Assembly (NCBI GenBank): GCA_963743885.1
Contig: CAVURJ010000002.1
Coordinates: forward strand, 241,706-305,705
From: Candidatus Moraniibacteriota bacterium
GTDB lineage: Bacteria > Patescibacteriota > Minisyncoccia > Moranbacterales > UBA1568
Reading direction: 5' to 3'
DNA length: 64,000 bases
The position numbers and the translations under genes were made by a program. This document shows, one piece after another, positions 1 through 64,000 of this stretch. The notes beneath the pieces were generated by a model. That model worked only from the letters and a program-made list of their open reading frames with translations. It had not been told where the DNA came from and ran no database searches. Position 1 is the first letter of the stretch; the number at the start of each line of letters is the position of its first letter.

Positions 1-13
1 GATCATTGTCCAG

Positions 14-1360
14 TTGGTATCACTCTCTGTTAGATTTTCTGCAAGCAATAAGACTGATTGGATAAGTATGGTAAAGCACACGGAAAACATGCAGCCGCTT
101 GCGGATCGGATGCGTCCGAAGACGATTGAGGAATTTTCCGGCCAGGAGAAGGTCTTGGGCGAGGGATCATTTCTCCGGCAGGCGATCGCAGCTGATCGGG
201 TGCCATCGCTCATCTTCTGGGGACCGCCCGGGAGCGGCAAGACGACCCTGGCGCTCCTCATCGCGCGCGAGACGGCGGCGGAATTTCATCAGCTCTCCGC
301 TGTCGGGAGCGGCGTGAAGGAGCTGCGCGCTGTCATTGAGCAAGCGGAGAAGAATAAGGCGGATGGCAAGAAGACTATTCTTTTCATCGATGAGATCCAT
401 CGCTGGAACAAGTCGCAGCAGGATGCGCTCTTGCCGCACGTCGAGCATGGGACGGTGATACTCATCGGCGCGACGACGGAGAATCCGAGTTTCGAGGTGA
501 ATGCCGCGCTCCTGTCGCGCTCGCGCGTCCTGGTGCTTGAGCGGCACAGCGAAGAGGCGCTTATCTCGCTTATGCAGCGGGCCGTAGAGTTTCTCAATCA
601 CCCATCTTCGAATGAAGGTCATTTCAATAACCCCTCACCATCGAAGACTCGGGAGCTCCCCTTGGAAAAGGGGAGCAGGATTGAAATAGATGATGCAGCG
701 ATCGCTTTTATCGCGGCGGTCTCCGGCGGCGATGCCCGGACGGCGCTCAATACACTCGAAGCCTGCGCACTCCATGCGGCGCATATCGATACAGCGGTCG
801 TCGAGAGCGTCGTCAAACGTTCGCATCTTCTCTACGATAAGGATGGCGAATGGCACTATGACATCATCTCGGCGTTCCACAAATCTATGCGCGGCGGCGA
901 TCATGATGCGGCGCTCTACTATCTCGCGCGCATGCTTGAAGCCGGGGAGGATCCGCTCTATGTCGCGCGGCGCTTGGTGCGGTTTGCATCCGAGGATGTC
1001 GGTCTCGCCAATTCATTCGCGTTGCCACAGGCGGTCGCGGCGTTTCAGGCGTGCCAGATGCTCGGGATGCCGGAGTGCGAGGTGCATCTTGCTCAGGCAG
1101 CTGTCTATCTCGCGAAGTCCAAGAAGTCCAATGCGCTCTATACCGGCTACGGCCAGGCCAAGGAGGATGTTCGGAATATGCCGAACGAACCGGTACCGAT
1201 GCATCTTCGCAATGCGCCGACCAAACTCATGAAGGGGCTCGGCTATGGCCAAGGGTACAAGTACACGCCGGACTTCAAGGATGCGAGTGAGGCAGCGCAG
1301 GAATATTTCCCGGAACGGCTCAAAGGAAGGAAATATATAGAGTTCGGCGAGGAGAAATAG
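14..1360 (+). CDS. rarA: Replication-associated recombination protein A (RarA/MgsA), AAA+ ATPase. The ORF opens with TTG at 14 and likely ATG starts are at 68 or 89. It carries an in-frame palindromic insertion at about 600-700.
   Basis: Translation has Walker A GPPGSGKTTLA, Walker B ILFIDEIHR and the MgsA C-terminal helical domain (YYLARML, GMPE), typical RarA architecture. Confidence 0.85.
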   Translation: MVSLSVRFSASNKTDWISMVKHTENMQPLADRMRPKTIEEFSGQEKVLGEGSFLRQAIAADRVPSLIFWGPPGSGKTTLALLIARETAAEFHQLSAVGSGVKELRAVIEQAEKNKADGKKTILFIDEIHRWNKSQQDALLPHVEHGTVILIGATTENPSFEVNAALLSRSRVLVLERHSEEALISLMQRAVEFLNHPSSNEGHFNNPSPSKTRELPLEKGSRIEIDDAAIAFIAAVSGGDARTALNTLEACALHAAHIDTAVVESVVKRSHLLYDKDGEWHYDIISAFHKSMRGGDHDAALYYLARMLEAGEDPLYVARRLVRFASEDVGLANSFALPQAVAAFQACQMLGMPECEVHLAQAAVYLAKSKKSNALYTGYGQAKEDVRNMPNEPVPMHLRNAPTKLMKGLGYGQGYKYTPDFKDASEAAQEYFPERLKGRKYIEFGEEK

Positions 1361-1365
1361 GTCGC

Positions 1366-1394
1366 TTGACGTATTTGAAAAAACGGTCTATACT
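1366..1394 (+). promoter_or_regulatory. Sigma70-like promoter: TTGACG, 17-bp spacer, TATACT.
   Basis: Read directly: ttgacg tatttgaaaaaacggtc tatact, just after the rarA stop and about 100 nt upstream of the 1495 ORF. Confidence 0.45.
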
Positions 1395-1494
1395 ATATTT
1401 CTGTAAGGTTTACGGACTTTGCAACGACCTATTCATATGAAAGGCCGTTTTGTTTTTCTAGTAGTAGTTTAACAACGAGAGAGGAGTAAGACCG

Positions 1495-1935
1495 ATGGAA
1501 AGAAATACTGGGTGTGTTTTGCGGAGCGGAACAGAGAAAGAGTTCCGCGAATGGCTGGACATGATGATGCGCCGAGGTGTGTGCGCGTTGAACGACATGA
1601 AAAGCGTCAGCAAGGCGCTTCCGGAAATCTACGGCATGTTGCGCGGCAGTCTGCGGAAGAATTACGGAGATGCGATCGCTGTTCAGATGACGATCAAGGC
1701 TTTGAAAGTCGCCGCCTCTGTCGATGGCAAGATGAATGCCACCAAGTTCTTTTTCGAGGATCTCGAGGAATGCTTGCGGCATGATCGCCCGGGCGTCATA
1801 TCGGCGCGATTGGTCATCCGAGCCGTCATGCGCAGTCGTGGGAGGATATCCTTTCCGCGCTCCCCAAGCGCCATAAGGCATCAGCATTTCAGGCAGGCAT
1901 CTGAGACGGCTTACCCGGCCAGGCTCGCGGCGTAA
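1495..1935 (+). CDS. Hypothetical protein, 146 aa.
   Basis: ATG at 1495 is preceded by the RBS gagaggag. A strong promoter lies upstream. No recognisable domain. Confidence 0.45.
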   Translation: MERNTGCVLRSGTEKEFREWLDMMMRRGVCALNDMKSVSKALPEIYGMLRGSLRKNYGDAIAVQMTIKALKVAASVDGKMNATKFFFEDLEECLRHDRPGVISARLVIRAVMRSRGRISFPRSPSAIRHQHFRQASETAYPARLAA

Positions 1936-2049
1936 CACCGCCGAAAGAGCCAATACATGAAACCCGCGAGTCCGAAAGGATTCCCGGGTTTTTTCTTTTT
2001 TCCGGATATGGTACGATACGGAGTCGGTAATATATTGGCGCTTTCTATT

Positions 2050-3444
2050 ATGCAGATCAGGATTTCTAAGGAAACTGTCGCTTATTGGCAGAAGAAGGGC
2101 GCACTCGCGTTCGTTTTTGAGAAGGATGGGAAGGATGGCATGCTCGCGGAGCGCGGTGAGAGAACGACGATGACGATCGCTGTTGATTTGGAAAAAATAA
2201 CGAGGCGCAAGCTCATATTGCTCGCGCGGCGTATCGTACGCGAAGCGATGGCGAAGAAGTACGGAAGCATCGTGATTGATTTCGCGCAGTTCCATTTTCC
2301 GGGGCTCGCGATGGAGGACGAGGATCTGGCTGAACTCATCGCGACTGAGTTCGTCATGGCTGGTTTCGAATTTCGCGATTTCCTCTCGGTACCGAAGGAA
2401 GGGTGGCCGGAAGTAAAGACAATCGTCCTTACTAGTGCCTCTGGCAAAGGTGTTCGCCAGGGCATCGAGCGTGGCATGGTCATTGGCGAAGAGACCAATC
2501 GTGCGCGGCATATCGCGAACATGCCTGGTGGCGAGATGACGCCGGAGATCCTGGCGCAGCATGCGAAGCGGTCAGTGAAGGGCCTGCCAGTGAAATGCAC
2601 GGTGCTCGATGAGACGGCGATGAAGCGTCTCAAGATGGGCGGCGTGCTTGGTGTGGGCAAGGGTTCGGAAGCGAAGTCATGTTTCATCGTGCTTGAGTAT
2701 CGCGGCACATCCGATAAGAAAGCACGACCAGTCGTACTGGTCGGCAAAGGCGTGACGTTCGATACCGGCGGGATCAACCTTAAACCGGAAGGGTCAATTC
2801 TCGGGATGAATATGGATATGTCGGGCGGGGCAGCAGTCATTCATGCAATCGCAGCTGTGGCTCGGCTTGGATTGAAGAAACATATCATCGCGCTCATCCC
2901 GGCAGCGGAGAATATGCCGAGCGGTTCGAGCTATCGCCCAGGTGATGTAATCCGTTCGATGTCCGGCAAGACGATTGAAGTCGCAAATACGGATGCAGAA
3001 GGGCGGATCATCCTCGCTGATGCGCTCCAGTATGCCAAGCGGTATCGTCCGTCGCTCGTCGTTGATGTAGCGACACTCACCGGCGCAGCGCTCGTCGCGC
3101 TTGGCGAGCGAGCAACAGCGCTCTTCACGCAGGATGAGAAGCTTGAGAAATCATTTCGTGAGCTCGGCGAAGAGAGCGGCGACTATGTGTGGCCGCTGCC
3201 GCTCTGGGATGAATATGATGCGGAGATCAAGGGGACAGTCGGTGATGTTGCGAATCTTGGCAAGACGCGCTGGGGCGGTGCGATCACGGCAGCTGCATTC
3301 CTCAAACAGTTCGTCGATCAGGCGTATCCGTGGGTCCATCTCGATATCGCGCCGCGCATGACGGCACTTTCGGACGAGTTCCTCGGCAAGGGTGCAGCTG
3401 GTGCACCGGTGCGTCTTCTCGTGAAGGTATTGGAGAAATTTTAA
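2050..3444 (+). CDS. pepA: Leucyl aminopeptidase, M17 family. An alternative upstream ATG sits at 1957.
   Basis: C-terminal catalytic domain motifs VGKGVTFDTGG, NTDAEGR and DVATLTGA. The N-terminal MQIRISKE... resembles the PepA N-domain. Confidence 0.85.
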   Translation: MQIRISKETVAYWQKKGALAFVFEKDGKDGMLAERGERTTMTIAVDLEKITRRKLILLARRIVREAMAKKYGSIVIDFAQFHFPGLAMEDEDLAELIATEFVMAGFEFRDFLSVPKEGWPEVKTIVLTSASGKGVRQGIERGMVIGEETNRARHIANMPGGEMTPEILAQHAKRSVKGLPVKCTVLDETAMKRLKMGGVLGVGKGSEAKSCFIVLEYRGTSDKKARPVVLVGKGVTFDTGGINLKPEGSILGMNMDMSGGAAVIHAIAAVARLGLKKHIIALIPAAENMPSGSSYRPGDVIRSMSGKTIEVANTDAEGRIILADALQYAKRYRPSLVVDVATLTGAALVALGERATALFTQDEKLEKSFRELGEESGDYVWPLPLWDEYDAEIKGTVGDVANLGKTRWGGAITAAAFLKQFVDQAYPWVHLDIAPRMTALSDEFLGKGAAGAPVRLLVKVLEKF

Positions 3445-3477
3445 TATTTTTGTAAGTTAAAATAACATTTTTTTGGT

Positions 3478-3995
3478 GGAAACATAGAAACCCGCCCAGC
3501 GTAAGCAAGTAATTTTTCCGTTAGGCCGCCGAACTCACGAGCCTTTCTGTAAGCGAAGGATTTCCCTCCCTCTCCACGACCAAAGCCTGCCTGCCAGTAG
3601 GCAGGGAAATCCTCCGATCAGAAAGGCTCGCTCAGACAGCAGCGACTCAAACGGAGAAAATTCTTGCTACGTCGGCGGGTTTCTTCCGTGGTATTTTGCA
3701 GGAGCTTCCTTTTGAAGTCTTTCCTGGGCCGAGTCTGGGCGCGGGAAGGATTTTACCATCAAGGCATTCCTTCTCCGGATTTCTTTTTTCTTCCCCTGGT
3801 TTCCGGCGGTCACATTTCTGATGAGTGAGCCGGTAACGGTCGAGCGTGGCGTTCGGGACTGTTTCAGCCCTCAGAACGAACAGCTCCCCGTTCGGCAGAG
3901 TGAGTCAGGAATGTTCGACGGAAATCATGGAATGAAAAAAGGAAACTGGGGAAGGAATACCATTAAGAGACCAGTACGGTTAGGCGGGTTTTAAA
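3478..3995. repeat. Intergenic composite repeat, family A copy 1 (A-left about 3481-3745 plus A-right about 3748-3992).
   Basis: About 90% identical over about 260 bp to the reverse complement of 10870-11133, and about 85% identical over about 240 bp to the reverse complement of 13115-13384. Contains a long imperfect palindrome centred on the hairpin cctgcctgccagtaggcagg. Confidence 0.6.
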
Positions 3996-4025
3996 CGCAG
4001 TAAAAAGGAAGCGTGAGTTTACATG

Positions 4026-4053
4026 AAAAACAGCTTGAAAAGGCTGTTTTTTT
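4026..4053 (+). terminator. Hairpin plus T-run (aaaaacagc ttgaaaag gctgttttttt), possibly bidirectional.
   Basis: Seen in sequence immediately after repeat A1. Confidence 0.35.
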
Positions 4054-4081
4054 GGTGCTGAAATGGTGCATAAGTAGAGTG

Positions 4082-4150
4082 TTGACGAGTGGTGCCTTGG
4101 TGGCGTAAAATGGGGACATGTTATACGAAAGTGGCAGAAAGTGGGGAAAA
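4082..4150 (+). promoter_or_regulatory. mraZ promoter (TTGACG, 18-bp spacer, TAAAAT) followed by direct GTGGC/GTGGG repeats that could be MraZ boxes.
   Basis: ttgacg...taaaat at 4082-4111. Repeats gtggcg, gtggca and gtgggg lie at about 10-bp spacing. E. coli MraZ is known to bind GTGGG direct repeats in its own promoter. Confidence 0.4.
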
Positions 4151-4263
4151 TAGAAAATACTCACGACGAACGACTTACTACTTACGACAGAGTGTTTTGT
4201 AGTGGGTAGAACATAGATTCTTTCTCGTTATCTGTCGTTAGTCGTCAGTTGTTAGTCAAAGAT

Positions 4264-4698
4264 ATGTTCATCGGCGAATACAACCACACGATTGATCCGA
4301 AGAAGCGCCTCGCGCTGCCTTCGAAGTTCCGCGGGGAGCTGGGGAGCAAGGTGATTGTGACGCGCGGACTCGATAGCTGTCTCTTCGTGTATCCGATCAA
4401 GGTATGGGAGGAGCTCGCGTCGAAGCTCGGGACTTTGCCGGTCGGCGAAGCGGGGACGCGCAGCTTCATCCGTGTCATGCTGGCCGGTGCGGCCGATGTG
4501 GAGCTTGATAGTCAGGGCCGCGTGCTCTTGCCTGAATATCTGAAGCATGATGGTGGACTGAAGAAGGACGTGACGGTCGTCGGTCTCTTCAATCGTCTCG
4601 AGATCTGGGATACCGCAAAGTGGAACCGCTACAAGAGCCAGGCGGAGAAGAATACCGGCAAGATTGCGGAAGAGCTCGGCAAGCTGGGCATATATTAG
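4264..4698 (+). CDS. mraZ: Transcriptional regulator MraZ.
   Basis: Starts MFIGEYNHTIDPKKRLALPSKFR with the duplicated MraZ/SpoVT-AbrB fold and is the first gene of the dcw cluster. ATG verified at 4264. Confidence 0.9.
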   Translation: MFIGEYNHTIDPKKRLALPSKFRGELGSKVIVTRGLDSCLFVYPIKVWEELASKLGTLPVGEAGTRSFIRVMLAGAADVELDSQGRVLLPEYLKHDGGLKKDVTVVGLFNRLEIWDTAKWNRYKSQAEKNTGKIAEELGKLGIY

Positions 4699-4805
4699 TT
4701 CATAAAGTTATAAAGTTTGTAAAGTTTAAAGTCTGGAGTAAAAGGTTGGGGGATTCAAAAATCAAACATCAAAAGTTTCAGGAAGTTTTCATGTTTGAGG
4801 GTTGA

Positions 4806-5816
4806 ATGAACGATATGGATGAAACGAGACATGTTTCCGTACTGCTTAAGGAAGCAGTAGACGGGTTGCACCTTAAGAAAGGGATGGTCGTCGTCGATGC
4901 GACGCTCGGTGGGGGTGGTCATGCGAGAGCGGTGCTCGAGCAGATTCTTCCTGCCCGAAATGCTGCGCATAACGCTGCAGGCGGGCCTGGCGGACGCCTG
5001 ATCGCTATCGATGCTGACGTACAGGCCCTCGAGCGTTTCAGGGAACGCGCTGAGACCGATAGTCTTTTCACGGATGCACTCCGTGATGGGACGCTCGTGC
5101 TCGTGCATGGGAATTATTCCGACCTGGGAGGGGCGCTTGAGGCAGCTGGTGTGACAGCTCTCGATGCGGTACTCGCTGATCTCGGATTTTCTTCCGATCA
5201 GATCGAATCGCCGGAACGTGGTTTCAGCTTCCAGAAGGACGGACCGCTTGATATGCGGCTCGATCAGGGAGGCGAGCTCACGGCAGAGGCTGTAGTGAAC
5301 GGATATGCTTCCGGTGAACTCGAAAGGATATTTCGGACATACGGCGAAGAATCGGAGAGCCGGCGGATTGCTCGGATGATCATCACAGAGAGGGAGAAGC
5401 AGCCGATCAAGACGACCAAGGAACTGGCTGATCTCATCTTGCGCGCGTATCCAGCAGGAAAGCGTCGTGCGATGAAGATCCATCCGGCTACCAAGGTATT
5501 CCAGGCACTCCGTATCGCGGTCAACCGCGAGTATGAGCATCTGGAGATGTTCCTTGAAGAGGCAGTTGAGCGTTTGAATCCAGGGGGAAGACTGGCGGTC
5601 ATCACGTTCCATTCTGGAGAAGACCGTATCGTCAAGCAGTTCTTCCGGGATCAGTCGCTCGGTTGTGTCTGTCCAGCTGGATTTCCGGTCTGCCGCTGCG
5701 GCCATGTCGCGACGGTGTCGGTCATCACGAAACGGCCGATTGTACCGGGCGATTCAGAGACGAGAGAGAATCCTCGGGCACGGAGCGCGAAGCTCCGGAT
5801 CGCCGAGAAGGCCTGA
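4806..5816 (+). CDS. rsmH: 16S rRNA (cytosine1402-N4)-methyltransferase RsmH (MraW).
   Basis: HVSVLLKEAV, DATLGGGGH, GFSSDQIE and AVITFHSGEDRIVK motifs. Follows mraZ. Confidence 0.9.
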   Translation: MNDMDETRHVSVLLKEAVDGLHLKKGMVVVDATLGGGGHARAVLEQILPARNAAHNAAGGPGGRLIAIDADVQALERFRERAETDSLFTDALRDGTLVLVHGNYSDLGGALEAAGVTALDAVLADLGFSSDQIESPERGFSFQKDGPLDMRLDQGGELTAEAVVNGYASGELERIFRTYGEESESRRIARMIITEREKQPIKTTKELADLILRAYPAGKRRAMKIHPATKVFQALRIAVNREYEHLEMFLEEAVERLNPGGRLAVITFHSGEDRIVKQFFRDQSLGCVCPAGFPVCRCGHVATVSVITKRPIVPGDSETRENPRARSAKLRIAEKA

Positions 5817-5855
5817 CGGCCGAAAAAAAGATACATATCAAAACACAATCTACTT

Positions 5856-6212
5856 ATGCGGATACAGCGCCGCCAAAACATTTCCTATCAGTCTGCCTGC
5901 TCGTTTCCGAAGCAGCAGGCGCATGGCCCGGCTGGATCGGTGCCGATGCTCGTGCTTGGCGTGCTGGCATTCGCTTTTATGCTCGGCGGCTATCATCTGT
6001 ATTCCGTCAATCGGAGTGCCGTGCAGGGGTATCATATGCGTTCTGCTGAGAAGGATATTGCTGTGCTGAGGCAGGAGAATGCCGATTTGAAGATCGAAGA
6101 AGCTGATCTCCGTTCACTCCGTCGTATCGAGGCGGCCGGCGAAGAGCTCCACATGCAGAAGGCTGCAGAGGAGCGATACCTTGAGGCGCGCGGACCGGTC
6201 GCGATGAGATAA
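5856..6212 (+). CDS. ftsL: FtsL-like cell division protein (single TM helix plus coiled coil).
   Basis: Position between rsmH and ftsI, TM segment MLVLGVLAFAFMLGG and coiled-coil LRQENADLKIEEADL. The N-terminus is uncertain and the true start may be about 5946. Confidence 0.5.
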   Translation: MRIQRRQNISYQSACSFPKQQAHGPAGSVPMLVLGVLAFAFMLGGYHLYSVNRSAVQGYHMRSAEKDIAVLRQENADLKIEEADLRSLRRIEAAGEELHMQKAAEERYLEARGPVAMR

Positions 6213-6234
6213 TAGGAAGATCCGGGTTCTAAGT

Positions 6235-6414
6235 AGCTATCTCAAATCTCATGTCTTGAGAAAACATCTGGATTTCGTGATAGAAACCATGAAAAGTGAG
6301 AAGGGCTATCGTGATATCCCGACGAGCTTTGAGGGGTTTCTAGCCGAAATCCAGATGTTTTATCAGACAAGCCCATGGTTTTTCCCTTATGTAGGCGGTG
6401 GGATTTGAGATAGT
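6235..6414. repeat. Intergenic structured repeat, family B copy 1.
   Basis: Perfect 12-bp terminal inverted repeat ctatctcaaatc/gatttgagatag and an inner 18-bp stem gagaaaacatctggatttcg/cgaaatccagatgttttatc. Shares core blocks (gggctatc, cgacgagctttga, ccgaaatc, gacaagcc) with 22905-23052. Confidence 0.55.
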
Positions 6415-6428
6415 TACTGGAGCGCACT

Positions 6429-8210
6429 ATGGTTGATACGGGACATATACGAACCAAAAGAATCGCAGACAAGAAGAAGCGGCCGTTCGCGGAGAGTGTC
6501 CTTCGCGAACGTTTGCTCGTTTCTGTCATACTGTTTGTCGGAGCCGTCCTGATCGTGCGGCTCTTTTTTGTGCAGGTCCTGTCGCATGAGCGATGGGTGG
6601 CAGTAGCAGAGGATCAGCACAATGCTTTCCAGCCGCTCTCTGCGGAGCGTGGCGGCATATTCATGCATGATACCGACCATCTCTATCCGCTCGCGATTAA
6701 CCGGGAATTCCCGACACTTTTTGTTTCGCCGAAGGATGTTGAGGAGAAGGATCGCGTTGCTCTCGAGCTTTCAGGTATTACTGGTGTCGATGCACAGGAG
6801 ATACGCGAGAAGCTCGGGAAGCCGGATGATCCTTTTGAGATCGTGAAGAAACACCTTTCTGATGATGAGGCGGATCGGGTGCGAGGGCTCGGTCTCCGCG
6901 GTGTGGGGCTCCGTCCGGAGCCGTACCGTTATTATCCTGCTGGCGAGCTTGCTTCGCAGGTGGTAGGGTTTGCGACGGTTGGTCAGGGCGAAGGCGCTGG
7001 TGGCTATGGCATCGAGGCGTCGCAGGAGAGTGTGCTCCGCGGCCAGACCGGGCAGGTGACGCAAGAGAAGGATGCAGCTGGGAGGTGGATACCGCTTTCT
7101 GATCGCCTTGTCGAACCAGCAAAGAACGGGGATGATATTGTGCTGACACTCGACCGCGTCGTCCAGTACGAGGCGGAGAAGATTCTTCGGGAATCCATTG
7201 AGAAATATGCGGCCGATCGTGCGACGGCAATCGTCATGGAGCCTAAGACTGGCAGCATCCTAGCGATGGCATCGGTGCCGGAGTTTGATCCGAATAAATA
7301 TTCGGAGGTTGAAGATTATGCGCTCTTTATGAATCCGGCCGTGAGCGTCTCGTATGAGCCAGGATCGATCATGAAGCCGCTTACGATGGCGATTGGCATC
7401 GAGGAAGGGAAGGTGTCACCGACGACAGAATATGTGGATACCGGCGTCATACACGAAGCTGGCTATGATATACACAATGCAGAGGGGAAATCATACGGTC
7501 GGAGCAACATGTACAAGGTCCTCGACCAGTCGATCAACACCGGCGTGATCTTCGTCGAGCGGCTGGTTGGTAATGCCCGCTTTTCGGAATATGTGAAGCG
7601 TTTCGGTTTTGGTGAGCGGACAGGTGCTGATCTGCCGGCTGAGCTGCCGGGCAATATCCGTAACCTTACTAATCTGAAATCGGACATCCAATTTTTCACG
7701 GCGTCTTTCGGTCAGGGCATCGCGACGACGCCGATGCAGATGGTCAATGCGTATGCAGCGCTTGCTAATGGCGGGACGCTCATGCGGCCGCGCATCATCG
7801 ATCGTATCGTGCACGCTGATGGAAGTGAGGAGGAGATGAGGCCGGAAGCAGTCCGGCGTGTAGTGAGCGAGGAGACAGCAGCAGCGATGGGCACGATGCT
7901 CCGGAGTGTCGTCGTGAATGGCCATGGCAAGCGGGCGGATGTGCCCGGATATCTGGTCGGGGGCAAGACTGGTACGGCGCAGGTGGCGAAGGGCAATGCC
8001 AAGGGGTATGAGGATGGTGTTTCCATCGGTTCGTTCGTCGGTTATGCGCCCATCAATGACCCGAAATTCGTCATATTGGTGAAGCTCGATAATCCGAAGA
8101 ATGTCGAGTGGGCGGAGTCGAGCGCCGCGCCGACATTCGGCGAAATCATGAAATTCCTGCTAGAATACGCGAAGATCAAGCCAACAGAGGAGATAAAAGA
8201 GAAGAAATGA
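6429..8210 (+). CDS. ftsI: Peptidoglycan D,D-transpeptidase FtsI (class B penicillin-binding protein).
   Basis: N-terminal TM, PBP dimerisation domain, and transpeptidase motifs STxK-like SIMKP, SxN and KTGTA. Confidence 0.9.
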   Translation: MVDTGHIRTKRIADKKKRPFAESVLRERLLVSVILFVGAVLIVRLFFVQVLSHERWVAVAEDQHNAFQPLSAERGGIFMHDTDHLYPLAINREFPTLFVSPKDVEEKDRVALELSGITGVDAQEIREKLGKPDDPFEIVKKHLSDDEADRVRGLGLRGVGLRPEPYRYYPAGELASQVVGFATVGQGEGAGGYGIEASQESVLRGQTGQVTQEKDAAGRWIPLSDRLVEPAKNGDDIVLTLDRVVQYEAEKILRESIEKYAADRATAIVMEPKTGSILAMASVPEFDPNKYSEVEDYALFMNPAVSVSYEPGSIMKPLTMAIGIEEGKVSPTTEYVDTGVIHEAGYDIHNAEGKSYGRSNMYKVLDQSINTGVIFVERLVGNARFSEYVKRFGFGERTGADLPAELPGNIRNLTNLKSDIQFFTASFGQGIATTPMQMVNAYAALANGGTLMRPRIIDRIVHADGSEEEMRPEAVRRVVSEETAAAMGTMLRSVVVNGHGKRADVPGYLVGGKTGTAQVAKGNAKGYEDGVSIGSFVGYAPINDPKFVILVKLDNPKNVEWAESSAAPTFGEIMKFLLEYAKIKPTEEIKEKK

Positions 8211-9523
8211 TTGTTACTATGAAAAGAAGGATGCTTGAAAAACTGCTCTGTCTGATGGCTCGTGGTGTGCTCTGGAAGTACCATCCGGCCGTAGTCGGCA
8301 TCACTGGTTCGGTGGGCAAGAGCTCGACCAAGGAGGCGATCGCGCTCGTGCTCGCACGCTCGTTTTTTGTGCGCGCGGCTGATGGCAATTATAACAATGA
8401 GATCGGCATTCCGCTTACGATCATCGGCGCGAGAAGCGGCGGTCGCTCGGTTTTCCGTTGGATCGGCATTTTGTGTCGTTGGTTTTTCCTCATGTTCTTT
8501 CCAGCGCGTTATCCAGAGATCCTTGTGCTCGAGATGGGCGTGGATCATCCGGGCGATATGAAGTATCTTCTCGGCTTCATCCCGGTGAAGGTTGGCGTGG
8601 TGACGCAAGTGTCTGGCAGTCATCTGGCGAATTTTGGTTCGATCGCCGGTATCGCGAAGGAGAAAGGTGAGCTGATCGCTGCGTTGCCTGAAGACGGTTT
8701 CGCTATCCTGAACGCTGATGATGCCCGGGTCGCCAAGATGGCCGAGAGGACGAAGGCGAAGGCGGTCACGTACGGTTTCGGTGGTGGTGCCCAGGTGCGC
8801 GCTGATAATATCATCTTTTACAGCGAGGCACGGCGCGTGGAGGGATTTAGCTTCAAGCTCGATTTCGACGGCAAGAGCGTCCCGGTCCGTCTGCCGAAGA
8901 TCGTCGCTCGCCATCATATACCGGCGGCACTTGCTGCGGTCGCGACTGGTCTCACGTTCCGCATGAACCTGGTGGATATTGCATCGGCACTCGAGGCGTT
9001 CGAGCCGCTGCCTGGTCGTCTGCGTCTCTTGCCTGGCCGGAACGACATGACGCTCATAGATGATACATACAATGCTTCGCCGGTCTCGATGCGCGCAGCG
9101 CTCGAAGCGCTCGGTGAGCTTTCTGCTCCTCGCAAGATCGCTGTTTTGGGGGATATGCTCGAGCTCGGTCCGGAAACAGAAAAGGAACATGCAGCGCTCG
9201 CCGATGCCGCAGCTGGGTCGGGAGTATCTCTCGTGGTCCTGGTCGGCCGGCACATGCGTGCGCTCCATGATGCACTTCTTGAGAGTGGGTATGCGCGCAA
9301 ACAATTGCTCTGGATGCCGGATCCGATCGCGGCATCCGAAGCACTGCTCCGGCTTGTCCGTCCCGAGGATCTGATCCTTATCAAGGGATCGCGCGGCATG
9401 CGCATGGAAAAGGTGACGGAGGCGCTCTTCGTCGATCCGGCTGAGGCTCATGATTTCCTTTGCTGCCAGTCTCCAGAGTGGCGGGCGCGGCCGTTCGTTC
9501 CGCCGGCCGAATGGATGGCGTGA
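8207..9523 (+). CDS. murF: UDP-N-acetylmuramoyl-tripeptide--D-alanyl-D-alanine ligase MurF.
   Basis: ATGA start/stop overlap with ftsI at 8207. Mur ligase motifs GITGSVGKSSTKE and DDTYNASP. Confidence 0.9.
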   Translation: MIVTMKRRMLEKLLCLMARGVLWKYHPAVVGITGSVGKSSTKEAIALVLARSFFVRAADGNYNNEIGIPLTIIGARSGGRSVFRWIGILCRWFFLMFFPARYPEILVLEMGVDHPGDMKYLLGFIPVKVGVVTQVSGSHLANFGSIAGIAKEKGELIAALPEDGFAILNADDARVAKMAERTKAKAVTYGFGGGAQVRADNIIFYSEARRVEGFSFKLDFDGKSVPVRLPKIVARHHIPAALAAVATGLTFRMNLVDIASALEAFEPLPGRLRLLPGRNDMTLIDDTYNASPVSMRAALEALGELSAPRKIAVLGDMLELGPETEKEHAALADAAAGSGVSLVVLVGRHMRALHDALLESGYARKQLLWMPDPIAASEALLRLVRPEDLILIKGSRGMRMEKVTEALFVDPAEAHDFLCCQSPEWRARPFVPPAEWMA

Positions 9524-9613
9524 CGTGCTTGCGCCTCGATGGGAAAAGCGGTATCATTTAGGGCGGAGGGGCATGGGCCGCTTCCGAATAAGTCAGCTTA
9601 ATCCGTACGTCTT

Positions 9614-9988
9614 ATGACAGACAATGTAAGGGACCAGGAGTTCATCGAGTACGTCGTGAAGATGCTCGTGGACAATCCTGAGGATGTGAAGGTAGAGCGG
9701 AAGATCGACGAGATGGGAGTACTGATCACGCTCGATGTGAACCAGAAGGATATGGGCATGGTGATTGGCCGCGAGGGCATGACCGCCAAGGCGCTCCGGA
9801 CGCTGCTTCGCGTCATCGGTGCTCGCAACAACGCCCGCGTCAACCTCAAGATCAACGAGCCGGAAGGTTCTGAACGTCCGCCGCGTGCTGAGCGCGCCGA
9901 GCAGCCGCAGCCGCGCATAGAGCACGCTGAGCGCGCTCCAGAAGAGAAGCGCTCGCTTGACGATGTGATGAGTGATATTCAGATCTGA
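9614..9988 (+). CDS. KH-domain RNA-binding protein (YlqC/UPF0109-like) with a charged C-terminal tail.
   Basis: The segment VIGREGMTAKALRTLL carries the GxxG KH signature. Confidence 0.7.
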   Translation: MTDNVRDQEFIEYVVKMLVDNPEDVKVERKIDEMGVLITLDVNQKDMGMVIGREGMTAKALRTLLRVIGARNNARVNLKINEPEGSERPPRAERAEQPQPRIEHAERAPEEKRSLDDVMSDIQI

Positions 9989-10090
9989 TCTCAGATTTTT
10001 ATGGCCGGTCCTTGTAAGGGGCCGGCTTTGCTTTTGCTTTAGCAATATTTTAGAATGGGGGAGAGCTGATCAATTCTGATGGAAAATCAT

Positions 10091-10660
10091 ATGAAGATTG
10101 AAAAGACAATATTGGAAGGCGCGGTGATCGTCGAGCCGGACGTATTTTCAGATGACCGTGGATTTTTTATAGAGACATTCCAGGAGGCGCGGTATCAGGA
10201 ATTGCTCGGGGCCGATGCGCATTTCGTCCAGGATAATCTGTCGTGTTCGAAGAAGGGGGTGCTTCGCGGATTGCACTATCAGGCGCCGCCATTCGAGCAG
10301 GGCAAGCTAGTGCAGGTCTTACGTGGCCGCGTGCTCGATGTAGCAGTGGATATTCGCACCGGTTCGTCGACCTATGGCAAGCATGTGACGGTCGAGCTTT
10401 CTGCTGAGAACAAGAAGCAGTTCTTCATTCCGGCTGGATTCGCGCATGGTTTCATGGCGCTTGAGGATGATACGGTCTTCTTGTACAAGTGCACGAATGT
10501 CTATTCCAAGGAGCATGATCGTGGCATGCGCTGGAACGATCCGGCGATTGGCATCACGTGGCCAGCCATCGAGGGTGCTGAGCCAATCGTTTCATCGAAG
10601 GACGCGGAAGCGCCGCTTCTTACGGATGCTGACAAGTGTTTCGTATTCGGCGATTACTAG
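10091..10660 (+). CDS. rfbC: dTDP-4-dehydrorhamnose 3,5-epimerase.
   Basis: Cupin epimerase motifs DDRGFF, RGLHYQ and AHGF. Confidence 0.9.
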   Translation: MKIEKTILEGAVIVEPDVFSDDRGFFIETFQEARYQELLGADAHFVQDNLSCSKKGVLRGLHYQAPPFEQGKLVQVLRGRVLDVAVDIRTGSSTYGKHVTVELSAENKKQFFIPAGFAHGFMALEDDTVFLYKCTNVYSKEHDRGMRWNDPAIGITWPAIEGAEPIVSSKDAEAPLLTDADKCFVFGDY

Positions 10661-10674
10661 ACACCGCTGTTTTG

Positions 10675-10726
10675 AGCCGCTAGAGGAAGGATGATATACT
10701 TTCTCTAGCGGTTTTTCTTTTTTAAT
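10675..10726 (+). terminator. Rho-independent terminator after rfbC.
   Basis: Stem gccgctagag/ctctagcgg followed by tttttcttttttaa. Confidence 0.7.
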
Positions 10727-10729
10727 TGA

Positions 10730-11133
10730 GTTTGTTTCTTCTCGCCTTCCCACTCGGACCAGCAACCTTCCGGAGAATCATGGTCCCGCCCCGGCGTGGC
10801 GGTCCCATTACCTTCCGTCCTCGCTCTCCGATGCTTCGCATCGGAACCGTGCCCGCTCGGACTCCAGAGTTTCTCCGGAAGATTCTGGCCTCGGGAAAGG
10901 CTTCAAAATGAAGATCCTACAAAATACCAAGGAAGAAACCCGACCCGTGCAAGAATTTTCTCCGTTTGAGCCGACGCTGTCTGAGCGAGCCTTTCTGATC
11001 GGAGGATTTCCCTGCCTACCGGCAGGCAGGCTTTGGTCGTGAAGAGGGAGGGAAATCCTTCGTTCACAGAAAGGCTCGTGAGTTCGGCGGCCTAACGGAA
11101 AAATTGCTTGTTTACGCTGGGCGGGCTTCATCC
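10730..11133. repeat. Family A repeat copy 2, inverted relative to copy 1. The 10870-11133 part matches A-left; 10730-10870 is a divergent module.
   Basis: The reverse complement aligns base for base with 3481-3745 at about 90%, with paired substitutions in stems. Sits between rfbC and rfbB. Confidence 0.6.
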
Positions 11134-11161
11134 TATAATTAATTTATTTGAAATATTGATT

Positions 11162-12163
11162 ATGAAGATTTTAGTCACTGGCGGGGCCGGATTTATCGGC
11201 AGCAATTTCATCCATCATATCCTCGGGACATATCCGGAGGATGAGGTGGTCAATCTCGATGCGCTGACCTATGCGGGCAACCTCGAAAATCTTGCGGCGT
11301 GGAAGGATGATGCGAGGTATCGTTTCGTGAAGGGCAGCATCACGGATGCTGCAGTCGTCGAGCCGCTCGTGGCCGAGTGCGATATCGTGGTGCATTTTGC
11401 GGCTGAGTCGCATGTCGACCGGTCCATCATGGATCCAGGGATCTTTCTCGAGACGAATGTGCGTGGGACGTATACGCTGCTTGAGGCAGCGAGGAAGCAC
11501 GGCAAGCGGTTCCATCATGTCTCGACCGATGAGGTGTTCGGCGCTTTGAAGCCGGAGGACCCGCCGTTCAACGAAGAGACACCGTACGATCCGAGGAGTC
11601 CGTACAGTGCATCCAAGGCCGCCTCAGACCATCTGGTGCGCGCGTATTTCCATACGTACGGATTGCCTATCACGATTTCTAATTGCTCCAATAATTACGG
11701 TCCGTACCATTTCCCGGAAAAGCTCATTCCGCTCGCAATCACCAATCTCATCGAAGGGAAGCAGGTGCCTGTCTATGGCGATGGCGTGCAAGTGCGTGAT
11801 TGGCTTCATGTGTCGGACCATTGCCGGGCGATCGATACGATCATCCGGAAGGGTATGATCGGCGAAACGTACTGCGTGGGTGGGAACGGCGAGCGCGAGA
11901 ATATCTGGATCGTGAAGCAGCTTCTTTCGGCGCTTGGCAAGGATGAGAGCGCGATCGAGTATGTGAAGGATCGGGCGGGGCATGACCGTCGTTATGCGAT
12001 CGACTACGGCAAGATCGAGCGTGAGCTTGGCTGGCATCCGACCGTGACGCTCGAGGAGGGCCTTAAGGATACAGTGACTTGGTTCAAAGAAAATGAAGCC
12101 TGGTGGAAGAGCGTGAAGAGCGGCGAGTATCAGCAGTATTATGAGAAACAATATGGAGCGTAG
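11162..12163 (+). CDS. rfbB: dTDP-glucose 4,6-dehydratase.
   Basis: Starts MKILVTGGAGFIGSNF with the SDR catalytic YSASK motif. Confidence 0.9.
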   Translation: MKILVTGGAGFIGSNFIHHILGTYPEDEVVNLDALTYAGNLENLAAWKDDARYRFVKGSITDAAVVEPLVAECDIVVHFAAESHVDRSIMDPGIFLETNVRGTYTLLEAARKHGKRFHHVSTDEVFGALKPEDPPFNEETPYDPRSPYSASKAASDHLVRAYFHTYGLPITISNCSNNYGPYHFPEKLIPLAITNLIEGKQVPVYGDGVQVRDWLHVSDHCRAIDTIIRKGMIGETYCVGGNGERENIWIVKQLLSALGKDESAIEYVKDRAGHDRRYAIDYGKIERELGWHPTVTLEEGLKDTVTWFKENEAWWKSVKSGEYQQYYEKQYGA

Positions 12164-13016
12164 GAAAGTCTTGATTCTCGGAGCGAAGGGGATGCTGGGG
12201 CAGGAGCTCGTGCGTGTCTATGGCGAGGATGAGGGCTATGAGGTCGCAGGCTGGGACTACGGTGATATCGATGTCACGGATTTCGCGGCGGCCGAGGAGA
12301 AGATCCGCGGCTTCGCACCGTCGGTTATCGTGAATGCGGTCGCCTATAATGCCGTCGACCAGTGTGAGGAGAGCGAGGAGGAATATGCGAAGGCGATGAA
12401 ACTCAATGCTGAGGTTCCGGGATTTCTCGCACGGCTCACGAAGGATCTTGATGCGACGCTCGTTCATTATTCTTCGGACTATATTTTCGATGGGGAAAGC
12501 GAGGAGAGCTATGCGGAAGACGCTCTGCCGCATCCGCTCTCGAAGTACGGCATGAGCAAATGGGAAGGGGAGAAGCGTGTGATCGCCGAAGGTGGGAAGT
12601 ACTATGTCGTCCGCCTCTCCAAGCTCTTCGGCAAGCCGGCGTCATCTGCCACAGGGAAGAAGAGTTTCTTCGAGAAGATGCTTGAGGTTGCTAAGGATAA
12701 GACTGAAGTCACGGTCGTCGATGATGAGAAGAGCTGCTTCACCTATGCGCCGGATCTTGCGCTTGCGACCAAGGTGCTCGAGATGTACCAGAAGCCGTAT
12801 GGTATCTATCATCTGGTCAATGAAGGAGTCGTGACGTGGTATGAGGCAGCCAAGGAGCTTTTCAAGGTCGCTGGCATCGATGTCGCTGTGAAGCCGGTCT
12901 CACCGGATGCTTTTCCGCGGCCTGCCAAGCGCCCGCATTTTTCCGCACTCAAGAACACTAAGTTCGTCGCCCTTCGGCCGTATACTGAGGCACTGGAAGA
13001 ATTCTTGAAGAAATAG
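12153..13016 (+). CDS. rfbD: dTDP-4-dehydrorhamnose reductase.
   Basis: RmlD-like sequence with LILGAKGMLG, HYSSDYIFDG and YGMSK. Overlaps the rfbB end. Confidence 0.85.
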   Translation: MERRKVLILGAKGMLGQELVRVYGEDEGYEVAGWDYGDIDVTDFAAAEEKIRGFAPSVIVNAVAYNAVDQCEESEEEYAKAMKLNAEVPGFLARLTKDLDATLVHYSSDYIFDGESEESYAEDALPHPLSKYGMSKWEGEKRVIAEGGKYYVVRLSKLFGKPASSATGKKSFFEKMLEVAKDKTEVTVVDDEKSCFTYAPDLALATKVLEMYQKPYGIYHLVNEGVVTWYEAAKELFKVAGIDVAVKPVSPDAFPRPAKRPHFSALKNTKFVALRPYTEALEEFLKK

Positions 13017-13029
13017 TTTTTATAAGTGT

Positions 13030-13400
13030 TTTTTTGTTATCTCCTACCCGGAAACTCCCTGTCTGCCGACAGGCAGGTTTTCTCGAGCAAAAGGAAACTC
13101 GAAGGGCTTGTTGTTCTGTATTCCTTCCCCAGTTTCCTTTTTTCATTCCATGGTCCCCAGCGAACATCCCTGACTCGCTCTGTCGAACGGAGGAGCCCCG
13201 CCCGACACGCTTGACGCGAGTCATGCGGGCGGGTGTCCGTTCTGAGGACTGAAGCAGTCCCGAACGCCACGCTCGACCGTTACCGACTCACTCATCGCAT
13301 CCGTGACCGACATCAACCAGAGGAAGAAAAAAGAAATCTGAAGAAGGAATGTCCGATCCGGAAATCGCGTCTCCTGTTAGGCGGGTTTTTTTGTTTTTTA
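13030..13400. repeat. Family A repeat copy 3, inverted. Contains the A-right module plus a variant of the central hairpin of A-left.
   Basis: The reverse complement of 13115-13384 aligns with 3748-3992. It carries an extra 44-nt hairpin insertion (cccgcccg...cgggcggg) and the hairpin cctgtctgccgacaggcagg. Confidence 0.55.
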
Positions 13401-13405
13401 GGAAA

Positions 13406-13470
13406 AAGAAAACGCCCCGGACACCTGTGCGTGTTGCACATGGTATTTGCGGGGCGGTGGTGGGGCTGAC
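13406..13470 (-). terminator. Probable terminator for the minus-strand gene 13474-13884.
   Basis: On the minus strand the stem ccgccccg/cggggcg is followed by ttttctttttcc. Confidence 0.4.
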
Positions 13471-13473
13471 GGA

Positions 13474-13884
13474 TCAGTTGACCTCGGCCAGCTTGTCGGG
13501 GCCGTGGAGGATGATGGTGACGATCTCATTCTCGCTACCGGCGTTTTTTACGGTCCGGAACTTACATTGCCAGTATGAGACCGTAAGAATCGGTAGGCCG
13601 TCCTTTTCGGTACGGATGGCGATCTGTTGTTCGAGTACGGTGCCGACGAGATGTTCTCCGTCGTTCTTGTCGACCAGGAACGCGCGTCGGACTTTCGGCC
13701 GAGAACCATCCTGGGTTTCGCAGAGGAGGAGATCCTTCGGCTGGGCCGACCGGAGCTCTTCCAGGTTCTGCGCCTGGTAGGATGGCGCCTTCGAGACATC
13801 GGCCGGCTTTGCGTACATATAGCCGGCGAGGAGGATGATTGCCGCGAGCATTGCGGAAAAAATCGTAATCAATCGGTTTTGCAC
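13474..13884 (-). CDS. Hypothetical membrane-anchored protein, 136 aa.
   Basis: N-terminal TM segment ITIFSAMLAAIILLAGYMY. No recognisable domain. Confidence 0.5.
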   Translation of the reverse strand: MQNRLITIFSAMLAAIILLAGYMYAKPADVSKAPSYQAQNLEELRSAQPKDLLLCETQDGSRPKVRRAFLVDKNDGEHLVGTVLEQQIAIRTEKDGLPILTVSYWQCKFRTVKNAGSENEIVTIILHGPDKLAEVN

Positions 13885-14063
13885 GGAAAGCTCCTTTCGA
13901 ATCAGGGTTGATTCCGGGTAGGGGTTGTTCAGGTACGATGTATCCAGAATAAATTCTGTAACGTGTATTATACACCTTTCTCGTCATTCTGTCAACTGTG
14001 CGGAAGAGGCGGATTTTTGGTATCATAGAGGCATTGCTAACCCGTGTTTGAGCTACCGATACT

Positions 14064-15305
14064 ATGAAGCACGATATCCTGAAGAAGGCGGATAAGGCGG
14101 TGTATGAGGCGGTGATGGGTGAGGAGAAGCGGCAGGAAGAGGGCTTGGAGATGATTGCTTCTGAGAACTACGTATCCAAGGCGGTGCTTGAGGCGCTTGG
14201 GACGGTCTTTACGAACAAGTATTCCGAAGGATATCCGGGCCGGCGCTACTACGGCGGACAGGAATGGACCGATGTTGTGGAGACGCTCGCGCTTGAACGC
14301 GTGAAGAAGCTCTTCGGCGCGGAGCATGCGAATGTGCAGCCGCACTCGGGCGCGCAGGCCAACCTTGCGGTGTATGCAGCGATCCTTGAGCCAGGGGACA
14401 CGGTGCTCGGCATGGATCTCTCTCATGGCGGTCATCTGACGCATGGGCATCCGGTGACGCTGCCAGCCAAGGTATACGACTTCGTGCGCTATAAGACGGA
14501 GGCTGACGGCACGATTGATTATAAGAAGCTTGAGAAACTGGCGAAAGAAGTGAAGCCGAAGCTGATGCTGGCGGGGTTCTCTTCGTATACCCGGCAGATC
14601 GACTATGCGAAGTTTGCAGCGATTGCGAAGAAAGTCGGTGCGATGACGATGATGGATATGGCACACATCGCCGGGCTGGTCGCAGGCCGTGCACTCCCCA
14701 ATCCGGTCGAGCATTTCGATATTGTGACGGCGACGACTCACAAGACGCTCCGTGGTCCGCGCGGCGGCATGATCCTCTGTCGCGAGGCGTTCGCGAAGGC
14801 GATCGACAAGGCGGTCTTCCCGGGCACACAGGGCGGTCCGCAGATGCATACGATCGCAGCCAAGGCAGTTGCGTTTGGTGAGGCGCTCCGGCCGGACTTC
14901 AAGAAGCATGCCAAGCAGATCTTGAAGAACGCGAAGGTTTTGGAGAAAGAGCTCACGAAGCGTGGGGCAGCGATCCTTTTTGGTGGGACAGAGAATCATA
15001 TGATTGTCGTCGACACGGTGATGAGCTATGGTATCGCTGGCAAGGACGCCGAGCGGTGGCTGGATGAAGCGGGTATTACGATCAATAAGAACGTTATTCC
15101 GGATGATCCGCGCGGGCCATTGGATCCTTCTGGTGTACGTATCGGCGTACCAGCTATCACGACACGTGGATTGAAGGAGCAGGAAGTGAAAGTGATCGCG
15201 GGCTGGATTGATGAGACGTTCCGCTCTGGCGGCAATGCGAAGATCCTTGCGAGTATCAAGAAGGAAGTGAAGGCGATGTGCAAGCAATTTCCTATATATA
15301 AATGA
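14064..15305 (+). CDS. glyA: Serine hydroxymethyltransferase.
   Basis: Canonical SHMT sequence with ASENY, the PLP lysine region TTHKTLRGPRGG and GGHLTHG. Confidence 0.95.
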   Translation: MKHDILKKADKAVYEAVMGEEKRQEEGLEMIASENYVSKAVLEALGTVFTNKYSEGYPGRRYYGGQEWTDVVETLALERVKKLFGAEHANVQPHSGAQANLAVYAAILEPGDTVLGMDLSHGGHLTHGHPVTLPAKVYDFVRYKTEADGTIDYKKLEKLAKEVKPKLMLAGFSSYTRQIDYAKFAAIAKKVGAMTMMDMAHIAGLVAGRALPNPVEHFDIVTATTHKTLRGPRGGMILCREAFAKAIDKAVFPGTQGGPQMHTIAAKAVAFGEALRPDFKKHAKQILKNAKVLEKELTKRGAAILFGGTENHMIVVDTVMSYGIAGKDAERWLDEAGITINKNVIPDDPRGPLDPSGVRIGVPAITTRGLKEQEVKVIAGWIDETFRSGGNAKILASIKKEVKAMCKQFPIYK

Positions 15306-15307
15306 AA

Positions 15308-15390
15308 GCGTAACTGGTAATTAGTAATTTGTAACTGGGAAGATCTCAGTGAACAAATCCCTAGTTACTGATTACGAGTTACTAATTACC
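15308..15390. promoter_or_regulatory. Long imperfect inverted repeat of GTAACTGGTAATTAGTAA-type arms between glyA and rfbA.
   Basis: Left arm gtaactggtaattagtaatttgtaactgg. The right arm is its near reverse complement, cctagttactgattacgagttactaattacc. Confidence 0.3.
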
Positions 15391-15398
15391 GAATGTTT

Positions 15399-16193
15399 AT
15401 GAAAGGCATCATTCTCGCGGGTGGTACGGGGACGAGGCTCCTGCCGCTCACAGCCGTCACTTCGAAGCAGCTTCTGCCGGTCTATGATCGGCCGATGATC
15501 TTCTATCCGCTCAATACGCTCATCCGGGCCGGCATCACGGATATCCTCATCATCGTCGCGCCGGACCATTCGGGGCATTTCCTGAACCTGCTCGGCTCCA
15601 TGTTCCGCAGGTTCGGCATCAATCTCTCGTTCGTGGTACAGAAATCACCGCGGGGACTCGCGGAAGCGTTCATTTTGGCGGAGGACTTCCTCGATGGCGA
15701 GCCGGCGACGCTCATCCTTGGCGACAATATTTTCGAGGATGATTTTGCGGAGGCAATCAAGAGTTTCGAACGGGGCGGCCGCATCTTTGCGAAACAGGTA
15801 GCTGATCCGGAACGGTTTGGTGTGGTGGAATTTGATGCTGATGGCAAGGTACTCTCCATCGAGGAGAAGCCGGCCCAGCCGAAGAGTCAGTTCGCTATCC
15901 CGGGCATCTATATCTTCGATGGTAGTGTCGTCGAGGTAGCCAAGGGTCTCGTACCGTCGGAGCGCGGGGAGCTTGAGATCACGGATCTGCACCGGCACTA
16001 TCTGGAGAAAGGGGTGCTCGATGTGCGCGTCATACAGGGGGCGTACTTCGATACTGGAACGCACGAGTCGCTCTTCGAGGCGAGTGCGTATGTCAGAGAG
16101 CATGACTTCAAGAGTCATTTCGATCCGCGCATCAATGAAGCAATCAGCGAATTTAATGTGGAGTTTAAGAAGATCGTCTCCATAAAAAAGTAG
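15399..16193 (+). CDS. rfbA: Glucose-1-phosphate thymidylyltransferase.
   Basis: Nucleotidyltransferase GIILAGGTGTRL signature and the RmlA sugar-binding region. Confidence 0.9.
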   Translation: MKGIILAGGTGTRLLPLTAVTSKQLLPVYDRPMIFYPLNTLIRAGITDILIIVAPDHSGHFLNLLGSMFRRFGINLSFVVQKSPRGLAEAFILAEDFLDGEPATLILGDNIFEDDFAEAIKSFERGGRIFAKQVADPERFGVVEFDADGKVLSIEEKPAQPKSQFAIPGIYIFDGSVVEVAKGLVPSERGELEITDLHRHYLEKGVLDVRVIQGAYFDTGTHESLFEASAYVREHDFKSHFDPRINEAISEFNVEFKKIVSIKK

Positions 16194-16219
16194 CAGCGTA
16201 ATCGTACAAGGAACATCCT

Positions 16220-17107
16220 ATGCATAATGCAGAGCCGAGGAAAATCAAGAAAGCCATATTGCCGGTCGCGGGTTTCGGGACACGCTTTTTGCCAGCCACT
16301 AAGGCGCAGCCGAAGGAGATGCTGCCGGTCGTCGATAAGCCGGTGGTGCAGTACTTGGTCGAGGAGGCGGTCGCTTCCGGTATCGAGGAGATCATCTTCG
16401 TCACGGGGCGCGGCAAGCGGGCGATCGAGGATCATTTTGATGTCTCGTATGAGCTTGAGGATACGCTCGTCGAGAAGAACAAGCATGACTTGCTTGATCT
16501 CGTGAAGAATATTTCTGGGTTGGCGAAGTTTTCCTATGTGCGTCAGCCGGTGCCACTCGGCGATGGCCACGCACTCCTCCAGGCGGCGCACCTCGTCGAT
16601 GATGATGAAGCGGTGCTCGTGATCTTCGGCGATTGTATTTACGATAGCGCTGTGCCGGCAGCCAAGCAGCTCATCGATGCGTATGAGAAGTATCAGGCGC
16701 CGATTATCGGCCTGACGGAAGTGGAGCGGTCGGAAGTCTCCAAGTTTGGTGTCATCGCGGGCGAGGCGCTCGGGGGCGGCGATTGGAAGATCTCCGGATT
16801 TGTGGAGAAGCCGAAGGCTGAGGAAGCTCCGTCGAATATCGTCGCGCCGGGAAAATATGTCATTACAAATGAAGTTTTCAAGATCCTTGAGGGGATGGAT
16901 TCCGGAAAGTCTGGAGAGATCCGGCTGGCGGATGCGTTTGATACCATGCTTGAGCGTGGTATGCCGCTTTATGGTCATACGCTCGAGGGCGAGTGGCTCG
17001 ATACTGGTGATAAGTTCAATTTCCTCCGTGCGACTATCCATTTCGGTCTCAAGCATCCGGAAGTCGGAGAGAAACTCCGCAACTATCTAAAGGGCTTGTC
17101 TCTCTAA
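16220..17107 (+). CDS. galU: UTP--glucose-1-phosphate uridylyltransferase.
   Basis: AILPVAGFGTRFLPATKAQPKEMLPVVDKP and VEKP motifs. Confidence 0.85.
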   Translation: MHNAEPRKIKKAILPVAGFGTRFLPATKAQPKEMLPVVDKPVVQYLVEEAVASGIEEIIFVTGRGKRAIEDHFDVSYELEDTLVEKNKHDLLDLVKNISGLAKFSYVRQPVPLGDGHALLQAAHLVDDDEAVLVIFGDCIYDSAVPAAKQLIDAYEKYQAPIIGLTEVERSEVSKFGVIAGEALGGGDWKISGFVEKPKAEEAPSNIVAPGKYVITNEVFKILEGMDSGKSGEIRLADAFDTMLERGMPLYGHTLEGEWLDTGDKFNFLRATIHFGLKHPEVGEKLRNYLKGLSL

Positions 17108-17142
17108 GCGATTCTTCCGGGGCCTCATTAAGGAACAGCGAT

Positions 17143-17838
17143 ATGTATTGGATTTATCTCTCCATCTTCGTGCTTGCGGTTCTTACCCCAGAGATCATCC
17201 AGGATGGCCAGTTTTATCTGAGCGAGGAAGATCTCGAATCGTTGCTCGTTCTCCTCTTCGGCACGTTCGGTATCGCTGTGTATTTCATCAAGGAAAAGGC
17301 CATCATCAGGCTTTTCCGCGATCGGTTGCGCCTCCAGAAGCAGGCAAATGTTATCACGAAGGATCTTTCCGATTCGTATTCTTATATCGGTGAGATGAAC
17401 CGTCGCTTCGATATCGTGCGCGATCTTATTTTTCGTCTGCCAGAGGAGACGGTGACTGCGCTTTCGGAAAAAAAAGGCGGGCGGCAGTCGGACATTCTTT
17501 ATGAGCCTATCATCGAAGCTGTTCGCCTTCTCTCCAGGGCCGAATCAGTATCGATACTCTTTTCTGACATTATGGATGGACACGTTATCCGGAGAATCGA
17601 TGATGGCCCAGGCGCATCAGAGATTCGCTTTTTTGGTAGTAAAAAGACATTTTCTGAGGATGGCGGGTATGTTTTAGTATGCGCGCGCGGACACGCTTGT
17701 GGAACTATGGTTTCTATCGCTTTTCCGAAGACCGCCAATCGCATCGAAGATGCCGATGTTTTCCGGATGGTCGCTTCGGAAGCGCTTTCGCTTTATTGCA
17801 TCGAGCAGAGGGTAACCAGCGAACATGCGAAGCGATGA
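17143..17838 (+). CDS. Hypothetical membrane protein, 231 aa.
   Basis: Two N-terminal TM helices. ATGA overlap with the downstream glycosyltransferase. Confidence 0.5.
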   Translation: MYWIYLSIFVLAVLTPEIIQDGQFYLSEEDLESLLVLLFGTFGIAVYFIKEKAIIRLFRDRLRLQKQANVITKDLSDSYSYIGEMNRRFDIVRDLIFRLPEETVTALSEKKGGRQSDILYEPIIEAVRLLSRAESVSILFSDIMDGHVIRRIDDGPGASEIRFFGSKKTFSEDGGYVLVCARGHACGTMVSIAFPKTANRIEDADVFRMVASEALSLYCIEQRVTSEHAKR

Positions 17839-18992
17839 GGATAGGCATAGACGCGCGCTTTTATGGCGCAATCGGCAAAGGGCTCGGCCGCTATACTGAG
17901 AAACTGATTGAGTATCTCGAGCGGATTGATACCAGGAATGAGTACGTGGTCTTCCTCCGTAAGGAGAATTTTTCTGCATACGAGCCGAGGAATCCGCGCT
18001 TTCGAAAGGTGCTTGCGGACTATCAGTGGTATAGCTTTTCCGAGCAGCTCTTCTTCCCGTTCTTTCTCCGCCGTTTCAGATTCGATCTCATCCATTTTCC
18101 GCATTTCAACGTCCCGCTTCTGTATCGAGGACGGTTCATCGTCACTATCCATGATCTGATTCTGGTCCGGTATCCGACCGTGCGCAACACGACCAGGTTG
18201 GCGGCGCTCTATTGGGCGAAGTTCGTGGCGTATCGCCTCGTCATCACTTCGGCGATCAGCCGCGCCTTACATATCGTTACGGTCTCGCAGTTTGCGAAGC
18301 ATGATATCGTCGAGCGTTACCCGGTTGCTTCTGGGAAGATATCCGTCACGTATGAGGCGGCCGATCCATTCTGTCGGTTCCTGTCACGCGAAGCGTCGGA
18401 GCAGCTGCTCGGGCGTCTCGGACTCCTCGCTCTGGATGGGGCGCGTGGTATACTGCGATCATACTTCCTGTATGTCGGGAATGCATATCCGCACAAACAT
18501 CTCGGGCTCCTGCTTGATGCCGCAAAGCGTCTGCCGGAAGAGCGGTTCGTCTTGGTTGGCAAGGAAGATTATTTTTATGCTCGGCTGCGTGAAGATGCAG
18601 AGCGGCGCGGTCTCGACAATGTCGTTTTCGCTGGGTTCCTTACGGATCAAGAGCTGTCTGTCCTATACCGCAATGCCGTGGCGTATACCTTCCCATCGCT
18701 CTATGAGGGTTTCGGGCTGCCGCCGCTTGAGGCGATGACTTTCGGATTACCGGTGGTCTCGTCCGATCGCGCGTCGCTTCCCGAGGTACTTGGGTCAGCT
18801 GCTCTGTATTTCGATCCCGAGAAGGATGGAGACTTGGAGCGCGTCCTCCGCGATATCATCAGCGATGAAGCTTTGCGGAAGCGGCTTTCTGAGCTCGGCT
18901 ATGGGCGGGCTGCGGGTTTCCGGTGGGATACTATGGCAGAAGAGACGCTTCGTATATATGAGGAGGAGATGACGAAAGAGAAATACACATAA
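17835..18992 (+). CDS. Glycosyltransferase family 4 (GT-B fold).
   Basis: Starts MRIGIDARFYG. C-terminal EGFGLPPLEAM sugar-donor binding motif. Confidence 0.8.
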   Translation: MRIGIDARFYGAIGKGLGRYTEKLIEYLERIDTRNEYVVFLRKENFSAYEPRNPRFRKVLADYQWYSFSEQLFFPFFLRRFRFDLIHFPHFNVPLLYRGRFIVTIHDLILVRYPTVRNTTRLAALYWAKFVAYRLVITSAISRALHIVTVSQFAKHDIVERYPVASGKISVTYEAADPFCRFLSREASEQLLGRLGLLALDGARGILRSYFLYVGNAYPHKHLGLLLDAAKRLPEERFVLVGKEDYFYARLREDAERRGLDNVVFAGFLTDQELSVLYRNAVAYTFPSLYEGFGLPPLEAMTFGLPVVSSDRASLPEVLGSAALYFDPEKDGDLERVLRDIISDEALRKRLSELGYGRAAGFRWDTMAEETLRIYEEEMTKEKYT

Positions 18993-18993
18993 G

Positions 18994-21219
18994 ATGCTTC
19001 ACGATCCATCGCAATATCATCGGCATATCCGGAGCGTGTCGGATATCCAGCCGTCCGGGCAGTCAAAGCCGGCCCAGTGGCCTCCGCGTCCGCTTCAGGA
19101 AGAGCGGGATGTTTTTGTGTCCGTCGCGGAACAGGAGGACCTGTCGGAGCAGAAGAAGCCAGAGATGTCTTTTCAGGGCCGTGACAGCCGCTGGCACGAG
19201 AGCGTCCTCCATGTGTATCCGAGAGAGGAAGCTGTTTCCGAGGGAAAGATCGTTTCACCGGGGCGTCGAGTAGGAGTGGTGTTCTTCATGATCGTTTGCG
19301 CCTCGCTTCTCGGTGCGGCTGCAGTTTCGAGGGGGCTTGAGATACGGGACAAGGTCGTAGAGCAGGGAGAGCTTGGATTCAGTGGTCTTTTGGCGGCTGC
19401 TGATAGCTTGAAAGGAGAACAGTATGGCGTTTCGGCAGAGCATTTCAACTCGGCATACCGGTCATTCGAGCAGGCGGAGTCTGATTTGACGCTTTTGGGG
19501 CGGACGCTTGCGGATGTTTCCGGGTTCATCCCGTTCCTTTCCCAGGCATCTTCTGGCAAGCATGCTATTGAGGCTGGCAAGCATTTCGCTCTTGCTGGCA
19601 TGCAGCTTTCTCGTGCTGCTACTGATATCTCGCTTTCCAGGCAGTCGCAGGCATCGGGCGGGCAGGTATCGATACTCGGTCTCATGGAGCGGGCCAAGGC
19701 ACCGCTTGATGCTGCGGTCGCAGAGCTCGAAGCTGCCGAACAGGAACTCTCGTCCGTCGATGCGGATGATATTCCTGAGGATAAGCGTGAACGCTTCATC
19801 ATGGTTCGTCGTGATCTGCCGATGCTTATCGGGCTCTTCAAGACCTTTCGGGAGCGAGAGACGCTCGTCGAGGAGCTTCTTGGTGGTAATGGCCCGCGCA
19901 AGTATCTCTTCTTGCTTCAGAATAACCACGAAGCCCGCGCTACGGGAGGTTTCATCGGAACGTATGCCCTTCTCGATGTGAACAATGGTTCGGTGCGGCG
20001 ATTCTTCGTCGATGGCATCTTCAATCCTGACGGACAGCTCCGGGAAAAGATCGTGCCACCGAAGCCTATCCAGAAGATCAGTGCCGCATGGAGCCTGCAT
20101 GATAGCAATTGGTTCCCAGATTTCCCTGAGTCAGCAGAGAAGGCGATCTTCTTCTATGAGAAGACTGGCGGGCCGACCGTGGATGGTGTGGTCGCGCTCA
20201 CGCCGACCGTGATGAAGAAGCTGCTTGCTGTCACCGGTCCGATCGACCTCCCGCAGTATGCACTTACGGTTGATGCGGACAATTTCATGACCGTCATTCA
20301 GGAACAGGTCGAGGTGAAGTATGACAAGGAGGAGAATAAGCCCAAGCAGATCTTGGCCGACCTCTCGACCGAGCTGCTTGAGCGGGTCTTCGCATCGCAA
20401 GACCGGGAGACGATTCTCGGGGTGGGGCAGGCGCTCGTAGAGGGGTTGAATGAGAAACATATCCTTCTCTATACCCGGTATCCGGAGACGGAAGCGCTCA
20501 TCGATGCGGCCGGCTGGTCGGGGCGCGTGCTTGAGACGGATAAGGATTATCTCTCGGTCATCCATACTAATATTAACGGGTATAAGACCGATGGAGTGAT
20601 CGATGAGACGATCCGGCATCGGGCCGAGATACAGGAAGACGGATCAGTCATTGATACAGTGACAGTCACGCGCGAGCACAAGGGTGGCGATACGCCGTAT
20701 GACTGGTGGAACAAGGTCAATGCTGACTATCTCCGCGTCTATGTACCACTCGGTTCCGAGCTTCTTTCGGCCAAGGGGGCGACGTGGGAATTTCCGGAAG
20801 CGCCGCTTGATTATGATGCGCTTGGTTTCAAGAGGGATGCCGATGTCGAGCGCGAAGAGGGACGGACGATCGTTGATGAGCGGACCGGTACTCGGATATC
20901 CGAGGATGCTGGCAAGACGGTTTTTGGTGCGTGGGCGTATGTCAGTCCCAAGGAATCCGTGACGGTGGAATACCGCTACCGGCTGCCGTTCCGTGTTGAT
21001 CTTTCTTCGGCTGCGGGCGCTGATTCGTACGCAGTCACCTATCAGAAACAGTCCGGATCAGAAGGGGGGCGGCTCTTCTCGGCGGTCGCGTTTCCTGTTG
21101 GGGCGGAGCCTGTTTGGCAGACTGGTCCGAATCTGGTACGGTATGGGGGAGAGCTCCGATCTGAGTCCGATCTCCGGATCGACCGGTATGTCGGAGCGGT
21201 TTTTCGCAAAAATCGTTAG
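18994..21219 (+). CDS. DUF4012-like envelope protein, 741 aa. Low-complexity N-terminus, one TM, then a large extracytoplasmic domain.
   Basis: Core LLQNNHEARATGGFIGTYALLDVNNG...DGVVALTPTVMKKLLAVTGPIDL is paralogous to the 29000-30370 ORF. The DUF4012 assignment is from memory of the family. Confidence 0.6.
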   Translation: MLHDPSQYHRHIRSVSDIQPSGQSKPAQWPPRPLQEERDVFVSVAEQEDLSEQKKPEMSFQGRDSRWHESVLHVYPREEAVSEGKIVSPGRRVGVVFFMIVCASLLGAAAVSRGLEIRDKVVEQGELGFSGLLAAADSLKGEQYGVSAEHFNSAYRSFEQAESDLTLLGRTLADVSGFIPFLSQASSGKHAIEAGKHFALAGMQLSRAATDISLSRQSQASGGQVSILGLMERAKAPLDAAVAELEAAEQELSSVDADDIPEDKRERFIMVRRDLPMLIGLFKTFRERETLVEELLGGNGPRKYLFLLQNNHEARATGGFIGTYALLDVNNGSVRRFFVDGIFNPDGQLREKIVPPKPIQKISAAWSLHDSNWFPDFPESAEKAIFFYEKTGGPTVDGVVALTPTVMKKLLAVTGPIDLPQYALTVDADNFMTVIQEQVEVKYDKEENKPKQILADLSTELLERVFASQDRETILGVGQALVEGLNEKHILLYTRYPETEALIDAAGWSGRVLETDKDYLSVIHTNINGYKTDGVIDETIRHRAEIQEDGSVIDTVTVTREHKGGDTPYDWWNKVNADYLRVYVPLGSELLSAKGATWEFPEAPLDYDALGFKRDADVEREEGRTIVDERTGTRISEDAGKTVFGAWAYVSPKESVTVEYRYRLPFRVDLSSAAGADSYAVTYQKQSGSEGGRLFSAVAFPVGAEPVWQTGPNLVRYGGELRSESDLRIDRYVGAVFRKNR

Positions 21220-21234
21220 CAAGTAGCTAGTATC

Positions 21235-22890
21235 ATGACGAAAAAGACTTTCGCTGATTTTTTCGCTCGTCTTGGCGGGCCGAGTCGGACGGTCGGTGCG
21301 GCCGCATTTCTTATTGCTGTTGCCGGTGTAGCGAGTCGGATCCTTGGCTTCTTCCGCGACCGCATCCTCGCGTCGCAGTTCGGAGCGGGCGATACGCTTG
21401 ATGCGTATTACGCCGCTTTCCGCATTCCTGATATACTCTACGGACTTTTGGTGGCCGGGGCGCTCTCGGCGGCGTTCATCCCGGTCTTTACGGAGTTTAT
21501 TGCTAAGAAAGATGAAGCCCGTGCTTGGCGCCTGGCTGATGGCGTGCTGCATCTCTTGATGGCTGCACTCGGCATCCTGGCGGTCTTCGGTATCATCTTC
21601 GCTTCTGAGCTCATGGCATGGATTGCTCCTGGGTTTTCCGACGAGAAGCGTGCTGCTGCTGCGGAACTGACGAGGATTATGCTCCTGTCACCCATCTTTC
21701 TTTCGGTGAGCGCGGTCTTTGGCGGCATTCTCATCTCCTTCAAGCGCTTTGCCGCCTATTCATTTGCGCCGATCTTCTACAATGCCGGCATCATCTTCGG
21801 CGCGGTCTTTCTTGTACCGTCTTTCGGCATCGTGGGTCTCGGCTGGGGCGTCGTGCTCGGCTCGTTCCTTCATATGCTCATCCAGGTGCCGTCGCTCATC
21901 CAGTCAGGCTTCCAGTACCGTTTCCAGTTGTCGTCGGCCTGGCGCGATCGGGATGTTCGGCGTGTGCTCAAGCTCATGATCCCGAGGAGTCTCGGTATGG
22001 CAGCCAATCAGATCGGCCTTCTCGTCATGACGGTCTTCGCGTCGCTTCTTGCTTCCGGCAGCTTGGCAGCCTTCACGCTGGCCAATAATATCCAGAGCGT
22101 CCCTTTGGGGCTCTTTGGCATCGCATTCTCGCTCGCGGCCTTCCCGTCGCTCTCGCTCCTGCTCGCTGAGAACAAGGAGAAGGATTTCTTCCTGATGCTT
22201 GCCGAGACGTCGCGGCGGATCCTTTTCTTTGTCGTGCCGCTTTCCGTCATCATGATCGTCTTTCGGGCGCAGTTCGTTCGTGTCATCCTCGGTGCCGGCG
22301 AGTTCGATTGGAATGATACCATCATGACGTTCGAGATCCTCAAGTGGCTCTCGGTGAGCCTCTTCGCACAGAGCCTGATCCCACTCTTTGCTCGCGCCTT
22401 CTTCGCGCTGCAGGATACTAAGACGCCGTTCTATATCGCGCTCGGGAGCGAGGCGCTCCATATCCTCCTCATACCGGTGCTCATCCCGTACTATTCCGCC
22501 GAGGCGTTGGCGATTGCCTTTTCGGCCGCGAGCATCCTCAATTGCGTACTGCTCTATGTCTTTTTGCGGCGGAGGATCGGCGTCTGGGATGATAGTCGGA
22601 TCTTCCTGCCGACGGCGAAGATCTTCCTAGCAGCCATCGCCGCGGGTCTCATCGCGCAGATCTCGAAATCCGTCTTCGCGCTTACGACCAATGAGCTCGA
22701 TACGTTCGTCGAGGTGTTCCTCCAGCTCGTGACTGGCCTTCTGATCGGTGGTGGCGCCTTCATCGCGCTGTGCTACTGGCTTGAAGTGGATGAGCTCCGC
22801 ATGATTCGCCGGTTCATCTTCTGCAAGATCCTGCGCCAGCCGGAGACGGCCGTGATAGCCGAAGACCATCCGGAGCGCGGCGACTGGTAG
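21235..22890 (+). CDS. murJ: Lipid II flippase MurJ (MviN).
   Basis: About 14 TM helices. The N-terminal GFFRDRILASQFGAGDTLDAYYAAFRIPD is the MurJ signature. Confidence 0.9.
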   Translation: MTKKTFADFFARLGGPSRTVGAAAFLIAVAGVASRILGFFRDRILASQFGAGDTLDAYYAAFRIPDILYGLLVAGALSAAFIPVFTEFIAKKDEARAWRLADGVLHLLMAALGILAVFGIIFASELMAWIAPGFSDEKRAAAAELTRIMLLSPIFLSVSAVFGGILISFKRFAAYSFAPIFYNAGIIFGAVFLVPSFGIVGLGWGVVLGSFLHMLIQVPSLIQSGFQYRFQLSSAWRDRDVRRVLKLMIPRSLGMAANQIGLLVMTVFASLLASGSLAAFTLANNIQSVPLGLFGIAFSLAAFPSLSLLLAENKEKDFFLMLAETSRRILFFVVPLSVIMIVFRAQFVRVILGAGEFDWNDTIMTFEILKWLSVSLFAQSLIPLFARAFFALQDTKTPFYIALGSEALHILLIPVLIPYYSAEALAIAFSAASILNCVLLYVFLRRRIGVWDDSRIFLPTAKIFLAAIAAGLIAQISKSVFALTTNELDTFVEVFLQLVTGLLIGGGAFIALCYWLEVDELRMIRRFIFCKILRQPETAVIAEDHPERGDW

Positions 22891-22904
22891 AGAGAATTAT
22901 GTAA

Positions 22905-23052
22905 GTAATTCTCTCAGATCTTATGTCTCAAGAAAATTTTCGGATTTCGAGGGGAAAACCTTTGAAGAAGCGAGGAGGGCTATCAAGATAACCTGACGAG
23001 CTTTGAAAGGTTTTACACCGAAATCTGAATATTTTATGAGACAAGCCGATTC
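22905..23052. repeat. Family B repeat copy 2.
   Basis: Same orientation as B1 and shares the conserved core blocks. Stem positions differ from B1 by paired substitutions, so the structure is conserved. Confidence 0.5.
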
Positions 23053-23143
23053 TTTCTTTTTTGGTGGCGGTGAGATTGAGAGAATTACTAAAAAAACATC
23101 CCCGGGACTATTCAAGTCTCGGGGTTTTTGATAAGGAGGTGAT

Positions 23144-23371
23144 TCAGCTGGCTGTAGAAAACGGCGCAAAGGCTTTGATGGGGCGTGCTTTGTGCTGTGC
23201 CGCACTGGCTGTTCTCGGCGGATCTATCGTCAGCTGTTGCTCGTGTCTGCAGTGGTCACAGTAGTAAACACGTGTGATGCGCGGACCCATCGGCGTGGAT
23301 ATCCGGGAGTTTTCCCGGAAATATTGCATGGGGATGCCGCAGTGACAGATGAGGTCAGAACCGGATGACAT
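23144..23371 (-). CDS. Small zinc-ribbon protein (CxxC...CxxC), 75 aa.
   Basis: RBS aaagga upstream of ATG at 23371. Four cysteines arranged CHCG...CDHC. Confidence 0.3.
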   Translation of the reverse strand: MSSGSDLICHCGIPMQYFRENSRISTPMGPRITRVYYCDHCRHEQQLTIDPPRTASAAQHKARPIKAFAPFSTAS

Positions 23372-23451
23372 GTATCGTCCTTTCGTAAGTGGTGATCAAA
23401 AAAAAGAACTGCAAAAATACTTTTCCAGTCTACGGAAAATTTGAATAACTG

Positions 23452-25566
23452 TCAAAGCTTCGCCTTGCTGATCCGGATGCGGGCATCGAGAACGCGGAAA
23501 TCATCTGCATCAGGGAAGGCGAGCAAGGGATTGATATCGAGCTCCTCGATCTCCGGGAAGTCCTCTGTGAGGCGCGAGAGGCGTCCGATGAAGCTCTCAA
23601 GCACCGGAAGGTCGACACCTTGCTTGCCGCGCGTGCCGGAGAGGAGCGGGAAGACACGGAGTTCATGGAGCATCTCGAAGGCGTCTTCGCGCGTGAGTGG
23701 GGAGAAGCGGAATGAGACGTCCTTGAAAGTCTCGACGTAGATGCCGCCGAGGCCTGCCATGACAAGGTTTCCGAGGCCTGGCTCTTTCTTCATGCCGAGG
23801 ATGATCTCACGTCCTCCGGCACGGGCCATCTCTACGATGAGCGCTCCTTCGAGTCTGGCACGTGGCGCGCGGTCCGCTACCTGGGACATGAGGCGTTCGT
23901 AGGCGCCTGCTGCTTGTCCGGGGGCGATATCGAGGATGACCCCACCCGCATCGGATTTGTGTGTGATATCTGGTGAGACGATCTTAAGTGCGACCTGGGT
24001 ACCGAGCTCTGTGGCTGCTGCTTCGGCCTCTTCGGGACTTCGGACGAAACAGCTCCGGAGCAGCGGGAACCCGTAGGCCTCGAGGACATCGTAGGCTTCG
24101 GATTCGGTGAGTGATGTACGGCCGTCTTTTTTTGTTTTGGCGAAGACGGCAGCAGCTCGCTCCCGGTCGATGTCATTGAAAGAGAAGCGGGTCTCAGCGA
24201 GGGACCGATGCCAGGAGGCTATCTGTGCGAGGGCGGCGCAGGCTCGGGCGCCGGCTTCTGGATATTGGAAGCGGGCGACGGAGCGTTTGTCGAGGATTGT
24301 GCTTCCTTCGGCGAGCGAGGCATCACCGGAGAAGATTGCAATGACGGGCTTTCCGGTTCGTTCTTTGGCGAGAGTGATCGCTTCGGCGGTCTTCGCTGCT
24401 TCGGTCATGGTCTGTGGTGTGACGATGACAAGGATCATATCAGCCTGTTCATCGGCCGTGACGGCCTCAAGCGCTGCCTGGTAGCGCTCGGCGAGTGCAT
24501 CCCCGAGAACGTCGACAGGATTGTGCGAGCTGGCAGCTCCCGGAAGTGCGGCGCGGAGCGCGGCCTCGGTCTCTTGGGAGAGCGCGGCCATGACGAGGCC
24601 GCTCTTCACGGCAGCGTCGGTGGCGAGTACACCCAAACCTCCGGCATTCGTGATGATCGCGAGCCGGTTCCCTTGAGGCAGAGGATTTTTTGAGAAGGCA
24701 GTGATGAGTTGGAGCAGGTGTTCCAGGTCGTCTGCGCGGAGCATTCTGGCTTGGTGGAAGAGGGCACGGTAGGCCTCATCGCTACCAGCGAGCGATCCGG
24801 TGTGTGAGCTTGAGGCACCAGCACCAGCAGCCGTTGTGCCGGACTTGAGCGCGATGACTGGTTTTGGATCGTTTTCGCGGATGAGATCTCGTCCTGTCCG
24901 GATGAGGGCGGCACCGTCGGTCAGGCCTTCGGTATAGAAGGCGATCGCCCGAGTAGCCTCATCATCGGCGAAGTGCCGGAGGAGTTCCTGCTCGCCGAGG
25001 ACGGCTTTGTTGCCATCGCTTACGAAATGCGAGAAGCCGACCGTGTCGCCGGCGAGGTCGAGGAGGGCAGTGCAGAGGGCGCCGCTCTGTGAGAAGAAGG
25101 CGGTCGAGCCTCCTTTCGGCATGCGTTTTGCGAATGAGGCATTGAGAGAGATTTCGGGCCGGAGGAAGCCGAGACAGTTTGGACCGAGGAGTGCCAAGTC
25201 GTGCTCGCGAGCGATTGCGATGATCTCTTCTTCGAGTTTCCGCCCGTTTTCGCCGGTCTCTTTAAATCCAGCAGAGATGATGATGGCGGCGCGCGCTCCT
25301 TTGGCGCAAGCGGCGCGGAGTACCGAAGGGACGATCGCGGCGGGGACGATGATGATGGCGAGTTCTATGTCTCCTGGTATCTCCGAGATATCCCCGTAAC
25401 AGGGGAGATCGAAGAGTGTATCGGCTTTCGGGTTGACCGGGTAGACCAGGCCGGCGTAGCCGCCTTTGACGATATTTTCGGTCAGGGTCCAGCCGACGGT
25501 ACCCGGCTTGGTCGAGGCACCGATGATGGCGATGGAGCGGGGGGAGAAGAGGGAATCAAGATGCAT
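23452..25566 (-). CDS. Acetyl-CoA synthetase (ADP-forming) / NDP-forming acyl-CoA synthetase with fused alpha and beta domains.
   Basis: CoA-binding N-terminus SIAIIGAS...GTVG, succinyl-CoA synthetase-like flavodoxin domain and C-terminal ATP-grasp. Start reassigned to MHLDSLF, with ATG at 25566. Confidence 0.85.
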   Translation of the reverse strand: MHLDSLFSPRSIAIIGASTKPGTVGWTLTENIVKGGYAGLVYPVNPKADTLFDLPCYGDISEIPGDIELAIIIVPAAIVPSVLRAACAKGARAAIIISAGFKETGENGRKLEEEIIAIAREHDLALLGPNCLGFLRPEISLNASFAKRMPKGGSTAFFSQSGALCTALLDLAGDTVGFSHFVSDGNKAVLGEQELLRHFADDEATRAIAFYTEGLTDGAALIRTGRDLIRENDPKPVIALKSGTTAAGAGASSSHTGSLAGSDEAYRALFHQARMLRADDLEHLLQLITAFSKNPLPQGNRLAIITNAGGLGVLATDAAVKSGLVMAALSQETEAALRAALPGAASSHNPVDVLGDALAERYQAALEAVTADEQADMILVIVTPQTMTEAAKTAEAITLAKERTGKPVIAIFSGDASLAEGSTILDKRSVARFQYPEAGARACAALAQIASWHRSLAETRFSFNDIDRERAAAVFAKTKKDGRTSLTESEAYDVLEAYGFPLLRSCFVRSPEEAEAAATELGTQVALKIVSPDITHKSDAGGVILDIAPGQAAGAYERLMSQVADRAPRARLEGALIVEMARAGGREIILGMKKEPGLGNLVMAGLGGIYVETFKDVSFRFSPLTREDAFEMLHELRVFPLLSGTRGKQGVDLPVLESFIGRLSRLTEDFPEIEELDINPLLAFPDADDFRVLDARIRISKAKL

Positions 25567-25660
25567 ATTTTTTTCGTTGTTTTTCTTTTTCAGAAGCCAA
25601 AAACATCTCTTATTGTAACGGAAAATCGGTCTCTTGACAAAATCGCTATAATTTGCTAGG

Positions 25661-26650
25661 ATGACAGGTCTAAAAATTGTCCTCATTACGTATATGTTTG
25701 ACCGCAAGTTTTGGCTTTCTAAAGAGGTTTTGCTGACGTTCGCTTTCGTTGCGCTTATCGTCGCGCCGTTGGCCGTTTTCGGCGGGCAGAAGACGATCTA
25801 TGTCGATAAGGACGCGTCTGGCGATCAGACCGGATCCGCTTCGCACCCGTACAAATCCATCTCCAAGGCGCTCAAGAACGCCGATGAGGGCGATGTAGTC
25901 CGCATCAAGGGTGGAGAGTACAAGGAAAACATCACTATCCCGAAGGAAGTGAAGGTCGTGAGCAGCAAGGGTGATCGGGATAAAGTGACTATCAAGGCCG
26001 ATAACAATGATCAGCCGACGATCGTGATGAAGCACGGTTCTGAGCTTGAGTCTGTCACTGTGAAGGGTGGGCGCTATGGCATCCGTATCGCGGAAGACGC
26101 CAAAGCGCACATCTATGATGTGACCGTTAAGGATAGCTCGCGCGATGGTATCCATATTGATGCAGCCAAGACTGACAAGAAACATCGCGTGATCATCGAC
26201 AAGACGACCGTCAAGAATAATGCCCGTGCCGGTGTCTATTCTGAGAAGCGCGATATCGTGATCGTGAACAGTGATATCATCAGCAATGGTTCTGATGGCA
26301 TCGATTTCGCAGCTGGTACCGAGGCGTGGTTCGAGGATAGCCGTTTCAATAGCAACAAGGGTAGCGGCATGAAGCTTGTGATTGACGGTTCTTCCATCTG
26401 GGGCAAGAAGAATAGCATCCGCTATAACGGTCGCGAGGGCGTCGAGGTGAATGCGTACGGAGCAGCCGGCGATGTCGGCTTCAAGAGGACTGCGTTCATC
26501 GATAACGGGCACTATGGTGTTTCCAAGGTGGCTCGTACAGCGGCTGCGCTCACATCATTCGGCAACGTGTCCTTTGGGACAGGTGTCAATGTCGATCGTT
26601 TCGAGAGCAATGCATTTGGCAACACTTCTCGGATTATCCGCGGTTTTTAA
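25661..26650 (+). CDS. Secreted or membrane-anchored right-handed parallel beta-helix repeat protein.
   Basis: N-terminal signal/TM, then repetitive G-x-G and IxI-rich beta-helix repeats (GGRYGIRI, DGIHID, NARAGVYS, SDGIDF). Confidence 0.6.
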   Translation: MTGLKIVLITYMFDRKFWLSKEVLLTFAFVALIVAPLAVFGGQKTIYVDKDASGDQTGSASHPYKSISKALKNADEGDVVRIKGGEYKENITIPKEVKVVSSKGDRDKVTIKADNNDQPTIVMKHGSELESVTVKGGRYGIRIAEDAKAHIYDVTVKDSSRDGIHIDAAKTDKKHRVIIDKTTVKNNARAGVYSEKRDIVIVNSDIISNGSDGIDFAAGTEAWFEDSRFNSNKGSGMKLVIDGSSIWGKKNSIRYNGREGVEVNAYGAAGDVGFKRTAFIDNGHYGVSKVARTAAALTSFGNVSFGTGVNVDRFESNAFGNTSRIIRGF

Positions 26651-26686
26651 CCCGCCGTCAGCTCGAGCTGGCATAACAAGGAGGAT

Positions 26687-27853
26687 ATGCGAATAGCGTT
26701 CATCGGCCAGAAGGGGATTCCGGCGGTGTCCGGCGGTGTCGAGAGGCACGTCGAGAAGCTTTCGACGCGTCTCGCCGCTCAAGGGCACGAGGTCTTCGTC
26801 TATGTCCGGTCCCACTATACCGATCCGCAGCTCGCGGAATATGACGGCGTGAAGCTCGTCCATATCCCGAGTATCCGCACCAAGCACCTGGATGCCATCT
26901 CGCACGCGTTCCTGTCGACTGTGCACGTGCTCTTCCAGAATTACGATGTCGTCCATTACCAGTCGATCGGACCGAGCGTCCTTTCGATCATTCCGAGGAT
27001 CTTCCGTCCTGGTATGCGGGTCATCGCGACGTTCCACAGCCGCGATTATTTCCATAAGAAGTGGGGGCTTTTTGCTCGGCTTTGTCTGCGTTTCGGCGAG
27101 CGCGCTACGTGCTCTTTCCCAGAGCGGACGATTGCTATCAGTGAGACGCTCACGGCGCATGCCAAGCGGGCTTATGGCTGCGATGCGGTTTTCATCCCGA
27201 ATGGAGCTGAAGTCGATCATGAGGCTGATCCGGCCTTGCTGCGGAAGTTCGGGCTTCGTCCGGAGCGTTACATCCTGTCGGTGAGCCGCCTGGTTCAGCA
27301 CAAGGGCATCCACTATCTCATCAAGGCATTCCGCGAGCTTGAGGATTTGAATAAGCTTCCGAATAACACGAAGCTGGTCATTGTCGGCACGCACGCCGAG
27401 ACGCCGGAATACGAGCAGTATCTCAAGGTGATGGCCGAGGGCCATCCAAATATCCTCCTTGTTGGTGAGCAGAAGGGTAAGGAGCTCGCAGCGCTCTTCG
27501 CGCATGCAGCGCTCTTCGTCCAGCCGTCCGAAGATGAGGGTCTTTCGATCGCACTTCTCGAAGCCATGAACTACGGGCTGCCGGCGATCGTGAGCGATAT
27601 TCCTGCCAATATGGAAGCGGTGCGCGGCGATGCCGGTATCTCGTTTAAATCAGAAGATGTCGAGGATCTCAAGCGCCAGCTCGCGTACTATATGAATCGT
27701 CTCGAAGAAGCGGCTATCATCGGTCGTGTCGCCCGCGAACGGGCTGAGGAACGCTACAGCTGGGATGCTATCGCGCTTCAGACTGAGGAAGTCTACCAGG
27801 AACTCGTTATGAATGGAGGAGCCAAACGCTATGCGCATGTCCGTACGAAATAA
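26687..27853 (+). CDS. Glycosyltransferase family 4.
   Basis: Starts MRIAFIGQKGIPAVSGGVERHV. Carries EDEGLSIALLEAM. RBS aaggagg. Confidence 0.85.
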   Translation: MRIAFIGQKGIPAVSGGVERHVEKLSTRLAAQGHEVFVYVRSHYTDPQLAEYDGVKLVHIPSIRTKHLDAISHAFLSTVHVLFQNYDVVHYQSIGPSVLSIIPRIFRPGMRVIATFHSRDYFHKKWGLFARLCLRFGERATCSFPERTIAISETLTAHAKRAYGCDAVFIPNGAEVDHEADPALLRKFGLRPERYILSVSRLVQHKGIHYLIKAFRELEDLNKLPNNTKLVIVGTHAETPEYEQYLKVMAEGHPNILLVGEQKGKELAALFAHAALFVQPSEDEGLSIALLEAMNYGLPAIVSDIPANMEAVRGDAGISFKSEDVEDLKRQLAYYMNRLEEAAIIGRVARERAEERYSWDAIALQTEEVYQELVMNGGAKRYAHVRTK

Positions 27854-28901
27854 CATCTCATTGTTCGCGAGGGCGTGGGGGAAGATTTTCCTCATCACGT
27901 TGTTTTTCGTGTGCGCCGCATCCGCGCTCTTTTTCCTGGATATGTTCCGCAGCTATGAGGCTGATGTTCGCATCTTGGTCGTCAGCCGTTCGGCATCGGT
28001 CAATCCGGAGCAGGCAGCTGCCAATCTGGCTGCGCTCGTCGGGACACTTCCGTTCCATGATCGTGTGGTCGCGGACGATCTGCTTGGTGATCCACTCGAA
28101 GGCTATCCGCAGGCTGATCGCCGCGCCCGTTGGAATGATGCGGTCCGTGCTGAGCATGAGGTGGGGAATAGCGTCATTGTCGTGACAGCCGCTGGAGAGG
28201 ATCCTGAGGAGGCGCGGCAGCTCGCTGCCCACGTCTCGAAGACGCTCTTCGGGATGGCTGGTCTGTATTATGATGTGAAGGCGGATATCGATGTCCGTGC
28301 TATCGATGGGCCGATCGCCGAGACGGTGGTCACACAGCCGTTCGCTTATGCGGCAGTGAGTTTCCTTTCTGCGTTTCTGGTGACAGCTGGTTTCTTCGGT
28401 ATCCTTATCATGCTTCCAGGCATGTTTGGCCGTGCACGGGAGAACCGGAGTGCGGAACCGGCGCATGATGGCGCATACCATGTCGTCTCTGAATATGGAG
28501 TCGGCGATGCTGTGCCGTATATTGATCCGCGCAAGTTTATCCCGACGCGGCCGACGTCATTGCCGTTTGAGAACGCTTATCCGGAGACGCATGCAGCGCC
28601 TGTCGCGCCGGCTGCCAAGGCGGCTGCGCCGGCCAATCTGCCGATCGCGGACGACGCTTTCGATCTGCCAGTGTCTGATGAACCGCTCCCGTTCACGTTT
28701 GAAGAGACTGGTTCTTCGGAAGAATATCCGGTAGCTGATCTTCCGTTCCGCGGCGAACACGAAGTGGACGAAGAGGCGGCTTCGGAGAATATGATTATGG
28801 GCGGAGAGGAATTCCATGCCCATGAGGCGGAAGAGCGGGGTGAGCCGACTGTCGAGGAATACAAGCGCCGGCTGAATGAACTCCTTGGAGGAGGTCGCTA
28901 A
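27813..28901 (+). CDS. Wzz/PCP-like polysaccharide chain-length determinant candidate with an acidic low-complexity C-terminal tail.
   Basis: Two TM helices flank a roughly 150-aa extracytoplasmic domain, which matches polysaccharide co-polymerase topology. The start may be 27831. Confidence 0.4.
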   Translation: MEEPNAMRMSVRNNISLFARAWGKIFLITLFFVCAASALFFLDMFRSYEADVRILVVSRSASVNPEQAAANLAALVGTLPFHDRVVADDLLGDPLEGYPQADRRARWNDAVRAEHEVGNSVIVVTAAGEDPEEARQLAAHVSKTLFGMAGLYYDVKADIDVRAIDGPIAETVVTQPFAYAAVSFLSAFLVTAGFFGILIMLPGMFGRARENRSAEPAHDGAYHVVSEYGVGDAVPYIDPRKFIPTRPTSLPFENAYPETHAAPVAPAAKAAAPANLPIADDAFDLPVSDEPLPFTFEETGSSEEYPVADLPFRGEHEVDEEAASENMIMGGEEFHAHEAEERGEPTVEEYKRRLNELLGGGR

Positions 28902-28999
28902 TAAATTTTAAATTTCCAATTTTAAATTTTTAAAATTCAGAAATTGGGGATTATTTTAAAATTAAGAATTTAAAATTTAAAATTAGCATCGGAAATCCT
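28902..28999. promoter_or_regulatory. AT-rich array of AATTTTAAAT-type palindromic motifs upstream of the second DUF4012 gene.
   Basis: aaattttaaattt, ccaattttaaattt and aatttaaaatttaaaatt. Strongly palindromic and far below the local GC content. Confidence 0.3.
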
Positions 29000-30370
29000 A
29001 TGAAGCATTACTCGTACAAATTTTGGATCGCATTTGTCGTCGCGTCGGCTGTTTTCCTGACGGGCTGGTTCGTTTTCTGGGAGCTCAAGAACGGGCATCT
29101 ATCGAGCCTGCGCAGCATGGTAGGACTTCTGCCAGTCTCAGAAGAGACGAAGACCGATCTCGATACAGTCGTCTACCTCGCCGAATCCCTCATGGATACC
29201 GATGGCGAAGAGAAGACGTTCCTCATCCTCTTCCAGAATGATCTCGAGCTCCGTCCGGGCGGCGGTTTCATCGGCAGCTTTGGCATCCTCAAGGTGCGCG
29301 ATGGTCATGGGACGCATTTCGCTGTGCATGATACCGGCAATTTCGATGGCCGTATCCCTGATACTGTCTTGCCGCCGTATCCGATGAAGGAGACACTCGG
29401 TATCCCGTCGTGGAAATTCCGCGATTCGAACTATGCACCGGACTTTGCGACCAATGCCAAGCAGGCTGAGGATTTCTATCACATGGGCCAGGGTGCCGAG
29501 CAGTTCGATGGCGTCGTCGGTATCACGACCGATGTGCTCGAGTCGTTCCTCTCTGTGACTGGGCCGATCGAGATTGAAGGCTTCCCGGGCACGTACGGTG
29601 CGGACAATGCTGTCATCGACCTTGAGCGTCAGGTGGAGCAAGACTACGTGAAGCAGGGGATCGCATTCGGCGAGCGCAAGACCGTCATGGGTATCCTCGG
29701 GTCTGAGATCATCGGCCGCGTGAAGGCGATGCCGCTCTCCCAGAAATATGAGCTGTTCAGGGTGTTGCTCGTCGATCTCCATGAGAAGAGTATCCAGATC
29801 ATGCTCCGCGATGAGGCGCTCCAGGGCGCGGTGGTTGCGGCTGGCTGGGATGGTGCGTTTGATGCACAGTGGAAGGATGATTATCTCTTCCTCGTCGATG
29901 CCAACCTCAACTCTTTCAAGAGTGATTACTTCGTGAAGCGTTCGTATGACTATACGGTCGATCTCACAGGGGAGGTCCCGCAGGCGACACTCGCCGTGAC
30001 GTACAAGCATACAGCGACGGCTCGCGATTGGCTCACCAAGGACTACCAGACCTTCCTCCGTGTCTATGTGCCGAAGGGGAGTTATCTCGCGTCGATCGAG
30101 GGCAACAGCAAGCCGCAGGTCTATGGCGAGTTCATGGGCAAGAAGTACTTTGGTGTTCTCATGCAGGTGCCGATCAATACGGAAAAGACCGTGACCTTCC
30201 GGTATGCTCTGCCGAAGGATATCGAACGCGATTGGTACGATCTCGAATGGCAGAAGCAGCCAGGTCTCGACGGGGTGCCAGTCCGCGTGACCGTCATCGC
30301 GAAGGACGGATCGAAGACAGAAAAGGAGTTCGCACTCGACCGTGATACTGTCCTGTCAGAAGTGAAATAG
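29000..30370 (+). CDS. DUF4012-like envelope protein paralog, 456 aa.
   Basis: N-terminal TM. FLILFQNDLELRPGGGFIGSFGIL...DGVVGITTDVLESFLSVTGPIEI is homologous to 18994-21219. Confidence 0.6.
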   Translation: MKHYSYKFWIAFVVASAVFLTGWFVFWELKNGHLSSLRSMVGLLPVSEETKTDLDTVVYLAESLMDTDGEEKTFLILFQNDLELRPGGGFIGSFGILKVRDGHGTHFAVHDTGNFDGRIPDTVLPPYPMKETLGIPSWKFRDSNYAPDFATNAKQAEDFYHMGQGAEQFDGVVGITTDVLESFLSVTGPIEIEGFPGTYGADNAVIDLERQVEQDYVKQGIAFGERKTVMGILGSEIIGRVKAMPLSQKYELFRVLLVDLHEKSIQIMLRDEALQGAVVAAGWDGAFDAQWKDDYLFLVDANLNSFKSDYFVKRSYDYTVDLTGEVPQATLAVTYKHTATARDWLTKDYQTFLRVYVPKGSYLASIEGNSKPQVYGEFMGKKYFGVLMQVPINTEKTVTFRYALPKDIERDWYDLEWQKQPGLDGVPVRVTVIAKDGSKTEKEFALDRDTVLSEVK

Positions 30371-30377
30371 GCGCTCT

Positions 30378-30452
30378 CTCGGAAGCGGAAGCTTCCGTGC
30401 AGAGAAAAGGGGATGCCACTTGCATGTGCGGCCAGGCATCCCTTTTTCTCTG
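30378..30452 (+). terminator. Tandem hairpins with T-run after the DUF4012 paralog.
   Basis: cggaagc ggaa gcttccg, then aaaaggggatgcc...ggcatccctttttctc. Confidence 0.6.
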
Positions 30453-30504
30453 CCAACCGGTAGAAAGAGTTGTTTTCCAATCTGAAGAGAAAGAGAGGGG
30501 AATC

Positions 30505-31095
30505 ATGGAATCGTTTTTGTTGCTTCATCTGTATTTCTTCGGTATGACGACCGCGTTTGCTTTTTGCATGTGGTTCGTCTGGAACGGGGCGCGGAGTCTC
30601 GTGAAACATGAAGCGCTTCGCAAGGAGTTCAAGACAGCTTCCATGCTTCGGGATGTTGCGGTCATCATGTTTGCTGGCGTTGCAGCTTCGGTGACGCTTG
30701 TTCTCGCAGAGACATTCTTTGAGTACATCGCTCTGGAATCTGACAGTATCCTGTATGGCCTCGTGCTGGTCATGACGTCGGCGTTCATCCTGATCGCCAT
30801 AGTTTCGAGGGTTCATGGGGTCTTCTCGAAGCTCAAGTGGGCCATCGAGATGGACCGGCTCCAGAAGCTTTCCGGCATCCTCATGACTTCCGCGCAACCT
30901 ACCGGGACTTCGTCCAAGATGTTCTCTGTTTATCGGGAAGACAATCATGAACCGCGGAGCTTCACTATCCGTGATGAATCGGTAGTGGAAAAGCTTAGGA
31001 TTCTTTTGGATCAGCGCGTGGTAGTCTTTTATGCCGCGCCGTCCGGAGAAGGGAATCTGTCCGTCGCCTGTTTTGTTGCTTCGGCTGAACGATGA
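30505..31095 (+). CDS. Hypothetical membrane protein, 196 aa.
   Basis: RBS gagagggg before ATG at 30505. Four predicted TM helices. Confidence 0.5.
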   Translation: MESFLLLHLYFFGMTTAFAFCMWFVWNGARSLVKHEALRKEFKTASMLRDVAVIMFAGVAASVTLVLAETFFEYIALESDSILYGLVLVMTSAFILIAIVSRVHGVFSKLKWAIEMDRLQKLSGILMTSAQPTGTSSKMFSVYREDNHEPRSFTIRDESVVEKLRILLDQRVVVFYAAPSGEGNLSVACFVASAER

Positions 31096-31123
31096 CCGTT
31101 TCTGAATCCTCTTTGATCGATTG

Positions 31124-31166
31124 TCCGCTGCCGTGGTAACACTCATGGCAGCGGATTTTCTTTTTC
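31124..31166 (+). terminator. Rho-independent terminator.
   Basis: ccgctgcc...ggcagcgg followed by attttctttttc. Confidence 0.65.
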
Positions 31167-31297
31167 AGAGCCGTTTTTTCTAAAAAATGCTATACTTATA
31201 TGTAGCCGAATCGGGTGTCCGGCCCGGTTTCTTGTATGTCCGATTTCTGTTTTTATACTTGATACAAGATGCATAATACTTGATACAGAGCATTCCT

Positions 31298-31987
31298 ATG
31301 CGTTTCGACATCATCTCCATCTTTCCAGAGAGCTTCACATCGTATTTTGGCGTGTCGATGCTCAAGCGCGCACAGGAGGATGGGCTGATCGAGATCGCAG
31401 CTCATGATCTACGTGACTATGCGCATGATGCCCGCCGGACGGTCGATGATACGCCGTATGGCGGTGGAGCCGGTATGGTGTTGAAGCCTGAGCCGCTCGC
31501 AGAAGCCCTGGAACAGGTGTTAGGGGATAGTGGACAGGATAGAGGAAGAGAGAAGACGAGAACTATACTTTTTTCGGCGAAGGGCAAGCCGTTCACACAA
31601 GCGGATGCGCGGAGGCTCCGTGAGTATGACCGTCTCATCATGGTCTGTGGACGCTATGAGGGCATCGATGAGCGGATCGCGGAGCATATGATCGATGAAG
31701 AGCTTTCGATCGGCGAGTACGTGCTGACGGGCGGCGAGCTCGCGGCTATGATCGTGACGGATGCGGTGGCGCGGCTCATCCCTGGGGTGCTCGGCAACGC
31801 GGAGAGCGCGGAGACGGAGTCTCATAGCGAAGAGGGCGTGGTGGAGTATCCACAGTACACCAAGCCGGAAGAGTTCCGTGGTTGGAAGGTGCCGGAAGTA
31901 CTCCTGTCTGGGCATCATGCGGAGATTGAGAAGTGGCGGAAGGAGATGTCGGAAAAGAATAGTAGGGAAAGGAATTCCGCCAAGTGA
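31298..31987 (+). CDS. trmD: tRNA (guanine37-N1)-methyltransferase TrmD.
   Basis: MRFDIISIFPE, DTPYGGGAGMVL, CGRYEGIDER and LTGGEL motifs. Confidence 0.9.
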   Translation: MRFDIISIFPESFTSYFGVSMLKRAQEDGLIEIAAHDLRDYAHDARRTVDDTPYGGGAGMVLKPEPLAEALEQVLGDSGQDRGREKTRTILFSAKGKPFTQADARRLREYDRLIMVCGRYEGIDERIAEHMIDEELSIGEYVLTGGELAAMIVTDAVARLIPGVLGNAESAETESHSEEGVVEYPQYTKPEEFRGWKVPEVLLSGHHAEIEKWRKEMSEKNSRERNSAK

Positions 31988-32100
31988 ATTTTCAATGTAC
32001 GAATTTTCAATTTTCAATCAATTACCCAATCTCGCAATTTTCAATGTTTGAAATATTGAATCATTGAAAATTCAATGAAAATTGTGAATTGATAATTGGA
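31988..32100. promoter_or_regulatory. Array of ATTTTCAAT / ATTGAAAAT 9-mers upstream of ftsW (at least five direct and two inverted copies).
   Basis: gaattttcaatg, gaattttcaattttcaatc, gcaattttcaatg, cattgaaaattcaatgaaaattg. Confidence 0.35.
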
Positions 32101-33231
32101 AATTTTTTAGCAGATTTTTTTAAAGTGATTGTGAAAAACCCATTCGATCGCCCATTATTCACCGCTATCCTGATTCTGCTCGGCATCGGTCTCATGATGG
32201 TCGCGTCCGCTGGCGTGGTCTATGGCCAGGTGCGCTTCGGCGACGGGTACTACTTCCTCAAACAGCAGCTGCTCGGCCTTGGTGTGGGACTCGTGTTTCT
32301 CTATGTTCTCCAGCGCATCGATTATCATTTTTGGCAGAAGCTGGTCGTGCCGATTTTCCTTACGGCGCTTGGGCTTCTCGTCCTTGTCTTCGTTCCTGGT
32401 TTCGGCACCACGGTCTATGGCGCGGCGCGCTGGGTGGAGATCGGGCCAGTGTCGTTCCAGCCGTCTGAGGTCATGAAGCTCGCCATCATCCTCTATCTCG
32501 CGGCCTGGTTCGCGAGTAAGGGGCGGGCCAGAGCAGCCGACTTCTTTGAGGGATTCGTGCCGTTCCTCGCGCTCCTCTCCGTCGTCGGTTTCCTCATCAT
32601 CAAGCAGCCAGATACTGGAACGCTCGGCCTCATCTTCCTCATTGCGCTCTCAATATTCTTCGTTTCCGGCGCGAGTATCAGGCATATCGTCTATCTCTTT
32701 CTCGGCGGACTCGCTTTCCTCGGTATCCTTATCAAGGCGGCGCCGTACCGCATGCAGCGCTTTCTCGTCTTCGTCAATCCAGAACATGATCCGCAGGGGT
32801 TCGGCTATCAGATGACTCAGGCACTAGTCGCTATCGGGTCGGGAGGATTCTTCGGTCTCGGCTTGGGACAGAGCCGGCAGAAATTCAACTATCTGCCTGA
32901 GCCGGTCACCGACTCCATCTATGCGGTGCTCGGCGAGGAGCTCGGCTTCATCGGCTGCGCTATCGTGGTCGCGCTCTTCCTCTATATCGCCTGGCGCGGC
33001 CTCCGGATAGCAGCTGGGGCTCCGGATGCCTTCGGGCGATTCGTCGCGGTCGGCATCGTCTCTTGGATTGTCTTCCAGGCGCTCATCAATATGTCGGCGA
33101 TCACCGGTTTGGTGCCGCTCACCGGTATTCCGCTCCCGTTTGTGAGCTATGGTGGAACGTCGCTTGCCGTGCTTCTCTCCGCGGTCGGAATCTTGCTCAA
33201 TATAAGCAAACATTCTACACTGAAGGCGTAG
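32089..33231 (+). CDS. ftsW: Peptidoglycan glycosyltransferase FtsW (SEDS family).
   Basis: Ten-TM SEDS architecture with GxxVxGAxRW and DTGTLG-type motifs. Precedes murG. Start codon is non-ATG (TTG 32089 or a downstream GTG). Confidence 0.85.
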   Translation: MIIGNFLADFFKVIVKNPFDRPLFTAILILLGIGLMMVASAGVVYGQVRFGDGYYFLKQQLLGLGVGLVFLYVLQRIDYHFWQKLVVPIFLTALGLLVLVFVPGFGTTVYGAARWVEIGPVSFQPSEVMKLAIILYLAAWFASKGRARAADFFEGFVPFLALLSVVGFLIIKQPDTGTLGLIFLIALSIFFVSGASIRHIVYLFLGGLAFLGILIKAAPYRMQRFLVFVNPEHDPQGFGYQMTQALVAIGSGGFFGLGLGQSRQKFNYLPEPVTDSIYAVLGEELGFIGCAIVVALFLYIAWRGLRIAAGAPDAFGRFVAVGIVSWIVFQALINMSAITGLVPLTGIPLPFVSYGGTSLAVLLSAVGILLNISKHSTLKA

Positions 33232-33351
33232 ATAAGTCCTTAAAGTTTATAAAGTTTTTCAAGTTCATAAAGCAAGAATCGCTTCGCGATGCTTTCTGAT
33301 GAATTTACGGCTTGATGGACTTTACGGACTTTATAACCTGATAGACTCCCT

Positions 33352-34488
33352 ATGTCTGATACTCCTAGAATCGTTCTCACCGGTGGCATCTCTGGCGGTC
33401 ACACGTTTCCACTCGTGGCTGTTTCGCGTGCGCTCCGGAAGCGGTTTCCAGAGGGTGTTGAGTTTCTTTTCCTCGGGCCGCAGGGCCGTTTCGAAGTCGA
33501 GGCGATGGCCAAGGAAAACATCCCGACCCATCATATCGCGACCGGCAAATGGCGCCGCTATTTCTCATTCCAGAATTTTTCTGATCTCTTCCGTCTCCCG
33601 GTTGGCTTCGTCCAAGCGCTCTGGCAGCTCTATGTCTTCATGCCGGAAGTAGTCTTTTCGAAGGGTGGGGCGGCGTCGGTGCCGGTCGTTCTGGCAGCGC
33701 GGGTGCTCCGTATTCCGGTCGTAATGCATGATTCCGATGCAGTGGCCGGACGGGCCAACCGGTTCCTCGCGCGCTTCGCGGAGCGTATCGCTATCGCCTA
33801 TCCGAGCGCTGGGAAATATTTTCCAGAAAGGAAGACAGCTCTTACCGGTAATCCTGTCCGCGAAGAGATCTTGGCGGGGGATGCTGATCGGGCCGCCGCG
33901 GCGTACGGCTTGTCCCGCGAGCGGCAGACGCTGCTCGTGCTTGGTGGTAGCCAAGGCGCATATTTCCTCAATGCTGCGATTCTCAAGACTCTGCCTGAGC
34001 TGCTTTCCCGCGATGTTCAGGTGATCCATCAGTCTGGTGCGGATAATTATGAGGCTATACAGCAGGCAATCGCCACTCATGACGAAGCGCTGCCCAATTC
34101 TTCTCGCTATGTGCTCAAGCCGTTCTTCCAGGCAGAGGAACTTGCTGATGCTCTCGCACTCTCGACGCTCGTCTTGTCGCGCGCTGGTGCGGGATCGATT
34201 GCCGAGATCGCCGCGGTGAAGAAGCCGGCTATCCTCGTGCCGCTCGCGAGCGCAGCCAATGATGAACAGCGCATGAATGCCTATGATGTGGCGGAGGTTG
34301 GCGGTGCGCTCGTCCTTGAAGAGGCGAACATGGGCAAGAACATGCTGTTCGAGAATATTCTCGAACTGCTCGGTCATCCGGAGACGCTCGCTTCGATGAG
34401 CGAGAAGATCAGTGCGTTCCATCATCCTGATGCTGCCGATACGATCGCATCTGGTCTTTATGAGATTGTCGTGAAACGTAACGTTTGA
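33352..34488 (+). CDS. murG: UDP-N-acetylglucosamine--N-acetylmuramyl-(pentapeptide) pyrophosphoryl-undecaprenol N-acetylglucosamine transferase MurG.
   Basis: Starts LTGGISGGHTFP. GT28 C-terminal domain. Confidence 0.9.
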   Translation: MSDTPRIVLTGGISGGHTFPLVAVSRALRKRFPEGVEFLFLGPQGRFEVEAMAKENIPTHHIATGKWRRYFSFQNFSDLFRLPVGFVQALWQLYVFMPEVVFSKGGAASVPVVLAARVLRIPVVMHDSDAVAGRANRFLARFAERIAIAYPSAGKYFPERKTALTGNPVREEILAGDADRAAAAYGLSRERQTLLVLGGSQGAYFLNAAILKTLPELLSRDVQVIHQSGADNYEAIQQAIATHDEALPNSSRYVLKPFFQAEELADALALSTLVLSRAGAGSIAEIAAVKKPAILVPLASAANDEQRMNAYDVAEVGGALVLEEANMGKNMLFENILELLGHPETLASMSEKISAFHHPDAADTIASGLYEIVVKRNV

Positions 34489-34544
34489 ATCGCATTCTCA
34501 GCTTGGGAGGGCTAAGAAGTGGATGAAGCTAAAAGCTACCCCAT

Positions 34545-35957
34545 ATGTCTGATAAGAAACTGTCGAACTGGAAGAAGATTCATATGATCGGCATTAAGGG
34601 TGCCGGCATGACGGCGCTTGCTGAGTTGCTCGCGCGCCAGGGGGCGACGGTCACTGGTTCCGATACATCGGAAGTCTTCTTCACTGATGCCATTCTCAAG
34701 GGGCTCGATATCCGTTTTTCGGAGAGCTTTGATCCGGCCAATATCCCGAAAGGCACCCAGGTGGTCGTCTATTCGACGGCCTATTCCCGGGAGAAGAATC
34801 CCGAGCTCGAAGCTGCCTATGCTCTCGGTGTACCGGTGATGAGCTATCCCGAGGCGCTCGGATCGCTTTCGCGTGAGAAGCTGACGCTTGCGGTCTGCGG
34901 CACACATGGCAAGACGACGACCTCCGCGCTCCTCGCTGATACACTCAAGTTCTGCGGCAAGGACCCGTCGGCTATCGTCGGCAGCCGCATCATGAGCTGG
35001 TCAGGCAATGCGCTTGCTGGATCGGGCGAACATCTCGTTATCGAGGCGGACGAATATCAGAACAAGCTCGCGCTCTATCATCCGTTCGCAGTCATCCTCA
35101 CGTCTGTCGATTGGGATCATCCTGATTTCTTTCCAGATACGGCGAGTTATGAGCAGGTCTTTCGTGATTTCATCGCGCGCATACCCAAGCACGGCGTCCT
35201 GGTCTACTGCGCTGATTCTTCAGCGGTCGCTCGTGTGGCTGAGGCAGCGGTATGTCGGAAGATCGGGTATGGATTCCTTGATGGTGCCGAGTTTCGCATC
35301 GGGGGATATGCGCCGGAGCAGCCCGGATTCGTCCCAGAGAAGGATGCTATCAGGCAGCGCTTCACGGTCACGGCAGGAGAAGAATCGCTCGGTGGCTTCA
35401 CGCTTCGGCTCGCTGGCGAACACAATGCGCAGAATGCAGCCGCCGTCATCGCGCTCGCGTCGTTTCTCAAGCTCGATATGGAGCGGGTACGCTCGGCACT
35501 CGGTAGGTTCTCTGGCACGGAGCGGCGTTTCGAGCTTATCGGCGAACGCTATGGTGCACCGATCTACGATGATTATGCCCATCATCCTGAGGAGATCCGC
35601 GTGACGCTCAAGGCATTCCGCGAGCTCTATCCCGATCGGCGCCTGCGCGTCATCTTTCATCCACATACGTTCACTCGTACCCGTGCGCTCCTATCTGATT
35701 TTGCTCAGAGTTTCGATGATGCTGATGAAGTGGTGCTGCTCGATATCTATGGTAGCGCGCGCGAAGAGCAAGGTGGCGTCTCATCTGCCGATCTCGCTCT
35801 GCTCATCAATCAGATCTTCCCGAGCAAGGCCCGTGTCGCGGAGAGCCATGAATCTATCCTTGCCGAGCTCGAGGAGACAGCGGGTCGTCAGGATGTTATT
35901 ATTACGCTAGGTGCTGGTAACGTCTGGGAGATATCGCACAAGCTGGCACGTATTTAG
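34545..35957 (+). CDS. murC: UDP-N-acetylmuramate--L-alanine ligase MurC.
   Basis: HMIGIKGAGMTALAELL and GTHGKTTTSALLA motifs. Confidence 0.9.
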   Translation: MSDKKLSNWKKIHMIGIKGAGMTALAELLARQGATVTGSDTSEVFFTDAILKGLDIRFSESFDPANIPKGTQVVVYSTAYSREKNPELEAAYALGVPVMSYPEALGSLSREKLTLAVCGTHGKTTTSALLADTLKFCGKDPSAIVGSRIMSWSGNALAGSGEHLVIEADEYQNKLALYHPFAVILTSVDWDHPDFFPDTASYEQVFRDFIARIPKHGVLVYCADSSAVARVAEAAVCRKIGYGFLDGAEFRIGGYAPEQPGFVPEKDAIRQRFTVTAGEESLGGFTLRLAGEHNAQNAAAVIALASFLKLDMERVRSALGRFSGTERRFELIGERYGAPIYDDYAHHPEEIRVTLKAFRELYPDRRLRVIFHPHTFTRTRALLSDFAQSFDDADEVVLLDIYGSAREEQGGVSSADLALLINQIFPSKARVAESHESILAELEETAGRQDVIITLGAGNVWEISHKLARI

Positions 35958-35997
35958 GAAGAGATAGAGGTAGGAGGCAAGAGGAAGGGGATAAGAG

Positions 35998-36975
35998 ATG
36001 AGAGATAAAAGAGAGAAGAGATACAAAATACTAGATACAAAAAGTATGCATCTAAGAGAACACGTGCCGCTCGCGCCACTCACGACCTTCAAGGTCGGTG
36101 GTTCGGCTGACTATTTTGCTGAGGTAGCAGGGACGCTCGAGCTTGCTGAAGCGTTCGAGTATGCAGAGGCGCACCATATACCGTTCTGTGTCTTGGGTGG
36201 CGGTAGCAACGTGCTTTTTTCTGACCAGGGTTTCCGTGGTATAGTGATCCATATCAATGATGGTGGCGTGCACGCATCCGGTGACAAGCTGCTTTGTGGT
36301 GCGGGGATGCCGCTTTTCGATGCGGTTTGGGCGGCCAAGGACGCCGAGCTCGCGGGTATCGAGAAGCTCGCCGGTATCCCGGGGTCTATCGGTGGTGCGG
36401 TGCGCGGCAATGCCGGAGCGTTCGGTACAGAGATGAAAGATGTCGTCTCGAAAGTCAAAGCATTCGTCCGCGATACCGGGATGGTCAAGGAATATGATAA
36501 CGAGCAGTGCGGTTTCGGCTATCGGACGAGCATCTTCAAGCGCGATCCGAAGCTGATCATTCTTTCGGCAGAGCTCAAGCTTCAGCCGGGGGGTAGTAAG
36601 AAGGAACTCGAGCGCGTCATCAAGGAGACCGTCGCGAAACGTGAGGCGAAGCATCCGCAGGATGCGCGTTGCGCCGGATCGTTCTTCACTAATCCAGTCG
36701 TGACGGACGAGCATCTCCGATCGGAGTTTGAGAAGGATACCGGTATGGCTCCGAAAGATGACAAGTTACCAGCCGGCTGGGTGATCGATCACGCGGGGCT
36801 CCGCGGTAAGCGGGTAGGAGGGGCGATGGTGAGTATGATTCATCCGAACTACCTCATCAATGCCGGCGATGCGACTGCAGAGGATGTCCTTATGCTCGCG
36901 AGCGTCGTTAAGCAGCGTGTGCGTGATGAGCTCGGCGTGCGACTTATAGAGGAAGTTCAGATGATCGGGTTCTGA
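35998..36975 (+). CDS. murB: UDP-N-acetylenolpyruvoylglucosamine reductase MurB.
   Basis: FAD-binding LTTFKVGG, GGGSNVLF and C-terminal GSFF motifs. The start may be 36046. The N-terminus is encoded by a polypurine tract. Confidence 0.85.
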   Translation: MRDKREKRYKILDTKSMHLREHVPLAPLTTFKVGGSADYFAEVAGTLELAEAFEYAEAHHIPFCVLGGGSNVLFSDQGFRGIVIHINDGGVHASGDKLLCGAGMPLFDAVWAAKDAELAGIEKLAGIPGSIGGAVRGNAGAFGTEMKDVVSKVKAFVRDTGMVKEYDNEQCGFGYRTSIFKRDPKLIILSAELKLQPGGSKKELERVIKETVAKREAKHPQDARCAGSFFTNPVVTDEHLRSEFEKDTGMAPKDDKLPAGWVIDHAGLRGKRVGGAMVSMIHPNYLINAGDATAEDVLMLASVVKQRVRDELGVRLIEEVQMIGF

Positions 36976-37025
36976 GACGTCTGACAGTGGCAGCTCGGCA
37001 TGTGCCGATACATATATATATCGAC

Positions 37026-37067
37026 CGGGAGACAGTGATGTTGTCTCCCGTTTTCTTTTGTTTTTTC
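37026..37067 (+). terminator. Rho-independent terminator after murB.
   Basis: cgggagaca...tgtctcccg followed by ttttcttttgtttttt. Confidence 0.7.
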
Positions 37068-37107
37068 GGTGGTATAATGAAGGTATAATCGGATAATACG
37101 GAAAATC

Positions 37108-37305
37108 ATGGAACAGGAAATATTGAAGAAGCTTGAGGAGCAGGAGAAGAAGATTGATCTGATCTATGCGTCGGTGGAGAAGACTCGCGCGTATTTCCTA
37201 TGGACGCTGATTATTTCGGTCGCACTCTTCGTTCTTCCGCTTGTAGGGCTCATATTTGCTGTCCCATTCTTCTTATCCACACTTTCGGCTGCTTATGGCA
37301 TTTGA
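37108..37305 (+). CDS. Small membrane protein, 65 aa.
   Basis: Tandem TATAAT boxes upstream. One TM, ISVALFVLPLVGLIFAVPFFL. Confidence 0.35.
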   Translation: MEQEILKKLEEQEKKIDLIYASVEKTRAYFLWTLIISVALFVLPLVGLIFAVPFFLSTLSAAYGI

Positions 37306-37357
37306 CGGGGAGTGGTATAATAGAAGTATAAAAGGGTAATAATTAAAAACTACTATC

Positions 37358-37708
37358 ATGAACGTGCGATTCTTGTCGAAGGGGCTGGAGATGGATGATC
37401 GGACGAAAGACTATATCCTGAAGCGTCTCGAACGCTTGGAAAAACTGGTAGATCCTGTGAGTGAATTCGAAGTCGAGGTGGACATGGACAAGAAGGGCAA
37501 GTTCCGCGTAGAAGTGATGATCAAGACCCCGCATACTCTGTATCGGGCCGAGGATACGACGGAGAGCGTCGAGGGTTCGATCGATATTGCTGTCGATGAG
37601 CTCGAGATCCAGATCGTGAGAGGCAAGAACCGTTTCCGCGATCTCATCCGCCGTGGCGCCCGCTCCATCAAGAAGCGCCTCGCCATTGATAAGGATGCAA
37701 GATTCTAG
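37358..37708 (+). CDS. hpf: Ribosome hibernation promoting factor (HPF/RaiA family).
   Basis: Length and beta-alpha-beta pattern of HPF, with ...TDYILKRLERLEK...KFRVEVMIKTP...AEDTTESVEGSIDIAVDELEIQI. Confidence 0.85.
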   Translation: MNVRFLSKGLEMDDRTKDYILKRLERLEKLVDPVSEFEVEVDMDKKGKFRVEVMIKTPHTLYRAEDTTESVEGSIDIAVDELEIQIVRGKNRFRDLIRRGARSIKKRLAIDKDARF

Positions 37709-37718
37709 TGAAGATTTC

Positions 37719-37754
37719 CACCCCGCACTTTCCGAAAGTGCGGGGTTTCTTTTG
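37719..37754 (+). terminator. Rho-independent terminator after hpf.
   Basis: 11-bp stem ccccgcacttt/gaaagtgcgggg followed by tttctttt. Confidence 0.75.
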
Positions 37755-37841
37755 ACACGGCGGATATTTCATGGTATCCTTTTTGGTCCGGAATTCCGGG
37801 TGCAGTAGCTTGAAAACTTCAACAGAAGGAGGGTAGGAACC

Positions 37842-38084
37842 ATGAGCGATTTTGTAGTGGCAAGCAAGGAAGAGGTCGCGAGAGCGATGGAATTAGCCAA
37901 GAGCTCATATCGACCGAAGGAAATCCTTGAACTCCAGCAAGAGATTGAGGGGGAAACCAGGGCAGCAGAGATCTTCGCTGCTGTCACGGGCAAGGCTGAC
38001 CCGGCAAAGATTCAACAAATCGTTGAGATGAAGTTAAAGCTTGACGGCTTGTATTCCAAATGGCTCGCCGGCTGTATCGCCTGA
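37842..38084 (+). CDS. Hypothetical small protein, 80 aa.
   Basis: RBS aaggaggg before ATG at 37842. Confidence 0.4.
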   Translation: MSDFVVASKEEVARAMELAKSSYRPKEILELQQEIEGETRAAEIFAAVTGKADPAKIQQIVEMKLKLDGLYSKWLAGCIA

Positions 38085-38210
38085 CACCTCCCGCACGCAA
38101 GCCGCATCCTCAGACCAAACGGTCCAGGGTGCGGTTTTTTCTTTGTTTTGGACCGTATTTGAGCCGTTTTTCATACATACCACACGATACATGATACCCA
38201 ATACGCCACT

Positions 38211-38239
38211 TTGACTCCCTGTGGTTTCTCTGATAAAAT
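38211..38239 (+). promoter_or_regulatory. Sigma70-like promoter for secA (TTGACT, 17-bp spacer, TAAAAT).
   Basis: Seen in sequence. A tgttcactgttcactg direct repeat lies downstream. Confidence 0.4.
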
Positions 38240-38325
38240 TGAGAGGAAATTGGCTTTATTAAAAGGAAAACGATGAATTGTTTTCCGTTAGTTGCTGACT
38301 GTTAATTGTTCACTGTTCACTGATT

Positions 38326-41022
38326 ATGTCTTTTCTTCAGAAACTCTTCGGGTCGAATGAACGCGAGGTGAATAAGCTTAAGCCGATCGTCGAGGAGATC
38401 AATGCATTTGCAGGAGCGATAGAGAAGCTTTCCGATGAAGAGCTCCGCGGTAAGACGGGAGAGTTCAAGGAACGCTTCACGAAGGGTGAAACGCTTGATG
38501 ACCTCTTGCCGGAAGCATACGCAGTCGTCCGCGAAGCAGCCAAGCGCGCTATCGGCGAGCGGCACTACGATGTGCAGCTCATGGGCGGCATCGCGCTTCA
38601 TCAGGGCAAGATCGCTGAGATGAAGACTGGTGAAGGCAAGACGCTCACGTCGACCCTCCCGATCTATCTCAATGCGCTCTCGGGCAAGGGTGTGCATGTG
38701 GTCACGGTGAACGACTACCTCGCCAAGCGCGACTGCAACTGGATGAGCCGGGTCTATGATTTCCTCGGTCTGTCTTCGGCTTGTATCGTGGGTCAGGGTG
38801 TGTCGTACCGGTATACTCCTGTCGTCTCTGATGACAACGAAGTGACGATCGAGATGGAAAATCTGGTGCCGGTCTCGCGCCGCGAGGCCTATGCCGCCGA
38901 TATCACCTACGGGACCAACAATGAGTTTGGCTTTGACTATCTCCGCGACAACATGGTTGCGGAAGAAGGCCAGATGTCGCAGCGCGAGCTGAACTTTGCC
39001 ATCGTCGACGAAGTGGACTCTATCTTGATCGATGAGGCCCGCACACCGCTCATCATTTCTGCACCGGATGCGGAGTCGACCAAAATGTACGAGCAGTTCG
39101 CACGTATCGTGCCACAACTCAAGCCTGGGAAACCTGCCCGAAACGCTTCGGAGGCGTCTTCGCCGAACGATGCGGGCGGGGACTACGTCGTCGATGAGAA
39201 GATGAAGGCGGTGACGCTCACCGACGAAGGCATGAATCATGTCGAGCAGCTCCTCGGCATGGGCAATATCTATGCGTCTGGCAATGTGCAGTACGTGCAC
39301 CATCTGGAGCAGTCGCTCAAGGCGCAGATCATCTTCAAGCTCGACCGCGACTATGTGGTGAAGGATGGTGAGGTGATCATCGTGGATGACTTCACTGGCC
39401 GCCTTATGCCGGGACGCCGCTACAGCGATGGTCTGCATCAGGCGATTGAGGCTAAGGAAGGCGTCACGGTGCAGAAGGAATCCCGTACACTTGCGACTAT
39501 CACATTCCAGAACTATTTCCGCCTCTACAACAAGCTCGCCGGCATGACCGGTACGGCGACGACGTCGGCTGAGGAGCTCGCCAAGGTGTACAAGCTCGAT
39601 GTGCTCGAGATCCCGACCAACCGTCCGATGGTTCGCCGCGATCTGGGAGATATCATCTACAAGACCGAGGAAGGCAAGTTCCGCGCGATCGTCGAGCGCG
39701 TGAAGGAGGTCAATGCGACCGGCCAGCCGATGCTCATCGGTACAGTGGCGATCGAGAAGTCCGAGTACCTTCATGAGCTCTTGCTCCGCGAAGGTGTGCC
39801 GCACGAGGTGCTCAATGCTAAGAATCATGAGAAGGAAGCTGCGATCGTGGCCAATGCCGGCCAGCAAGGCGCGGTGACTATCGCGACCAACATGGCTGGC
39901 CGCGGCACTGACATCAAGCTGGGGATCGGCGTGCGCGAGCTCGGTGGCCTCTTCATCGTTGGTACAGAACGACATGAGGCGCGACGCATCGACAACCAGC
40001 TCCGCGGCCGCGCGGGACGCCAGGGCGATCCGGGCATGTCGCAGTTCTATGTGTCGCTCGAGGATGAGTTGATGCGGCGGTTCGGCGGGGACAAGATGAA
40101 GAGCATGATGACGACCCTCGGCCTACCGGAGGATGAACCGATCGTGAACAGCCTCATCTCGAGGACGATCGAGAGTGCACAGTCCAAGATCGAAGGTTTC
40201 AACTTCGATATCCGCAAGCACGTGCTTGAGTATGACGACGTGATGAACAAGCAGCGCGAGGTGGTCTATCGCAAGCGCCGCACGATGCTCACACTCGCCG
40301 ATTTCCGCGATGAGACGCTGCGTCTTATCTCCGAAGAGCTCGATCATGTGATCAGTTTTCATACGGCCATGGAGGAGCATGAGTGGAACGTAGCGACTAT
40401 CGCTGCCGAGGCCAATGGCATGTATCCGTCGCTTGATGCGGCAGTAGCCGAGAAGAAGCTTGAGAGTATCCGCGACGACCGGTCCAAGGATGAGATCGAG
40501 AAGCGTACGCTCATGCTCGAGTACTTGGTCGGAGAGGCGAAGGTGACGTATAGCAGCAAGGAAGAGGGATTCGGCAAGCCGATTTGGAATATGCTCCAGA
40601 AGTCGGTCTATCTTCGCTCGCTCGATACGCTTTGGATGAACCATCTCGATGAGATCGATTATCTGCGCCAGGGTATCGGACTGCGCGGCTACGGCCAGCG
40701 CGATCCGCTCATCGAGTACAAGCGCGAGGCGTATGATATGTTCCTCGGGCTCATGGATACTGTGCGCAAGACCTATCTCATGACGATCCTCAAGCTCACG
40801 CCAGAGATGGCGGCACCGGCACAGGAGGAAGCTCCGAAGGCGATGGAGTTCCGCGGAGCAGATGAGAATATGGAACAGTTTAGCGGTGTACAGGCGACGG
40901 GAGGATCAAATGCGGGCGATGCACCAGCACAGAAGCCGATTGTGAATCAGAACGTCATCGGCCGCAATGATCCCTGCCCGTGCGGCAGCGGTAAGAAGTA
41001 CAAGAAATGCCATGGAGCGTGA
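38326..41022 (+). CDS. secA: Preprotein translocase ATPase SecA.
   Basis: DEAD motor motifs, preprotein cross-linking domain and a C-terminal zinc finger, [14 protein letters not shown]. Confidence 0.95.
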
Positions 41023-41030
41023 TTAGTGCT

Positions 41031-41372
41031 ATGAAGATCATTCATAAAAATCAAGCAGAAAGATTCCAAAATGGGGATCATTGCGTAGCGATTGAATATT
41101 CCTTGGGGGATAAGGATATAAATGGCGCTGTCATAGAATTGTCTGGCAGGTACCCGGAAAGTGGGCGGGCGGTGAATATGGAGTGCAAAGAACTCGTGTA
41201 TGTGATTCGCGGTTCTGGAAAAGTCGCTGTGGAAGATGAAGAAACCAGTCTTGAAGAAGGTGATGTATTGCTTATTCAACCAGGCGAGAGATATTTTTGG
41301 GAGGGCGATTTGACTATGTTTATGCCATGTACGCCGGCCTGGCATCCGGAGCAGCACAAAGAGGTTGAGTAG
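41031..41372 (+). CDS. Cupin-domain protein.
   Basis: Small beta-barrel pattern with GDVLLIQPGERYFWEG. Confidence 0.6.
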   Translation: MKIIHKNQAERFQNGDHCVAIEYSLGDKDINGAVIELSGRYPESGRAVNMECKELVYVIRGSGKVAVEDEETSLEEGDVLLIQPGERYFWEGDLTMFMPCTPAWHPEQHKEVE

Positions 41373-41391
41373 TGTATAGAAAAACATTCTT

Positions 41392-41622
41392 ATGCAGCTC
41401 GGCATCTACGAACATTACAAGAAGAAACGCTATCAGGTGATTGGGGTGGCTCGGCACAGTGAGACCCTGGAAGAGATGGTCGTGTACCGCGCGCTGTATG
41501 ATTCCGAGGAATTCGGTGACCAGGCGCTCTGGGTCCGCCCGAAAGAGATGTTTCTCGAGGAAGTGGAAATAGACGGGAAGCATGTCCCTCGTTTCCGATA
41601 TATAGGTGAGGAAAATTTATGA
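41392..41622 (+). CDS. DUF1653-like small protein.
   Basis: YEHYKKKRYQVIGVARHSETLEEMVVYRALY pattern. Confidence 0.5.
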   Translation: MQLGIYEHYKKKRYQVIGVARHSETLEEMVVYRALYDSEEFGDQALWVRPKEMFLEEVEIDGKHVPRFRYIGEENL

Positions 41623-41945
41623 AAACATTAAAATTTGCGGAAAATCTGGTGCCGCTCGTGCTCTCGGGAGAGAAGACTTCGACGTGGCGCATGTTCGATG
41701 ACAAAGATCTCGCGGTCGGGGACGAGCTTTCGTTCATCAATCGTGCGACGAGCAAGGAATTCGCCAAAGCGAGGATCACAGCTGTTGAGATGAAGACCTT
41801 CGGCAAGATTGATGCGGCTGATCTCGTGGGTCATGAGCGCTATACGAGCCGCGACGAGATGATCGCGGTCTATCGGTCGTACTATGGCGACCAGGTAGAT
41901 GAGGAGACCCCGGTCAAGATGATCGATTTCGAACTTGTGAAATGA
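41619..41945 (+). CDS. ASCH-domain protein.
   Basis: PUA-like ASCH pattern (K..TWR...). ATGA overlap with the upstream gene. Confidence 0.6.
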   Translation: MKTLKFAENLVPLVLSGEKTSTWRMFDDKDLAVGDELSFINRATSKEFAKARITAVEMKTFGKIDAADLVGHERYTSRDEMIAVYRSYYGDQVDEETPVKMIDFELVK

Positions 41946-41951
41946 TCTGCT

Positions 41952-42605
41952 ATGGATGACAGGGAAGTTATCCTAGAGACGGAAGCATTCGTAAAAGAGA
42001 CGCTCGCTGGCGCTGAAGGTGCGCATGATTTTTGGCATATCCGTCGTGTCCATACGATGGCCAGGCGTATAGCGGCTGAGGAGAGCGCAGACATGCTTGT
42101 TGTCGAACTTGGAGCACTGCTTCATGATATCGCTGATGCGAAATTCCATGGCGGCGATGAGGAGATTGGGCCGCGGAAAGCGAAAGAGTTTCTTGAGAGT
42201 ATCGGTGTCGAGCAGAGAGTGATTGGTCATGTCGAGCAGATTATTCGGAACATCTCGTTTCGGAAGAGCCTCGAAGGTCAGGAGTTTCATTCGCTTGAGC
42301 TTGATGTCGTACAGGATGCGGATCGTCTCGATGCGCTCGGTGCTATCGGCATCGCGCGGACATTTGCATACAACGGAGCCAAGGGGCGGCAGCTGTATGA
42401 TCCTTCGGTCAAGCCGAATCTTCACATGACCAAGGAGGAATACAAGGCGAGCACAGCACCGACGATCAATCATTTCTATGAGAAGCTGCTTCTTCTCAAG
42501 GATCGGATGAATACAGCCACGGGCCGGCGGCTCGCGGAGGGCCGGCATGTCTTCATGGAGCGGTATCTTGAGGAGTTCTATGATGAATGGGAAGGAAAAG
42601 TATGA
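41952..42605 (+). CDS. HD-domain phosphohydrolase.
   Basis: HD motif (HIRRVH...LLHDIAD) and a downstream DADRLDALGAIG. Confidence 0.8.
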   Translation: MDDREVILETEAFVKETLAGAEGAHDFWHIRRVHTMARRIAAEESADMLVVELGALLHDIADAKFHGGDEEIGPRKAKEFLESIGVEQRVIGHVEQIIRNISFRKSLEGQEFHSLELDVVQDADRLDALGAIGIARTFAYNGAKGRQLYDPSVKPNLHMTKEEYKASTAPTINHFYEKLLLLKDRMNTATGRRLAEGRHVFMERYLEEFYDEWEGKV

Positions 42606-43018
42606 ATATGGATCTGCCACAGCACCCGCTCTTTGATGAATTGAAAAAGCTCGGTCTACCAGAGGGTGATTGGGCGGTGTTTGGGAGTGGCCCGATGTGG
42701 GTGCGCGGCATCCGTGAGTCGGAGGATATCGATATCATTGCCCGCGGCGCGGCGTGGGAGTGGACGAAGACGCATGGCAAGACCGGCATCAAGGAAAGCT
42801 CTGGTTTGGAATACGTGCAGTTCGCGAATGATAGTATCGAGGTCTACCGCGCTTGGTATCCGGGGGAATGGGATATCGATCAGTTGATTGATACGGCAGA
42901 GGTGGTCGGCGGCGTGCCGTTCGTAGGATTGGATCATGTCATCGCATGGAAGAAGATCATGGGCCGGGAGAAGGATGCGAAGGATCTGGTTCTGATTGAA
43001 AAGTATTTGAAGAAATAA
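42602..43018 (+). CDS. Minimal nucleotidyltransferase-fold protein.
   Basis: GSG...D-I-D signature FGSGPMWVRGIRESEDIDII. ATGA overlap with the HD gene. Confidence 0.5.
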   Translation: MNMDLPQHPLFDELKKLGLPEGDWAVFGSGPMWVRGIRESEDIDIIARGAAWEWTKTHGKTGIKESSGLEYVQFANDSIEVYRAWYPGEWDIDQLIDTAEVVGGVPFVGLDHVIAWKKIMGREKDAKDLVLIEKYLKK

Positions 43019-43020
43019 GT

Positions 43021-43464
43021 ATGAAGATCACATTGTGCGGGAGCATTGCGTTTATCGATGAGATGGATGCGGTGCGGAAGGAGCTCGAAGGGATGGGGCA
43101 TGAGGTACAGATGCCGCCTCTTGAGATCGTAGGGGAGGATGGTAGCATGATGCCAGTCAAGGAATATTATGCGCTCCGCAAGTCTGCTGCGGATGATCAG
43201 ACATGGATTTGGAAAAAGAAAGCGGAAGCGATGCGCGGACATTTCGATAAGGTAGCCTGGGCGGATGTGACGCTCGTGTGTAATTATGATAAGAACGGCA
43301 TTGTGGGATATGTTGGTGCTAATACGCTCATGGAAATGGGATTGGCATTCCATCTGAAGCAGCCGATTTATCTTTTGGGTCCGATTCCGGAGATTTCATA
43401 CAAGGAAGAGATTCTTGGTATGTGGCCGATTGTGATCAATGGTGATCTGAAGAAGATAGCATAA
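43021..43464 (+). CDS. Hypothetical protein, 147 aa, possibly a nucleoside 2-deoxyribosyltransferase-like Rossmann fold.
   Basis: MKITLCGSIAF N-terminus. Function is inferred only. Confidence 0.4.
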   Translation: MKITLCGSIAFIDEMDAVRKELEGMGHEVQMPPLEIVGEDGSMMPVKEYYALRKSAADDQTWIWKKKAEAMRGHFDKVAWADVTLVCNYDKNGIVGYVGANTLMEMGLAFHLKQPIYLLGPIPEISYKEEILGMWPIVINGDLKKIA

Positions 43465-43720
43465 GAAAGAAAAAGCCCTCGGCCGGATGGTCGGGGGTTT
43501 TCGTTTGCGCTTGGGCGCTTTCGAAGGGAGAGCGAGGAGGGGAGTGGGGGAGTGAAAAGGTGAAATCGTTGTTTCTATGAGGTATCCGGTGGATACCAGC
43601 GCTCCCAAATGTCCCCTATCCTCGCATCTCTATGATACACCCATATTGTCCGGGAGCGCAAGGAGGTAGAAAAAGGCAAGAAAAAAGGAAGGATCGCTTG
43701 GCGTTCCTTCCCTTGGCTGG

Positions 43721-44401
43721 CTATTCCTCTTCTTGTGATCGTTCGGAAATGCGGCCGAAAAGATTCTCGATGTCGTCTTGGACGAGCGCCTCCAGGTCTT
43801 CCGGGCTGCCGTGACAACTCTTCTTGATAAGCGCGGCCGCTTCTGGGAAGAGCACTCCATGGTAGACTTCGATTGAGATGTGGCCGAAGATGGTGCCAGG
43901 CATCTGGTTTTCCCACCATTCGATGTCGTCGGCGATGGCGTCGCCATGCGAGACCTCAACAAAAGTGCCGGGGCTAATGCATGGGATGCCGTCTGGCAGC
44001 TCGAAGATGTGGAACTCGAACTTTTCGGTCTCAGTGCTATGGTTGCCTTCCGGAGCTCGTATGAGCTTCTGGATAAGGCTGACGGCTGGCCTCTCAGCGA
44101 GGGAGAGTAGCTGATCTGGGATGCCGGCGGAGTATTCCCTCAGGAGTTTCAGCGAGCGTCTCGAAATCAGGTCATCGATGGTCTCGATTGTGATGAAGGC
44201 ACAGGCATGCATGCTCGAGACGACGTCTCCAGAAGAGATCGTTCTGGGAAACGGACCCAATGCCCTGGTCCATTCCGAGACATCCCTTAGTGATTCGATG
44301 CTCCTCATCGTGGAAGGGGCTTCCAGGTAGGTTTTTGGCGCAGCATCTGGAAACGTAGCATGGAGAACAGAAAAGCTGATGCGGCGGCTATCGGACGGCA
44401 T
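43721..44401 (-). CDS. Hypothetical protein, 226 aa.
   Basis: RBS agaaaggg before ATG at 44401. Convergent with the upstream genes. No recognised domain. Confidence 0.5.
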   Translation of the reverse strand: MPSDSRRISFSVLHATFPDAAPKTYLEAPSTMRSIESLRDVSEWTRALGPFPRTISSGDVVSSMHACAFITIETIDDLISRRSLKLLREYSAGIPDQLLSLAERPAVSLIQKLIRAPEGNHSTETEKFEFHIFELPDGIPCISPGTFVEVSHGDAIADDIEWWENQMPGTIFGHISIEVYHGVLFPEAAALIKKSCHGSPEDLEALVQDDIENLFGRISERSQEEE

Positions 44402-44490
44402 GATGAGCCCTTTCTCTTGGTTGCAGGTTAAGGAACGATAGGCTAGACTTTCAGGGTAAGGATAGCGGAAAAGCCCGTATTGTCAATACT

Positions 44491-44964
44491 ATGACCATGA
44501 GAAAACTTCTGACATTGTGTCTGGCGGTGGAAGATGGGAAGGTGCTCCTCGGCATGAAGAAGCGTGGTTTCGGCGCGGGCCGGTGGAACGGCTTCGGTGG
44601 CAAGGTGGAGCCGGGTGAGACGATCGAGGCGGCGGCGAAGCGTGAGATGCTTGAGGAGTGTGGCGTGTCGATCGAAGAGATGGAGAAGGTCGGCATTCAT
44701 GAGTTTGAGTTCGAGAAGAATAGAGGCGAGATCCTCGAGGTACATGTCTTCCGCGTCGGTATATGGAGCGGCGAGCCGGAGGAGACGGAAGAGATGAGGC
44801 CAGAGTGGTTCGCGTTTTCTGATATCCCGTACGATGAGATGTGGCCGGATGACCGCTATTGGCTGCCGATTTTCTTCGAAGGCAAACGGTTCCGTACGAG
44901 GTTCCTCTTCGGCGAGGGAGACGCCGTCCTTGAGAAGGATATTCGTGAAGGAGTATCACCGTGA
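44491..44964 (+). CDS. Nudix hydrolase (MutT-like).
   Basis: Nudix box GGKVEPGETIEAAAKREMLEECGV. Confidence 0.85.
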   Translation: MTMRKLLTLCLAVEDGKVLLGMKKRGFGAGRWNGFGGKVEPGETIEAAAKREMLEECGVSIEEMEKVGIHEFEFEKNRGEILEVHVFRVGIWSGEPEETEEMRPEWFAFSDIPYDEMWPDDRYWLPIFFEGKRFRTRFLFGEGDAVLEKDIREGVSP

Positions 44965-45010
44965 GCATCGGTGGAGGCCTATATTTTGTGTTGTTATTTT
45001 GGTATTTCAC

Positions 45011-45050
45011 GTGTACATATTTTCCTACGACCGTGGGAAAATATGTACAC
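45011..45050. promoter_or_regulatory. Perfect 15-bp inverted repeat, gtgtacatattttcc-N10-ggaaaatatgtacac, upstream of the L,D-transpeptidase gene.
   Basis: Seen directly. No T-run follows, so it is more likely an operator than a terminator. Confidence 0.35.
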
Positions 45051-45111
45051 AAAGAATGAGGTCTTGATGATATATTGGTATGTGGTTCGTGATTGATCTG
45101 ATATTATCGGA

Positions 45112-46014
45112 ATGAGTATGGGAAATATCCTCCGTATCAGTGTGTTCGTCATCGCTATCCTCGCCGCCGGGGCGCTTTTTCTGCGTTCGATGCCGCACGG
45201 ATCCAGTATGAGTGGCATCTCTGCTCAGTCGGCGATTTCTCAGACCGACCTCCGCCAATTCTTGCCGCCGCGTATCGTCTCGGTGGCGCCGGCTGACGGA
45301 GCCAAGGACGTGTTGCTTGGTATCGAGGATCCAATCATCGTGCGTTTCGATCATTCAGCCAGTCGCTTCTTTATCGATTTCCGATTGGATCCGCCAGTCG
45401 AGGTGGCGTATGAGAATAATGCGGAAAAGACGGAGTTCCGGGTCGTGCCGAAAGAGCCGCTTCGGGATGGGACAGAGTATACGCTTTCGGTGGCATATCG
45501 ACTGCGGACCGATGCTTCGGCTGAGGCGAAGGAGCTCGTGAAGGAACATTTCACGACGCTGCCGCCGCAGCCGACGGTGTGGAGCAAGGACACGGCAGTG
45601 CGCCTTGATGAGGCCAAGCGTTTGACCCGGGCCAAGGTCCGCGAGGGGAGGTATATTGATATCAATCTGGCGAGCCAGGTGATGACGATTTTCGAAGACG
45701 GCAAGGCATTTGATAGCTTCCTCGTCTCTTCTGGCAAACCGGGCATGGATACACCCCGGGGTACGTATCAGATTCGCAACAAAGCGCCTCGTCCATGGTC
45801 CAAGGCATATAGTCTTTTCATGCCGCATTGGATGGCGCTGGTGCCGGATGGGAAATACGGTATCCATGAATTGCCGGAATGGCCGGGCGGATACAAGGAG
45901 GGCGCGGCCCATTTGGGGCGGCCGGTCTCGCATGGCTGCGTGCGCCTCGGAGTAGGCGCCGCGAAGCGTGTCTATGAGTGGGCCGAAATCGGCACAAATG
46001 TGGTGGTGTATTAG
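45112..46014 (+). CDS. L,D-transpeptidase (YkuD domain) with an N-terminal membrane anchor.
   Basis: The catalytic motif HGCVRL lies in the C-terminal YkuD domain. Confidence 0.85.
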   Translation: MSMGNILRISVFVIAILAAGALFLRSMPHGSSMSGISAQSAISQTDLRQFLPPRIVSVAPADGAKDVLLGIEDPIIVRFDHSASRFFIDFRLDPPVEVAYENNAEKTEFRVVPKEPLRDGTEYTLSVAYRLRTDASAEAKELVKEHFTTLPPQPTVWSKDTAVRLDEAKRLTRAKVREGRYIDINLASQVMTIFEDGKAFDSFLVSSGKPGMDTPRGTYQIRNKAPRPWSKAYSLFMPHWMALVPDGKYGIHELPEWPGGYKEGAAHLGRPVSHGCVRLGVGAAKRVYEWAEIGTNVVVY

Positions 46015-46276
46015 ACTTGCTTTTTCCCTTATCCTGGGCTAGACTGAGCCTTGTCATATGGGCCTGTACCTGCCCGAATCGCTACGAGAGCAATTCTCTT
46101 GCGAATCGTTGCCCGCCCGCATCGTTACACGAGGCGTTTCGGGCAGGCGGGTGGGGTAAAGCTTGCCCTGTGTGATTCCGCTTTGCGGACCGGTGAAGCC
46201 GGATCACACGGGGTAAATATTACGCGGCATTCGTCCCTCACTTGGAAAACATTATTAGGTTCAAAGTAAATGGTTA

Positions 46277-47878
46277 TTATATAGCATACGTTTTGTTAGA
46301 TAATATGGGCCTGTAGTAAAGTGGTATTACGCGGCATTCGCATTGCCGAGTCGGGAGTTCGATTCTCCCCAGGTCCACCAAATCGGATTTTTTATCGCCA
46401 AAGGTCTCACTTATCTCAAAGATAAGCCCCAATTTGGCAGTTCCAAATCCTACACCTTTCGTATAGCGTATTCCCTCGGGAAAAACCAGTTTTTGGAACC
46501 GAGGATACAGATGCGGGGGTAAATCCGTCCATTGTCTTCCTAAATCGCTTATGTAGCGTTCTGCATAGGCTACCGAGGCTTCTGCATCGAATTGTTCTAT
46601 CCGAGCCTCACTTCGCGAAATACGCGAAGCTATGAGTTCGTTTTCTACTTCGGCTTTCCGTTCGGTAAATTCTTCCTTTGTATAGGAGCCGTCTTCTCGC
46701 ATCTCGAAAATCCGTTTACGCTTCTCTTCCAAAAGGGCGATTGTCTTATCGTATCGTTTCGCCTCGGCTTCAAAATGTCCGCCTTTGTCTTTCCAGATAC
46801 TCACAATGGTCGAGTTGATGAGGTCGCGAACTTTCTTCTTAGGGATGATTTTTTGGAGCTTCTTTACGAAGTCTTCTGCTACCTTGTCCACGGAAAGACT
46901 TTTGCAATACATAGAGCAACCCTTGGTGAAGCAATGATAGTAGGGGTATGCTCCACCTGTTCCGTGGGAAATACTCGCGGTTACTGCTTTACCGCACTCT
47001 CCGCAGAGGATTGTTTTCCGCAAAGGAAAGGTTGGATTTACCTTGTGGCGGAGGATTTTCACGCCCTTACCCGCCATTCGTTGTTTGATTTGATAGTGTT
47101 CTTCTTCTGTAATCATCGGTTTGTGCAATCCTTTGACTTCTTCTTTCGCCCACGGATTGACGATGATACCTGCATAAAAGTTCAAATGCCTGAAAAGCAA
47201 TCCGCTCACGAATTGCACTCGTGTTTTGCTTCCTCGGTATTTATCAAGCCCCCACTCATTGAACAAACGAGCAAGCTCTGTTTGAGAGACTTGCCCGCGA
47301 GCGTATTCTTTCAATCCGCGTTGAATAATAGGAAAGATGTTTTCGTCTGGCTTGTCGGGTTCGTTTTTCTTTTCGCCTCGTTTCTTGGCTTGTCCGCAAA
47401 TGTAGCCGATAGGAGGCTTCCACGGAAAGATGCCTTGGTTTATTCGTGAAATCATTCCGTCCACGCAACGCTGACGACGAACGGCATTATCAAATTCAGC
47501 ACTGCCCGCCAACACGGTCTCGATGAACTTTTCGGTCGGGTTGTTTCCAATTGGTTCCGTTACGGAATGGAGGGTTACGCCATAATCAAGAAGCACCTTG
47601 CGGACATAGAAATGGTCTTCGGTATTTCTGGCGAACCTGTCTACTTTGGCAACTACAAACGCATCCATTTCCCCTTTATTCTTTCGGCAAAGTTCGATAG
47701 CTCGCAGGAACTCCTTGCGGTCGGCAGATTTTGCCGAAGCTCCCTCCTCACGGAAAACGGCTACGATTTCGATGCCTCGGTCTTTGCAATAGTTTCGGCA
47801 AATCTCTTCTTGAAAATCAAGAGAAGTGCCTTTGATTTGTTCGTCGCTTGATACGCGTGTATAGATTATTCCTTTCAT
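46277..47878 (-). CDS. Large serine recombinase (resolvase/invertase N-domain, recombinase domain and zinc ribbon).
   Basis: Starts MKGIIYTRVSSDEQ with the catalytic Ser, then ...VAKVDRFARN and CGECGK..YYHC zinc ribbon. The open frame runs antisense through the tRNA, so the true C-terminus is probably shorter. Confidence 0.85.
   Translation of the reverse strand: MKGIIYTRVSSDEQIKGTSLDFQEEICRNYCKDRGIEIVAVFREEGASAKSADRKEFLRAIELCRKNKGEMDAFVVAKVDRFARNTEDHFYVRKVLLDYGVTLHSVTEPIGNNPTEKFIETVLAGSAEFDNAVRRQRCVDGMISRINQGIFPWKPPIGYICGQAKKRGEKKNEPDKPDENIFPIIQRGLKEYARGQVSQTELARLFNEWGLDKYRGSKTRVQFVSGLLFRHLNFYAGIIVNPWAKEEVKGLHKPMITEEEHYQIKQRMAGKGVKILRHKVNPTFPLRKTILCGECGKAVTASISHGTGGAYPYYHCFTKGCSMYCKSLSVDKVAEDFVKKLQKIIPKKKVRDLINSTIVSIWKDKGGHFEAEAKRYDKTIALLEEKRKRIFEMREDGSYTKEEFTERKAEVENELIASRISRSEARIEQFDAEASVAYAERYISDLGRQWTDLPPHLYPRFQKLVFPEGIRYTKGVGFGTAKLGLIFEISETFGDKKSDLVDLGRIELPTRQCECRVIPLYYRPILSNKTYAI
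46307..46380 (+). tRNA. tRNA-Ala (anticodon CGC) with genome-encoded CCA.
   Basis: Cloverleaf folded by hand: 7-bp acceptor stem with G3:U70, D stem gtaa/ttac, anticodon stem cggca/tgccg with loop ttCGCat, T arm gggag-TTCGATT-ctccc, discriminator A plus CCA. Confidence 0.85.
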
Positions 47879-48108
47879 AATTTTGTAGTTAGAAAAACCC
47901 AAAAGGCGGTTCTGGCACCCAACTAAACGGCCAAAGCTGTTTTCGTCGGCAGAACCGCCTTTTGGGCGTACGAAAACAAAAAATTTGGCAGTATATTATA
48001 GTTGGGTGCATCTATATTATGCCTCATTTTTCGCTTTCTGCCAACTCCTTTTTGAGGATTTTTGCGAGCTTTTTTATCGCTGTATCGCTCATATCTCCTA
48101 TGACAGGC

Positions 48109-49164
48109 TCAATTTCTGAATTGCCCAAACTTGATACCACGGATGATTTCTGTTTGCCTGTCCGTAGAGATTTTCCCGTAGCCGTAAGAACCAAAGGTTG
48201 TCCCCACGTCTGTATGTCCGAGATTTTGACTGATAGCTTTCTTTTCTTCTTCCGTCAGTCGCGTCTTGATGAACTCTTTGACGATGAGATGCCGAAAGGT
48301 ATGCGGATGAAAATAGGGGATGCCTGCACCCTTGAAACGTTTCTCAAATATCTTTCGGGCGGGCGATGCGTTACTCCAAAAGATAGGCTCGACCACTCCC
48401 GAACTGTAATAGCTGATATTTTCTTTCCCTTGTTCCAATTTGGTGGCAGGAAAAAGCGGGTCGCCTGAAGAAAACTTCCGCTTCTGCTCAAGATAGTCGA
48501 ACCATTCCAGAAAGTAGGAAAGTGGCTTTGGGTCTGGCATTGGGAAGAGGGCGGTTGTAATCATCTTGGAAAACTTGGTTTTCACTCCCGAGGCAGGGTC
48601 TTGCTCCAAGATGAGCCTTCGTTTATCAAAGCTCTTCATTCGTAGGCTGGAAATAGCGGAAATTCTTGCTCCCGTGAGGAGCGTGAGGGCGATGAGAGCT
48701 TTATCGCGTTTTTCCACCTCGGTTTCTCCATTGATACTCTCAAGCACTTTTAGGACTTCCTCGAAAGTCGGAGCATCCACTGTCCTTGCTCGGGTGGCTA
48801 TCTGGCTTTCTTTCCGCGAGAGGTTCAGGAAGCCTATATGGGTAGCGTTGATTTTGGATTTCGGCTGTTGGGCAAGCCACTCGAAGAACTTCCGCAGATA
48901 GCGGAGAATATCGTAGCAATAGCTCAAGCTGATGGAGTTTTTGGAACCCTTCTTTTCCTTTCCCTTGAGCCAGTCTCTGAAAGCGATTGCCTGCTTATCG
49001 TTGAATAGGCTGAAATCTTCCGTCTTGGTAAAGTCTTCCCAGTAGAGCAAGGCTTTCTCGAAAGACCCTATGGAATTAGCTGAAAATTGCTCTGAATTTT
49101 TGAGGAAGGCGAAGAACTCACGCTTCGTCATTTCATTCTTGTAATTGGCTTTTTGCATATACAT
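48109..49164 (-). CDS. Tyrosine-type site-specific recombinase/integrase.
   Basis: C-terminal catalytic box HPHTFRH...LGHTDVGTTFGSYGY (H-x-x-R ... Y) and an N-terminal SAM-like domain. Confidence 0.85.
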   Translation of the reverse strand: MYMQKANYKNEMTKREFFAFLKNSEQFSANSIGSFEKALLYWEDFTKTEDFSLFNDKQAIAFRDWLKGKEKKGSKNSISLSYCYDILRYLRKFFEWLAQQPKSKINATHIGFLNLSRKESQIATRARTVDAPTFEEVLKVLESINGETEVEKRDKALIALTLLTGARISAISSLRMKSFDKRRLILEQDPASGVKTKFSKMITTALFPMPDPKPLSYFLEWFDYLEQKRKFSSGDPLFPATKLEQGKENISYYSSGVVEPIFWSNASPARKIFEKRFKGAGIPYFHPHTFRHLIVKEFIKTRLTEEEKKAISQNLGHTDVGTTFGSYGYGKISTDRQTEIIRGIKFGQFRN

Positions 49165-49242
49165 TTAGGCGTTATTGATGATTTACCCGTAAAGAGACAT
49201 TCAGGAGAGAGTTACTGGAACCTGTTAGTCCTTTTGGAAGTC

Positions 49243-49626
49243 TCATACGAGGCGATTTACTTTTGTCTCGCATCGCTCGCATTTTCCTCGTTGTAAGAAT
49301 TGCTTACGCGAATTTTTACCAATTGTTTTTCCTGTCGGCACGGTCTCTTCCGTTCCTGATTTGGCACGGGTCGGCACTCGGCATTTCAGGCAATAATACT
49401 CGCCTTCTTTGAGTGATACTTTCCGCTTCTTCATTTTTTCAGAAAGGAAGTGGCGGAGTTCGTCGCCCATAATGAGGAGGGGACGAGTGTTTTTTTCAAG
49501 GGGATGGAGACCATCCCCAAGCCATCGGAAAATCGTTTTCTTATTGATGTGAAAGAGCGTGGCAATTTCTTCGGGTGTGTAGCTATGGCGAGACGTGATA
49601 AGTCTCGGATTATATCGTCGTGTCAT
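49243..49626 (-). CDS. Excisionase-like HTH DNA-binding protein with a C-terminal zinc ribbon.
   Basis: YTPEEIATLFHINKKTIFRWL helix-turn-helix and CLKC...CERC. Start reassigned to the internal Met at 49626. Lies immediately upstream of the tyrosine recombinase. Confidence 0.45.
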   Translation of the reverse strand: MTRRYNPRLITSRHSYTPEEIATLFHINKKTIFRWLGDGLHPLEKNTRPLLIMGDELRHFLSEKMKKRKVSLKEGEYYCLKCRVPTRAKSGTEETVPTGKTIGKNSRKQFLQRGKCERCETKVNRLV

Positions 49627-49656
49627 ATGTGAGTAATTATGGATTTCAAGCTGGCT

Positions 49657-49829
49657 ATACTTCTTTGGGCGGAAGTGCTCCACCTTGAGCGGTAGCCTTC
49701 CTTTCGGAAAGCCACTGCTCAAAGATAATTTCTCCAAGGATTTGAACGGCATCTCTGATTTCGGCTACTTCCTCATCGGAAAGCGTATCGTCGTCCAAAA
49801 GCTGTCTTGCTTCTTCGATGGTTAGCATA
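49657..49829 (-). CDS. Small hypothetical protein (57 aa) translationally coupled to the upstream DUF5659 gene by an ATGCTAA overlap.
   Basis: Translated by hand: MLTIEEARQLLDDDTLSDEEVAEIRDAVQILGEIIFEQW... It is not in the supplied ORF track because it falls under 60 aa. Confidence 0.3.
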
Positions 49830-50109
49830 CAGCTTCATCCGAATAGAGGCGGTTCTTTATCATCTTTTGGCTATCAAAAAGCGTCCGTGCATTGAGTTGC
49901 AAACGGTCGTTCCAGTAGTCGTTGGTGCTCGTCTCGATAGTCGGGACGCGTCGAAAGATGAACCGAGCTTTCTTCGGGTTTACGGTTCGCTCAAGGGTAT
50001 GTAGCTCATACCCCAAAGCCACGAGAGAAGAAGCCAAGCCAAGGTCGGTCGTGGCATACTTCGCTTCTTCAGATAGTTCTGCTGTCTCCTTTAGATGTTT
50101 GGTAATCAT
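49822..50109 (-). CDS. DUF5659-like protein.
   Basis: DLGLASSLVALGYELHTLER...ARFIFRR...DYWNDRLQLNARTLFDSQKMIKNRL matches the remembered DUF5659 pattern common on mobile elements. Confidence 0.45.
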   Translation of the reverse strand: MITKHLKETAELSEEAKYATTDLGLASSLVALGYELHTLERTVNPKKARFIFRRVPTIETSTNDYWNDRLQLNARTLFDSQKMIKNRLYSDEAVC

Positions 50110-50285
50110 AAAGATTGATTGTGAATGATGATTACCAATCGCGATTGGATTTTGGAGGTCTCCTACCTCATATGGCGAATTTCACCCTCACCGTGTATGA
50201 AAAAGAAAAAATCCCTTATTAGAGGGACTTTTTTACGCTTCAGTATTGTGTAGACCAACTGGTGAATTTCACCGAGGCAGTTTTC

Positions 50286-51833
50286 CTATAAATTTGGGGC
50301 TACGTCTTCCATATAATCACCAATATCAGAGTAGGGGTCGCTCTGTCCTTTTTTATCATCGACATAGGCTTTGTTTTTCTCCGTCGCCATTTCGCTAAAC
50401 AAGGTAAATCTCGTTCTATAGGAGTTATTTTCCTTGTAGGGATGAAATGGGTCGCTCTCCATACTGAAATAGTTTTTTAGTATATCGGAGACTTGCTGTT
50501 TTTGCTTTTTATACTGCACCTTAGCTGTTTCGTCAGGAATGGATATTTCTCCATTTTGTATCGCTAAAACTTTGAAAAAATCCCATAGGACACTCGGATT
50601 TCCATCGTGCTTCCCAAACCCCATCTCTTCGTATGTTGCAGTATGTTCCTTAGAGGGGAGTTTTATATGTATCTTTTCATCTTTCAAAACCTTCATTGAT
50701 ACCTGCCTCCACTCTGTTCCTGCTGGGATAGTAGAGGGGAACTTATGCTTTGTTTTGCTGGCGTTTCGCTTATCATCAATGCTGATGGCAATCTCTTTTT
50801 CCTGAATACTGTTCTGAAAGGTATGGATATGCTCGTGTTTGATTACCGTTCCTTTCGGTTCTGTAGCATCATCTTTTTTGGTGTCCGTCTTTTTATCAGA
50901 AGAGAATTTTTGGAAAAAATCCTTTTCTTTTTCCAACATAATACTTTTGAGACCTGCTACTTCCTCTTTGATAGTCCCCAACAATAAGGCGACGCTTTTA
51001 TCGAACGGATGGATTTCTGAATTGTTCTCAAACAAATCTTTGTCAGCCACTGTTTCCCTGAAATCAATAAGATATTGTTCTACACCGTCCGACCAAGTTC
51101 CATCAAGAAAATCAGGGGCGGAATAAAGGCTGGTTATTGGCTCGATAAGACCTTGGTAGCATTGGCTTTCTTTCAATCCTTCAAACGACGGTTCACTAAG
51201 AACAACCTCCATCAATTTTCTTCGCAATACCTTGAAAGAAACATTGAGTTCATCAATGCCCGACCTCAAGAAAATAAGTCCGTTGCCATAGTAAGCCCGT
51301 ATAATCGCCTCATAATACGAATACAGTATGCTCAAGAGATAAATCTTCTTATTGAGGGAGAAATCACTAAACTGAAAAGTGTTGAAATCTCTGATTATCT
51401 TTGATTTTTCCAAAACTGTTTTTGCTTCAGCTTGGAAGGAAACAGAGCTGGGAGCCGATACCAACCTCGCGGCAATATCCTTCACTTTTTGTATAAGCAA
51501 CAAATCGGTTGGAGATATTTCTTTGCCATTCAGCATAGAACTTACCTCCATATACTCAATCAAGGCGTATAGAGTTTTTCCGACGGTCAAATCATCTTCA
51601 TCTTCCCAGATAGTCCGCAATCTATTGGCTTTGGATGCCGAAAGGTTTTCTCTATCGTATTTCGGACTATAAATCTCTATACCGAAGTGTTCCTGAAAAA
51701 ACTCTTCTATTGTCCGATTGGAAAAATCCAGAACGTATCCTTGGCTCATTCCAAAAAGCGTTTCGATGATTTTCCTTTCACTCCCATTGAATTTTATACT
51801 CATTCTCATTTGAGAAGCATTTCCTCTGCCCAT
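50286..51833 (-). CDS. Large hypothetical protein (515 aa), possibly defence- or abortive-infection-related.
   Basis: No domain confidently recognised. A weak Rx6H motif (RNASKTKH) is present. Heads an operon that ends in the tyrosine integrase. Confidence 0.45.
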   Translation of the reverse strand: MGRGNASQMRMSIKFNGSERKIIETLFGMSQGYVLDFSNRTIEEFFQEHFGIEIYSPKYDRENLSASKANRLRTIWEDEDDLTVGKTLYALIEYMEVSSMLNGKEISPTDLLLIQKVKDIAARLVSAPSSVSFQAEAKTVLEKSKIIRDFNTFQFSDFSLNKKIYLLSILYSYYEAIIRAYYGNGLIFLRSGIDELNVSFKVLRRKLMEVVLSEPSFEGLKESQCYQGLIEPITSLYSAPDFLDGTWSDGVEQYLIDFRETVADKDLFENNSEIHPFDKSVALLLGTIKEEVAGLKSIMLEKEKDFFQKFSSDKKTDTKKDDATEPKGTVIKHEHIHTFQNSIQEKEIAISIDDKRNASKTKHKFPSTIPAGTEWRQVSMKVLKDEKIHIKLPSKEHTATYEEMGFGKHDGNPSVLWDFFKVLAIQNGEISIPDETAKVQYKKQKQQVSDILKNYFSMESDPFHPYKENNSYRTRFTLFSEMATEKNKAYVDDKKGQSDPYSDIGDYMEDVAPNL

Positions 51834-51917
51834 TGCAGGGAAAATACGACGTTTGGCGTAATTGTAATCGTGTAGTATAGTTATGGTAACTTATATAGGG
51901 CGTGAAATCAAGCTTTT

Positions 51918-52109
51918 ATGGAAAGAAAAGAACTGCCAGATATTCTAACTTTGAAGCAAGCCTGTGCGGTTTTGAATTGCCATCCCAATACGCTTAGGCT
52001 ATGGGATAAAAAAGGTATTTTAGTAGCTATACGCCTCGGCAAGAGACGCGATAGACGTTATAGGAAAGACCAAATCTTTGCTTTGTTAGAAACATCTCAT
52101 AAAGGGTAA
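51918..52109 (+). CDS. Helix-turn-helix (AlpA/MerR-type) DNA-binding protein.
   Basis: LTLKQACAVLNCHPNTLRLWDKKGIL. Confidence 0.6.
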   Translation: MERKELPDILTLKQACAVLNCHPNTLRLWDKKGILVAIRLGKRRDRRYRKDQIFALLETSHKG

Positions 52110-52133
52110 AGTATCCGTAACAATATAATTACT

Positions 52134-53852
52134 ATGTCAGAAAATTCACTCAAAAAAGGTCGCTACACGAAATACAGCAATAAAATTGGATTGTATAGCA
52201 ATAGCAAAGGGGGATTTATCAAAAACGATACTGACGTAGTTCTGAACTTCCCGTTCAAAGATACTGTGCTTGAAGCGGGGATGAACAAAGAGGATGTAGG
52301 GCGTGATGAGCGTTTTTTACATTTGGAAATTGATAGTAAAGACATCGACACATTGGAAGAACCGAAAGTGCTTACTGACTTCCTCTACTTTGATAAAGAT
52401 GGCGAGAAGGCGTTAGACGCAAATAGTGATATTGAGTTTTTTGATATTGAAGGCAATCTCAAACAAAACTTACTCATCAAGGGCAATAACTTACTGGCAC
52501 TCTATACTCTTCGAGAAAAACTCGCTGGAAGGGTGAAAGCGATTTATATTGACCCACCCTACAATCCTCCGAGTAAGTCAAACACATTTATTTACAATAA
52601 TAACTTCAACCATTCCTCTTGGTTGGTATTTATGAGAAATCGCCTTGAAATGGCGAAACAGCTACTAACGGACGATGGTGTTCTTATTTGTGCCATTGAT
52701 GAAAACGAACTTGCGTATTTGGGAGTTTTGATTGACGAAGTTTTTGGCAGTGAAAAGGAAAGTCATTTCATTACTATTGTTCATAATCCACGAGGTATTC
52801 AAGGCACTAACTTCTCTTACACTCACGAATACGCAATCTTTGTTATTCCAAAGGGGCTGAAAACTATTGGAAACCGAAAAATTGAAGCTGAAGATATCTC
52901 TTGGCGTAACTTGCGAGATAACGGCGGAGAGTCGTTGCGCACAGACGCAAAAAACTGTTTTTACCCAATGGTGGTAAAAGACGGTGAAGTTATAGGCTTT
53001 GGTGATATAGCAAAAGATGAAATACACCCTAATGCCAATGAACCGCAAACAGATGGCTCGATATACATATACCCAATCGACCCAAGTGGAATTGAGCGTA
53101 AATGGCGATACGCACGACAAAGCGTTGATAAAATAAAAAATTTGTTGCGAGCAAAAGAGTCAAAGGGGGTTTGGCAGATAGAAATTGGTAAAGACTTTGG
53201 TCAATATAGAACAGTTTGGCAAGACCCCAGATATGACGCTAACGAGTACGGCACTAAATTGGTAAAAAGTCTTGTGCCAAGTTCGGAGTTTGATTTTCCA
53301 AAATCTCTGTGGAATGTATACGACTGTCTTTATGCGGTTGTTGCAGATGACCCAAATGCTATCATCTTAGATTTCTTTGGTGGAAGTGGCACTACCGCAC
53401 ACGCTACACTGGAACTGAATAAGGATGGCGGTAGTAGGAAGTTTGTCATAGTAGAACAAATGGGCTACATCGCATCCGTAACTCTCCCAAGAATTGAAGC
53501 TGTGATAAAGAAAGACACCCTAAAAGAGTCTTTCGTGTATTTTGAACTCAAAAAATACAACCAAGAATACATCGACCGTATTGCGAAAACTACAAGTCTC
53601 TCTGAACTGGAAGAAATCTATGTGGATATGCGAAACAACGCTTTTCTCAAGTTTTGGTTTGACCGCAAAGAGTTTGAAAAGGATGAGAATTTCCGTAATC
53701 TCGACATTGAGGGTCGGAAGCAAAAGCTCGTGGATGTATTGGATGAAAATCAGCTCTATCTGAACTATGCCGATATGGGCGATACACGGCACAAAGTAAC
53801 TGCCGACGAAAAAACACTAACGGACAAGTTCTATGGCTCGGAAAAAAACTAA
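52134..53852 (+). CDS. mod: Type III restriction-modification Mod subunit (beta-class DNA methyltransferase).
   Basis: Motif IV IYIDPPYN precedes motif I FFGGSGTT, which is beta-class order. Overlaps the downstream res gene. Confidence 0.8.
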   Translation: MSENSLKKGRYTKYSNKIGLYSNSKGGFIKNDTDVVLNFPFKDTVLEAGMNKEDVGRDERFLHLEIDSKDIDTLEEPKVLTDFLYFDKDGEKALDANSDIEFFDIEGNLKQNLLIKGNNLLALYTLREKLAGRVKAIYIDPPYNPPSKSNTFIYNNNFNHSSWLVFMRNRLEMAKQLLTDDGVLICAIDENELAYLGVLIDEVFGSEKESHFITIVHNPRGIQGTNFSYTHEYAIFVIPKGLKTIGNRKIEAEDISWRNLRDNGGESLRTDAKNCFYPMVVKDGEVIGFGDIAKDEIHPNANEPQTDGSIYIYPIDPSGIERKWRYARQSVDKIKNLLRAKESKGVWQIEIGKDFGQYRTVWQDPRYDANEYGTKLVKSLVPSSEFDFPKSLWNVYDCLYAVVADDPNAIILDFFGGSGTTAHATLELNKDGGSRKFVIVEQMGYIASVTLPRIEAVIKKDTLKESFVYFELKKYNQEYIDRIAKTTSLSELEEIYVDMRNNAFLKFWFDRKEFEKDENFRNLDIEGRKQKLVDVLDENQLYLNYADMGDTRHKVTADEKTLTDKFYGSEKN

Positions 53853-56664
53853 AGTCAATGAAACACTTGGCGACTTTCTGTTTAACCAGATAGAGAGCGA
53901 CCCTGATTTTCAGCAGTGGGCGGTATATTATAGCATTCCTGAATATATTACCGACAACCTACACCCGACGAAACGCTTGCGAGAGTATCAAAAGCAGGCT
54001 TTGAAGCACTTTATCTGGCTTTATGAACACGATAGGGCGAAGGCGAAGCATCTTTTGTTCAATATGGCGACGGGAACGGGCAAAACCCTCATAATGGCGT
54101 CCGTGGTGCTATTTCTGTATGAAAATGGCTATAGGAATTTCCTCTTTCTCGTGCATCAGATACAAATCAAAGACCAAGCCGTAAAGAACTTTACGGACTA
54201 CAAGTTTGAGAAGTATCTGTTCAATCCAAAGGGTATCAAAATCAATGGGCGAAATGTGGACGTCAAAACGGTTGAGAGCGTGGCTGATGCCAATCGCAAC
54301 GCCATAAACTTTATGTTCTTCAGCACTTCACTCCTCTACAATCGCCTCAAAGAAGACCGAGAAAATGGATTGACTGCCGATGACTTCGCAAATCACGATG
54401 TCGTGATAATTGCTGACGAAGCCCATAGGCTCAATGTGGATACGCGGAGCAAAAATAAGAAAGACCAAGAAGAAATACTCAACTGGGAAACAGCCGTAAT
54501 GTCGGCTATCAAGGCTCGGGAAGAAAATATACTGTTGGAGTTTACCGCTACGGTTGATTTGGCGAATGAGGCTATCCACAGTAAGTATGAGGACAAGATT
54601 GTCCATCGCTATGATTTTCTTGAGTTCAATAAAGACGGTTATAGCAAAGACGTAAAGTTTCTCTTCAATCAAGAGGTGCATACCGAAGACCAAAAACGCT
54701 TGTTGATTATCAATGCCGTTGTTTTGAGTGAATACCGAAGGTTACTTGCCGAGCGTGAAATGGACGTGTTTATCAGTCCAATTGTGCTTATCAAGTCAGT
54801 GAAAATTGCCCAAAGTGAAGAAGACCGAAAGTTTTTTGACAGCGTGATTGGTTCTTTGCGACCAGATGATTTGAGCCGTCTCAAAGAACTCAGTAAGGGA
54901 GGGGAAAATCGTGAACACGAGATTTTGAGTGATATGTTCGACTGGCTCGCTTCTCCAAAAGCTGGACTTGTATCGCAAGGAGACTGGGATGGTTTGAAGG
55001 CATTTACCGCCGAAATACGCGGGAGCTTTGCCCACGAAAACACACTTATTTATAACAGTCAGAAAAAGGAAAAAGCGGAATTATTGCCATTATTGGATAG
55101 CCCACGAAACACTATCCGTGCCATCTTTTCAGTCAATGCGTTGAATGAGGGTTGGGATGTGCTTGGTTTGTATGACATTGTTCACTTTGATATTTCCGAA
55201 GCCAAAAAGGTATCTCTCCAAGATATTCAATTGATTGGTCGTGGTGCGAGATATTGCCCCTATGAACTGCCAAAGCTCTACAAGCAGGATGAGGACGATG
55301 GTATGTCGAGCCTGTTTTCTGGTCGCAATCTTGAGTTTGATAAATACAAGCGGAAGTTCGACAACGACCCATTCGATAAGGGACGGGTGCTGGAAACGTT
55401 CGTCTATCATTTCGTAAAGACGGGGACATTCCTTGAAAACCTTCAACGTGATTTGCTTGGTGAGGGCATTATTAGTGAGGGTATTGAAAAGAAGACTATT
55501 GCAATGAAGCAAAAGTTCCTCGAAAGCGAGACCTACAAGAAGGGATTCGTTCTTGTAAATCATACGGAGCAAAGAACTAAGACGAAAGATGATGAGATTG
55601 ATACGACATTCAAGCGTGTCATAAAGGCTGGCTCGTATAATTTACGGGCGAGGGGTCTATCGGATTTTGAACAAAACCAAATTATCGCAGGACAAAAAGT
55701 TGATGTTATTAGTATCACTGAAGAATACTTCCCACTGCCTGTCATTCGTAAAGCGTTGGTTTCTGCCGAGGGTAACTTTTTCCGTTTCAGTAATTTGAGC
55801 AAGCATATTGTCGGTATCAGCACGATTGATGAGCTCATTGAAAAATACCTGCCACTCTACAAAATCAGTTATACCTACGAAGAGGGAAAAGGCATCAGTC
55901 AGCTCAACCCGATAGAAAAGCTACAATTGTTGGTTGGCGTGATATTGCTAGAAGTGCGTAAGGCGATTGATATAAATATGCCCCGCGTAACGGGTAGCAA
56001 AAAATTCCGCCCAGTCTCATTGTCGGTTGTTTTTGGCAAGGAAAAGAATATCTATCTGATGTCGTTTCCAGTCGAAGATGCGGTTACTGGGAAGAAGGTG
56101 TTTATGAGTAACGATGAACGTGCCAAAGCACAGTCCAACCACGACAATCCAGAACTGCAATACGATATTCAGTCCGCCAATTGGTATGCCTATGATGAGA
56201 ACTACGGCACGAGCGAGGAAAAACGCTTTGTGAAGTATATAGCGAGCCAAATTGACGATTTACGTGCGAAATATCAGGGAGCGGAGATTTATCTGATACG
56301 TAACGAGCTTGATTACTGGCTCTTTAGCCCGCAAGACGGACGCAGGTTCAGTCCTGACTATATGCTGATAGTGAATGATGTCGCCAATGGTGAGATGTAT
56401 TACCAGTGTTTGATTGAGCCAAAGGGCGGGCATTTGCTCGAACACGATGCTTGGAAGGAAGAAGCCTTGATAAGCCTGAATGATGATAGCGAGGTGGTAT
56501 TTGATGCACAGGACGGTGATACCCGCAATTACCGTGAATACTTGGCAGAAATCAGTAAGCACGGCTACAAAGAAATAAAGTCGCTTGGCTTGAAGTTCTA
56601 CAATTCCGACACTCGCGGTGAAGCCGATTTCGCATTGGATTTTCAAGAAAAGTTACTATCTTAG
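53833..56664 (+). CDS. res: Type III restriction enzyme Res subunit (SF2 helicase plus endonuclease).
   Basis: Helicase motif I MATGTGKT and motif II IIADEAHRL. About 940 aa. Follows mod with overlap. Confidence 0.8.
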   Translation: MARKKTKVNETLGDFLFNQIESDPDFQQWAVYYSIPEYITDNLHPTKRLREYQKQALKHFIWLYEHDRAKAKHLLFNMATGTGKTLIMASVVLFLYENGYRNFLFLVHQIQIKDQAVKNFTDYKFEKYLFNPKGIKINGRNVDVKTVESVADANRNAINFMFFSTSLLYNRLKEDRENGLTADDFANHDVVIIADEAHRLNVDTRSKNKKDQEEILNWETAVMSAIKAREENILLEFTATVDLANEAIHSKYEDKIVHRYDFLEFNKDGYSKDVKFLFNQEVHTEDQKRLLIINAVVLSEYRRLLAEREMDVFISPIVLIKSVKIAQSEEDRKFFDSVIGSLRPDDLSRLKELSKGGENREHEILSDMFDWLASPKAGLVSQGDWDGLKAFTAEIRGSFAHENTLIYNSQKKEKAELLPLLDSPRNTIRAIFSVNALNEGWDVLGLYDIVHFDISEAKKVSLQDIQLIGRGARYCPYELPKLYKQDEDDGMSSLFSGRNLEFDKYKRKFDNDPFDKGRVLETFVYHFVKTGTFLENLQRDLLGEGIISEGIEKKTIAMKQKFLESETYKKGFVLVNHTEQRTKTKDDEIDTTFKRVIKAGSYNLRARGLSDFEQNQIIAGQKVDVISITEEYFPLPVIRKALVSAEGNFFRFSNLSKHIVGISTIDELIEKYLPLYKISYTYEEGKGISQLNPIEKLQLLVGVILLEVRKAIDINMPRVTGSKKFRPVSLSVVFGKEKNIYLMSFPVEDAVTGKKVFMSNDERAKAQSNHDNPELQYDIQSANWYAYDENYGTSEEKRFVKYIASQIDDLRAKYQGAEIYLIRNELDYWLFSPQDGRRFSPDYMLIVNDVANGEMYYQCLIEPKGGHLLEHDAWKEEALISLNDDSEVVFDAQDGDTRNYREYLAEISKHGYKEIKSLGLKFYNSDTRGEADFALDFQEKLLS

Positions 56665-56682
56665 TTATGAGGGTGTCGATAT

Positions 56683-58215
56683 ATGAAGATATTATTAGCT
56701 GGACCAGGAACTGGGAAAACAACAAATATAGGAAATATCATCAAGGGCAAAGAAAGTCTCGATGGTATTTTAGTAATCTCATTTACCAATGCCACTGTTG
56801 AAGACTTGAAAAAATCACTTTCTCAAGTAGGGTTGCCTCTGGAGAATTGTATGACACTTCATAAGCTTGCCGTGAAGTATAACCACGATAAATCAAGGCA
56901 CGTTCTTGAGGTGATGGAGGCTAATGAACTTTACAAAATATCTAAATCAACCGAAATTGGTTTCAATGAGCTGTGTGATTTTCTATCAGCCACAACTTTC
57001 GACCAAATGATTGGTCGTTTTGTTGCCTATGCGAAATCAAATCCAGAGTATCTCAAAGAAAAGCTCTCAAGATATTCCGTGTTGATAGTTGATGAGTATC
57101 AAGACTTCAACAAAAACGAACAGGAACTCATTGATTTACTTGTTGGGATAATGCCTGATACTTATATCCTTGGAGATGATGACCAGTGTATATATGACTT
57201 CAAAGATGCGGATAATGATAAAATTATCTCTCTTTACTCGGATGCTTCACACGAAAAAATTGAACACGAGCATAAATGTTACAGATGCCCCGATGTGGTT
57301 GTTGATAGTGCTACAAAACTTATAAAAAAGAATACTAAACGAGTTGATAAGAAGTGGGAAAAAAATGGTAACGTAGGAAACCTTGTTCAGAGGCAATTCG
57401 CGTCAAATACCAATACGGCGGATTACATTTTAGAAGAAGTAAAAAAAATACTCGAAGACAATGCAGATGATAAGGTTTTGATTTTGAGCCCTGTTGGTTT
57501 TCTTGTGGAAACCCTTACAAATGTATTGGATGGTTCGGGAATTGAATACAGGAACTATTTTATTGCAAAAGTAGACCCAGAACTTGTTATAAAGTCTTGG
57601 GTTTTGAGAGCTTGTTTTGGTAGGCATAAATACTTGAACCTAATGCTCATTGGATACAGAGTTCTTTCATCAAGAAAAAAATTCTACGAAACAATCAAGA
57701 AACACTATGCTTCGGGGCAGGACTTTGATGAGCTTTTCAAAGTGGTTGCAAGCAAGTTGCCAGATGAAGGGAAAAAAACTTATGATAGCGTTGCTATCGC
57801 TCTACAAGAGCCATATTTTCAGGGTCTTACTGATTTTTTCAATAACGCTGAAGGCGGGAGTGAGGATGAAAAACTGGAGAACCTGTTTGTTTTGGTAGAC
57901 GAGAATGTTGAAAAACGAGTGAATATAATGTCTATCCATAAGTCAAAGGGTCTTGGTGCAGAACACGTTTTTATGATTGGATTGGTTGAAGGTATCATCC
58001 CGAACCGTGCAAAAGGAAATGATACAATCGAGAGCCAGAGGAGACTTTTCTATGTTGGTATGACCAGAGCAAAAAAGAACCTACATCTCATCTCAAGCAT
58101 CAATTTTGAGGGTAGATACGTGAATACTGTAAACAAGGACGACTTCAGGTTTGATGTTAGGTCTCGTCTGTGGAAGGGTAAATCTTCTCGATTTATTGAG
58201 GAAATAAACGCATAG
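56683..58215 (+). CDS. Short UvrD/Rep-like SF1 helicase with no nuclease domain.
   Basis: Walker A GPGTGKTT, motif II VLIVDEYQDFN, motif V/VI SIHKSKGLGAEHVFMIG and YVGMTRAKKNLHL. Confidence 0.75.
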   Translation: MKILLAGPGTGKTTNIGNIIKGKESLDGILVISFTNATVEDLKKSLSQVGLPLENCMTLHKLAVKYNHDKSRHVLEVMEANELYKISKSTEIGFNELCDFLSATTFDQMIGRFVAYAKSNPEYLKEKLSRYSVLIVDEYQDFNKNEQELIDLLVGIMPDTYILGDDDQCIYDFKDADNDKIISLYSDASHEKIEHEHKCYRCPDVVVDSATKLIKKNTKRVDKKWEKNGNVGNLVQRQFASNTNTADYILEEVKKILEDNADDKVLILSPVGFLVETLTNVLDGSGIEYRNYFIAKVDPELVIKSWVLRACFGRHKYLNLMLIGYRVLSSRKKFYETIKKHYASGQDFDELFKVVASKLPDEGKKTYDSVAIALQEPYFQGLTDFFNNAEGGSEDEKLENLFVLVDENVEKRVNIMSIHKSKGLGAEHVFMIGLVEGIIPNRAKGNDTIESQRRLFYVGMTRAKKNLHLISSINFEGRYVNTVNKDDFRFDVRSRLWKGKSSRFIEEINA

Positions 58216-58234
58216 GGCTAATTCGGGTTAGATT

Positions 58235-58798
58235 ATGTATCATCCTATTCAACCACCAGAAGGAAGTATTGAATGGATGAAGGAGATGGTAAAGAAGAAT
58301 GAGGGGCGTGAGTTGACTGACCAAGAGGCTCACGAAGCGGCTTACAACTATCTCAACTTCTTCAATATGCTTATCTACCTGGATAAGAAGCAACACCCTA
58401 TGAAAAAACTTTACCTTGATATTGACGGGGTGCTTCTTACCAAACAGGGGGTTCCCGCCTCGCATATTGTAGAATTTCTTCAATTTGCTACGAGCCATTT
58501 TGATTGCTACTGGCTCACGACCCATTGCGATGGAGACGCAACCACCGCATTCTTGTATCTGGTAGGAAAACTTCCACCTGAAGCCGTTCCATATTTTGAA
58601 AAGATAAAGCCTACCAAATGGAAGCTCTGGAAGCCCGAGGGGATAGATTTTTCAAGCGATTTCTTCTGGCTCGATGATTACGCCTTTGATGGGGACAAGA
58701 AAGTTTTGGAAGAGCATAAGGCGTTAGAGAAGCTAATCACCGTAGACCTCAATAATAATCCAAATCAGCTACGAGACTTGGTAAATATCTTGAAATGA
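58235..58798 (+). CDS. HAD-like hydrolase candidate.
   Basis: DxDGV motif I (LYLDIDGVLLT). 20 bp downstream of the helicase gene. Confidence 0.4.
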   Translation: MYHPIQPPEGSIEWMKEMVKKNEGRELTDQEAHEAAYNYLNFFNMLIYLDKKQHPMKKLYLDIDGVLLTKQGVPASHIVEFLQFATSHFDCYWLTTHCDGDATTAFLYLVGKLPPEAVPYFEKIKPTKWKLWKPEGIDFSSDFFWLDDYAFDGDKKVLEEHKALEKLITVDLNNNPNQLRDLVNILK

Positions 58799-59793
58799 AC
58801 AAGGAGAAAAAACCGACCAAGGGAAATCACTTTCTGCCTATTACTTACTTGAGGCATTTTCTTCACGATGACAAATTGGTGATGTATAAAAAGGGAGAAA
58901 AATTCTTTACAGGGGCAAGTAAGCCCGCCGATAGAATAGTTGTTGTTTCTGGAGAGGGTGGCTTGAAGGCAATTGCCAAGCAGAACAACTTGTATACTCT
59001 CAAGGGTGTTGAAGGCGTTGAGAGTGATTTTATGGAGAAGTTTTTCGTTGATTTGATTGAAGGGGAGCTGAATTACCTTATTGAGGAAATAGATAAACTT
59101 CCATTTGGGTCTCCTATCGTAGACGAGCTAAAACAAAAAGTTTGCATCCTAATGGCTTCTATGGTGGTGAGGGTGCCTGGAGCCAAGCAAGAAACAGAGG
59201 AGCTATATACGGAATTTTTCAAAATGCACTTCCAACACGCACCAATGTCCGAAGAAGAAAAAGTCGCTATAAAGGAACAAGTGAAGAAAGAAGAGGGGAG
59301 AGAAATAAACGATAAGGATTTTGAGGATGCTATTCAAGCTTTCGCTGATGGAAAGCTCAAATTGAGTGTATCAAGCAATCATTTTGTAAAAGACATTCTT
59401 TCCAGAATTGACGATTTTGCTAACATCTTCTACGGAATGAAAATGTGCATTCTTAGGGGGGATGGAACAAATTTCTTTATTACATCAGATAATCCAGTTG
59501 CATACTTTGTGCCAAAAGATAAAGCTGATTATCACCTCAACGCCGCACGAAGTCTGATGAGTAAATATACGGAGGTCAATTTTCCGCTTACAAAAGACTA
59601 TTGTGTTGTTATGACGAGGATGGACGATATGCACGAGATGATGCTACCTACCACCCAAGAGATATTCGATAGGCTGGAAAACACCCTATCCTGCTTCTCC
59701 AAAGACTATATCTTTTCGCCTGTTCAAAAACCGATTTTGGATGATTTTGCCAATGAGTATATCCCATATCCTTTCAAGCTGGTAAGAAGATAG
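58795..59793 (+). CDS. DUF4238-like protein.
   Basis: N-terminal GNHFLPITYLRHF matches the DUF4238 NHYxPxxYLxxF signature. ATGA overlap with the upstream gene. Confidence 0.55.
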   Translation: MNKEKKPTKGNHFLPITYLRHFLHDDKLVMYKKGEKFFTGASKPADRIVVVSGEGGLKAIAKQNNLYTLKGVEGVESDFMEKFFVDLIEGELNYLIEEIDKLPFGSPIVDELKQKVCILMASMVVRVPGAKQETEELYTEFFKMHFQHAPMSEEEKVAIKEQVKKEEGREINDKDFEDAIQAFADGKLKLSVSSNHFVKDILSRIDDFANIFYGMKMCILRGDGTNFFITSDNPVAYFVPKDKADYHLNAARSLMSKYTEVNFPLTKDYCVVMTRMDDMHEMMLPTTQEIFDRLENTLSCFSKDYIFSPVQKPILDDFANEYIPYPFKLVRR

Positions 59794-59795
59794 CT

Positions 59796-59996
59796 ATGAT
59801 TTCCAATGAACATATTCAGGAGTTCAAAAGGCTCTACAAAAACCGCTTTGGGAAGGAGCTTACTGATGTCGAAGCCCGAGAGAAAGGTTCAGCTTTGGTG
59901 CGTTTTCTGAAAATCATCTACAAGCCAATGACGAAAGAGGAGTTTGATGAACTGGCGAAAAGGAACCCGTCTATACCGCTTGAGCCTGCTCAATAG
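59796..59996 (+). CDS. Small hypothetical protein (66 aa), last gene of the operon.
   Basis: Starts 3 bp after the DUF4238 stop. Confidence 0.35.
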   Translation: MISNEHIQEFKRLYKNRFGKELTDVEAREKGSALVRFLKIIYKPMTKEEFDELAKRNPSIPLEPAQ

Positions 59997-60160
59997 CCAT
60001 CCCAAGTGATTGCCACTCCTGCAATTCTCGGGTAAGATAGTTCCAATTGAGTAGGAGGTAGTCCACACTTCGACTCGCTTCGCTCGCTCAGTGTAAACAC
60101 GAAATACTGAGAAGCGAGGTGAAGTACCCTGAGCCTGTCGAAGGGCATCATAGCTCCTGT

Positions 60161-60415
60161 ATGGCTTGGTACACATATATTGCGAAAGCGAGAACCGGCC
60201 GGTACTATACCGGTATTACGAATGATCCTTGTAAAAGAATTGAGAAACACAATTCTGGAAAAGGTTCTCTCATGGCGGTTCAACAGGGGCCATTTGATCT
60301 CGTGTATGTTTCGAATGAATTTCCAGGAAAATCAGAAGCTAGAAAACGGGAAGAACAGATTAAGGGCTGGAGCAGAGAAAAGAAAGAGAAGTTGATTTTT
60401 GGTGAATGGGTATAG
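60161..60415 (+). CDS. GIY-YIG nuclease family protein.
   Basis: WYTYIAKARTGRYYTGITNDPCKRIEKHNSG is the GIY-YIG/URI signature. The ORF opens with GTG at 60119 and ATG at 60161 is the more likely start. Confidence 0.7.
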   Translation: MAWYTYIAKARTGRYYTGITNDPCKRIEKHNSGKGSLMAVQQGPFDLVYVSNEFPGKSEARKREEQIKGWSREKKEKLIFGEWV

Positions 60416-60440
60416 TCGTTAATAACGAGCAGTGAGATAT

Positions 60441-60455
60441 CTCCCCAGGTCCACA
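60441..60455 (+). repeat. attR core: direct repeat of the tRNA-Ala 3' end (tctccccaggtccac).
   Basis: 15/15 identity with 46366-46380. Confidence 0.55.
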
Positions 60456-60464
60456 CTAAAACCA

Positions 60465-60502
60465 GACTCCTCGCACTTCCCGTGTCGAGGAGTTTGTTTT
60501 TC
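60465..60502 (+). terminator. Rho-independent terminator just outside attR.
   Basis: gactcctcg...cgaggagt followed by ttgttttt. Confidence 0.6.
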
Positions 60503-60600
60503 CGGCTGATGATTGACGTGCAGCTGTTCTGGGGCTAAGATTCGGTCAGATATCTCTCGGAGATATCTTGGTGGGTTTGTGAACACTAAAACATATTTTT

Positions 60601-61146
60601 ATGAGCGCAGAGCAACGCCCGCAGACTCTTGACGAGTGTGCCGAGGAGCGGGAGAAGTTTGAGATGTTGACTGAGGCATCTCCGGATTGCATAAAGCTGT
60701 TTGATCTCGAGAATAAGCTCCTCTTCATGTCGAAGGGCGGTCTGGAAGAACACAGCTTCAAGACGATGGGGGAGGCAATCGGTTTTGATTGGACCGAGAC
60801 AGTCGTGCCGGAGCAGCGGGAAGAGATACGTCAGAAGATCAAGGAGAGCATCGAAGAGAGGAAGATCGTTTCTCTTGATGTGAAGCATCTGCCGGAATTC
60901 GCTAATCGTGAATGGTGCCATCTGCTCATATGCCCTGTATTCGATGATGCCGGGAAGGTGAAGTATTTCGTCGGTATTTCTCGCGATATTTCCGATCGCA
61001 AGCATTCCGAGGAACAGATGAAGCGATATATCGAGGAACTCGAGCTTTTCAATAAGGTGACTGTTGGGCGTGAGCTGAAGATGGCCGAATTGAAGAAAGA
61101 GAATGAGGAGCTCAAGAAAGATACGGGTGGAAAGGCTGAAGGATGA
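60601..61146 (+). CDS. PAS-domain (S-box) protein with a C-terminal coiled coil.
   Basis: PAS core (...DCIKLFDLENKLLFMSKGGLEEHSF...VGISRDISDRKHSEEQ). A palindromic operator-like site lies upstream. Confidence 0.7.
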   Translation: MSAEQRPQTLDECAEEREKFEMLTEASPDCIKLFDLENKLLFMSKGGLEEHSFKTMGEAIGFDWTETVVPEQREEIRQKIKESIEERKIVSLDVKHLPEFANREWCHLLICPVFDDAGKVKYFVGISRDISDRKHSEEQMKRYIEELELFNKVTVGRELKMAELKKENEELKKDTGGKAEG

Positions 61147-62369
61147 ATTTTTCCGATCTCAAGAATTATGAGTATACCCTCCCGCCGGAATTGATCCGGA
61201 AGGAGGGGGTGGAGCCGCGAGACAGCGCGCGCCTGTTTGTTTATGACACGCGGACGGATACCGTGACATTTGATACGTTCGCTCATATAGCACAGTATCT
61301 GCCGGAGCGATCGCTTCTGACGCTCAACGATACCAAAGTACTGCCGGCGCGGCTCTGGCTCAAGAAGGAGACCGGCGGCAAGATCGAAGTCTTCGTGTTG
61401 GCTAATGAGATTAGTCAGTCACCACCTCCCCTTTCCAAGGGGAGGGTAGGGAGGGGTGAGAGTGAGAGTATCAAGAACCCCTCAGTCTCGCAGACTCGAC
61501 AGCTCCCCTTGGAAAGGGGGGCGAGAGAGATAGTTCCGGCTTTGGTCGATCGGAAGACCGAGGTCGGGCAGAAGCTCATCTTCCCGACGGGGGAATATTT
61601 CGAAGTGGTTGGACAAGAAGAGAATGTCTTCTTCCTCGAGCTGTTCACGTACGCGGACCGTACGCTTCCGCTTCTGCTTGATCTCTTTGGCGAGACACCG
61701 CTCCCGCACTATCTTGAAGGAGCAGAGACGCCAGAGGATACCTTGCGCAAGCGGTATCAGACGGTCTTCGCAGCCGCTGGGGCATCGGTCGCGGCGCCGA
61801 CGGCCTCGCTTCACTTCACTGAGGCCGTGTTTGAGTCTCTGGATGAGAAGGGGATTGAGACGGCGCGGCTCACGCTCAATGTGGGCCTCGGGACCTTCGC
61901 TCCGCTCCGTGAGGAGAGCTTCGTGACGGGTAGGCTCCATGCAGAATACGTCTCGGTCTCGGAAGAGACGGCTGAGCGGATCAATGCGGCAAAGAGCGAG
62001 GAGAGAGGTATCGTCGCGGTCGGCACGACGGTGGCTCGGACGCTCGAGTCGGTCGCATCAAAGTCTTACAACTTAAGCAATTGCTCAAATTGTAAGACTG
62101 ATGGTGGCAAGGATGACGGAGCAGAGATGCTAGGAAAAATGATGGCCTATGCTGGCAAGACGGATATCTTCATCTACCCACCGTATAAGTTCCAGGTAGT
62201 CGATCATCTCATTACGAATTTTCATTTGCCAGAGACGTCGCTCATGCTTCTGGTGGATGCCTTCCTCGCGCACAAGGGTGCCAAGCGCCGCATCATGGAC
62301 CTCTACTCTATCGCCATCAAGGAGCAGTTCGCCTTCTATTCTTTCGGTGATAGCATGCTGATTTTGTAG
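61143..62369 (+). CDS. queA: S-adenosylmethionine:tRNA ribosyltransferase-isomerase QueA, carrying in-frame insertions.
   Basis: TLPPELI, NDTKVLPARL, GGKIEVFVL, GTTVARTLES, VTNFHLPETSLMLLV and FFSYGDSMLI motifs. Carries extra segments at about 61405-61545 and 62058-62130 relative to QueA as I remember it. Confidence 0.85.
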   Translation: MNFSDLKNYEYTLPPELIRKEGVEPRDSARLFVYDTRTDTVTFDTFAHIAQYLPERSLLTLNDTKVLPARLWLKKETGGKIEVFVLANEISQSPPPLSKGRVGRGESESIKNPSVSQTRQLPLERGAREIVPALVDRKTEVGQKLIFPTGEYFEVVGQEENVFFLELFTYADRTLPLLLDLFGETPLPHYLEGAETPEDTLRKRYQTVFAAAGASVAAPTASLHFTEAVFESLDEKGIETARLTLNVGLGTFAPLREESFVTGRLHAEYVSVSEETAERINAAKSEERGIVAVGTTVARTLESVASKSYNLSNCSNCKTDGGKDDGAEMLGKMMAYAGKTDIFIYPPYKFQVVDHLITNFHLPETSLMLLVDAFLAHKGAKRRIMDLYSIAIKEQFAFYSFGDSMLIL

Positions 62370-62453
62370 GGTTGACAAAAATATTGTTTTATGACATCAT
62401 GACCAATCAGTTCTTTTTCACAATGTTGTTCCCAGACAAAGGAGGAAGCAAAG

Positions 62454-63056
62454 ATGGTAAGCCCTTCCAGAAAACACCAGGCTGTTACTGCTGATCCGGA
62501 AAAGTGGTTGGTGTTCCAGAAAAGCCTGTTTGATTTGCTCAAGCGGGCCGATGCTACCGTGACCGATACGGGTGATCTCGTGTTGGGTTCGGCGCTTGCC
62601 GATATGCTTTCAGATCAAGAATCCGCTCGAGTGTTCGTCAATCCGCTTGTCGATATCTACAAGGCATACGATCGCAAGGTCGATACCGTCATCGGTTTCG
62701 GCGAATCCGGTACTGTTTTCGCACAGCTGGTCGCTCAAGAGTTCAGGGACTTCTACAAAGGGAGGCACCAAGTGACTCCTCTTGTGTTCAAGAGTATCGA
62801 TCTCAAGAAGCGTAAGGCAGAATTTGTGGGTGGCAGTTGCAATTTTCTTCGTAATCGCCGCACGCTCTTCGTGACCCCGGTGCTCAATCCGTCGATGTGG
62901 CCGCTTTTCCAGATCGGCGCTACGGCCGTCAAAGATGGCCATAACATTGGTAGCGTATTCGGTATTGCGACGATCATCCAGTATGGTCGGCGTCCGCCGG
63001 GCATCCTGATCGGATGCGAGGTCGAATCGCTCATGGATATGCAGTTTCCGATGTGA
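62454..63056 (+). CDS. Hypothetical protein, possibly a phosphoribosyltransferase-like fold.
   Basis: RBS aaggagg before ATG at 62454. Weak PRTase-like VDTVIGFGESGTVFAQLVA. Confidence 0.35.
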   Translation: MVSPSRKHQAVTADPEKWLVFQKSLFDLLKRADATVTDTGDLVLGSALADMLSDQESARVFVNPLVDIYKAYDRKVDTVIGFGESGTVFAQLVAQEFRDFYKGRHQVTPLVFKSIDLKKRKAEFVGGSCNFLRNRRTLFVTPVLNPSMWPLFQIGATAVKDGHNIGSVFGIATIIQYGRRPPGILIGCEVESLMDMQFPM

Positions 63057-63067
63057 CAAGACAGTGT

Positions 63068-63103
63068 TCCCGTACCAGTATCATTGGTACGGGGATTTTT
63101 TTA
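63068..63103 (+). terminator. Rho-independent terminator.
   Basis: cccgtacc...ggtacggg followed by gattttttt. Confidence 0.7.
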
Positions 63104-63276
63104 TGAAAAAAAGTTGACCCCCACGAGGAACGTGTCCAAGTGAGGGTCGGTTGCGCCTGTCGCGTTGACAGACTGGTTGGAGCGAGATGCTCAGGGGCGG
63201 CGTGCAGGGCGATCGGAGGCCGTTGCTTATTTAGGATAGCAACTATGCCGGTAAACTGTCAAATTCGCTAGTATTC

Positions 63277-63305
63277 TTGCCAAGAGGGGCTTCCTGGGCT
63301 ATACT
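63277..63305 (+). promoter_or_regulatory. Sigma70-like promoter for rplI (TTGCCA, 17-bp spacer, TATACT).
   Basis: Seen in sequence. Confidence 0.45.
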
Positions 63306-63333
63306 GGGACGGTAAATCAGTGATGATGGATGT

Positions 63334-63774
63334 ATGAAGGTTATCCTTTTGGAAAGCGTCGGCGGCCTGGGAAAGGCGGGCGATATCAAGGAAGTGAAGA
63401 ACGGATACGGGCTGAACTATCTCCTCCCTGAGGGGCTGGCAGAGCTCGCGACGCCGCAGATGATCAAGCAGGCTGAGCGGTTCATCGCGAAGCGCGCGGC
63501 CGAGCTCGAGAAGGTGTCGGCAGAGCTCCGGACGATGGCGCAGGGCGTCGAGGGACGTCAGGTGAAGATCAAGACCAAGGCCGAGAACGGCAAGTTGTTC
63601 GGATCGGTCGGGCGCGAGGAGATCGCAGCTGCTTTGACCGCAGTCGGCGCATCTGTAGAAGCGAAGATGGTCGTCATCGAGAAGCCAATCAAGGAAGTCG
63701 GGACCTTTCCGGTCACGGTGGATTTTGGTCATGGAGTGAAAGCGTCTTGCGAAGCGGTCATCGAGGCTGAGTAG
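63334..63774 (+). CDS. rplI: 50S ribosomal protein L9.
   Basis: Starts MKVILLESVGGLGKAGDIKEVKNGYGLNYLLP, typical of L9. Confidence 0.9.
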   Translation: MKVILLESVGGLGKAGDIKEVKNGYGLNYLLPEGLAELATPQMIKQAERFIAKRAAELEKVSAELRTMAQGVEGRQVKIKTKAENGKLFGSVGREEIAAALTAVGASVEAKMVVIEKPIKEVGTFPVTVDFGHGVKASCEAVIEAE

Positions 63775-63876
63775 CCGGACCATCCAAAGCACATTGACAG
63801 AGAGCCGCTTCACTACTGATGGCGGCTCTTTCTCTGTAAAAATATTTTTTACGTAATAAACATAGAGACATTCGGT

Positions 63877-64000
63877 ATGGCCAAGACCAAATACATATTT
63901 GTGGTAGGAGGCGTGATGAGCGGGGTCGGCAAAGGCATCACGACATCGTCGATCGGCAAGATCCTGCAGGCCAAGGGCTTCCGGGTGACGGCGCTCAAGA
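63877..64000 (+). CDS. pyrG: CTP synthase, N-terminal fragment running off the window.
   Basis: [30 protein letters not shown] is the PyrG N-terminus. Confidence 0.8.

Follow-up and report, generated by a model that had tools for sequence, protein, structure and literature searches.

Palindromic repeats inside coding sequences

REPs are short, G+C-rich, imperfect palindromes with a unit of 20-40 nt which are mostly found outside genes. Inverted REP doublets, termed REPINs, fold as one long hairpin, the arms of which are more conserved than the spacer (PMC3116915). REPs have also been described in frame within housekeeping genes such as those for tRNA synthetases, TruB and repair proteins; they are often dimers that encode 20-30 amino acids and sometimes occupy the same site in related species, and the REP superfamilies are marked by a tetranucleotide, GTAG or CGTC, that is left unpaired at the stem's 5' end (PMC3733652). 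The repeat described here lies within rarA and queA of a Candidatus Moranbacteria genome, in a 64-kb stretch of DNA that was analysed as a whole and is referred to as the window. It shares with REPs and REPINs the short, G+C-rich, imperfectly palindromic form, the arrangement into inverted doublets with a less conserved spacer and a single long fold, singlets that resemble decayed doublets, a location in frame inside housekeeping genes and the lack of a target-site duplication. It differs in that it carries no GTAG or CGTC tag, in having as its unit a double hairpin with an ACCCCTC box in front, in that no RAYT is found among the scanned reading frames of the window, in an apparently low copy number in its lineage and in its host, which is a CPR bacterium.

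The Rickettsia palindromic elements (RPE) are repeats that are likewise found in frame in unrelated metabolic and housekeeping genes (Ogata et al. 2000, summarised in PMC10969869). They are approximately 100-150 bp in length, are restricted to Rickettsia and encode one conserved peptide per family (PMC10969869). Both RPE and the repeat are in-frame palindromes in unrelated housekeeping genes that are missing in orthologues and tolerated where the protein fold allows, whereas the repeat has a unit of 52 nt (approximately 106 nt as a doublet), is read in several frames and has a core motif that occurs across many phyla. RPE reach tens of copies per genome; the 64-kb window, which makes up no more than 13% of a 500-kb contig, contains three hairpin units of the repeat. 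A first-pass annotation of the window had likened the repeat to RPE, which is fair with regard to how such an insertion works, but its closest described relatives are intragenic REPs and REPINs (PMC3733652, PMC3116915).

GC clusters of mitochondria, double-hairpin elements and repetitive hairpin-forming elements are found in the organelle genomes of fungi and sponges (PMC2800124). Like the repeat, these elements are tiny, G+C-rich and non-coding, form one or two hairpins and are present in intergenic DNA and occasionally in frame in coding regions; they may be present in one strain and missing in another, and gene conversion is considered their likely means of spread. They have no sequence relationship to the repeat and the analogy is one of mechanism only. 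The var1 gene of yeast mitochondria is known for its optional GC clusters. The small dispersed repeats (SDRs) of heterocystous cyanobacteria, which can reportedly form hairpins, measure 21-27 nt, are scattered through Nostoc-type genomes and are said to be regarded as the smallest mobile elements. They resemble the repeat in being hairpin-capable, and one motif of the repeat (the A-type motif, see below) is abundant in Nostoc, Scytonema and Chamaesiphon. We know of no description of SDRs in CPR. The genomes of CPR (Patescibacteria) are small and gene-dense, and repeats are seldom discussed for them. In-frame REPs have been published for other phyla; our literature search found no report for CPR, nor any paper that contains the sequence strings of the repeat. 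Insertions of this type are thus familiar, and their occurrence in Candidatus Moranbacteria is new; the novelty for the lineage that the annotation had suggested holds in this sense, but the core of the repeat is not lineage-specific.

The repeat in rarA and queA

The two host genes and the parts of the repeat within them are located as follows.

68-1360, plus strand: rarA (mgsA; replication-associated recombination protein A), with the Pfam domains AAA, AAA_assoc_2 and MgsA_C; host of copy 1
590-680, plus strand: extra rarA segment (residues ~175-204, net +63 nt), missing in close orthologues
629-680, plus strand: rarA singlet, a 'B unit', from repeat comparison, nhmmer, hairpin search and fold
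61143-62369, plus strand: queA (tRNA preQ1(34) S-adenosylmethionine ribosyltransferase-isomerase), Pfam Queuosine_synth, E 1.3e-98; host of a doublet and of a second palindrome
61413-61532, plus strand: queA insert 1 (residues 91-130), from alignment with contig L122
61422-61457, minus strand: left arm of the queA doublet, an inverted 'A-type' unit, from hairpin search; 92% identity to the left arm in contig L135
61458-61475, plus strand: spacer of the doublet (GAGAGTGAGAGTATCAAG), diverged from the L135 spacer, with the arms conserved
61476-61527, plus strand: B unit that forms the doublet's right arm, from repeat comparison and nhmmer; approximately 96% identity to the right arm in L135

That rarA and queA share an element, as first proposed in the annotation, is confirmed by a repeat finder, which aligns 624-673 with 61471-61520 over 50 nt without gaps at 84% identity, and by nhmmer, which matches approximately 622-680 to 61469-61531 with an E-value of 1.6e-7 to 2e-7 within the 64-kb window. 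The hairpin CTCCCCTT-GGAA-AAGGGGAG noted there is exact at 656-675 in rarA and recurs with up to three mismatches at 61503-61522 on the plus strand and 61425-61444 on the minus strand of queA; no match at this level appeared in 100 dinucleotide shuffles. The third, inverted copy had been overlooked, and the queA element, taken for a single copy, is really an inverted doublet. The window thus contains three 9-bp G+C-rich stems (655-676, 61425-61445 and 61503-61522), all of which are intragenic.

The basic unit of approximately 52 nt consists of the box AACCCCTCA, a small variable hairpin, the 9-bp hairpin GCTCCCCTT-GGAA-AAGGGGAGC and an AGGAG tail. In its fuller form two inverted units surround a short spacer to give a doublet of approximately 106 nt which can be folded as a single long hairpin. 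rarA contains a singlet and queA a doublet, and further doublets are present in contigs L137 and L136. The L137 doublet is at the same RarA site, and the rarA singlet resembles what would be left of such a doublet if only its right arm had survived. The small hairpin keeps its position across at least ten different stem sequences. It is degraded in the rarA copy, where the box is followed by CGA-agac-TCG, the 9-bp hairpin with a ggaa loop at 655-676 and the tail AGGA; as DNA this unit folds with -11.9 kcal/mol (z -2.9). The right arm in queA is composed of AACCCCTCA, the small hairpin AGTCT-cgc-AGACT, AGCTCCCCTT-gga-AAGGGGGGC and GAGAG. In the left arm the hairpin CCTCCCCTT-tcc-AAGGGGAGG at 61425-61445 is followed by GTAGG and then GAGGGGT, an architecture which matches the widespread motif ACCCC(A/T)CC-N-CTCCCCTTGGAAAGGGGAGG. 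The whole of queA insert 1 folds into a single long hairpin with -30.4 kcal/mol as DNA (z -4.9) and -61.5 kcal/mol as RNA (z -5.1). The coding strand of queA also contains a G4-type run, GGGGAGGGTAGGGAGGGG, at 61439-61456. The idea that the element is built to be stop-free was rejected as evidence: five of its six frames are open, compared with an average of 3.7 in shuffles (P 0.24).

Compared with close orthologues, both segments are inserted sequence, in agreement with the annotation. The RarA of the window is 100% identical to P0001, and its homologues are annotated as Candidatus Moranbacteria RarA. When aligned, the homologues P0002-P0006 (85-89% identity, 409-413 aa) have 21 aa fewer and lack the segment; the empty site is visible as DNA in contig L121, and E. 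coli MgsA (3PVS) has a gap at the position of the insert. The QueA of the window, with 408 aa compared with the 322 positions of the Queuosine_synth profile, is an exact match to P0121, and homologues with 70-86% identity lack a segment of 38-40 aa. Contig L122 provides the empty queA site: across the whole gene it is 83% identical to the window, the DNA flanking the insert is well conserved, and 18 nt (GAGGATGAGAAGCGCATA) stand in place of the 120 nt of insert 1, which gives a net gain of 102 nt and means that the original 18 nt were replaced and not merely split. The inserts are thus polymorphic for presence and absence among orthologues, and close orthologues lack the segments rather than carrying the same peptides in DNA devoid of the repeat.

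AlphaFold2 models place both inserts in disordered loops between confident secondary-structure elements, which is in line with the surface loops that the annotation had predicted. RarA residues 180-202 have a pLDDT below 50 and are bordered by helices with a pLDDT of 77-90, and QueA residues 93-126, also below 50, lie between the strands 80-85 and 130-135. The window comes from a MAG, and because assemblers can be misled by repeats, one might suspect a chimeric join made at a repeat during assembly or binning. Such an artefact is extremely improbable, since the reading frames are intact through both inserts, the identical 408-aa QueA is encoded in an independent Logan assembly (run ERR12035942), and assemblies made independently by ENA, JGI and Logan contain related inserts.

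Copies in other genes and phyla

Relative to the element, the two copies in the window share one reading frame and are translated as the peptides NPSPSKTRELPLEKGSR in rarA and NPSVSQTRQLPLERGAR in queA, which were quoted correctly in the annotation. The IleRS gene of contig L130 (a 1017-aa ORF) contains a copy that is identical to the rarA unit at 50 of 52 nt (96%) and is read in a different frame as TEPLTLGDSGAPLGKGEQ. In the linker of Moranbacteria DnaX (contig L125) a copy lies on the reverse strand; between L125 and L131 the element is 100% identical over approximately 55 nt, amid a linker that is rich in indels and aligns poorly. Contig L135 carries the same doublet at the same QueA codon position in a gene that is only 62% identical, with arms of 92-96% identity, a diverged spacer and the B arm one frame off. 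One DNA element therefore gives rise to the peptides NPSxSxTRxLPLEKG, KPLSLEDSTAPLGKGG and EPLTLGDSGAPLGKGE and, on the reverse strand, APLSKGSSRENAGEGL, and is read in at least three forward frames as well as the reverse strand. This use of other frames and of the other strand in other genes implies that conservation acts at the DNA level and that the repeat is conserved as DNA and not as peptide. Near-identical arms read in different frames of genes with 62% identity make a clean natural case of nucleic-acid-level conservation within coding sequence.

The same frame and similar peptides of the two window copies might alternatively reflect the recruitment of the peptide NPSxSxTRxLPLEKG for a function at the protein level, for example as a binding loop. 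This is highly improbable given the unrelated peptides of L135 QueA, L130 IleRS and L125 DnaX and the modelled disorder of the segments. Moreover, when the 40-aa queA insert was compared exhaustively with 1.84 billion proteins by phmmer, the only match was an unrelated repeat protein. A homologue search with the 46-aa concatenation of the rarA and queA peptides found no shared words. As protein searches proved fruitless, the host range was established from DNA.

At the DNA level, of 133 pattern matches spread across many phyla, 83 show the hairpin core together with the ACCCC(A/T)C box. The core reaches at least eight copies per genome in a Prevotellaceae isolate and in a proteobacterial MAG, and at least five in a Desulfohalobiaceae MAG; the copies in other phyla are mostly located in short reading frames or stop-free stretches. 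Among 2.9 million viral contigs the B-type pattern had no match and the hairpin core two, and phages are thus no obvious reservoir of the repeat. A high copy number in the Moranbacteria lineage is unproven because only three hairpin units are present in the 64-kb window and almost none in approximately 65 kb of flanking Moranbacteria DNA.

A second palindrome in queA

A further palindrome lies in the same gene at what is designated queA site 4.

62062-62099, plus strand: palindrome of 38 nt unrelated to the repeat (AGTCTTACAA...TTGTAAGACT), in frame, peptide KSYNLSNCSNCKT

The arms are 91% complementary, with z -4.1 for the DNA fold and z -5.3 for the RNA fold. The palindrome is present with conserved arms in contig L138 and missing in L122, and no second copy was found across the sequences compared. 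The QueA residues concerned (310-327) have an AlphaFold2 pLDDT below 50. In other lineages, unrelated palindromes occupy the same place as insert 1 in the QueA loop.

Proposed modes of insertion and spread of the repeat

The repeat is probably best described as belonging to the REP/REPIN kind, as DNA that is dispersed and non-coding, forms hairpins and was inserted into protein-coding genes. The strongest part of this interpretation, that a palindromic repeat was inserted at the DNA level and in frame into loops, is very likely correct; a REPIN-like route driven by a transposase can be put forward only tentatively and is somewhat doubtful. New copies would arise via a single-stranded hairpin intermediate without target-site duplication. 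A trans-acting transposase of the HUH/Y1 type, as proposed for REPINs, is a candidate for this step, and template switching, or gene conversion from another copy, may provide an alternative route. In essential genes copies would persist only if they add a multiple of three bases, are free of stops in the frame used and are located in a surface loop, and the G+C-rich hairpin would encode peptides of Pro, Gly, Ser and charged residues that remain disordered. Such a persistence filter would explain the repeated targeting of few loops by different palindrome families, for example at four QueA sites in Moranbacteria.

Pfam scans covered 49 of the 57 candidate reading frames of the window, the other eight being short (94-181 aa), and contained no hairpin-acting transposase. 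No RAYT (Y1/HUH, PF01797) was detected in these 49 frames or among the genes on the Moranbacteria contigs examined. The only recombinases in the scanned frames are a serine recombinase and a tyrosine integrase, both located in an island adjoining tRNA-Ala. Neither a target-site duplication nor a conserved target motif was found at the junctions of the inserts in rarA, queA site 1 and queA site 4. The annotation had likened the element to selfish ones; as the scanned frames hold no transposase and the junctions no target-site duplication, we infer rather than observe that it is selfish or mobile.

Homing-like gene conversion, in which DNA uptake and recombination would carry the doublet from the queA (or rarA) allele of one Moranbacteria lineage to that of another, without transposition to new sites and reminiscent of the GC clusters of var1, could account for the recurrence of the doublet in the L135 queA gene and for the replacement, as opposed to splitting, of the loop codons. 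The inserts of rarA and of contig L137 also have their left (AVEFLN / AVDFLN) and right junctions in common. Nevertheless, immediately next to the arms the window and L135 have different bases, a shared Ser-Gln, for instance, being encoded by AGTCAG and TCTCAA, respectively, and no conversion tract is visible. The presence of copies in rarA, queA, IleRS, DnaX and the intergenic DNA of other phyla would require a non-homologous insertion step, and the unrelated palindromes in the same QueA loop fit a selection filter on random insertions. Gene conversion of this kind is therefore considered unlikely as the explanation of the repeat.

It is unusual for selfish DNA in decay to have nearly identical copies in diverged genomes, and functional constraint could be the reason instead. 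The repeat might accordingly be a selected cis-element that, as RNA or DNA, binds a protein, stabilises the mRNA, makes translation pause at a domain boundary or switches between a G-quadruplex and a hairpin. Many REPs have been argued to act as RNA elements (PMC3733652), and a functional element would be consistent with arms that are far more conserved than the host genes, with the fixed position of the small hairpin despite its different stem sequences, with the conservation of the flanking box across phyla and with the G4-type run in queA. Yet the element is dispensable in orthologues that are 80-89% identical, occurs in both orientations at unrelated positions in unrelated genes and has a degraded small hairpin in rarA, and no Rfam family is found at or near the gathering score, all of which renders this explanation slightly less likely still than gene conversion.

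A REP/REPIN-like repeat, which remains the preferred interpretation, can also be cast in a broader form. The ACCCC(A/T)C box and the CTCCCCTTGGAAAGGGGAG hairpin would then constitute a single, horizontally moving family of double-hairpin mobile DNA across many phyla, with arms more than 90% identical in very distant hosts. In CPR, which may lack RAYTs, this would entail a new, homing-like mechanism that repeatedly delivers the same doublet to the same housekeeping loops and so regularly supplies reduced genomes with new protein loops. This proposal is improbable at present.

The occurrence of hairpin repeats as disordered in-frame loops in RarA, QueA, IleRS and DnaX means that even essential CPR enzymes still acquire them. 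The practical effects are proteins that are longer than expected, alignment 'hot spots' and DNA markers that vary between close strains. The repeat also offers a direct way into how REP-like DNA is maintained and spread where no cognate transposase is known.

Comparison with other classes of repeats

Several other classes were considered and rejected. A MITE would share the inverted arms, yet the junctions carry no target-site duplication and the scanned frames of the window contain no IS. The repeat does not resemble a CRISPR repeat, as its copies are isolated with no array in the window and Rfam CRISPR-DR families score 15.6-19 bits compared with gathering scores of 39-45. Intrinsic terminators are discounted because the hairpins are internal to ORFs, and what comes after them is AGGATTGAA and GAGAGAGAT and not a T run at the end of a gene. 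In Rfam searches of the window only tRNA-Ala reached the gathering level, and both inserts are surrounded by sub-threshold noise alone. Neither GTAG nor CGTC is present 5' of the stems, and those of the B units are flanked by A/AGGA. In the A-type arm of queA a GTAG occurs only 3' of the stem, and in other genomes TTAG, TCAG or TGAG is found at this position.

A hairpin repeat inserted in rarA and queA

The source genome belongs to Candidatus Moranbacteria (CPR/Patescibacteria), under which the homologues of its RarA and QueA proteins are also named. The exact matches to the two proteins are both found on one 500,284-bp contig, and the coding features of interest are as follows.

68-1360, rarA, exact protein match P0001
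61143-62369, queA, exact protein match P0121
62062-62099, second queA palindrome, in frame, 38 nt, unrelated to the repeat; AGTCTTACAA...TTGTAAGACT, 91% complementary

The first-pass annotation had described a palindromic element common to rarA and queA, and this is borne out by a repeat finder, which aligns 50 ungapped bases at 84% identity (624-673 and 61471-61520), and by nhmmer, which recovers the pair within the window at E ~2e-7. Three sites in the window match the 20-mer hairpin CTCCCCTTGGAAAAGGGGAG at up to three mismatches, against none in 100 shuffles. The third match, absent from that annotation, is located inverted on the minus strand 30 nt upstream of the queA copy (61425-61444), and all three hairpin units are intragenic.

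Comparison with orthologues upholds the further claim that the segments are insertions. RarA is 430 aa long here compared to 409-413 aa in homologues of 85-89% identity, which in the alignment read RALDDAKTHFGREVEAD where the window protein reads RAVEFLNHPSSNEGHFNNPSPSKTRELPLEKGSRIEID, and the empty rarA site is seen at the DNA level in L121, a locus from another genome. In QueA, a 40-residue segment stands where homologues of 70-86% identity have NEIEDEKRIPVLVDRK; at this site 120 nt in the window correspond to 18 nt in the queA locus L122, whose flanks closely match the window DNA (83% over the entire gene). The presence of the repeat thus varies between close orthologues. The inserts are also predicted to sit in disordered loops, since AlphaFold2 models RarA residues 180-202 and QueA residues 93-126 with pLDDT below 50 between confident helices and strands. 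The solved RarA structure 3PVS has an alignment gap at the position of the RarA insert, and local alignments to the solved QueA structure 1VKY stop around the QueA inserts, leaving out residues 87-180 and 306-332.

Conservation as DNA in other genes

The repeat is conserved at the nucleotide level and not as a peptide. Its two-box pattern occurs at 12 loci in a metagenome scan, including a copy (AACCCCTCACCCTCGGAGACTCGGGAGCTCCCCTTGGAAAAGGGGAGCAGGA) within a 1017-aa IleRS ORF (L130, 25-3078, minus strand) that is identical to the rarA copy at 50 of 52 nt, yet is translated as TEPLTLGDSGAPLGKGEQ. A reverse-strand copy lies in the DnaX linker of a Moranbacteria bacterium (L125, L126 and L131); between L125 and L131, whose DnaX proteins share 76% identity, the element is 100% identical over ~55 nt while the linker around it aligns poorly, with many indels. 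The queA gene of L135 is only 62% identical to the window gene at the nucleotide level, and both carry the inverted doublet at the same codon position with arms 92-96% identical, a diverged spacer and a right arm that is one frame off (SKPLSLEDSTAPLGKGG vs NPSVSQTRQLPLERG). A more degenerate doublet occupies the same QueA place in L136. Protein-level searches with the insert peptides found nothing. The strong conservation of the arms would fit a functional role of the hairpin, which is possible. Two features stand out, namely the near-identity of the arms across strongly diverged hosts and the occurrence of the core motif in several phyla.

In-frame hairpin inserts look common in this lineage because other families of palindrome-type peptides are found in frame in CPR housekeeping proteins, e.g. 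CHSREVGNPGS in the L130 IleRS, VIPDLIRDPE...SGSATGMT in DnaX (L125 ~6290-6370, absent in L131), and IPRQARNDRE- and CHSECNEES-type peptides in the QueA homologues P0122, P0167, P0173 and P0224. In the structural model the second queA palindrome (peptide KSYNLSNCSNCKT) forms a disordered loop, residues 310-327. The palindrome recurs in queA of L138, where its arms are conserved, but is missing from L122, and it has no second copy in the DNA compared. QueA in Moranbacteria has four palindrome-insert sites, and the same loops are used repeatedly by this repeat and by unrelated palindromes.

Anatomy of the unit and the doublet

The right-arm ('B') unit of ~52 nt consists of AACCCCTCA, a small hairpin, AGCTCCCCTT-GGAA-AAGGGGAGC and AGGAG. 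The position of the small hairpin is kept with at least 10 different stems (GCCC/GGGC, GTCC/GGAC, GGCT/AGCC, GCCT/AGGC, CCCGC/GCGGG, CCCGCG/CGCGGG, GTCTCG/CGAGAC, GCCTGC/GCAGGC, AGTCT/AGACT and ACCAT/ATGGT); the rarA, L130 and L136 copies have it in degraded form. The queA left arm (hairpin, GTAGG, GAGGGGT) corresponds, in inverted orientation, to the right arm (ACCCCTC, spacer, hairpin), and the 120-nt segment as a whole folds into a single long hairpin (DNA -30.4 kcal/mol, z -4.9; RNA -61.5 kcal/mol, z -5.1). RarA of L137 (P0079) holds a full doublet with three hairpins at the same site; the window copy has the same two junctions and so resembles a doublet that is missing its left arm. The inverted doublet, the spacer less conserved than the arms and singlets as remnants match the architecture of REPINs (PMC3116915). 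A four-tract G-quadruplex-type motif, GGGGAGGGTAGGGAGGGG, overlaps the 3' half of the left-arm hairpin (61439-61456, coding strand); the A-type motif widespread in other phyla reads GGGGAGGGTTAGGGTGGGG.

The repeat matches no Rfam family, carries no GTAG or CGTC tag and is not enriched on phage contigs. A CRISPR array, a terminator and a MITE with target-site duplication were each ruled out.

Distribution across phyla

A 17-mer core is found at no fewer than 120 loci in species-representative genomes, the hosts listed being Nostoc, Scytonema, Chamaesiphon, Prevotellaceae, Desulfohalobiaceae, Nitrospirota, Gemmatales, Dehalococcoidia, Alphaproteobacteria, Gammaproteobacteria and several CPR groups. 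The search pattern put no constraint on the flanks, and an ACCCC(A/T)C box lies at most 34 nt from the core in 83 of the 133 matches listed. The typical form is TACCCCACC(C)TAACC-CTCCCCTTGGAAAGGGGAGG, and several genomes each have many copies among the matches listed. Most copies in other phyla are probably intergenic, as they lie in short stop-free stretches; some are within long ORFs which, judged by eye from conserved motifs, resemble TruB, RsmB or RluA family enzymes. In another ~65 kb of Moranbacteria flanking DNA there are almost no more copies, so that this lineage may have a low copy number. Orthologous in-frame Nostoc copies in an ORF of ~600 aa (L058 5199-5229, L065 7156-7186) differ solely by inversion of the hairpin loop, CTCCCC-TTTCCAA-GGGG (PFPRGG) in L058 vs CTCCCC-TTGGAAA-GGGG (PLERGG) in L065, which suggests that a hairpin or cruciform forms in vivo. 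In Scytonema sp. NUACC26 (L002, 2527-2692) five 37-nt repeats, each with the hairpin core, run head-to-tail without spacers as a tandem form of the motif.

Possible mode of spread

In-frame intragenic REPs are known in several phyla, often as dimers encoding 20-30 aa. They lie in genes for tRNA synthetase, in truB and in repair genes, and two Xanthomonas species have one at the same position in recB; the group takes in some families of Rickettsia palindromic elements (RPEs) (PMC3733652). In-frame insertion is best known from RPEs, the classic example (PMC10969869), and hairpin elements also invade coding regions in mitochondria (PMC2800124). The full-text literature search found no report of an in-frame repeat in CPR/Patescibacteria, nor the repeat's sequence strings in any paper. 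The feature is a dispersed hairpin repeat; the original observation is confirmed and its interpretation supported.

Insertion would proceed via a single-stranded hairpin intermediate and without duplication, driven either by a trans-acting transposase or by template switching or gene conversion. Pfam detected no Y1/HUH or IS transposase in 49 of the 57 candidate reading frames of the window (the other eight being short, 94-181 aa); the only recombinases in these 49 are a serine recombinase and a tyrosine integrase in the island adjoining tRNA-Ala. Survival of an insert would be filtered by frame, lack of stops and loop position. The stop-free frames of the element are not significantly above those of shuffled sequence. 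The recurrence of inserts at the same site may be due in part to gene conversion between alleles.

Other features of the window

A non-coding segment of ~470 nt between pepA and mraZ (3487-3960) recurs as an inverted repeat (10885-11129 and 13118-13351, 84-94% identity), the second copy being interrupted by ~2 kb with rmlB- and rmlD-like genes (11108-13016); neither Pfam nor Rfam gives a match that accounts for the segment. An 88-nt direct repeat of 77% identity lies upstream of the PBP/FtsI gene in one copy and directly downstream of murJ in the other (6294-6381 and 22968-23055). The island (46277-59793) adjoins tRNA-Ala(CGC) at 46307-46380 and, besides its two recombinases, encodes a UvrD-like helicase, a DUF4238 protein and type III restriction-modification genes (mod 52134-53852, res 53833-56664). 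A small GIY-YIG gene (~60161-60415) is located directly ahead of a PAS-domain gene and queA, and L138 likewise has a GIY-YIG gene near queA.

Follow-up and report, generated by a model that had tools for sequence, protein, structure and literature searches.

Mosaics of hairpin-forming repeats at intergenic sites of a Candidatus Moranbacteria genome: a candidate family of non-autonomous interspersed elements

What are the ~200-nt hairpin-forming repeat modules, here called AL, X, and AR, that occupy three intergenic gaps in a 64,000-nt stretch of DNA (the window) from Candidatus Moranbacteria, a member of the Patescibacteria/CPR? The placement follows from homologues of PepA and RmlD, and the source contig measures 500 kb. 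CPR/Patescibacteria genomes are tiny and compact. The original prediction had taken the repeats for either ERIC/MITE-like elements or a family of structured noncoding RNAs. The repeats proved to be real, several details of the structure proposed for them did not hold, and the ERIC/MITE-like reading received partial support.

The gaps lie where predicted, at pepA|mraZ (site 1), at rfbC|rfbB (site 2), and downstream of rfbD (site 3), the flanking genes being confirmed as Peptidase_M17 (PepA), MraZ, RfbC, RfbB, and RmlD. Site 1 is bounded by the pepA stop codon (3442-3444) on one side and by a conserved pepA terminator on the other, and the repeats of site 2 lie 3′ of the rfbC terminator, directly before rfbB. 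The pieces recognized, with the two conserved signals next to site 1, are as follows.

3487-3683, plus strand: AL hairpin copy 1, an imperfect palindrome of ~197 nt with termini GAAACCCGCCC...GGCGGGTTTC (folding, repeats, nhmmer E=2.6e-57).
3560-3585, plus strand: conserved, unpaired apical segment of AL, ATTTCCCTCCCTCTCCACGACCAAAG (alignment of five AL copies).
3586-3605, no strand assigned: AL tip hairpin CCTGCCTGCCAGTAGGCAGG, inserted in the AL loop in both window copies.
3684-3721, plus strand: linker travelling with AL, homologous to 10902-10931 plus surroundings.
3722-3750, plus strand: mini-X, the outer stem of X with its ~130-nt center deleted, a small predicted hairpin (comparison with 10743-10901).
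3763-3961, plus strand: AR hairpin copy 1, an imperfect palindrome of ~199 nt (local arms, folding, nhmmer E=2.6e-70).
3979-3991, plus strand: solo AL-terminus-like motif GTTAGGCGGGTTT, 17 nt past AR copy 1.
4028-4053, plus strand: conserved pepA terminator hairpin (alignment with the empty sites of relatives L013, L008, and L015).
4082-4111, plus strand: mraZ promoter TTGACG-18-TAAAAT, conserved throughout the relatives and left intact by the insertions.
10743-10901, minus strand: full-length module X, a hairpin of ~160 nt adjoining AL copy 2, 88% identical at the same site of relative L003.
10902-10931, minus strand: linker from X to AL copy 2 (repeat comparison).
10932-11130, minus strand: AL hairpin copy 2, inverted (repeat search, BLAST, nhmmer).
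13058-13077, no strand assigned: stand-alone small hairpin CCTGTCTGCCGACAGGCAGG followed by TTTT, terminator-like, after rfbD, related to the AL tip hairpin.
13118-13351, minus strand: AR hairpin copy 2, inverted, 85% identical to copy 1 (repeats, folding, nhmmer E=1.1e-63).
13195-13233, no strand assigned: nested mini-hairpin CCCCGCCCG...CGGGCGGG at the center of AR copy 2, its termini resembling those of AL.
13376-13388, plus strand: solo GTTAGGCGGGTTT motif, second occurrence, 25 nt from AR copy 2, with a T-run after it.

Both of the inverted recurrences that had been described were recovered. The segment 3481-3745, said to return at 10870-11133, yielded in the repeat search inverted arms at 3487-3667 and 10949-11129 (181 nt, 94% complementary, corresponding to the AL core) and at 3676-3733 and 10885-10942 (84% complementary), with 91% BLAST identity across 245 nt between the two AL regions. 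For 3748-3992 and its counterpart at 13115-13384, the search gave inverted matches of 85% (3765-3890 and 13226-13351) and 89% (3888-3960 and 13118-13190), AR copy 2 having a 38-column central insertion in the alignment with the four other AR copies. As the search turned up no comparable long repeats elsewhere in the 64 kb, chance is excluded as their source.

The anatomy is more composite than had been thought. What had been counted as three copies are two unrelated modules, each present twice, and a third module, X, which had not been told apart from them. The modularity first noted (a left and a right part) is confirmed and extends to more units, AL, linker, X, AR, tip hairpin, and solo termini being separate pieces. 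Nor are all modules centered on CCTGCCTGCCNGTAGGCAGG: this sequence occurs in the AL copies only (3586-3605 and 11011-11030), AR has a different center, and the third occurrence, at 13058-13077, is the separate terminator-like hairpin upstream of AR. The tip hairpin itself is present in 2/2 AL copies of the window and 0/3 of those of L003. The solo GTTAGGCGGGTTT motif at 3979 aligns with the end of a minus-strand AL, GCTGGGCGGGTTT, at the same site in L003; the 13-mer as such is not significantly enriched (3 matches versus 1.07 expected, with 12 of 100 shuffles reaching 3). Centre-deleted forms are represented by mini-X and by the AR of relative L010. Together with the nested mini-hairpin, the tip hairpin, and the solo termini, they testify to modules that have repeatedly been inserted, nested, deleted at the center, and truncated.

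The modules measure 160 to 235 nt and the composites about 390 to 500 nt, within the size range of MITEs, with no transposase gene. As predicted, their GC content is host-like (52-56% versus 54.6% locally) and they contain no conserved ORF, a 107-aa ORF at 10808-11131 having no counterpart at copy 1. A coding role was rejected on the grounds that the ORFs across AL and AR differ between copies. A DGR template/variable-repeat pair was likewise rejected, there being no reverse transcriptase and the copies being palindromic, with differences that are not adenine-specific.

Other repeats of the window are unrelated to these modules. A second palindromic intergenic family of ~190 nt lies at 6232-6418, between an FtsL-like ORF and ftsI, and at 22897-23096, after a gene ending at 22890. 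The two are direct copies that share 77% identity along 88 nt, and an inverted copy with 83% identity occurs at another locus of L003 (6908-7049). A third hairpin repeat at 61428-61520 has perfect 17-nt arms, CCCCTTTCCAAGGGGAG (61428-61519), and a 50-nt partial copy at 624-673 (84%). Palindromic intergenic stretches at 28902-28984, 31987-32105, and 33244-33339, between cell wall genes, consist of short units such as AATTTTAAATTT or AGTTTATAAAGT; they are AT rich and unlike the GC-normal hairpin repeats in character.

Related contigs were reached through exact-protein look-ups; two large collection scans gave only chance matches. The pattern GAGCCTTTCTG-N55-85-CAGAAAGGCTC had two chance matches in a collection of genome contigs (an Alphaproteobacterium and a Blastocatellia contig), the AL loop ATTTCCCTCYCTCTYCACRAC had four in a collection of metagenome contigs that evidently lacks the L003 contig, and the AR core and AL loop together had one (73% GC) in a collection of viral contigs. 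The relative L003/L019 belongs to a different species and is syntenic with the window (PepA 87% and RmlD 92% identical in amino acids). It carries three AL and two AR copies. At rfbC|rfbB, it has X, linker, and AL(−), with the same junctions and orientation as the window. At pepA|mraZ, it has AR(−) followed by AL(−) where the window has AL(+)...AR(+), that is, the opposite order and orientation, and at uvrA|miaB, beyond the limits of the window, it has a divergent AL (subfamily AL-2) followed by AR(+). A clean in situ inversion between ends AAACCCGCC and GGCGGGTTT was considered as the cause of the flip at pepA|mraZ and rejected because L003 lacks the left-hand AAACCCGCCTAAC that it predicts.

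In the other relatives the same sites are differently occupied or empty. L010 (PepA 75%) has a single, shorter AR(−) at pepA|mraZ; L013 (PepA 83%) has no element there, only 23 nt separating stop codon and terminator as against ~580 nt in the window, and the site is likewise empty in L008 and L015. The rfbC|rfbB gap measures just 9 to 67 bp in L010, L015, L017, and L018. Downstream of rfbD, where the window has AR(−), L018 (RmlD 95%) has AL-2(+), at which its contig ends, and L017 (RmlD 90%) keeps just the first ~50 nt of AL-2. Relatives no more distant than L003 can lack the elements at these sites altogether. Overall, each sampled genome holds 2 to 3 copies per module and orthologous sites are empty in L008, L010, L013, L015, L017, and L018, so that within the sampled loci the modules are dispersed and polymorphic in the manner of MITEs. 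With nhmmer, no copies were found in the window from 14 to 64 kb or in an extra 10 kb of the L003 contig, and AL and AR profiles run against the window and all related loci returned no additional diverged copies.

That the window has only two copies per module, all within 10 kb, might suggest a recent segmental duplication or an assembly artifact. The copies are inverted, strictly intergenic, and 6 to 15% diverged, the genes between them are unique, and the same modules recur in independent assemblies of other samples and species. We therefore give this explanation practically no credence: the copies in L003, L010, L017, and L018 refute it. A duplication with no further copies, the outcome against which the original prediction had been staked, is not what we find, because other genomes carry copies at other sites.

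The more distant relative L008 has a different palindrome of ~115 nt, AGAAAAGATTTCAAAAGTTTTTAG...CTAAAAAACTTTTGAAATCTTTTCT, in its rfbC|rfbB gap (18982-19137), which suggests that this gap attracts hairpin insertions in several lineages.

We consider it somewhat probable that AL, X, and AR are non-autonomous, hairpin-dependent interspersed repeats of the MITE/ERIC/REPIN type that turn over at intergenic hot spots. This reading is favored by the incongruent pattern of presence and absence among the relatives, by the occupation of one site by different family members in different species, by the flipped composite at pepA|mraZ and the extra site in L003, and by the nesting, debris, and one-sided decay of single copies. 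Of the explanations first proposed, the ERIC/MITE-like one is also the best fit to repeats that are short, noncoding, hairpin forming, multicopy, present or absent, inserted in either orientation, and mosaic. Several observations count against it. The copies appear to be few and local. No target site duplications are visible at seven AL junctions or at the ends of the composites, where the empty sites available come from species too diverged for base-exact comparison. Pfam scans identified no transposase among 30 ORFs of the window, nor was a RAYT/Y1 seen in the 64 kb. The only two recombinases there, one a large serine recombinase and the other a tyrosine integrase, belong to an unrelated island flanked by a tRNA gene.

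This low-GC island (40-47%; 46277-60000), beside a tRNA gene at 46307-46377, carries the serine recombinase at 46277-47902 (−), the tyrosine integrase at 48109-49164 (−), a type III restriction-modification pair (methylase, 52134-53852; Res helicase, 53833-56664), a UvrD-like helicase, and a DUF4238 protein, and is probably an integrated mobile or defense island.

The degree of conservation of the modules complicates the picture. At fourfold-degenerate sites, identity is 58% for the window versus L003 (n=1250) and 35 to 59% over all relatives, indicating that synonymous sites are saturated. Between the same two genomes the modules are 85 to 93% identical and the mraZ promoter region is 94.5% identical. 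Across rfbC|rfbB, identity runs from 44-80% in rfbC through 85-98% in the terminator, X, and AL to 77-93% in rfbB. Here the X-linker-AL block agrees between the two species in its junctions and orientation and is about 90% identical, next to an rfbC at 44-80%; orthology with purifying selection explains this more easily than two independent insertions. Among the AL-1 copies, 5 sites and the 21-nt tip indel support clustering by genome, as against 0 to 1 sites for clustering by locus. It is possible, then, either that the copies are much younger than the species, through recent spread with strong site preference or through gene conversion and exchange, or that they are orthologous and under purifying selection.

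The rfbC gene itself (10079-10660 in the window, 17716-18300 in L003) is only 62% identical in amino acids and 44 to 80% in nucleotides (60-nt windows), compared to 87 to 92% amino acid identity of the neighboring genes, which hints at a recombination boundary or gene replacement beside repeat site 2.

The grouping of AL-1 by genome and the abrupt rise in identity at rfbC|rfbB, with its identical junctions, would both be expected if palindromes were spread and homogenized purely by homologous recombination and gene conversion, including the acquisition of DNA of related species through natural transformation, with their symmetry kept up by intramolecular templated repair instead of selection. 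The missing target site duplications and transposase and the clustering of the copies within about 10 to 15 kb in both genomes also agree with such a process. It cannot, however, place a module at a nonhomologous new site, such as uvrA|miaB in L003 or the position downstream of rfbD with its varied occupants, and leaves unexplained the opposite order and orientation at pepA|mraZ as well as the strand-specific G·T bias of AR and the invariant loop of AL described below. As a sufficient explanation we judge it unlikely.

AL and AR form ~200-nt hairpins on either strand (z about −5.2 to −6.9 versus dinucleotide shuffles). Contrary to what had been predicted, the substitutions between the two AL copies of the window are not paired: 9/9 stem differences are one-sided and 8 of these break a pair in one copy, which is a pattern of decay. 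Covariation, the check that the original prediction had called for, emerges in alignments of five copies each. Both sides have changed in 10/64 consensus pairs of AL, a number reached by 0/500 shuffles and by slid controls only to the extent of 1 to 2 pairs, and in 8/74 pairs of AR (0/500 shuffles; slid controls, 0 to 2). Nearly all of this compensatory change comes from one divergent copy per alignment, AL-2 and the L010 AR, respectively. Identity between AL-1 and AL-2 is 71% in paired columns, as against 18/19 positions in the 19-nt apical loop and 9/9 in the internal loop CTCAGACAG. The apical loop hardly varies among the five AL copies, AL-2 included, and within the window its sequence is found only in the two AL copies.

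AR has in addition a preferred strand. Four of its copies fold 14 to 26 kcal/mol better on one strand, whatever their chromosomal orientation; among their polymorphic pair columns, Watson-Crick/G·T combinations outnumber A·C by 13 to 2 (p=0.007), and their fixed pair columns include six G·T and zero A·C. These data imply that, for AR at least, a single-stranded fold-back is important, whether of RNA or of single-stranded DNA. AL displays no such G·T/A·C bias and, if anything, prefers the strand opposite to that of AR, as does X, so that no single transcript orientation can explain the composite.

The conserved AL loop and the G·T bias of AR would also be expected of a functional RNA, and the alternative to be weighed is that AL, AR, or both act in the host as structured RNAs, duplication having brought them to a few operon boundaries and purifying selection having retained them. 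One form would be a long hairpin within a 3′ or 5′ untranslated region (UTR) that sets mRNA stability or processing, e.g., as an RNase III substrate; another would be a small-RNA gene whose C-rich apical loop UUUCCCUCCCUCUCC, with its anti-Shine-Dalgarno-like CCUCC, pairs with ribosome-binding sites. Apart from the fold-back evidence (stems covarying between subfamilies, fixed AL loops, and the folding advantage and G·T bias of AR), the identity between species, close to that of the mraZ promoter region and far above that of fourfold sites, speaks for a host role, as does the position of the pepA composite upstream of the conserved terminator, which places it inside the pepA 3′ UTR, transcribed with pepA.

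Against this, orientation relative to the neighboring genes varies, the composite being flipped in L003 and AR being antisense to both neighbors in L003 and L010, and we saw no promoter or terminator common to the copies in the module flanks. AL and AR prefer opposite strands within one composite, and AL lacks a strand bias. Species as close as L003 do without the elements at these sites, pair-breaking changes accumulate in the window copies, and the truncated and nested pieces resemble debris rather than genes. The proposed Rfam check was also negative: at gathering scores, Rfam 15 matched none of the modules (only the tRNA at 46307 passed in the window), and at permissive thresholds, the best hits in 3400-4300 were chance miRNA precursor matches (19 bits versus the 96 to 97 required). 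The structured RNA half of the original prediction thus retains the covariation, the fixed loop, the bias of AR, and the conservation in its favor and has the lack of an Rfam match and of a conserved orientation against it. A host RNA role would apply especially to AR and to the AL loop; for the modules as such we regard it as possible but doubtful. It is not mutually exclusive with the spread of the modules as mobile repeats.

More speculative still, AL and AR might represent a novel class of fold-back elements in the CPR, strand specific and strongly constrained by purifying selection, namely, regulatory RNAs that consist of long hairpins, have an invariable C-rich loop at the apex, and are distributed to operon boundaries, or substrates of a not-yet-described hairpin-recognizing, site-preferring single-strand insertion system that leaves no target site duplication.

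Hairpins with a strand preference also call to mind integrons, since attC sites have unpaired bulges and strand bias. The present hairpins show both features, and a GTTAGGC core, similar to GTTRRRY, is found at 3979, at 13376, and inside AL, which could point to attC-type single-stranded recombination sites or to targets of the serine/tyrosine recombinase of the island. An attC site is a hairpin of 57 to 141 nt bounded by RYYYAAC...GTTRRRY that lies downstream of cassette ORFs, in the presence of an IntI gene. The present elements are of about 200 nt, their outer ends are AAACCCGCCC/GGGCGGGTTT instead of RYYYAAC/GTTRRRY, their neighbors are housekeeping genes, not cassettes, and there is no IntI-like gene nearby, the only integrase lying 35 kb away in the unrelated island; the solo 13-mer, moreover, lacks significant enrichment. 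The recombination site explanation is highly improbable, and an integron attC identity was rejected because size, end sequences, and gene context do not fit.

The mobile-repeat reading, which we favor, can be compared with several known systems. ERIC sequences, which Wilson and Sharp are said to have found unexpectedly conserved between species, resemble the modules in overall design, the likeness extending to the element-wide palindrome, intergenic location, cotranscription, site polymorphism, both orientations, indels, and cross-species conservation. The account of ERIC in PMC10969869 (citing Wilson & Sharp 2006) describes imperfect palindromes spanning the whole element that are intergenic, cotranscribed, found in either orientation and with internal deletions or insertions, and able to alter mRNA fate; the same account has them present or absent at orthologous sites among related species. 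Our modules differ in their length (about 200 nt for AL and AR versus 127 nt), in sharing no sequence similarity with ERIC, and in belonging to a CPR phylum, and also in that no TA-type duplication was seen, that their copy number is apparently low and clustered, and that several unrelated modules are joined into mosaics.

In REPINs and BIMEs, inverted arms form hairpins whose stems are kept by compensation, there is evidence for the single-stranded fold-back as the functional form, and units are arranged in mosaics of alternating orientation (PMC3116915). AL and AR share the inverted-arm hairpins, the compensated stems (10/64 and 8/74 pairs), the evidence of fold-back, and the mosaics, and in such systems no target site duplication is expected. 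Their stems, of about 90 nt, are much longer than REPs, which measure about 25 nt plus spacer, and they occur in few copies with no RAYT/Y1 transposase seen within 64 kb, unlike REPs, with tens to hundreds of copies and a RAYT gene in the genome.

MITEs are defined as noncoding elements of 50 to 800 bp with terminal inverted repeats, 2- to 10-bp target site duplications, multiple dispersed copies, and an autonomous element acting in trans (PMC11602168). Like Correia, RUP, QMITE, and RPE elements, AL/X/AR are short, noncoding, non-autonomous, and intergenic or in 3′ UTRs, with terminal inverted repeats in AL, and RPE and QMITE illustrate that small-genome symbionts carry such elements too. The inverted ends of AL, GAAACCCGCCC and GGCGGGTTTC, reach the 10 to 15 bp required of terminal inverted repeats, trivially so because the whole module is palindromic. 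The whole of AL and AR is self-complementary, not only the ends; the most conserved part of AL is the apical loop, not the termini; and membership in the MITE class proper is not established, the defining target site duplications not having been found at the AL/AR junctions compared. We know of no insertion sequence related to these modules. RPE elements may, by analogy, be a further model for their mode of action. In the literature consulted, including a large MITE survey (PMC11602168), we found no description of interspersed palindromic repeats in CPR/Patescibacteria. AL/X/AR, in sum, are a new family of a known kind of element.

On the mobile-repeat reading, modules would be copied in either orientation into a few permissive intergenic hot spots (after stop codons, beside terminators, and beside each other), where mosaics would build up. 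Copies would then decay through one-sided substitutions, central deletions, and truncation to solo termini. If propagation or recognition acts on the folded-back form of one strand, this would explain the compensation in the stems, the near invariance of the AL loop, and the tolerance of AR for G·T but not A·C on one strand. Copying would presumably need an enzyme supplied in trans, and the strand bias would be more in keeping with a single-strand-specific recombinase, HUH/RAYT-like or other, than with a DDE transposase. The high identity across species may reflect recent spread and/or gene conversion and not host function.

The insertions may have consequences for their neighbors. Outward promoter elements and RNase III processing have been documented for Correia elements (PMC10969869, PMC11602168), whose transcripts contain long double-stranded RNA stems that RNase III cuts (PMC10969869). 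By this precedent, cotranscribed copies, in the pepA 3′ UTR and upstream of rfbB, would form long double-stranded stems of the kind that RNase III cuts, an enzyme encoded in these genomes (L017). Just 23 nt upstream of the rfbB start there is a promoter-like sequence, TTTACG-17-TATAAT (11111-11139; 10/12 match), whose −35-like hexamer is supplied by the outer terminus of AL copy 2, so that the AL end may contribute a −35 box to rfbB.

A further hairpin of ~95 nt lies between the mraZ promoter and the mraZ start (4150-4260; arms 4165-4191/4231-4257) and is absent from L013 and L003, which have much shorter 5′ regions.

The anatomy of these repeats is ordinary for palindromic elements; it is the combination of extreme cross-species conservation, invariant loop, strand bias, and turnover at hot spots that is noteworthy. 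A hairpin family turning over at a few intergenic hot spots could furnish markers for strain typing, and the elements may explain some assembly breaks, since short-read contigs of the source sample terminate at them. They may also offer a handle on the expression of the dcw and rhamnose operons, through double-stranded stems in 3′ UTRs and a donated −35 box. With their conservation, invariant loop, and G·T bias, they provide a test case for whether ERIC-like elements are kept by their own propagation or by an RNA function for the host.

Follow-up and report, generated by a model that had tools for sequence, protein, structure and literature searches.

A dispersed 184-bp element of Moranbacteria-like Patescibacteria, probably a non-autonomous MITE, with a rod-like strand-specific fold

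The window, a stretch of 64,000 nt from a Candidatus Moraniibacteriota genome, carries two copies, here named B1 and B2, of an element that is found at many further loci in related genomes. Our best explanation, to which we assign a probability of roughly three in four, is that B1 and B2 arose by insertion of a non-autonomous MITE of 184 bp that is restricted to Moranbacteria-like Patescibacteria and is mobilised in trans. The element is a rod that is kept intact by compensatory changes. It is a new MITE family of a familiar type in an unusual host group, and it is neither a ribozyme nor a new class of RNA gene.

Two copies in the window and their relatives

Both copies lie on the + strand, in agreement with the first-pass annotation of this DNA, which had described two copies in the same orientation. 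The core pattern GGGCTATCNNGATANCCNGACGAGCTTTGA (30 nt) has two exact matches in the window and none in 100 shuffles. Scanning the window with a covariance model of the family, R1, returned B1 and B2 and no additional copy. The features of the two copies and of their immediate surroundings are the following (positions are those of the window).

6230-6232, + strand: TAA at the 5' flank of B1 (target-site trinucleotide, from the flank table)
6233-6417, + strand: B1, full copy of the element, 185 nt (R1 187.3 bits over model positions 1-184; nhmmer E = 1.6e-49)
6233-6251, + strand: B1 terminal stem P1, 5' arm, which is the inverted-repeat end and pairs with 6399-6417
6252-6369, + strand: B1 long central hairpin, P2 to P6 (helices 2-6, invariant columns)
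6370-6398, + strand: B1 variable T-rich side branch (AGC ... GCGG; alignment columns 147-183), with helix 7 of two pairs
6399-6417, + strand: B1 terminal stem P1, 3' arm (helix 1)
6418-6420, + strand: TGG at the 3' flank of B1 (flank table)
22902-22904, + strand: TAA duplication of B2, 5' copy (TAA at both flanks)
22905-23088, + strand: B2, full copy of the element, 184 nt (R1 168.6 bits over model positions 1-184)
23089-23091, + strand: TAA duplication of B2, 3' copy (TAA at both flanks)
23100-23124, + strand: terminator-like hairpin and T run after B2, outside the element (10-pair stem with seven G-C pairs, then TTTTT)

The first-pass annotation had placed B1 at 6235-6414, which comes close to the limits given here, and had ended B2 at 23052, which misses its last 36 nt. 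According to the family alignment and the model, these 36 nt include the 3' arm of the terminal stem. B1 and B2 are 72% identical (134/187 columns).

Downstream of mraZ and rsmH, B1 occupies the spacer between an ORF of 118 aa in the position of ftsL (5856-6212, without a Pfam match) and the PBP/FtsI gene (6429-8210). It is flanked by TAA on one side and TGG on the other, and its target duplication has thus decayed and is no longer intact. The 3' flank reads TGGAG (window 6418-6431) and places GGAG 5 nt before the ftsI ATG, so that the ftsI ribosome-binding site adjoins the end of the element. B2 starts 14 nt past the MurJ gene (21235-22890; MurJ Pfam E = 4.8e-95). Beyond the terminator-like hairpin that follows B2 lies a convergent gene of the CoA-ligase type. 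Judged by the position of this hairpin, B2 is probably part of the 3' untranslated region of the murJ transcript. A promoter search found none inside B1 or B2 and, directed outward from them, one weak match that overlaps the ftsI start codon. The window also holds a second, unrelated repeat pair at 624-673 and 61471-61520 (84% identity over 50 nt), a hairpin of the form CCCCTTGGAAA(A/G)GGGG whose similarity reaches about 60 nt. This pair is probably the other repeat family of the first-pass annotation.

Species-representative genomes were scanned in one pass with the exact pattern GACGAGCTTTGA-N(8-20)-CCGAAATC. The scan returned 40 loci, 29 of which carry the same element as B1 and B2, and after a profile search the full-length copies number 33 in total. 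They are spread over 10 MAGs of the Patescibacteria/Moraniibacteriota type. Counted with the strict pattern, JBAQNF01 holds at least eight copies, WH4.bin1 five, and CAZPXK01 and CAZBFG01 four each. The length of the element ranges from 178 to 193 nt around a consensus unit of 184 nt, and its G+C content is 35-47%, compared with 34-59% for the hosts. One copy, at L020 (1734-1918, - strand), has the 5' arm of its long stem swapped for a G+C-rich hairpin, CCCGCCACGGCGGG; at 133 bits with R1 it is the lowest-scoring full copy.

Titles of the host MAGs read 'uncultured Bdellovibrionales', 'bacterium WH4.bin1', Patescibacteria group and Candidatus Moraniibacteriota. The Bdellovibrionales title (L008, L009, L017, L035 and others) is probably wrong, since the MAGs concerned are syntenic with a Moraniibacteriota MAG. 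Loci L008 and L027 share 72.7% nucleotide identity over 4.4 kb, and their proteins reach up to 94% identity. The window is itself syntenic with that same Moraniibacteriota MAG, at 65-73% nucleotide identity. Identity among copies of the element is 0.815 within genomes and 0.790 between genomes, with a within-genome maximum of 0.94. Copies that share a genome are thus no more alike than copies from different genomes, which does not fit a plain MITE. As no pair of copies from the same genome exceeds 94% identity, nothing points to very recent activity.

Phage and plasmid records gave no match (blastn, distant mode). The core pattern occurs at three loci of viral contigs; the one that has the family's 31-nt spacing, L042, is a high-G+C sequence under ORFs and not the element. 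The 14-nt end pattern occurs at 120 loci of viral contigs, none of which matches the family profile. When metagenomes were scanned with the 20-nt 5' end, one true copy, L164, came up together with 10 unrelated intergenic hairpins (L165-L174). Several of these hairpins are visibly made of TCTCANN-like heptads and represent a different repeat from the element, and two are located upstream of genes read as purM and rplT. In the element, the first 26 nt of most copies show TCTCA three times at a 7-nt period; exact TCTCA units number two in B1 (6240-6258) and one in B2 (22912-22930).

A rod maintained by compensatory changes

Folding gives a single long rod for both window copies: B1 reaches -88.3 kcal/mol (z = -9.8), and B2 reaches -73.3 kcal/mol (z = -7.4). 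Structure statistics were calculated on 31 aligned copies, and 500 shuffles as well as partners slid by 1-3 columns served as controls. The consensus fold comprises 63 pairs in a 19-bp terminal stem, the long hairpin P2-P6 and a two-pair branch. The long hairpin has about 55 pairs, two purine-rich internal loops that are conserved, and a small, variable T-rich branch. The element is thus self-complementary over nearly all of its length. Across the alignment 97.0% of the cells are paired, compared to 88.9% in the shuffles and 25-50% in the slid controls. Changes on both sides of a pair are found at 35 of the 63 pairs (15.5 in shuffles). The covariation score amounts to 0.285, compared with 0.131 in shuffles, none of which reaches the observed value (0/500), and 0.03-0.06 in the slid controls. 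Indeed, none of the 500 shuffles equals the observed value on any of five measures. The terminal stem, helix 1, contributes 19 pairs, 14 of them altered on both sides, and 95.4% of its cells are paired.

Between B1 and B2 alone, 47 of the 63 family pairs are identical, 5 are altered on both sides with pairing kept, 8 are altered on one side with pairing kept via G.U, and 3 are disrupted in one copy. The first-pass annotation had read a conserved secondary structure from such paired changes, and the 31 aligned copies confirm it with strong covariation. It had further described an 18-bp perfect stem in B1. The long stem is present, and its longest unbroken Watson-Crick run, counted by hand, comes close to that figure at 17 bp (AAAACATCTGGATTTCG with CGAAATCCAGATGTTTT). 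Four conserved blocks that had been called single-stranded turned out to be mostly paired: GGGCTAT belongs to the apical stem, stem strands are likewise formed by CCGAAATC and GAGACA, and GACGAG alone is located in an internal loop.

In the central hairpin of B1 the internal loops GA/GA and RA/GA are conserved, with GTGAGAAGGG facing CCCGACGAGC, and the apical stem GGGCTAT/ATATCCC carries the loop CGTG. Throughout the alignment the purine-rich unpaired stretches GUGAG-R-A, facing GACGAG, are near-invariant, and we read them as tandem G.A pairs. The apical stem is near-invariant as well, even in the most divergent copy, L039b. The T-rich side branch is the sole poorly conserved part of the element, and conservation is higher in the unpaired loops than at the outermost inverted-repeat bases. 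A small ORF that would start at an ATG in the apical loop, after GGAGG, was considered and rejected, as this start is replaced by GTG, AAG, GAG, CGC and other triplets in other copies.

At gathering thresholds, Rfam (4227 families) matched the whole window only at a tRNA gene (46307-46377). A permissive search of B1 and B2 (E <= 10) gave only sub-threshold look-alikes of microRNA hairpins and leaders. The first-pass annotation had proposed this comparison with Rfam, and it returned no relevant family at either threshold. It had also proposed a covariance model built from wider matches and had regarded a lack of further copies and of covariation as evidence against its reading; the model was built, and both more copies and covariation were found.

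Insertion sites and mobilisation

The first base of the element, G, and its last base, C, are invariant, and the ends have the form 5'-G-NNN-C...G-N'N'N'-C-3'. In 12 of 30 copies the same 3 bp flank the element on both sides, whereas 3.9 are expected (shuffle p = 4e-5). The duplicated trinucleotides are TAA, TTA, TCA and TGA. The 5' flank has T in 23/30 copies, any base, and A in 27/30, and the 3' flank has T in 27/30, any base, and A in 19/30. There is a weak outer preference for C at -4 (12/30) and for G at +4 (10/30).

Filled and empty sites were found by comparing related loci. L008 and L027 are reciprocally filled and empty at two positions, and homology of the empty site picks up straight after the duplicated TCA or TGA. 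L033 and L019 provide a third case. Furthermore, 3'-end remnants of additional copies were observed at L014 (6453-6466) and L039 (3422-3461, - strand). The 14-nt remnant at L014, TATTGAATAGTTAC, has the stop codon of a gene on one side and, on the other, the TTA flanking a complete copy; a newer insertion has therefore landed at the flank of an older copy.

Taken as a whole, the element is shorter than about 400 bp and contains no transposase gene, it has inverted repeats and a target duplication, and it occurs in dispersed copies with insertion polymorphism, which are the defining features of MITEs (PMC3184786). The first-pass annotation had offered a MITE with terminal inverted repeats as the alternative to a conserved RNA structure. 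The inverted-repeat ends, 3-bp duplications, dispersed copies and filled/empty sites speak for that alternative, and the structure and the MITE thus hold together, as both are supported.

The neighbours of the element are housekeeping genes, and the flanking genes fall into 73 unrelated Pfam families. About seven copies are sense to both neighbours and eight are antisense to both, while five lie in convergent and six in divergent spacers. The operon contexts of L008 and L027 were confirmed by orthology and include antisense copies within operons. In 7-8 of 31 copies the stop codon of a neighbour is contained in the duplicated trinucleotide or in the terminus of the element. Orientation is not biased with respect to local GC skew, used as a proxy for replication direction (19/31 positive). 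As a measure of purifying selection in place, orthologous copies were compared; differences within the element compared with the flanks amount to 3/183 vs 92/2993 and 3/184 vs 3/143, a comparison that is underpowered.

The first-pass annotation had held that association with a transposase elsewhere would make the element a plain MITE. In the flanking DNA, about 266 kb, no transposase-bearing relative with the same ends was detected, nor did the 20-nt 5' end retrieve a partner transposon from the metagenomes. The all-against-all comparison of ORFs across the loci recovered orthologous housekeeping genes only. A regular expression for the IS5-type Y-2-R-3-E-6-K motif had three matches, all in small unrelated ORFs and none credible, and Pfam searches of 57 flanking genes contained no transposase among the best 25 of 73 families. 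Transposons of the PHIS superfamily typically produce 3-bp duplications, C-TNA-G included (PMC4482050). The element shares the 3-bp T-N-A duplication of IS5/PIF-Harbinger (PHIS), with a weak C/G preference, and from this duplication at a C-TNA-G-like target we infer a DDE transposase of the PHIS class. As no transposase with matching ends was found, the assignment to IS5/PHIS is one by duplication length and target only. We conclude that the element is probably mobilised by a DDE transposase of the IS5/PIF-Harbinger type.

The MITE could then operate as follows. A DDE transposase (IS5/PIF-Harbinger) would act on the element in trans. The element inserts, in either orientation, at T-N-A in the short spacers between housekeeping genes, with duplication of three bases. 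The insertion would be tolerated because the target site is rebuilt, including a stop codon located there. Indeed, targeting of T-N-A makes stop codons and their complements natural landing sites, and the site is rebuilt on both sides. Read-through in the + sense would produce a very stable RNA rod within a transcript; the B1 rod would lie inside the rsmH-'ftsL'-ftsI transcript and the B2 rod in the murJ 3' untranslated region. Such a rod would be expected to act as a processing or stability element of the RNase III type and not as a sensor or ribozyme. By analogy to Correia, ERIC and bcr1 (PMC3184786), the rod may be processed or stabilised by a double-strand-specific RNase.

Strand bias, alternative readings and known repeats

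The fold is specific for one strand. Read on the + strand, the 31 copies contain 137 G.U and 11 A.C wobble cells, and after removal of four G.U-rich pairs the counts are 49 and 11 (p = 8e-7). The + strand is the more stable one in 31/31 copies (mean -79.2 vs -62.2 kcal/mol), and R1 scores are 133-203 bits on the + strand compared to 19-57 bits on the reverse strand. Copies that were scored antisense to both neighbours show this bias just as strongly (39 G.U vs 6 A.C). At one of these eight loci, L024 (2281-2536, - strand), the element is located 3 nt upstream of a cluster of tRNA-Val, tRNA-Phe and tRNA-Met on the same strand, which makes an ORF-only view of this locus misleading. Read-through RNA acting locus by locus cannot on its own explain the strand bias.

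Wobble classes that are common to at least two copies are G.U in 15/15 cases and never A.C, counts that are not independent events, whereas singleton wobbles are near parity (19 G.U vs 11 A.C, p = 0.20). This pattern suggests selection on propagating lineages and neutral decay afterwards. The selected form would be a single-stranded + strand molecule, most simply the read-through RNA, although the strand bias, as indirect evidence, would fit single-stranded DNA as well as RNA. These features do not fit a plain MITE. Double-stranded cut-and-paste gives no reason for a G.U bias, and loops that outlast the end bases run counter to what MITEs usually show.

The ends, in turn, behave differently from the interior. 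End positions 2-4 vary, yet they are complementary in 24/31 copies. The outer 7 bp of both ends switch jointly between GTAACTN...NAGTTAC and GAGCCTG...CAGGCTC (A2 alignment columns 1-7 and 196-202), and both end types coexist in the same genomes. With respect to the tree of the interior, the end type is distributed at random (15 Fitch changes vs 15.3 in shuffles), which suggests recombination between copies or exchangeable end modules.

These data raise the alternative that the element spreads via a folded single-stranded intermediate of the + strand, RNA or ssDNA, in which the rod with its paired termini is the substrate of the enzyme. We regard this as unlikely. The fold would be selected in the source copies, and inserted copies would decay later. 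Such a filter on propagating lineages would account for shared wobbles that are all G.U next to singletons near parity, with the reservation on independence made above, and for a wobble bias that is unrelated to the orientation of host genes. Termini that vary but stay complementary, uncoupled from the interior, suggest that the ends must pair, and the loops are conserved even in L039b. Recombination between copies, however, could also uncouple the ends from the interior. Neither a reverse transcriptase nor an HUH gene was found beside the copies among the best 25 of the 73 flanking Pfam families. Single-strand transposons such as IS200/IS605 and IS91 are not known to duplicate their target. 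The element has a fixed 3-bp T-N-A duplication, which is characteristic of a DDE enzyme that cuts the two strands with a stagger (PMC4482050).

It is similarly doubtful that the rod is more than filler, be it as a folded + strand substrate of transposition or as a functional RNA cargo between exchangeable ends. As a cargo, in the streamlined genomes of Patescibacteria, it would offer the conserved purine-rich loops as a putative protein-binding site. As a substrate it would, if true, represent a transposition route that is undescribed among elements with target duplications.

Strong covariation, conserved loops and a strand-specific fold would also be expected of structured ncRNA genes or cis-regulatory RNAs that are not mobile and whose paralogues are kept for a host function, and with no match in Rfam an undescribed RNA is conceivable. 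Target duplications and filled/empty sites stand against this reading, and the insertion polymorphism largely refutes it. In addition, the copies are of mixed orientation, with antisense copies in the orthology-verified operons of L008 and L027, B1 and B2 have no internal promoter, the neighbours are unrelated, and 3' remnants exist. We therefore consider it very improbable.

Even less credit can be given to a REP/REPIN palindrome or an IS200/IS605 derivative kept by a single-strand transposase of the Y1/HUH type, in spite of the long hairpin, the many intergenic copies and the strand-specific pairing. REP/REPIN and IS200/IS605 elements are not known to duplicate their target, and a fixed short motif adjoins their insertion sites. 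In our family the trinucleotide at the flanks differs from copy to copy and is duplicated, and the 184-nt unit, whose conserved interior is complex, contrasts with a palindrome or doublet of 20-40 nt.

A hammerhead-like self-cleaving ribozyme or a retrozyme-like element is rejected on core sequence and topology: B2 does contain CUGACGAG with CGAAAUC further on, but CUGACGAG is found in 6/31 copies against 24/31 with CCGACGAG, which lacks the U of CUGANGA, the stretch forms tandem G.A pairs facing GUGAG in a continuous rod without a three-way junction, and no ribozyme family was matched by B1 or B2 at E <= 10. The first-pass annotation, which had raised the hammerhead, correctly saw CTGACGAG in B2 where B1 reads CCGACGAG; in the family, however, it is not confined to B2, since 6/31 copies have it, and the hint at a ribozyme does not survive the comparison. 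The likeness of the element to the hammerhead families of Rfam consists in the CUGANGA-like heptamer (6/31 copies) and the tandem G.A pairs, and it differs from them in that its core is not conserved and the three-way junction is missing.

The trans-mobilised MITE thus remains our preferred reading. In a full-text search of the literature we found no paper describing MITEs in Patescibacteria, and the two terms co-occur only in passing. Patescibacteria have very small genomes, and a selfish element persists there inside essential operons, in the window the division and cell-wall cluster, without gene breakage. For strain typing, and for following exchange between Moranbacteria, the element offers a ready marker, and the covariance model R1 prevents its loci from being misread as new riboswitches or ribozymes. 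The strand-specific fold raises the testable question whether a single-stranded stage is needed by some MITEs.

Among the PIF/Harbinger-IS5 (PHIS) transposons and the Tourist-type MITEs, the NuwaII group has a C-TNA-G target that resembles the T-N-A of the element (PMC4482050). The NuwaII target is eukaryotic and that of bacterial IS5 is given as ANT (PMC4482050), so this is a link by target signature only.

The Correia/NEMIS repeats of Neisseria, ERIC of enterobacteria and RUP of pneumococcus are, like the element, gene-free units of 100-200 bp with inverted-repeat ends and short target duplications; they are intergenic, present in many copies and form long stem-loops, often at the 3' ends of genes with which they are co-transcribed (PMC3184786; PMC10969869). 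The element has no sequence similarity to them, and its hosts are Patescibacteria. In ERIC a TA motif flanks both termini (PMC3184786), in contrast to the 3-bp T-N-A duplication of the element. Unlike Correia, ERIC and RUP, the element conserves its loops more than its end bases, and its wobbles are one-stranded.

The closest analogue in concept comes from the Bacillus cereus group. There, bcr1 is a mobile repeat, about 155 bp long, with short direct repeats and a placement that varies between related strains; it is transcribed, and compensatory changes keep its structure at the RNA level (PMC3184786). The element and bcr1 are unrelated in sequence. While bcr1 has 5-bp direct repeats and a cruciform-like form with two stem-loops, the element described here combines a 3-bp duplication with true inverted-repeat ends and one long rod.

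What the first reader, a model, noticed from the sequence alone, without database searches (positions are those of the whole stretch)
46307..60456. Roughly 14 kb AT-rich integrative island at tRNA-Ala(CGC) carrying two recombinases and a defence cargo
An intact tRNA-Ala sits at one end. A 15-bp direct repeat of its 3' end lies at 60441-60455. A large serine recombinase reads toward the tRNA, and a tyrosine integrase plus Xis-like gene lie next to it. A marked drop in GC is visible by eye. Cargo is DUF5659, a 515-aa unknown protein, a Type III R-M pair, a UvrD-like helicase, HAD-like and DUF4238 proteins and a GIY-YIG nuclease. The presence of both a serine and a tyrosine recombinase suggests a composite or nested element.
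Basis: seen in the sequence. Interest (0 to 1): 0.8.

Follow-up and report, generated by a model that had tools for sequence, protein, structure and literature searches.

The report
Serine-integrase defence island at tRNA-Ala
A 13.7-kb mobile island carrying anti-phage genes sits at a tRNA-Ala gene of a tiny Patescibacteria (Moranbacteria) bacterium, and comparison with relatives indicates it was inserted by a large serine recombinase whose own gene spans the attachment site, although tRNA insertion is usually credited to tyrosine integrases.

Summary
"HAD-like" has no support.

The interpretation needs three corrections.

- **The recombinase pair is a module, not a nesting.** A tyrosine recombinase followed directly by a large serine recombinase (LSR) recurs in about eight independent Patescibacteria elements.
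- **The LSR is the likely tRNA integrase.** Relatives abut the 3' ends of at least seven other tRNA species (at least ten across all partner LSRs) at the same codon, with or without the tyrosine partner. 46 of 97 database homologues end in antisense-tRNA peptide. attL and attR share only GTCCAC. The element arm carries GGTTCCAA 14 bp from the core, where the tRNA T-loop has GGTTCGA(T/A) at 9 bp. This matches the 5-bp attP/attB offset described for serine integrases.
- **The true right end is an inner site at 60061-60066.** Joining it to attL restores a conserved LSR C-terminal tail. The GIY-YIG gene and the 15-bp repeat are a separate 0.39-kb remnant.

Empty sites and sibling elements in other species show mobility. 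I rate it a new variant of a known kind. The closest analogue is the Dehalococcoides ssrA islands.

The parts
46307..46380 (+). tRNA-Ala(CGC), the attB-derived target. The terminal CCA is encoded only in occupied sites.
   Evidence: ARAGORN and Rfam. The tRNA is 72 nt without CCA in the empty sites L001, L006, L010, L032, L077 and L003. It is 74 nt with ..CCACCA in occupied sites.
46373..46378 (+). attL core GTCCAC (tRNA positions 69-74). Element DNA starts at 46379.
   Evidence: Homology between sibling elements begins right after ..GGTCCAC. Coordinates.
46277..47881 (-). Large serine recombinase in its integrated form (534 aa). The last roughly 34 residues (..DLGRIELPTRQCECRVIPLYYRP..) are antisense tRNA.
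   Evidence: PF00239 E=4e-30 and PF13408 at its cutoff. Translation. Residues 235-428 align to the A118 integrase RD-ZD-CC region, PDB 4kis.
47897..48009 (-). Conserved structured leader just upstream of the LSR start codon. Two helices are arranged a-b-a'-b' (pseudoknot topology).
   Evidence: (z=-5.85). Over 13 sequences, 94.5% of cells are paired and 15 of 26 pairs show compensatory changes. No shuffle of 500 reached the observed values, and slid controls gave 35-52% paired. No Rfam hit.
48024..49164 (-). Tyrosine recombinase with catalytic R..HxxR..H..Y present. A 1-nt insertion in the run at 48124-48126 puts the last roughly 30 codons out of frame.
   Evidence: PF00589. Protein alignment A1. 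DNA alignment A6 showing the extra base. Sequence.
49243..49752 (-). p169, an HTH plus DUF5679 protein that always sits upstream of the tyrosine recombinase. It is a candidate excisionase or regulator.
   Evidence: Homologues of 41-76% identity occupy the same position in every pair-bearing locus that extends that far upstream.
49822..50109 (-). DUF5659 protein, part of the conserved core.
   Evidence: PF18903. Conserved in L015, L027, L081, L094, L112, L114 and L117.
50286..51833 (-). p515, the occupant of a variable slot. Its terminal domains are shared with Abi_C, TIR, Mrr, DUF4297 and AbiTii fusion proteins, which suggests a defence role.
   Evidence: L027 has an unrelated 521-aa ORF in the same slot. 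The AlphaFold2 model (pLDDT 74.6) has no PDB fold match.
51918..52109 (+). HTH_17 (MerR/excisionase-type) small protein at the head of the cargo operon.
   Evidence: PF12728 E=4e-9. Conserved at 60-75% in L027, L081 and L094.
52134..56664 (+). Type III restriction-modification pair, Mod 52134..53852 and Res 53833..56664.
   Evidence: PADLOC MTase_III 1e-89 and REase_III 4e-95. Pfam.
56683..58215 (+). UvrD/GajB-like SF1 helicase. No GajA partner is present.
58235..59996 (+). The p187 - DUF4238 - p66 module.
   Evidence: PF14022 at 92.6 bits. The trio is 89-98% identical in L054 (96%, 98% and 89%), a genome whose YkuD is only 59% identical. A DUF4238 protein protected against T7 (bioRxiv 10.1101/2021.01.21.427644).
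59971..60066 (-). Detached 3' end of the LSR gene. It encodes the native tail VDYLLLNWNYLTRELQEWQSLGMAIEQAQAV* once the element is circular.
   Evidence: The tail is homologous to those of L112, L095 and the unrecombined L087, L089, L090 and L091 genes.
60038..60066 (+). attR1, the element (P) arm TAGTTCCAA-N14-GTCCAC. This is the true right end of the 13,688-bp element.
   Evidence: Homology with L112 and L054 stops exactly after GTCCAC.
60067..60439 (+). A 0.37-kb remnant outside the main element: a long hairpin followed by the GIY-YIG gene (60119..60415).
60440..60454 (+). Outer 15-bp direct repeat of the tRNA 3' end (attR2). No GGTTCCAA arm lies upstream of it.
60461..60501 (+). Hairpin plus T-run, read as the tRNA's displaced intrinsic terminator.
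   Evidence: -22 kcal/mol. Equivalent hairpins follow the empty-site tRNA in L001 and attR in L112, L107, L003 and L095.

Best explanation
The region holds a 13,688-bp integrative element (46379-60066) of a Candidatus Moranbacteria (Patescibacteria) genome, plus a 0.39-kb older remnant (60067-60454).

Proposed mechanism:
- The element's large serine recombinase recombines an attP that lies inside its own gene, about 31 codons before the stop.
- The partner site is the 3' end of tRNA-Ala(CGC). Exchange happens within the shared hexamer GTCCAC (tRNA positions 69-74).
- The left half of attP carries GGTTCCAA 14 bp from the core. It imitates the tRNA T-loop GGTTCGA(T/A), which lies 9 bp from the core. 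This is the 5-bp attP/attB offset of the zinc-ribbon-domain motif described for serine integrases.
- Integration leaves the tRNA intact, with the element supplying ..CCA. It replaces the recombinase's native C-terminal helix with antisense-tRNA residues.

Other components:
- The tyrosine recombinase and the upstream HTH protein are a conserved, co-inherited partner module. Their substrate is unknown. My guess is multimer resolution or help with excision.
- Cargo is anti-phage: Type III R-M, a GajB-like helicase, a DUF4238 module and a modular Abi-like protein.

Shown by sequence: the boundaries, mobility between species, the family-wide LSR-tRNA junction, the restored reading frame and the motif offset.
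Inferred: catalysis by the LSR, the exact crossover position, any role of the tail swap, and the role of the tyrosine recombinase.
For: 1. Boundaries and mobility.
- L001 is an empty site.
- Siblings with LSRs 84-93% identical sit at the same tRNA in other species (L015, L027, L081, L105, L112). Cargo differs in L027 and L112.
- Homology between the window, L112 and L054 ends exactly at GTCCAC on the right and at ..CCAC on the left.

2. The LSR, not the tyrosine enzyme, tracks the tRNA.
- Relatives 50-65% identical abut Glu-CTC, Glu-TTC, Arg-CCG, Ala-TGC, Ala-GGC and Lys-TTT tRNAs at the same codon.
- The more distant partner LSRs abut Ala-TGC, Glu-CTC and Ser tRNAs.
- L085, L088, L095 and L096 have no tyrosine recombinase nearby.
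- Of 97 classifiable homologues, 46 end in antisense-tRNA peptide (GFEP, RIELP) and 42 in the native WNQII.ELK.WQ tail.

3. Serine-type att sites.
- attL and attR share only 6-8 bp in the window (attR1), L112, L095 and L107.
- The element arm is GGTTCCAA-N14-core in 9 sites. The tRNA arm is GGTTCGA(T/A)-N9-core.
- LI integrase places its zinc-ribbon motif at bp 16-24 in attP and 11-19 in attB (PMC3783163).

4. Joining attR1 to attL restores a 532-aa ORF with a conserved tail and a clean stop.

5. The protein is a genuine LSR.

6. The Tyr-Ser pair is conserved.

Against: - Nothing here is experimental. No circular junction or attB read was available, and no relatives occur in the viral collection.
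- Only the left halves of attP and attB show the shared motif. The right half of attP, which lies in LSR coding sequence, is not its inverted copy, unlike textbook serine att sites.
- GGTTCCAA also encodes the conserved tail residues N-W-N. Protein-level and DNA-level constraint therefore cannot be separated.
- The outer 15-bp repeat is longer than a serine-type core and is unexplained in detail.
- About half of the family sits in long contigs with an unrecombined attP (L098, L121). These enzymes are therefore not always engaged at a tRNA.
- The tyrosine recombinase is more conserved than its LSR partners (55-59% against 28-30%), so it clearly matters, yet its role is unknown. The window copy is frameshifted.
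- The empty-site comparator is only 65% identical in the flanking protein.
Confidence: 0.72

Rival explanations
1. Classical model. The tyrosine recombinase, with the HTH/Xis-like protein, is the tRNA integrase. The serine recombinase has another job, such as resolution, inversion or regulation.
For: - Integration at a tRNA 3' end with a 15-bp direct repeat is the hallmark of tyrosine integrases (PMC4383910).
- An int plus HTH gene pair is present.
- The tyrosine recombinase family is very large in Patescibacteria (at least 2500 hits) and more conserved than the LSR partners.
Against: - The tyrosine gene is never the one next to the tRNA.
- LSR-only relatives sit at tRNAs with the identical junction.
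- The inner att sites share only 6-8 bp.
- The 15-bp repeat lies outside the element boundary defined by three genomes.
- The tyrosine enzyme stays 55-59% identical across elements that target Ala, Glu and Ser tRNAs, whereas the LSR diverges with the target.
Confidence: 0.1
2. Two independent mobile elements, one with a serine and one with a tyrosine recombinase, are nested or fused here by chance.
For: - Two unrelated recombinase genes lie side by side.
- The island does contain a second att-like site and a small remnant.
Against: - The same gene order (p169, Tyr, LSR, tRNA) is found in about eight independent contexts, down to 28-30% LSR identity.
- A minimal 5.5-kb element (L114-116) consists of little else.
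- No att-like boundary separates the two genes. A conserved LSR leader lies between them instead.
Confidence: 0.04
3. The island is a fixed, decaying relic that can no longer move. The features are real, but the element is dead in this genome.
For: - The tyrosine recombinase is frameshifted near its 3' end.
- Many decayed relatives exist at this locus: L054 lacks both recombinases, L003 has two orphan right arms, and L096, L097 and L103 have a split LSR.
Against: - The LSR ORF, its leader, attL, attR1 and the detached tail-coding segment are all intact and in frame.
- The frameshift lies in a 3-base run after the catalytic Tyr and could be an assembly error.
- Siblings with 84-93% LSR identity in other species argue for recent transfer.
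Confidence: 0.14

Closest known systems
Dehalococcoides ssrA-specific genomic islands (DsiB/DsiA integration module; McMurdie et al. 2011, PMC3146451)
   Same: - A roughly 540-aa CcrB-like large serine recombinase lies on the reverse strand immediately next to attL.
- The att repeat is embedded in the recombinase gene's 3' end.
- The target is the tRNA-like 3' end (T-loop region) of a stable-RNA gene.
- The islands are low-GC with variable cargo.
- Tandem accretion leaves multiple repeats.
   Different: - The target here is true tRNA genes of many identities, not tmRNA.
- The partner recombinase is a tyrosine enzyme, not the small serine recombinase DsiA.
- att identity is 6-8 bp, against 20 bp.
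- The host is Patescibacteria and the cargo is anti-phage defence.
- Sequence relatedness to DsiB could not be tested.
Phage-type large serine integrases (A118/LI, Bxb1, phiC31)
   Same: - The domain order is resolvase, recombinase domain, zinc ribbon, coiled coil.
- att identity is short.
- The same DNA motif lies 5 bp further from the crossover in attP than in attB.
   Different: - Those enzymes target protein-coding genes or intergenic sites.
- Their attP is not inside the integrase ORF.
- Both half-sites are usually near-symmetric.
- Here no phage genes are present, and there are no relatives in the viral collection.
tDNA genomic islands with tyrosine integrases (Islander/Williams class)
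   Same: - The island lies between an intact tRNA and a displaced copy of its 3' end.
- The element restores the tRNA.
- A tyrosine recombinase gene is on board.
   Different: - The tyrosine gene is not adjacent to the tRNA.
- The element's own boundary shares only 6 bp with the tRNA.
- The family-wide junction is with the serine recombinase.
- The Islander authors state that serine integrases were not known to target tRNA genes.
SSV-type archaeal integrases, whose gene is split by integration (from my own knowledge, not checked here)
   Same: attP lies inside the integrase ORF, so integration changes the gene product.
   Different: - Those are tyrosine recombinases and the gene is cut into two large parts.
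- Here only the last roughly 31 codons of a serine recombinase are exchanged.
Tycheposons of Prochlorococcus (bioRxiv 10.1101/2020.12.28.424599)
   Same: - Small cargo-carrying integrative elements sit at tRNA genes of a streamlined genome.
- A minority (27 of 937) carry a large serine recombinase.
   Different: - Most tycheposons use tyrosine recombinases.
- No Tyr-Ser pair or ORF-embedded attP is described in the text I read.
- Relatedness was not tested.

Membership tests
Large serine recombinase (serine integrase) | N-terminal resolvase-type catalytic domain | tested here: met
   PF00239 at 105 bits, cutoff 23.3. Aligns to the resolvase-family protein 3guv at 1.5e-14.
Large serine recombinase (serine integrase) | C-terminal recombinase domain, zinc ribbon and coiled coil | tested here: met
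   PF13408 at 25.3 bits, equal to its cutoff. Residues 235-428 align to the A118 integrase RD-ZD-CC region, 4kis/6dnw, at about 1e-6. PF07508 itself was not hit in the window protein.
Large serine recombinase (serine integrase) | Short att identity around a central dinucleotide, with the ZD motif 5 bp further out in attP than in attB | tested here: inconclusive
   The 6-8 bp identity and the N14-versus-N9 offset hold for the left half-sites in 9 element arms and 12 tRNA arms (rule from PMC3783163). The right half-sites do not show the motif. The crossover position is not determined.
Large serine recombinase (serine integrase) | Catalyses attP x attB integration | not testable with these tools
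   Needs an in vitro or in vivo recombination assay.
SCCmec CcrB, XisF and IS607 equivalogs | Score above the NCBIfam curated cutoff | tested here: not met
   XisF 81.5 bits against 375. CcrB 74 against 900. IS607 37.8 against 110.
Dehalococcoides ssrA-GI integration module | LSR next to attL with the att site embedded in its 3' end | tested here: met
   compared with the description in PMC3146451.
Dehalococcoides ssrA-GI integration module | Target is ssrA, with the small serine recombinase DsiA, ParB and Mom genes | tested here: not met
   The target is a tRNA. The neighbouring genes are a tyrosine recombinase, an HTH protein and DUF5659.
tDNA island with tyrosine integrase | Tyrosine recombinase with the catalytic R-H-R-Y residues | tested here: met
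   PF00589. Conserved R167, H288, R291, H317 and Y327/329 in alignment A1. The C-terminal tail is frameshifted.
tDNA island with tyrosine integrase | The integrase gene is adjacent to the tDNA, and the island's own ends share the tDNA fragment | tested here: not met
   The LSR lies between them. The element boundary (attR1) shares only GTCCAC, and the 15-bp fragment lies outside that boundary.
Type III restriction-modification | Adjacent Mod (N6/N4 methyltransferase) and Res (ResIII helicase-nuclease) genes | tested here: met
   PADLOC MTase_III 1.3e-89 and REase_III 3.9e-95, with the two ORFs overlapping.
Gabija | GajA (ATPase-Toprim nuclease) together with GajB | tested here: not met
   The helicase hits GajB models at 4.8e-40, but no neighbouring protein hits GajA.
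DUF4238 defence gene | DUF4238 domain above the Pfam cutoff | tested here: met
   92.6 bits against a cutoff of 27. Anti-T7 activity of a DUF4238 protein is reported in 10.1101/2021.01.21.427644. Activity of this copy was not tested.
Prophage, ICE or IME | Capsid, terminase or tail genes, or a relaxase or type IV secretion genes | tested here: not met
   None appears among the Pfam hits for the listed island ORFs. No relatives in viral contigs.

The most novel reading that the evidence does not exclude
A large, undescribed clade of large serine recombinases, found mainly in Patescibacteria but also in bins named Smithella, Ignavibacteriales and Clostridiaceae, has specialised in tRNA genes.

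- Its attP imitates the T-loop and acceptor 3' strand.
- Its own ORF spans attP, so integration swaps the enzyme's C-terminal helix. This could act as a built-in directionality switch.
- An obligate tyrosine-recombinase partner and a pseudoknot-type leader RNA control the cycle.

Because the recognised arm is the near-universal T-loop plus a short acceptor-specific core, such enzymes might be retargeted to tRNA genes in any organism.
Probability: 0.3. Interest if true: 0.85.

Novelty: new variant of a known kind. Interest (0 to 1): 0.66.

Why it matters
- **It challenges a working assumption.** Island-finding tools and reviews treat tRNA-gene integration as the domain of tyrosine integrases. 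The large LSR atlas examined only protein-coding targets and never mentions tRNA. A broad LSR clade that reads the tRNA 3' end would widen what serine integrases are known to target. It would also explain hundreds of mis-annotated recombinase C-termini, and it means such islands are missed by tyrosine-only pipelines.
- **It bears on Patescibacteria biology.** These bacteria have roughly 1-Mb genomes, and I found no description of their integrative islands in the searches I ran. This element family appears to be a main vehicle moving restriction and other defence systems among them.
- **It may have practical use.** Serine integrases with natural attB sites inside conserved tRNA genes, and a readable motif-offset logic, are attractive for genome engineering.
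- **It raises mechanistic questions.** The ORF-spanning attP and the conserved tyrosine partner are relevant to how directionality is controlled.

Tried and rejected
- **Exact-protein look-up of the flanking YkuD gene.** Nothing was on record. The genome was found later through the 507-aa version of p515, but no DNA was returned.
- **Direct repeats of the tRNA 3' end (8-11 bp or longer) in 11-15 related loci.** None were found. The far ends were located only through the GGTTCCAA arm motif.
- **Viral collection.** The predicted attP junction pattern and the LSR protein both found nothing. The element is not recognisably viral.
- **p515 structure.** The AlphaFold2 model (pLDDT 74.6, pTM 0.41) matched only generic helical proteins in the PDB at E above 0.1. 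No function was assigned beyond domain sharing with defence fusions.
- **A core-type site for the tyrosine recombinase.** A short-range inverted-repeat scan and an alignment of the p169-Tyr intergenic region turned up nothing convincing.
- **The inverted repeat between the two recombinase genes as a recombination site.** Rejected. It also occurs in elements without the tyrosine recombinase, and it covaries like RNA.
- **Symmetry of attP.** The right half is not an inverted copy of the left, judged by inspecting the sequences.
- **The consensus terminator scan.** It missed the hairpin after the outer repeat. Folding recovered it.
- **"HAD-like" for the 187-aa protein.** Rejected. It has no hit in Pfam, NCBIfam or PADLOC.
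- **Gabija.** Rejected because no GajA is present.

Full report
**1. Checking the observation**

ARAGORN finds one tRNA in the window, tRNA-Ala(CGC) at 46307-46380. Rfam agrees. The 15-mer TCTCCCCAGGTCCAC, which runs from the last T-loop base to C74, occurs exactly twice, at 46364-46378 and 60440-60454. No other match appears even with two mismatches allowed (chance expectation 0.08).

GC falls from 0.546 on the left flank and 0.531 on the right to 0.423 inside. The gene inventory is confirmed by Pfam, NCBIfam and PADLOC. The exception is the "HAD-like" label: the 187-aa protein has no hit in any of those libraries.

The LSR ORF does more than read toward the tRNA. It runs antisense through it and ends ..DLVDLGRIELPTRQCECRVIPLYYRP...

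**2. Host and mobility**

Relatives of the flanking L,D-transpeptidase (YkuD) all come from Candidatus Moranbacteria and other Patescibacteria assemblies, at 48-65% identity.

- In the closest one, L001, the order is YkuD, then tRNA-Ala (72 nt, no CCA), then a hairpin terminator, one ORF and QueA. There is no island.
- In L015, L027, L081, L105 and L112, an LSR 84-93% identical to the window's sits at the same tRNA. The tyrosine recombinase is 80-84% identical in L015, L027 and L081 and is also present in L112. L105 preserves only the LSR 3' end. Where host flanking genes are visible, they are only 57-72% identical. Cargo differs in L027 and L112.

This is an acquired, mobile element.

**3. 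The two recombinases form a module**

The tyrosine recombinase family has at least 2500 homologues, mostly in Patescibacteria. Every context I sampled has the same order: a small HTH protein homologous to p169, the tyrosine recombinase, an LSR of 515-568 aa, then host DNA.

- The contexts are L106, L107/108, L109-111, L112, L114-116, L117/118 and L119/120.
- A tRNA overlaps the LSR 3' end in nearly all of them.
- In these loci the tyrosine enzyme stays 55-59% identical to the window's, while the LSR is only 28-30% identical.
- A minimal 5.5-kb element (L114-116) holds little besides this core.

Chance nesting is excluded.

**4. Which enzyme targets the tRNA**

A metagenome scan with the LSR returned 25 loci. 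Wherever DNA was available, the conserved coding sequence runs right up to a tRNA 3' end. The tRNAs differ: Ala-CGC, Glu-CTC, Glu-TTC, Arg-CCG, Ala-TGC, Ala-GGC and Lys-TTT.

Several of these elements (L085, L088, L095, L096) have no tyrosine recombinase. They carry primase, Prim-Pol or ArdC-type genes instead.

I then classified the C-termini of 97 database homologues that are at least 58% identical. Of these, 46 end in antisense-tRNA peptide (GFEP, GIEP or RIELP, the reverse translation of the T-arm). Another 42 end in a conserved native tail..WNQII.ELK.WQ.L... The switch between the two endings always happens at the same codon.

**5. The real right end**

The native tail is encoded by a DNA segment with a conserved motif, (T/C)GGTTCCAA-N14-G(T/C)C(C/T)AC. 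Searching for that motif found several copies:

- at window 60038-60066;
- at the far end of the complete sibling L112;
- at the end of the decayed island in L054;
- at the far ends of L095 and L107;
- contiguous with the LSR gene in L087, L089, L090 and L091, which look like unrecombined attP sites.

Homology among the window, L112 and L054 stops exactly after GTCCAC. Joining 60066 to 46379 gives a 532-aa LSR ending ..KKSDLVDYLLLNWNYLTRELQEWQSLGMAIEQAQAV*. This is almost identical to the reconstructed L112 protein and homologous to the attP-form proteins.

The element is therefore 46379-60066 (13,688 bp). Its attP core lies inside the LSR gene, and integration exchanges the last roughly 31 codons.

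The GIY-YIG gene and the 15-bp repeat lie beyond this end. attR in L112, L107, L003 and L095 is followed by a hairpin-T-run terminator, as is the empty-site tRNA in L001. In the window that terminator follows the outer repeat, not attR1. I read 60067-60454 as an older insertion or remnant between the tRNA and its terminator. Similar orphan right arms occur in L003 (two copies), L002, L014 and L050. This points to repeated integration and decay at the locus.

**6. att-site logic**

attL and attR share only GTCCAC in the window (attR1), L112 and L095, and GTCCACTA in L107. That is a serine-type level of identity.

The tRNA arm reads (A/G)GTTCGA(T/A)-N9-GTCCAC. The element arm reads GGTTCCAA-N14-GTCCAC. 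Rutherford et al. showed that LI integrase places its zinc-ribbon-domain motif at bp 16-24 in attP and bp 11-19 in attB, a 5-bp shift (PMC3783163).

With that numbering, the crossover would fall at about the G|T of GTCCAC. The element would then supply CCAC-CA, which fits the observation that the full CCA end (..CCACCA) appears only at occupied or formerly occupied sites.

Two caveats apply. Only the left half-sites show the motif. The motif also encodes the tail residues N-W-N.

**7. The protein**

The N-terminal domain is resolvase-like, a zinc ribbon is present, and residues 235-428 align to the recombinase, zinc-ribbon and coiled-coil region of A118 integrase. The protein falls far below the NCBIfam cutoffs for XisF, CcrB and IS607.

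**8. Cargo**

- A Type III Mod/Res pair. Type III pairs recur as cargo in L081, L109, L117 and L119.
- A GajB-like helicase with no GajA partner.
- A p187 - DUF4238 - p66 module that is 89-98% identical in L054. DUF4238 is a validated anti-T7 gene.
- p515. Its N-terminal roughly 60 residues recur fused to Abi_C, TIR, Mrr and DUF4297 domains, and its C-terminal domain recurs fused to AbiTii. Its model has no fold match. L027 has an unrelated ORF in the same slot.

**9. Literature**

- The Islander paper states that serine integrases were not known to target tRNA genes.
- The LSR atlas of Durrant et al. never mentions tRNA.
- The nearest precedent is the Dehalococcoides ssrA islands: a 540-aa CcrB-like DsiB next to attL, with the repeat embedded in its gene, at the tmRNA T-loop.
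- A minority of tycheposons carry LSRs.
- I found no description of Tyr-Ser paired islands in Patescibacteria.

**10. Verdict**

I rate it a new variant of a known kind, with interest 0.66. Confidence that the LSR is the tRNA integrase is about 0.7. The role of the tyrosine recombinase remains open.

Noticed in passing
window 47897-48009 (minus strand), between the tyrosine recombinase and the LSR start codon: A conserved structured leader with two helices arranged a-b-a'-b'. Over 13 sequences, 94.5% of cells are paired and 15 of 26 pairs show compensatory changes. It is also present in elements without the tyrosine recombinase (L090, L098) and in a Smithella-labelled locus (L121). It has no Rfam family. 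This looks like an undescribed cis-regulatory RNA of these LSR genes.
   Followed up: yes
window 48124-48126: One extra base in a 3-base run frameshifts the tyrosine recombinase after its catalytic Tyr. The conserved tail MSDTAIKKLAKILKKELAESEK is still encoded in another frame and ends at 48024. This is either a real decay mutation or an assembly error.
   Followed up: yes
window 46218-46233: An exact 16-nt copy of the tRNA's D-stem-to-anticodon segment (46325-46340) lies about 75 nt upstream of the tRNA. Weaker similarity extends around it. It may be a relic of an older event involving the tRNA 5' half.
   Followed up: partly
window 60067-60439; L096:13312-13383; L103:7909-7980; L050; L092: The GIY-YIG gene is bracketed by two GTCCAC copies. 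It is preceded by a long hairpin whose stem covaries with a 76%-similar copy next to tRNA-Pro in L096 and L103. Tandem GIY-YIG genes also sit beside tRNAs in L050 and L092. These may be small mobile GIY-YIG cassettes that home to tRNA flanks.
   Followed up: partly
L006, L010, L032, L077, about 20-30 nt downstream of tRNA-Ala: Each empty-looking site has a degenerate copy of the tRNA 3' half (..TTG(C/T)TGAGTCGGGAGT..) just after the intact tRNA. These could be scars of other integration events with a crossover near the anticodon loop.
   Followed up: no
L054:12029-16745: A decayed sibling island. It has the tRNA-Ala, an HTH gene, a Tsp45I type II R-M pair, a DUF4268 fragment, p187 - DUF4238 - p66 at 89-98% identity to the window, an internal tRNA-Arg(TCT), and the conserved right arm. 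Both recombinases are missing.
   Followed up: partly
L081 compared with window 52134-56664: Res is 96% identical but Mod only 75%. This suggests a swapped target-recognition domain in the Type III methyltransferase between sibling elements.
   Followed up: no
L090:9986-17223: An LSR of this family with an unrecombined attP lies inside a larger element. That element carries a second, unrelated LSR abutting a truncated comM (Mg-chelatase) gene, a classic LSR target.
   Followed up: partly
database proteins P0196-P0315: About half of the annotated proteins of this LSR family have chimeric C-termini translated from antisense tRNA genes. This is a systematic annotation artefact, and it doubles as a marker of the integrated state.
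   Followed up: yes
L096, L097, L103: The LSR relative at tRNA-Ala(GGC) is split into ORFs of 205 and 332 aa, so it is probably a pseudogene. It sits next to a Prim-Pol/AAA_25 replication gene.
   Followed up: no
L121 (contig binned as Smithella): A 59%-identical LSR with the native tail and the same leader RNA sits beside SIR2 plus DUF87/HerA, WYL and Eco57I-type genes, with no tRNA. The family therefore extends beyond Patescibacteria and keeps its association with defence genes.
   Followed up: partly
window 58004-58103: A sub-threshold Rfam match to a C. difficile sRNA annotated inside a helicase gene (37 bits against a gathering score of 65). It most likely reflects conserved helicase coding sequence.
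   Followed up: no
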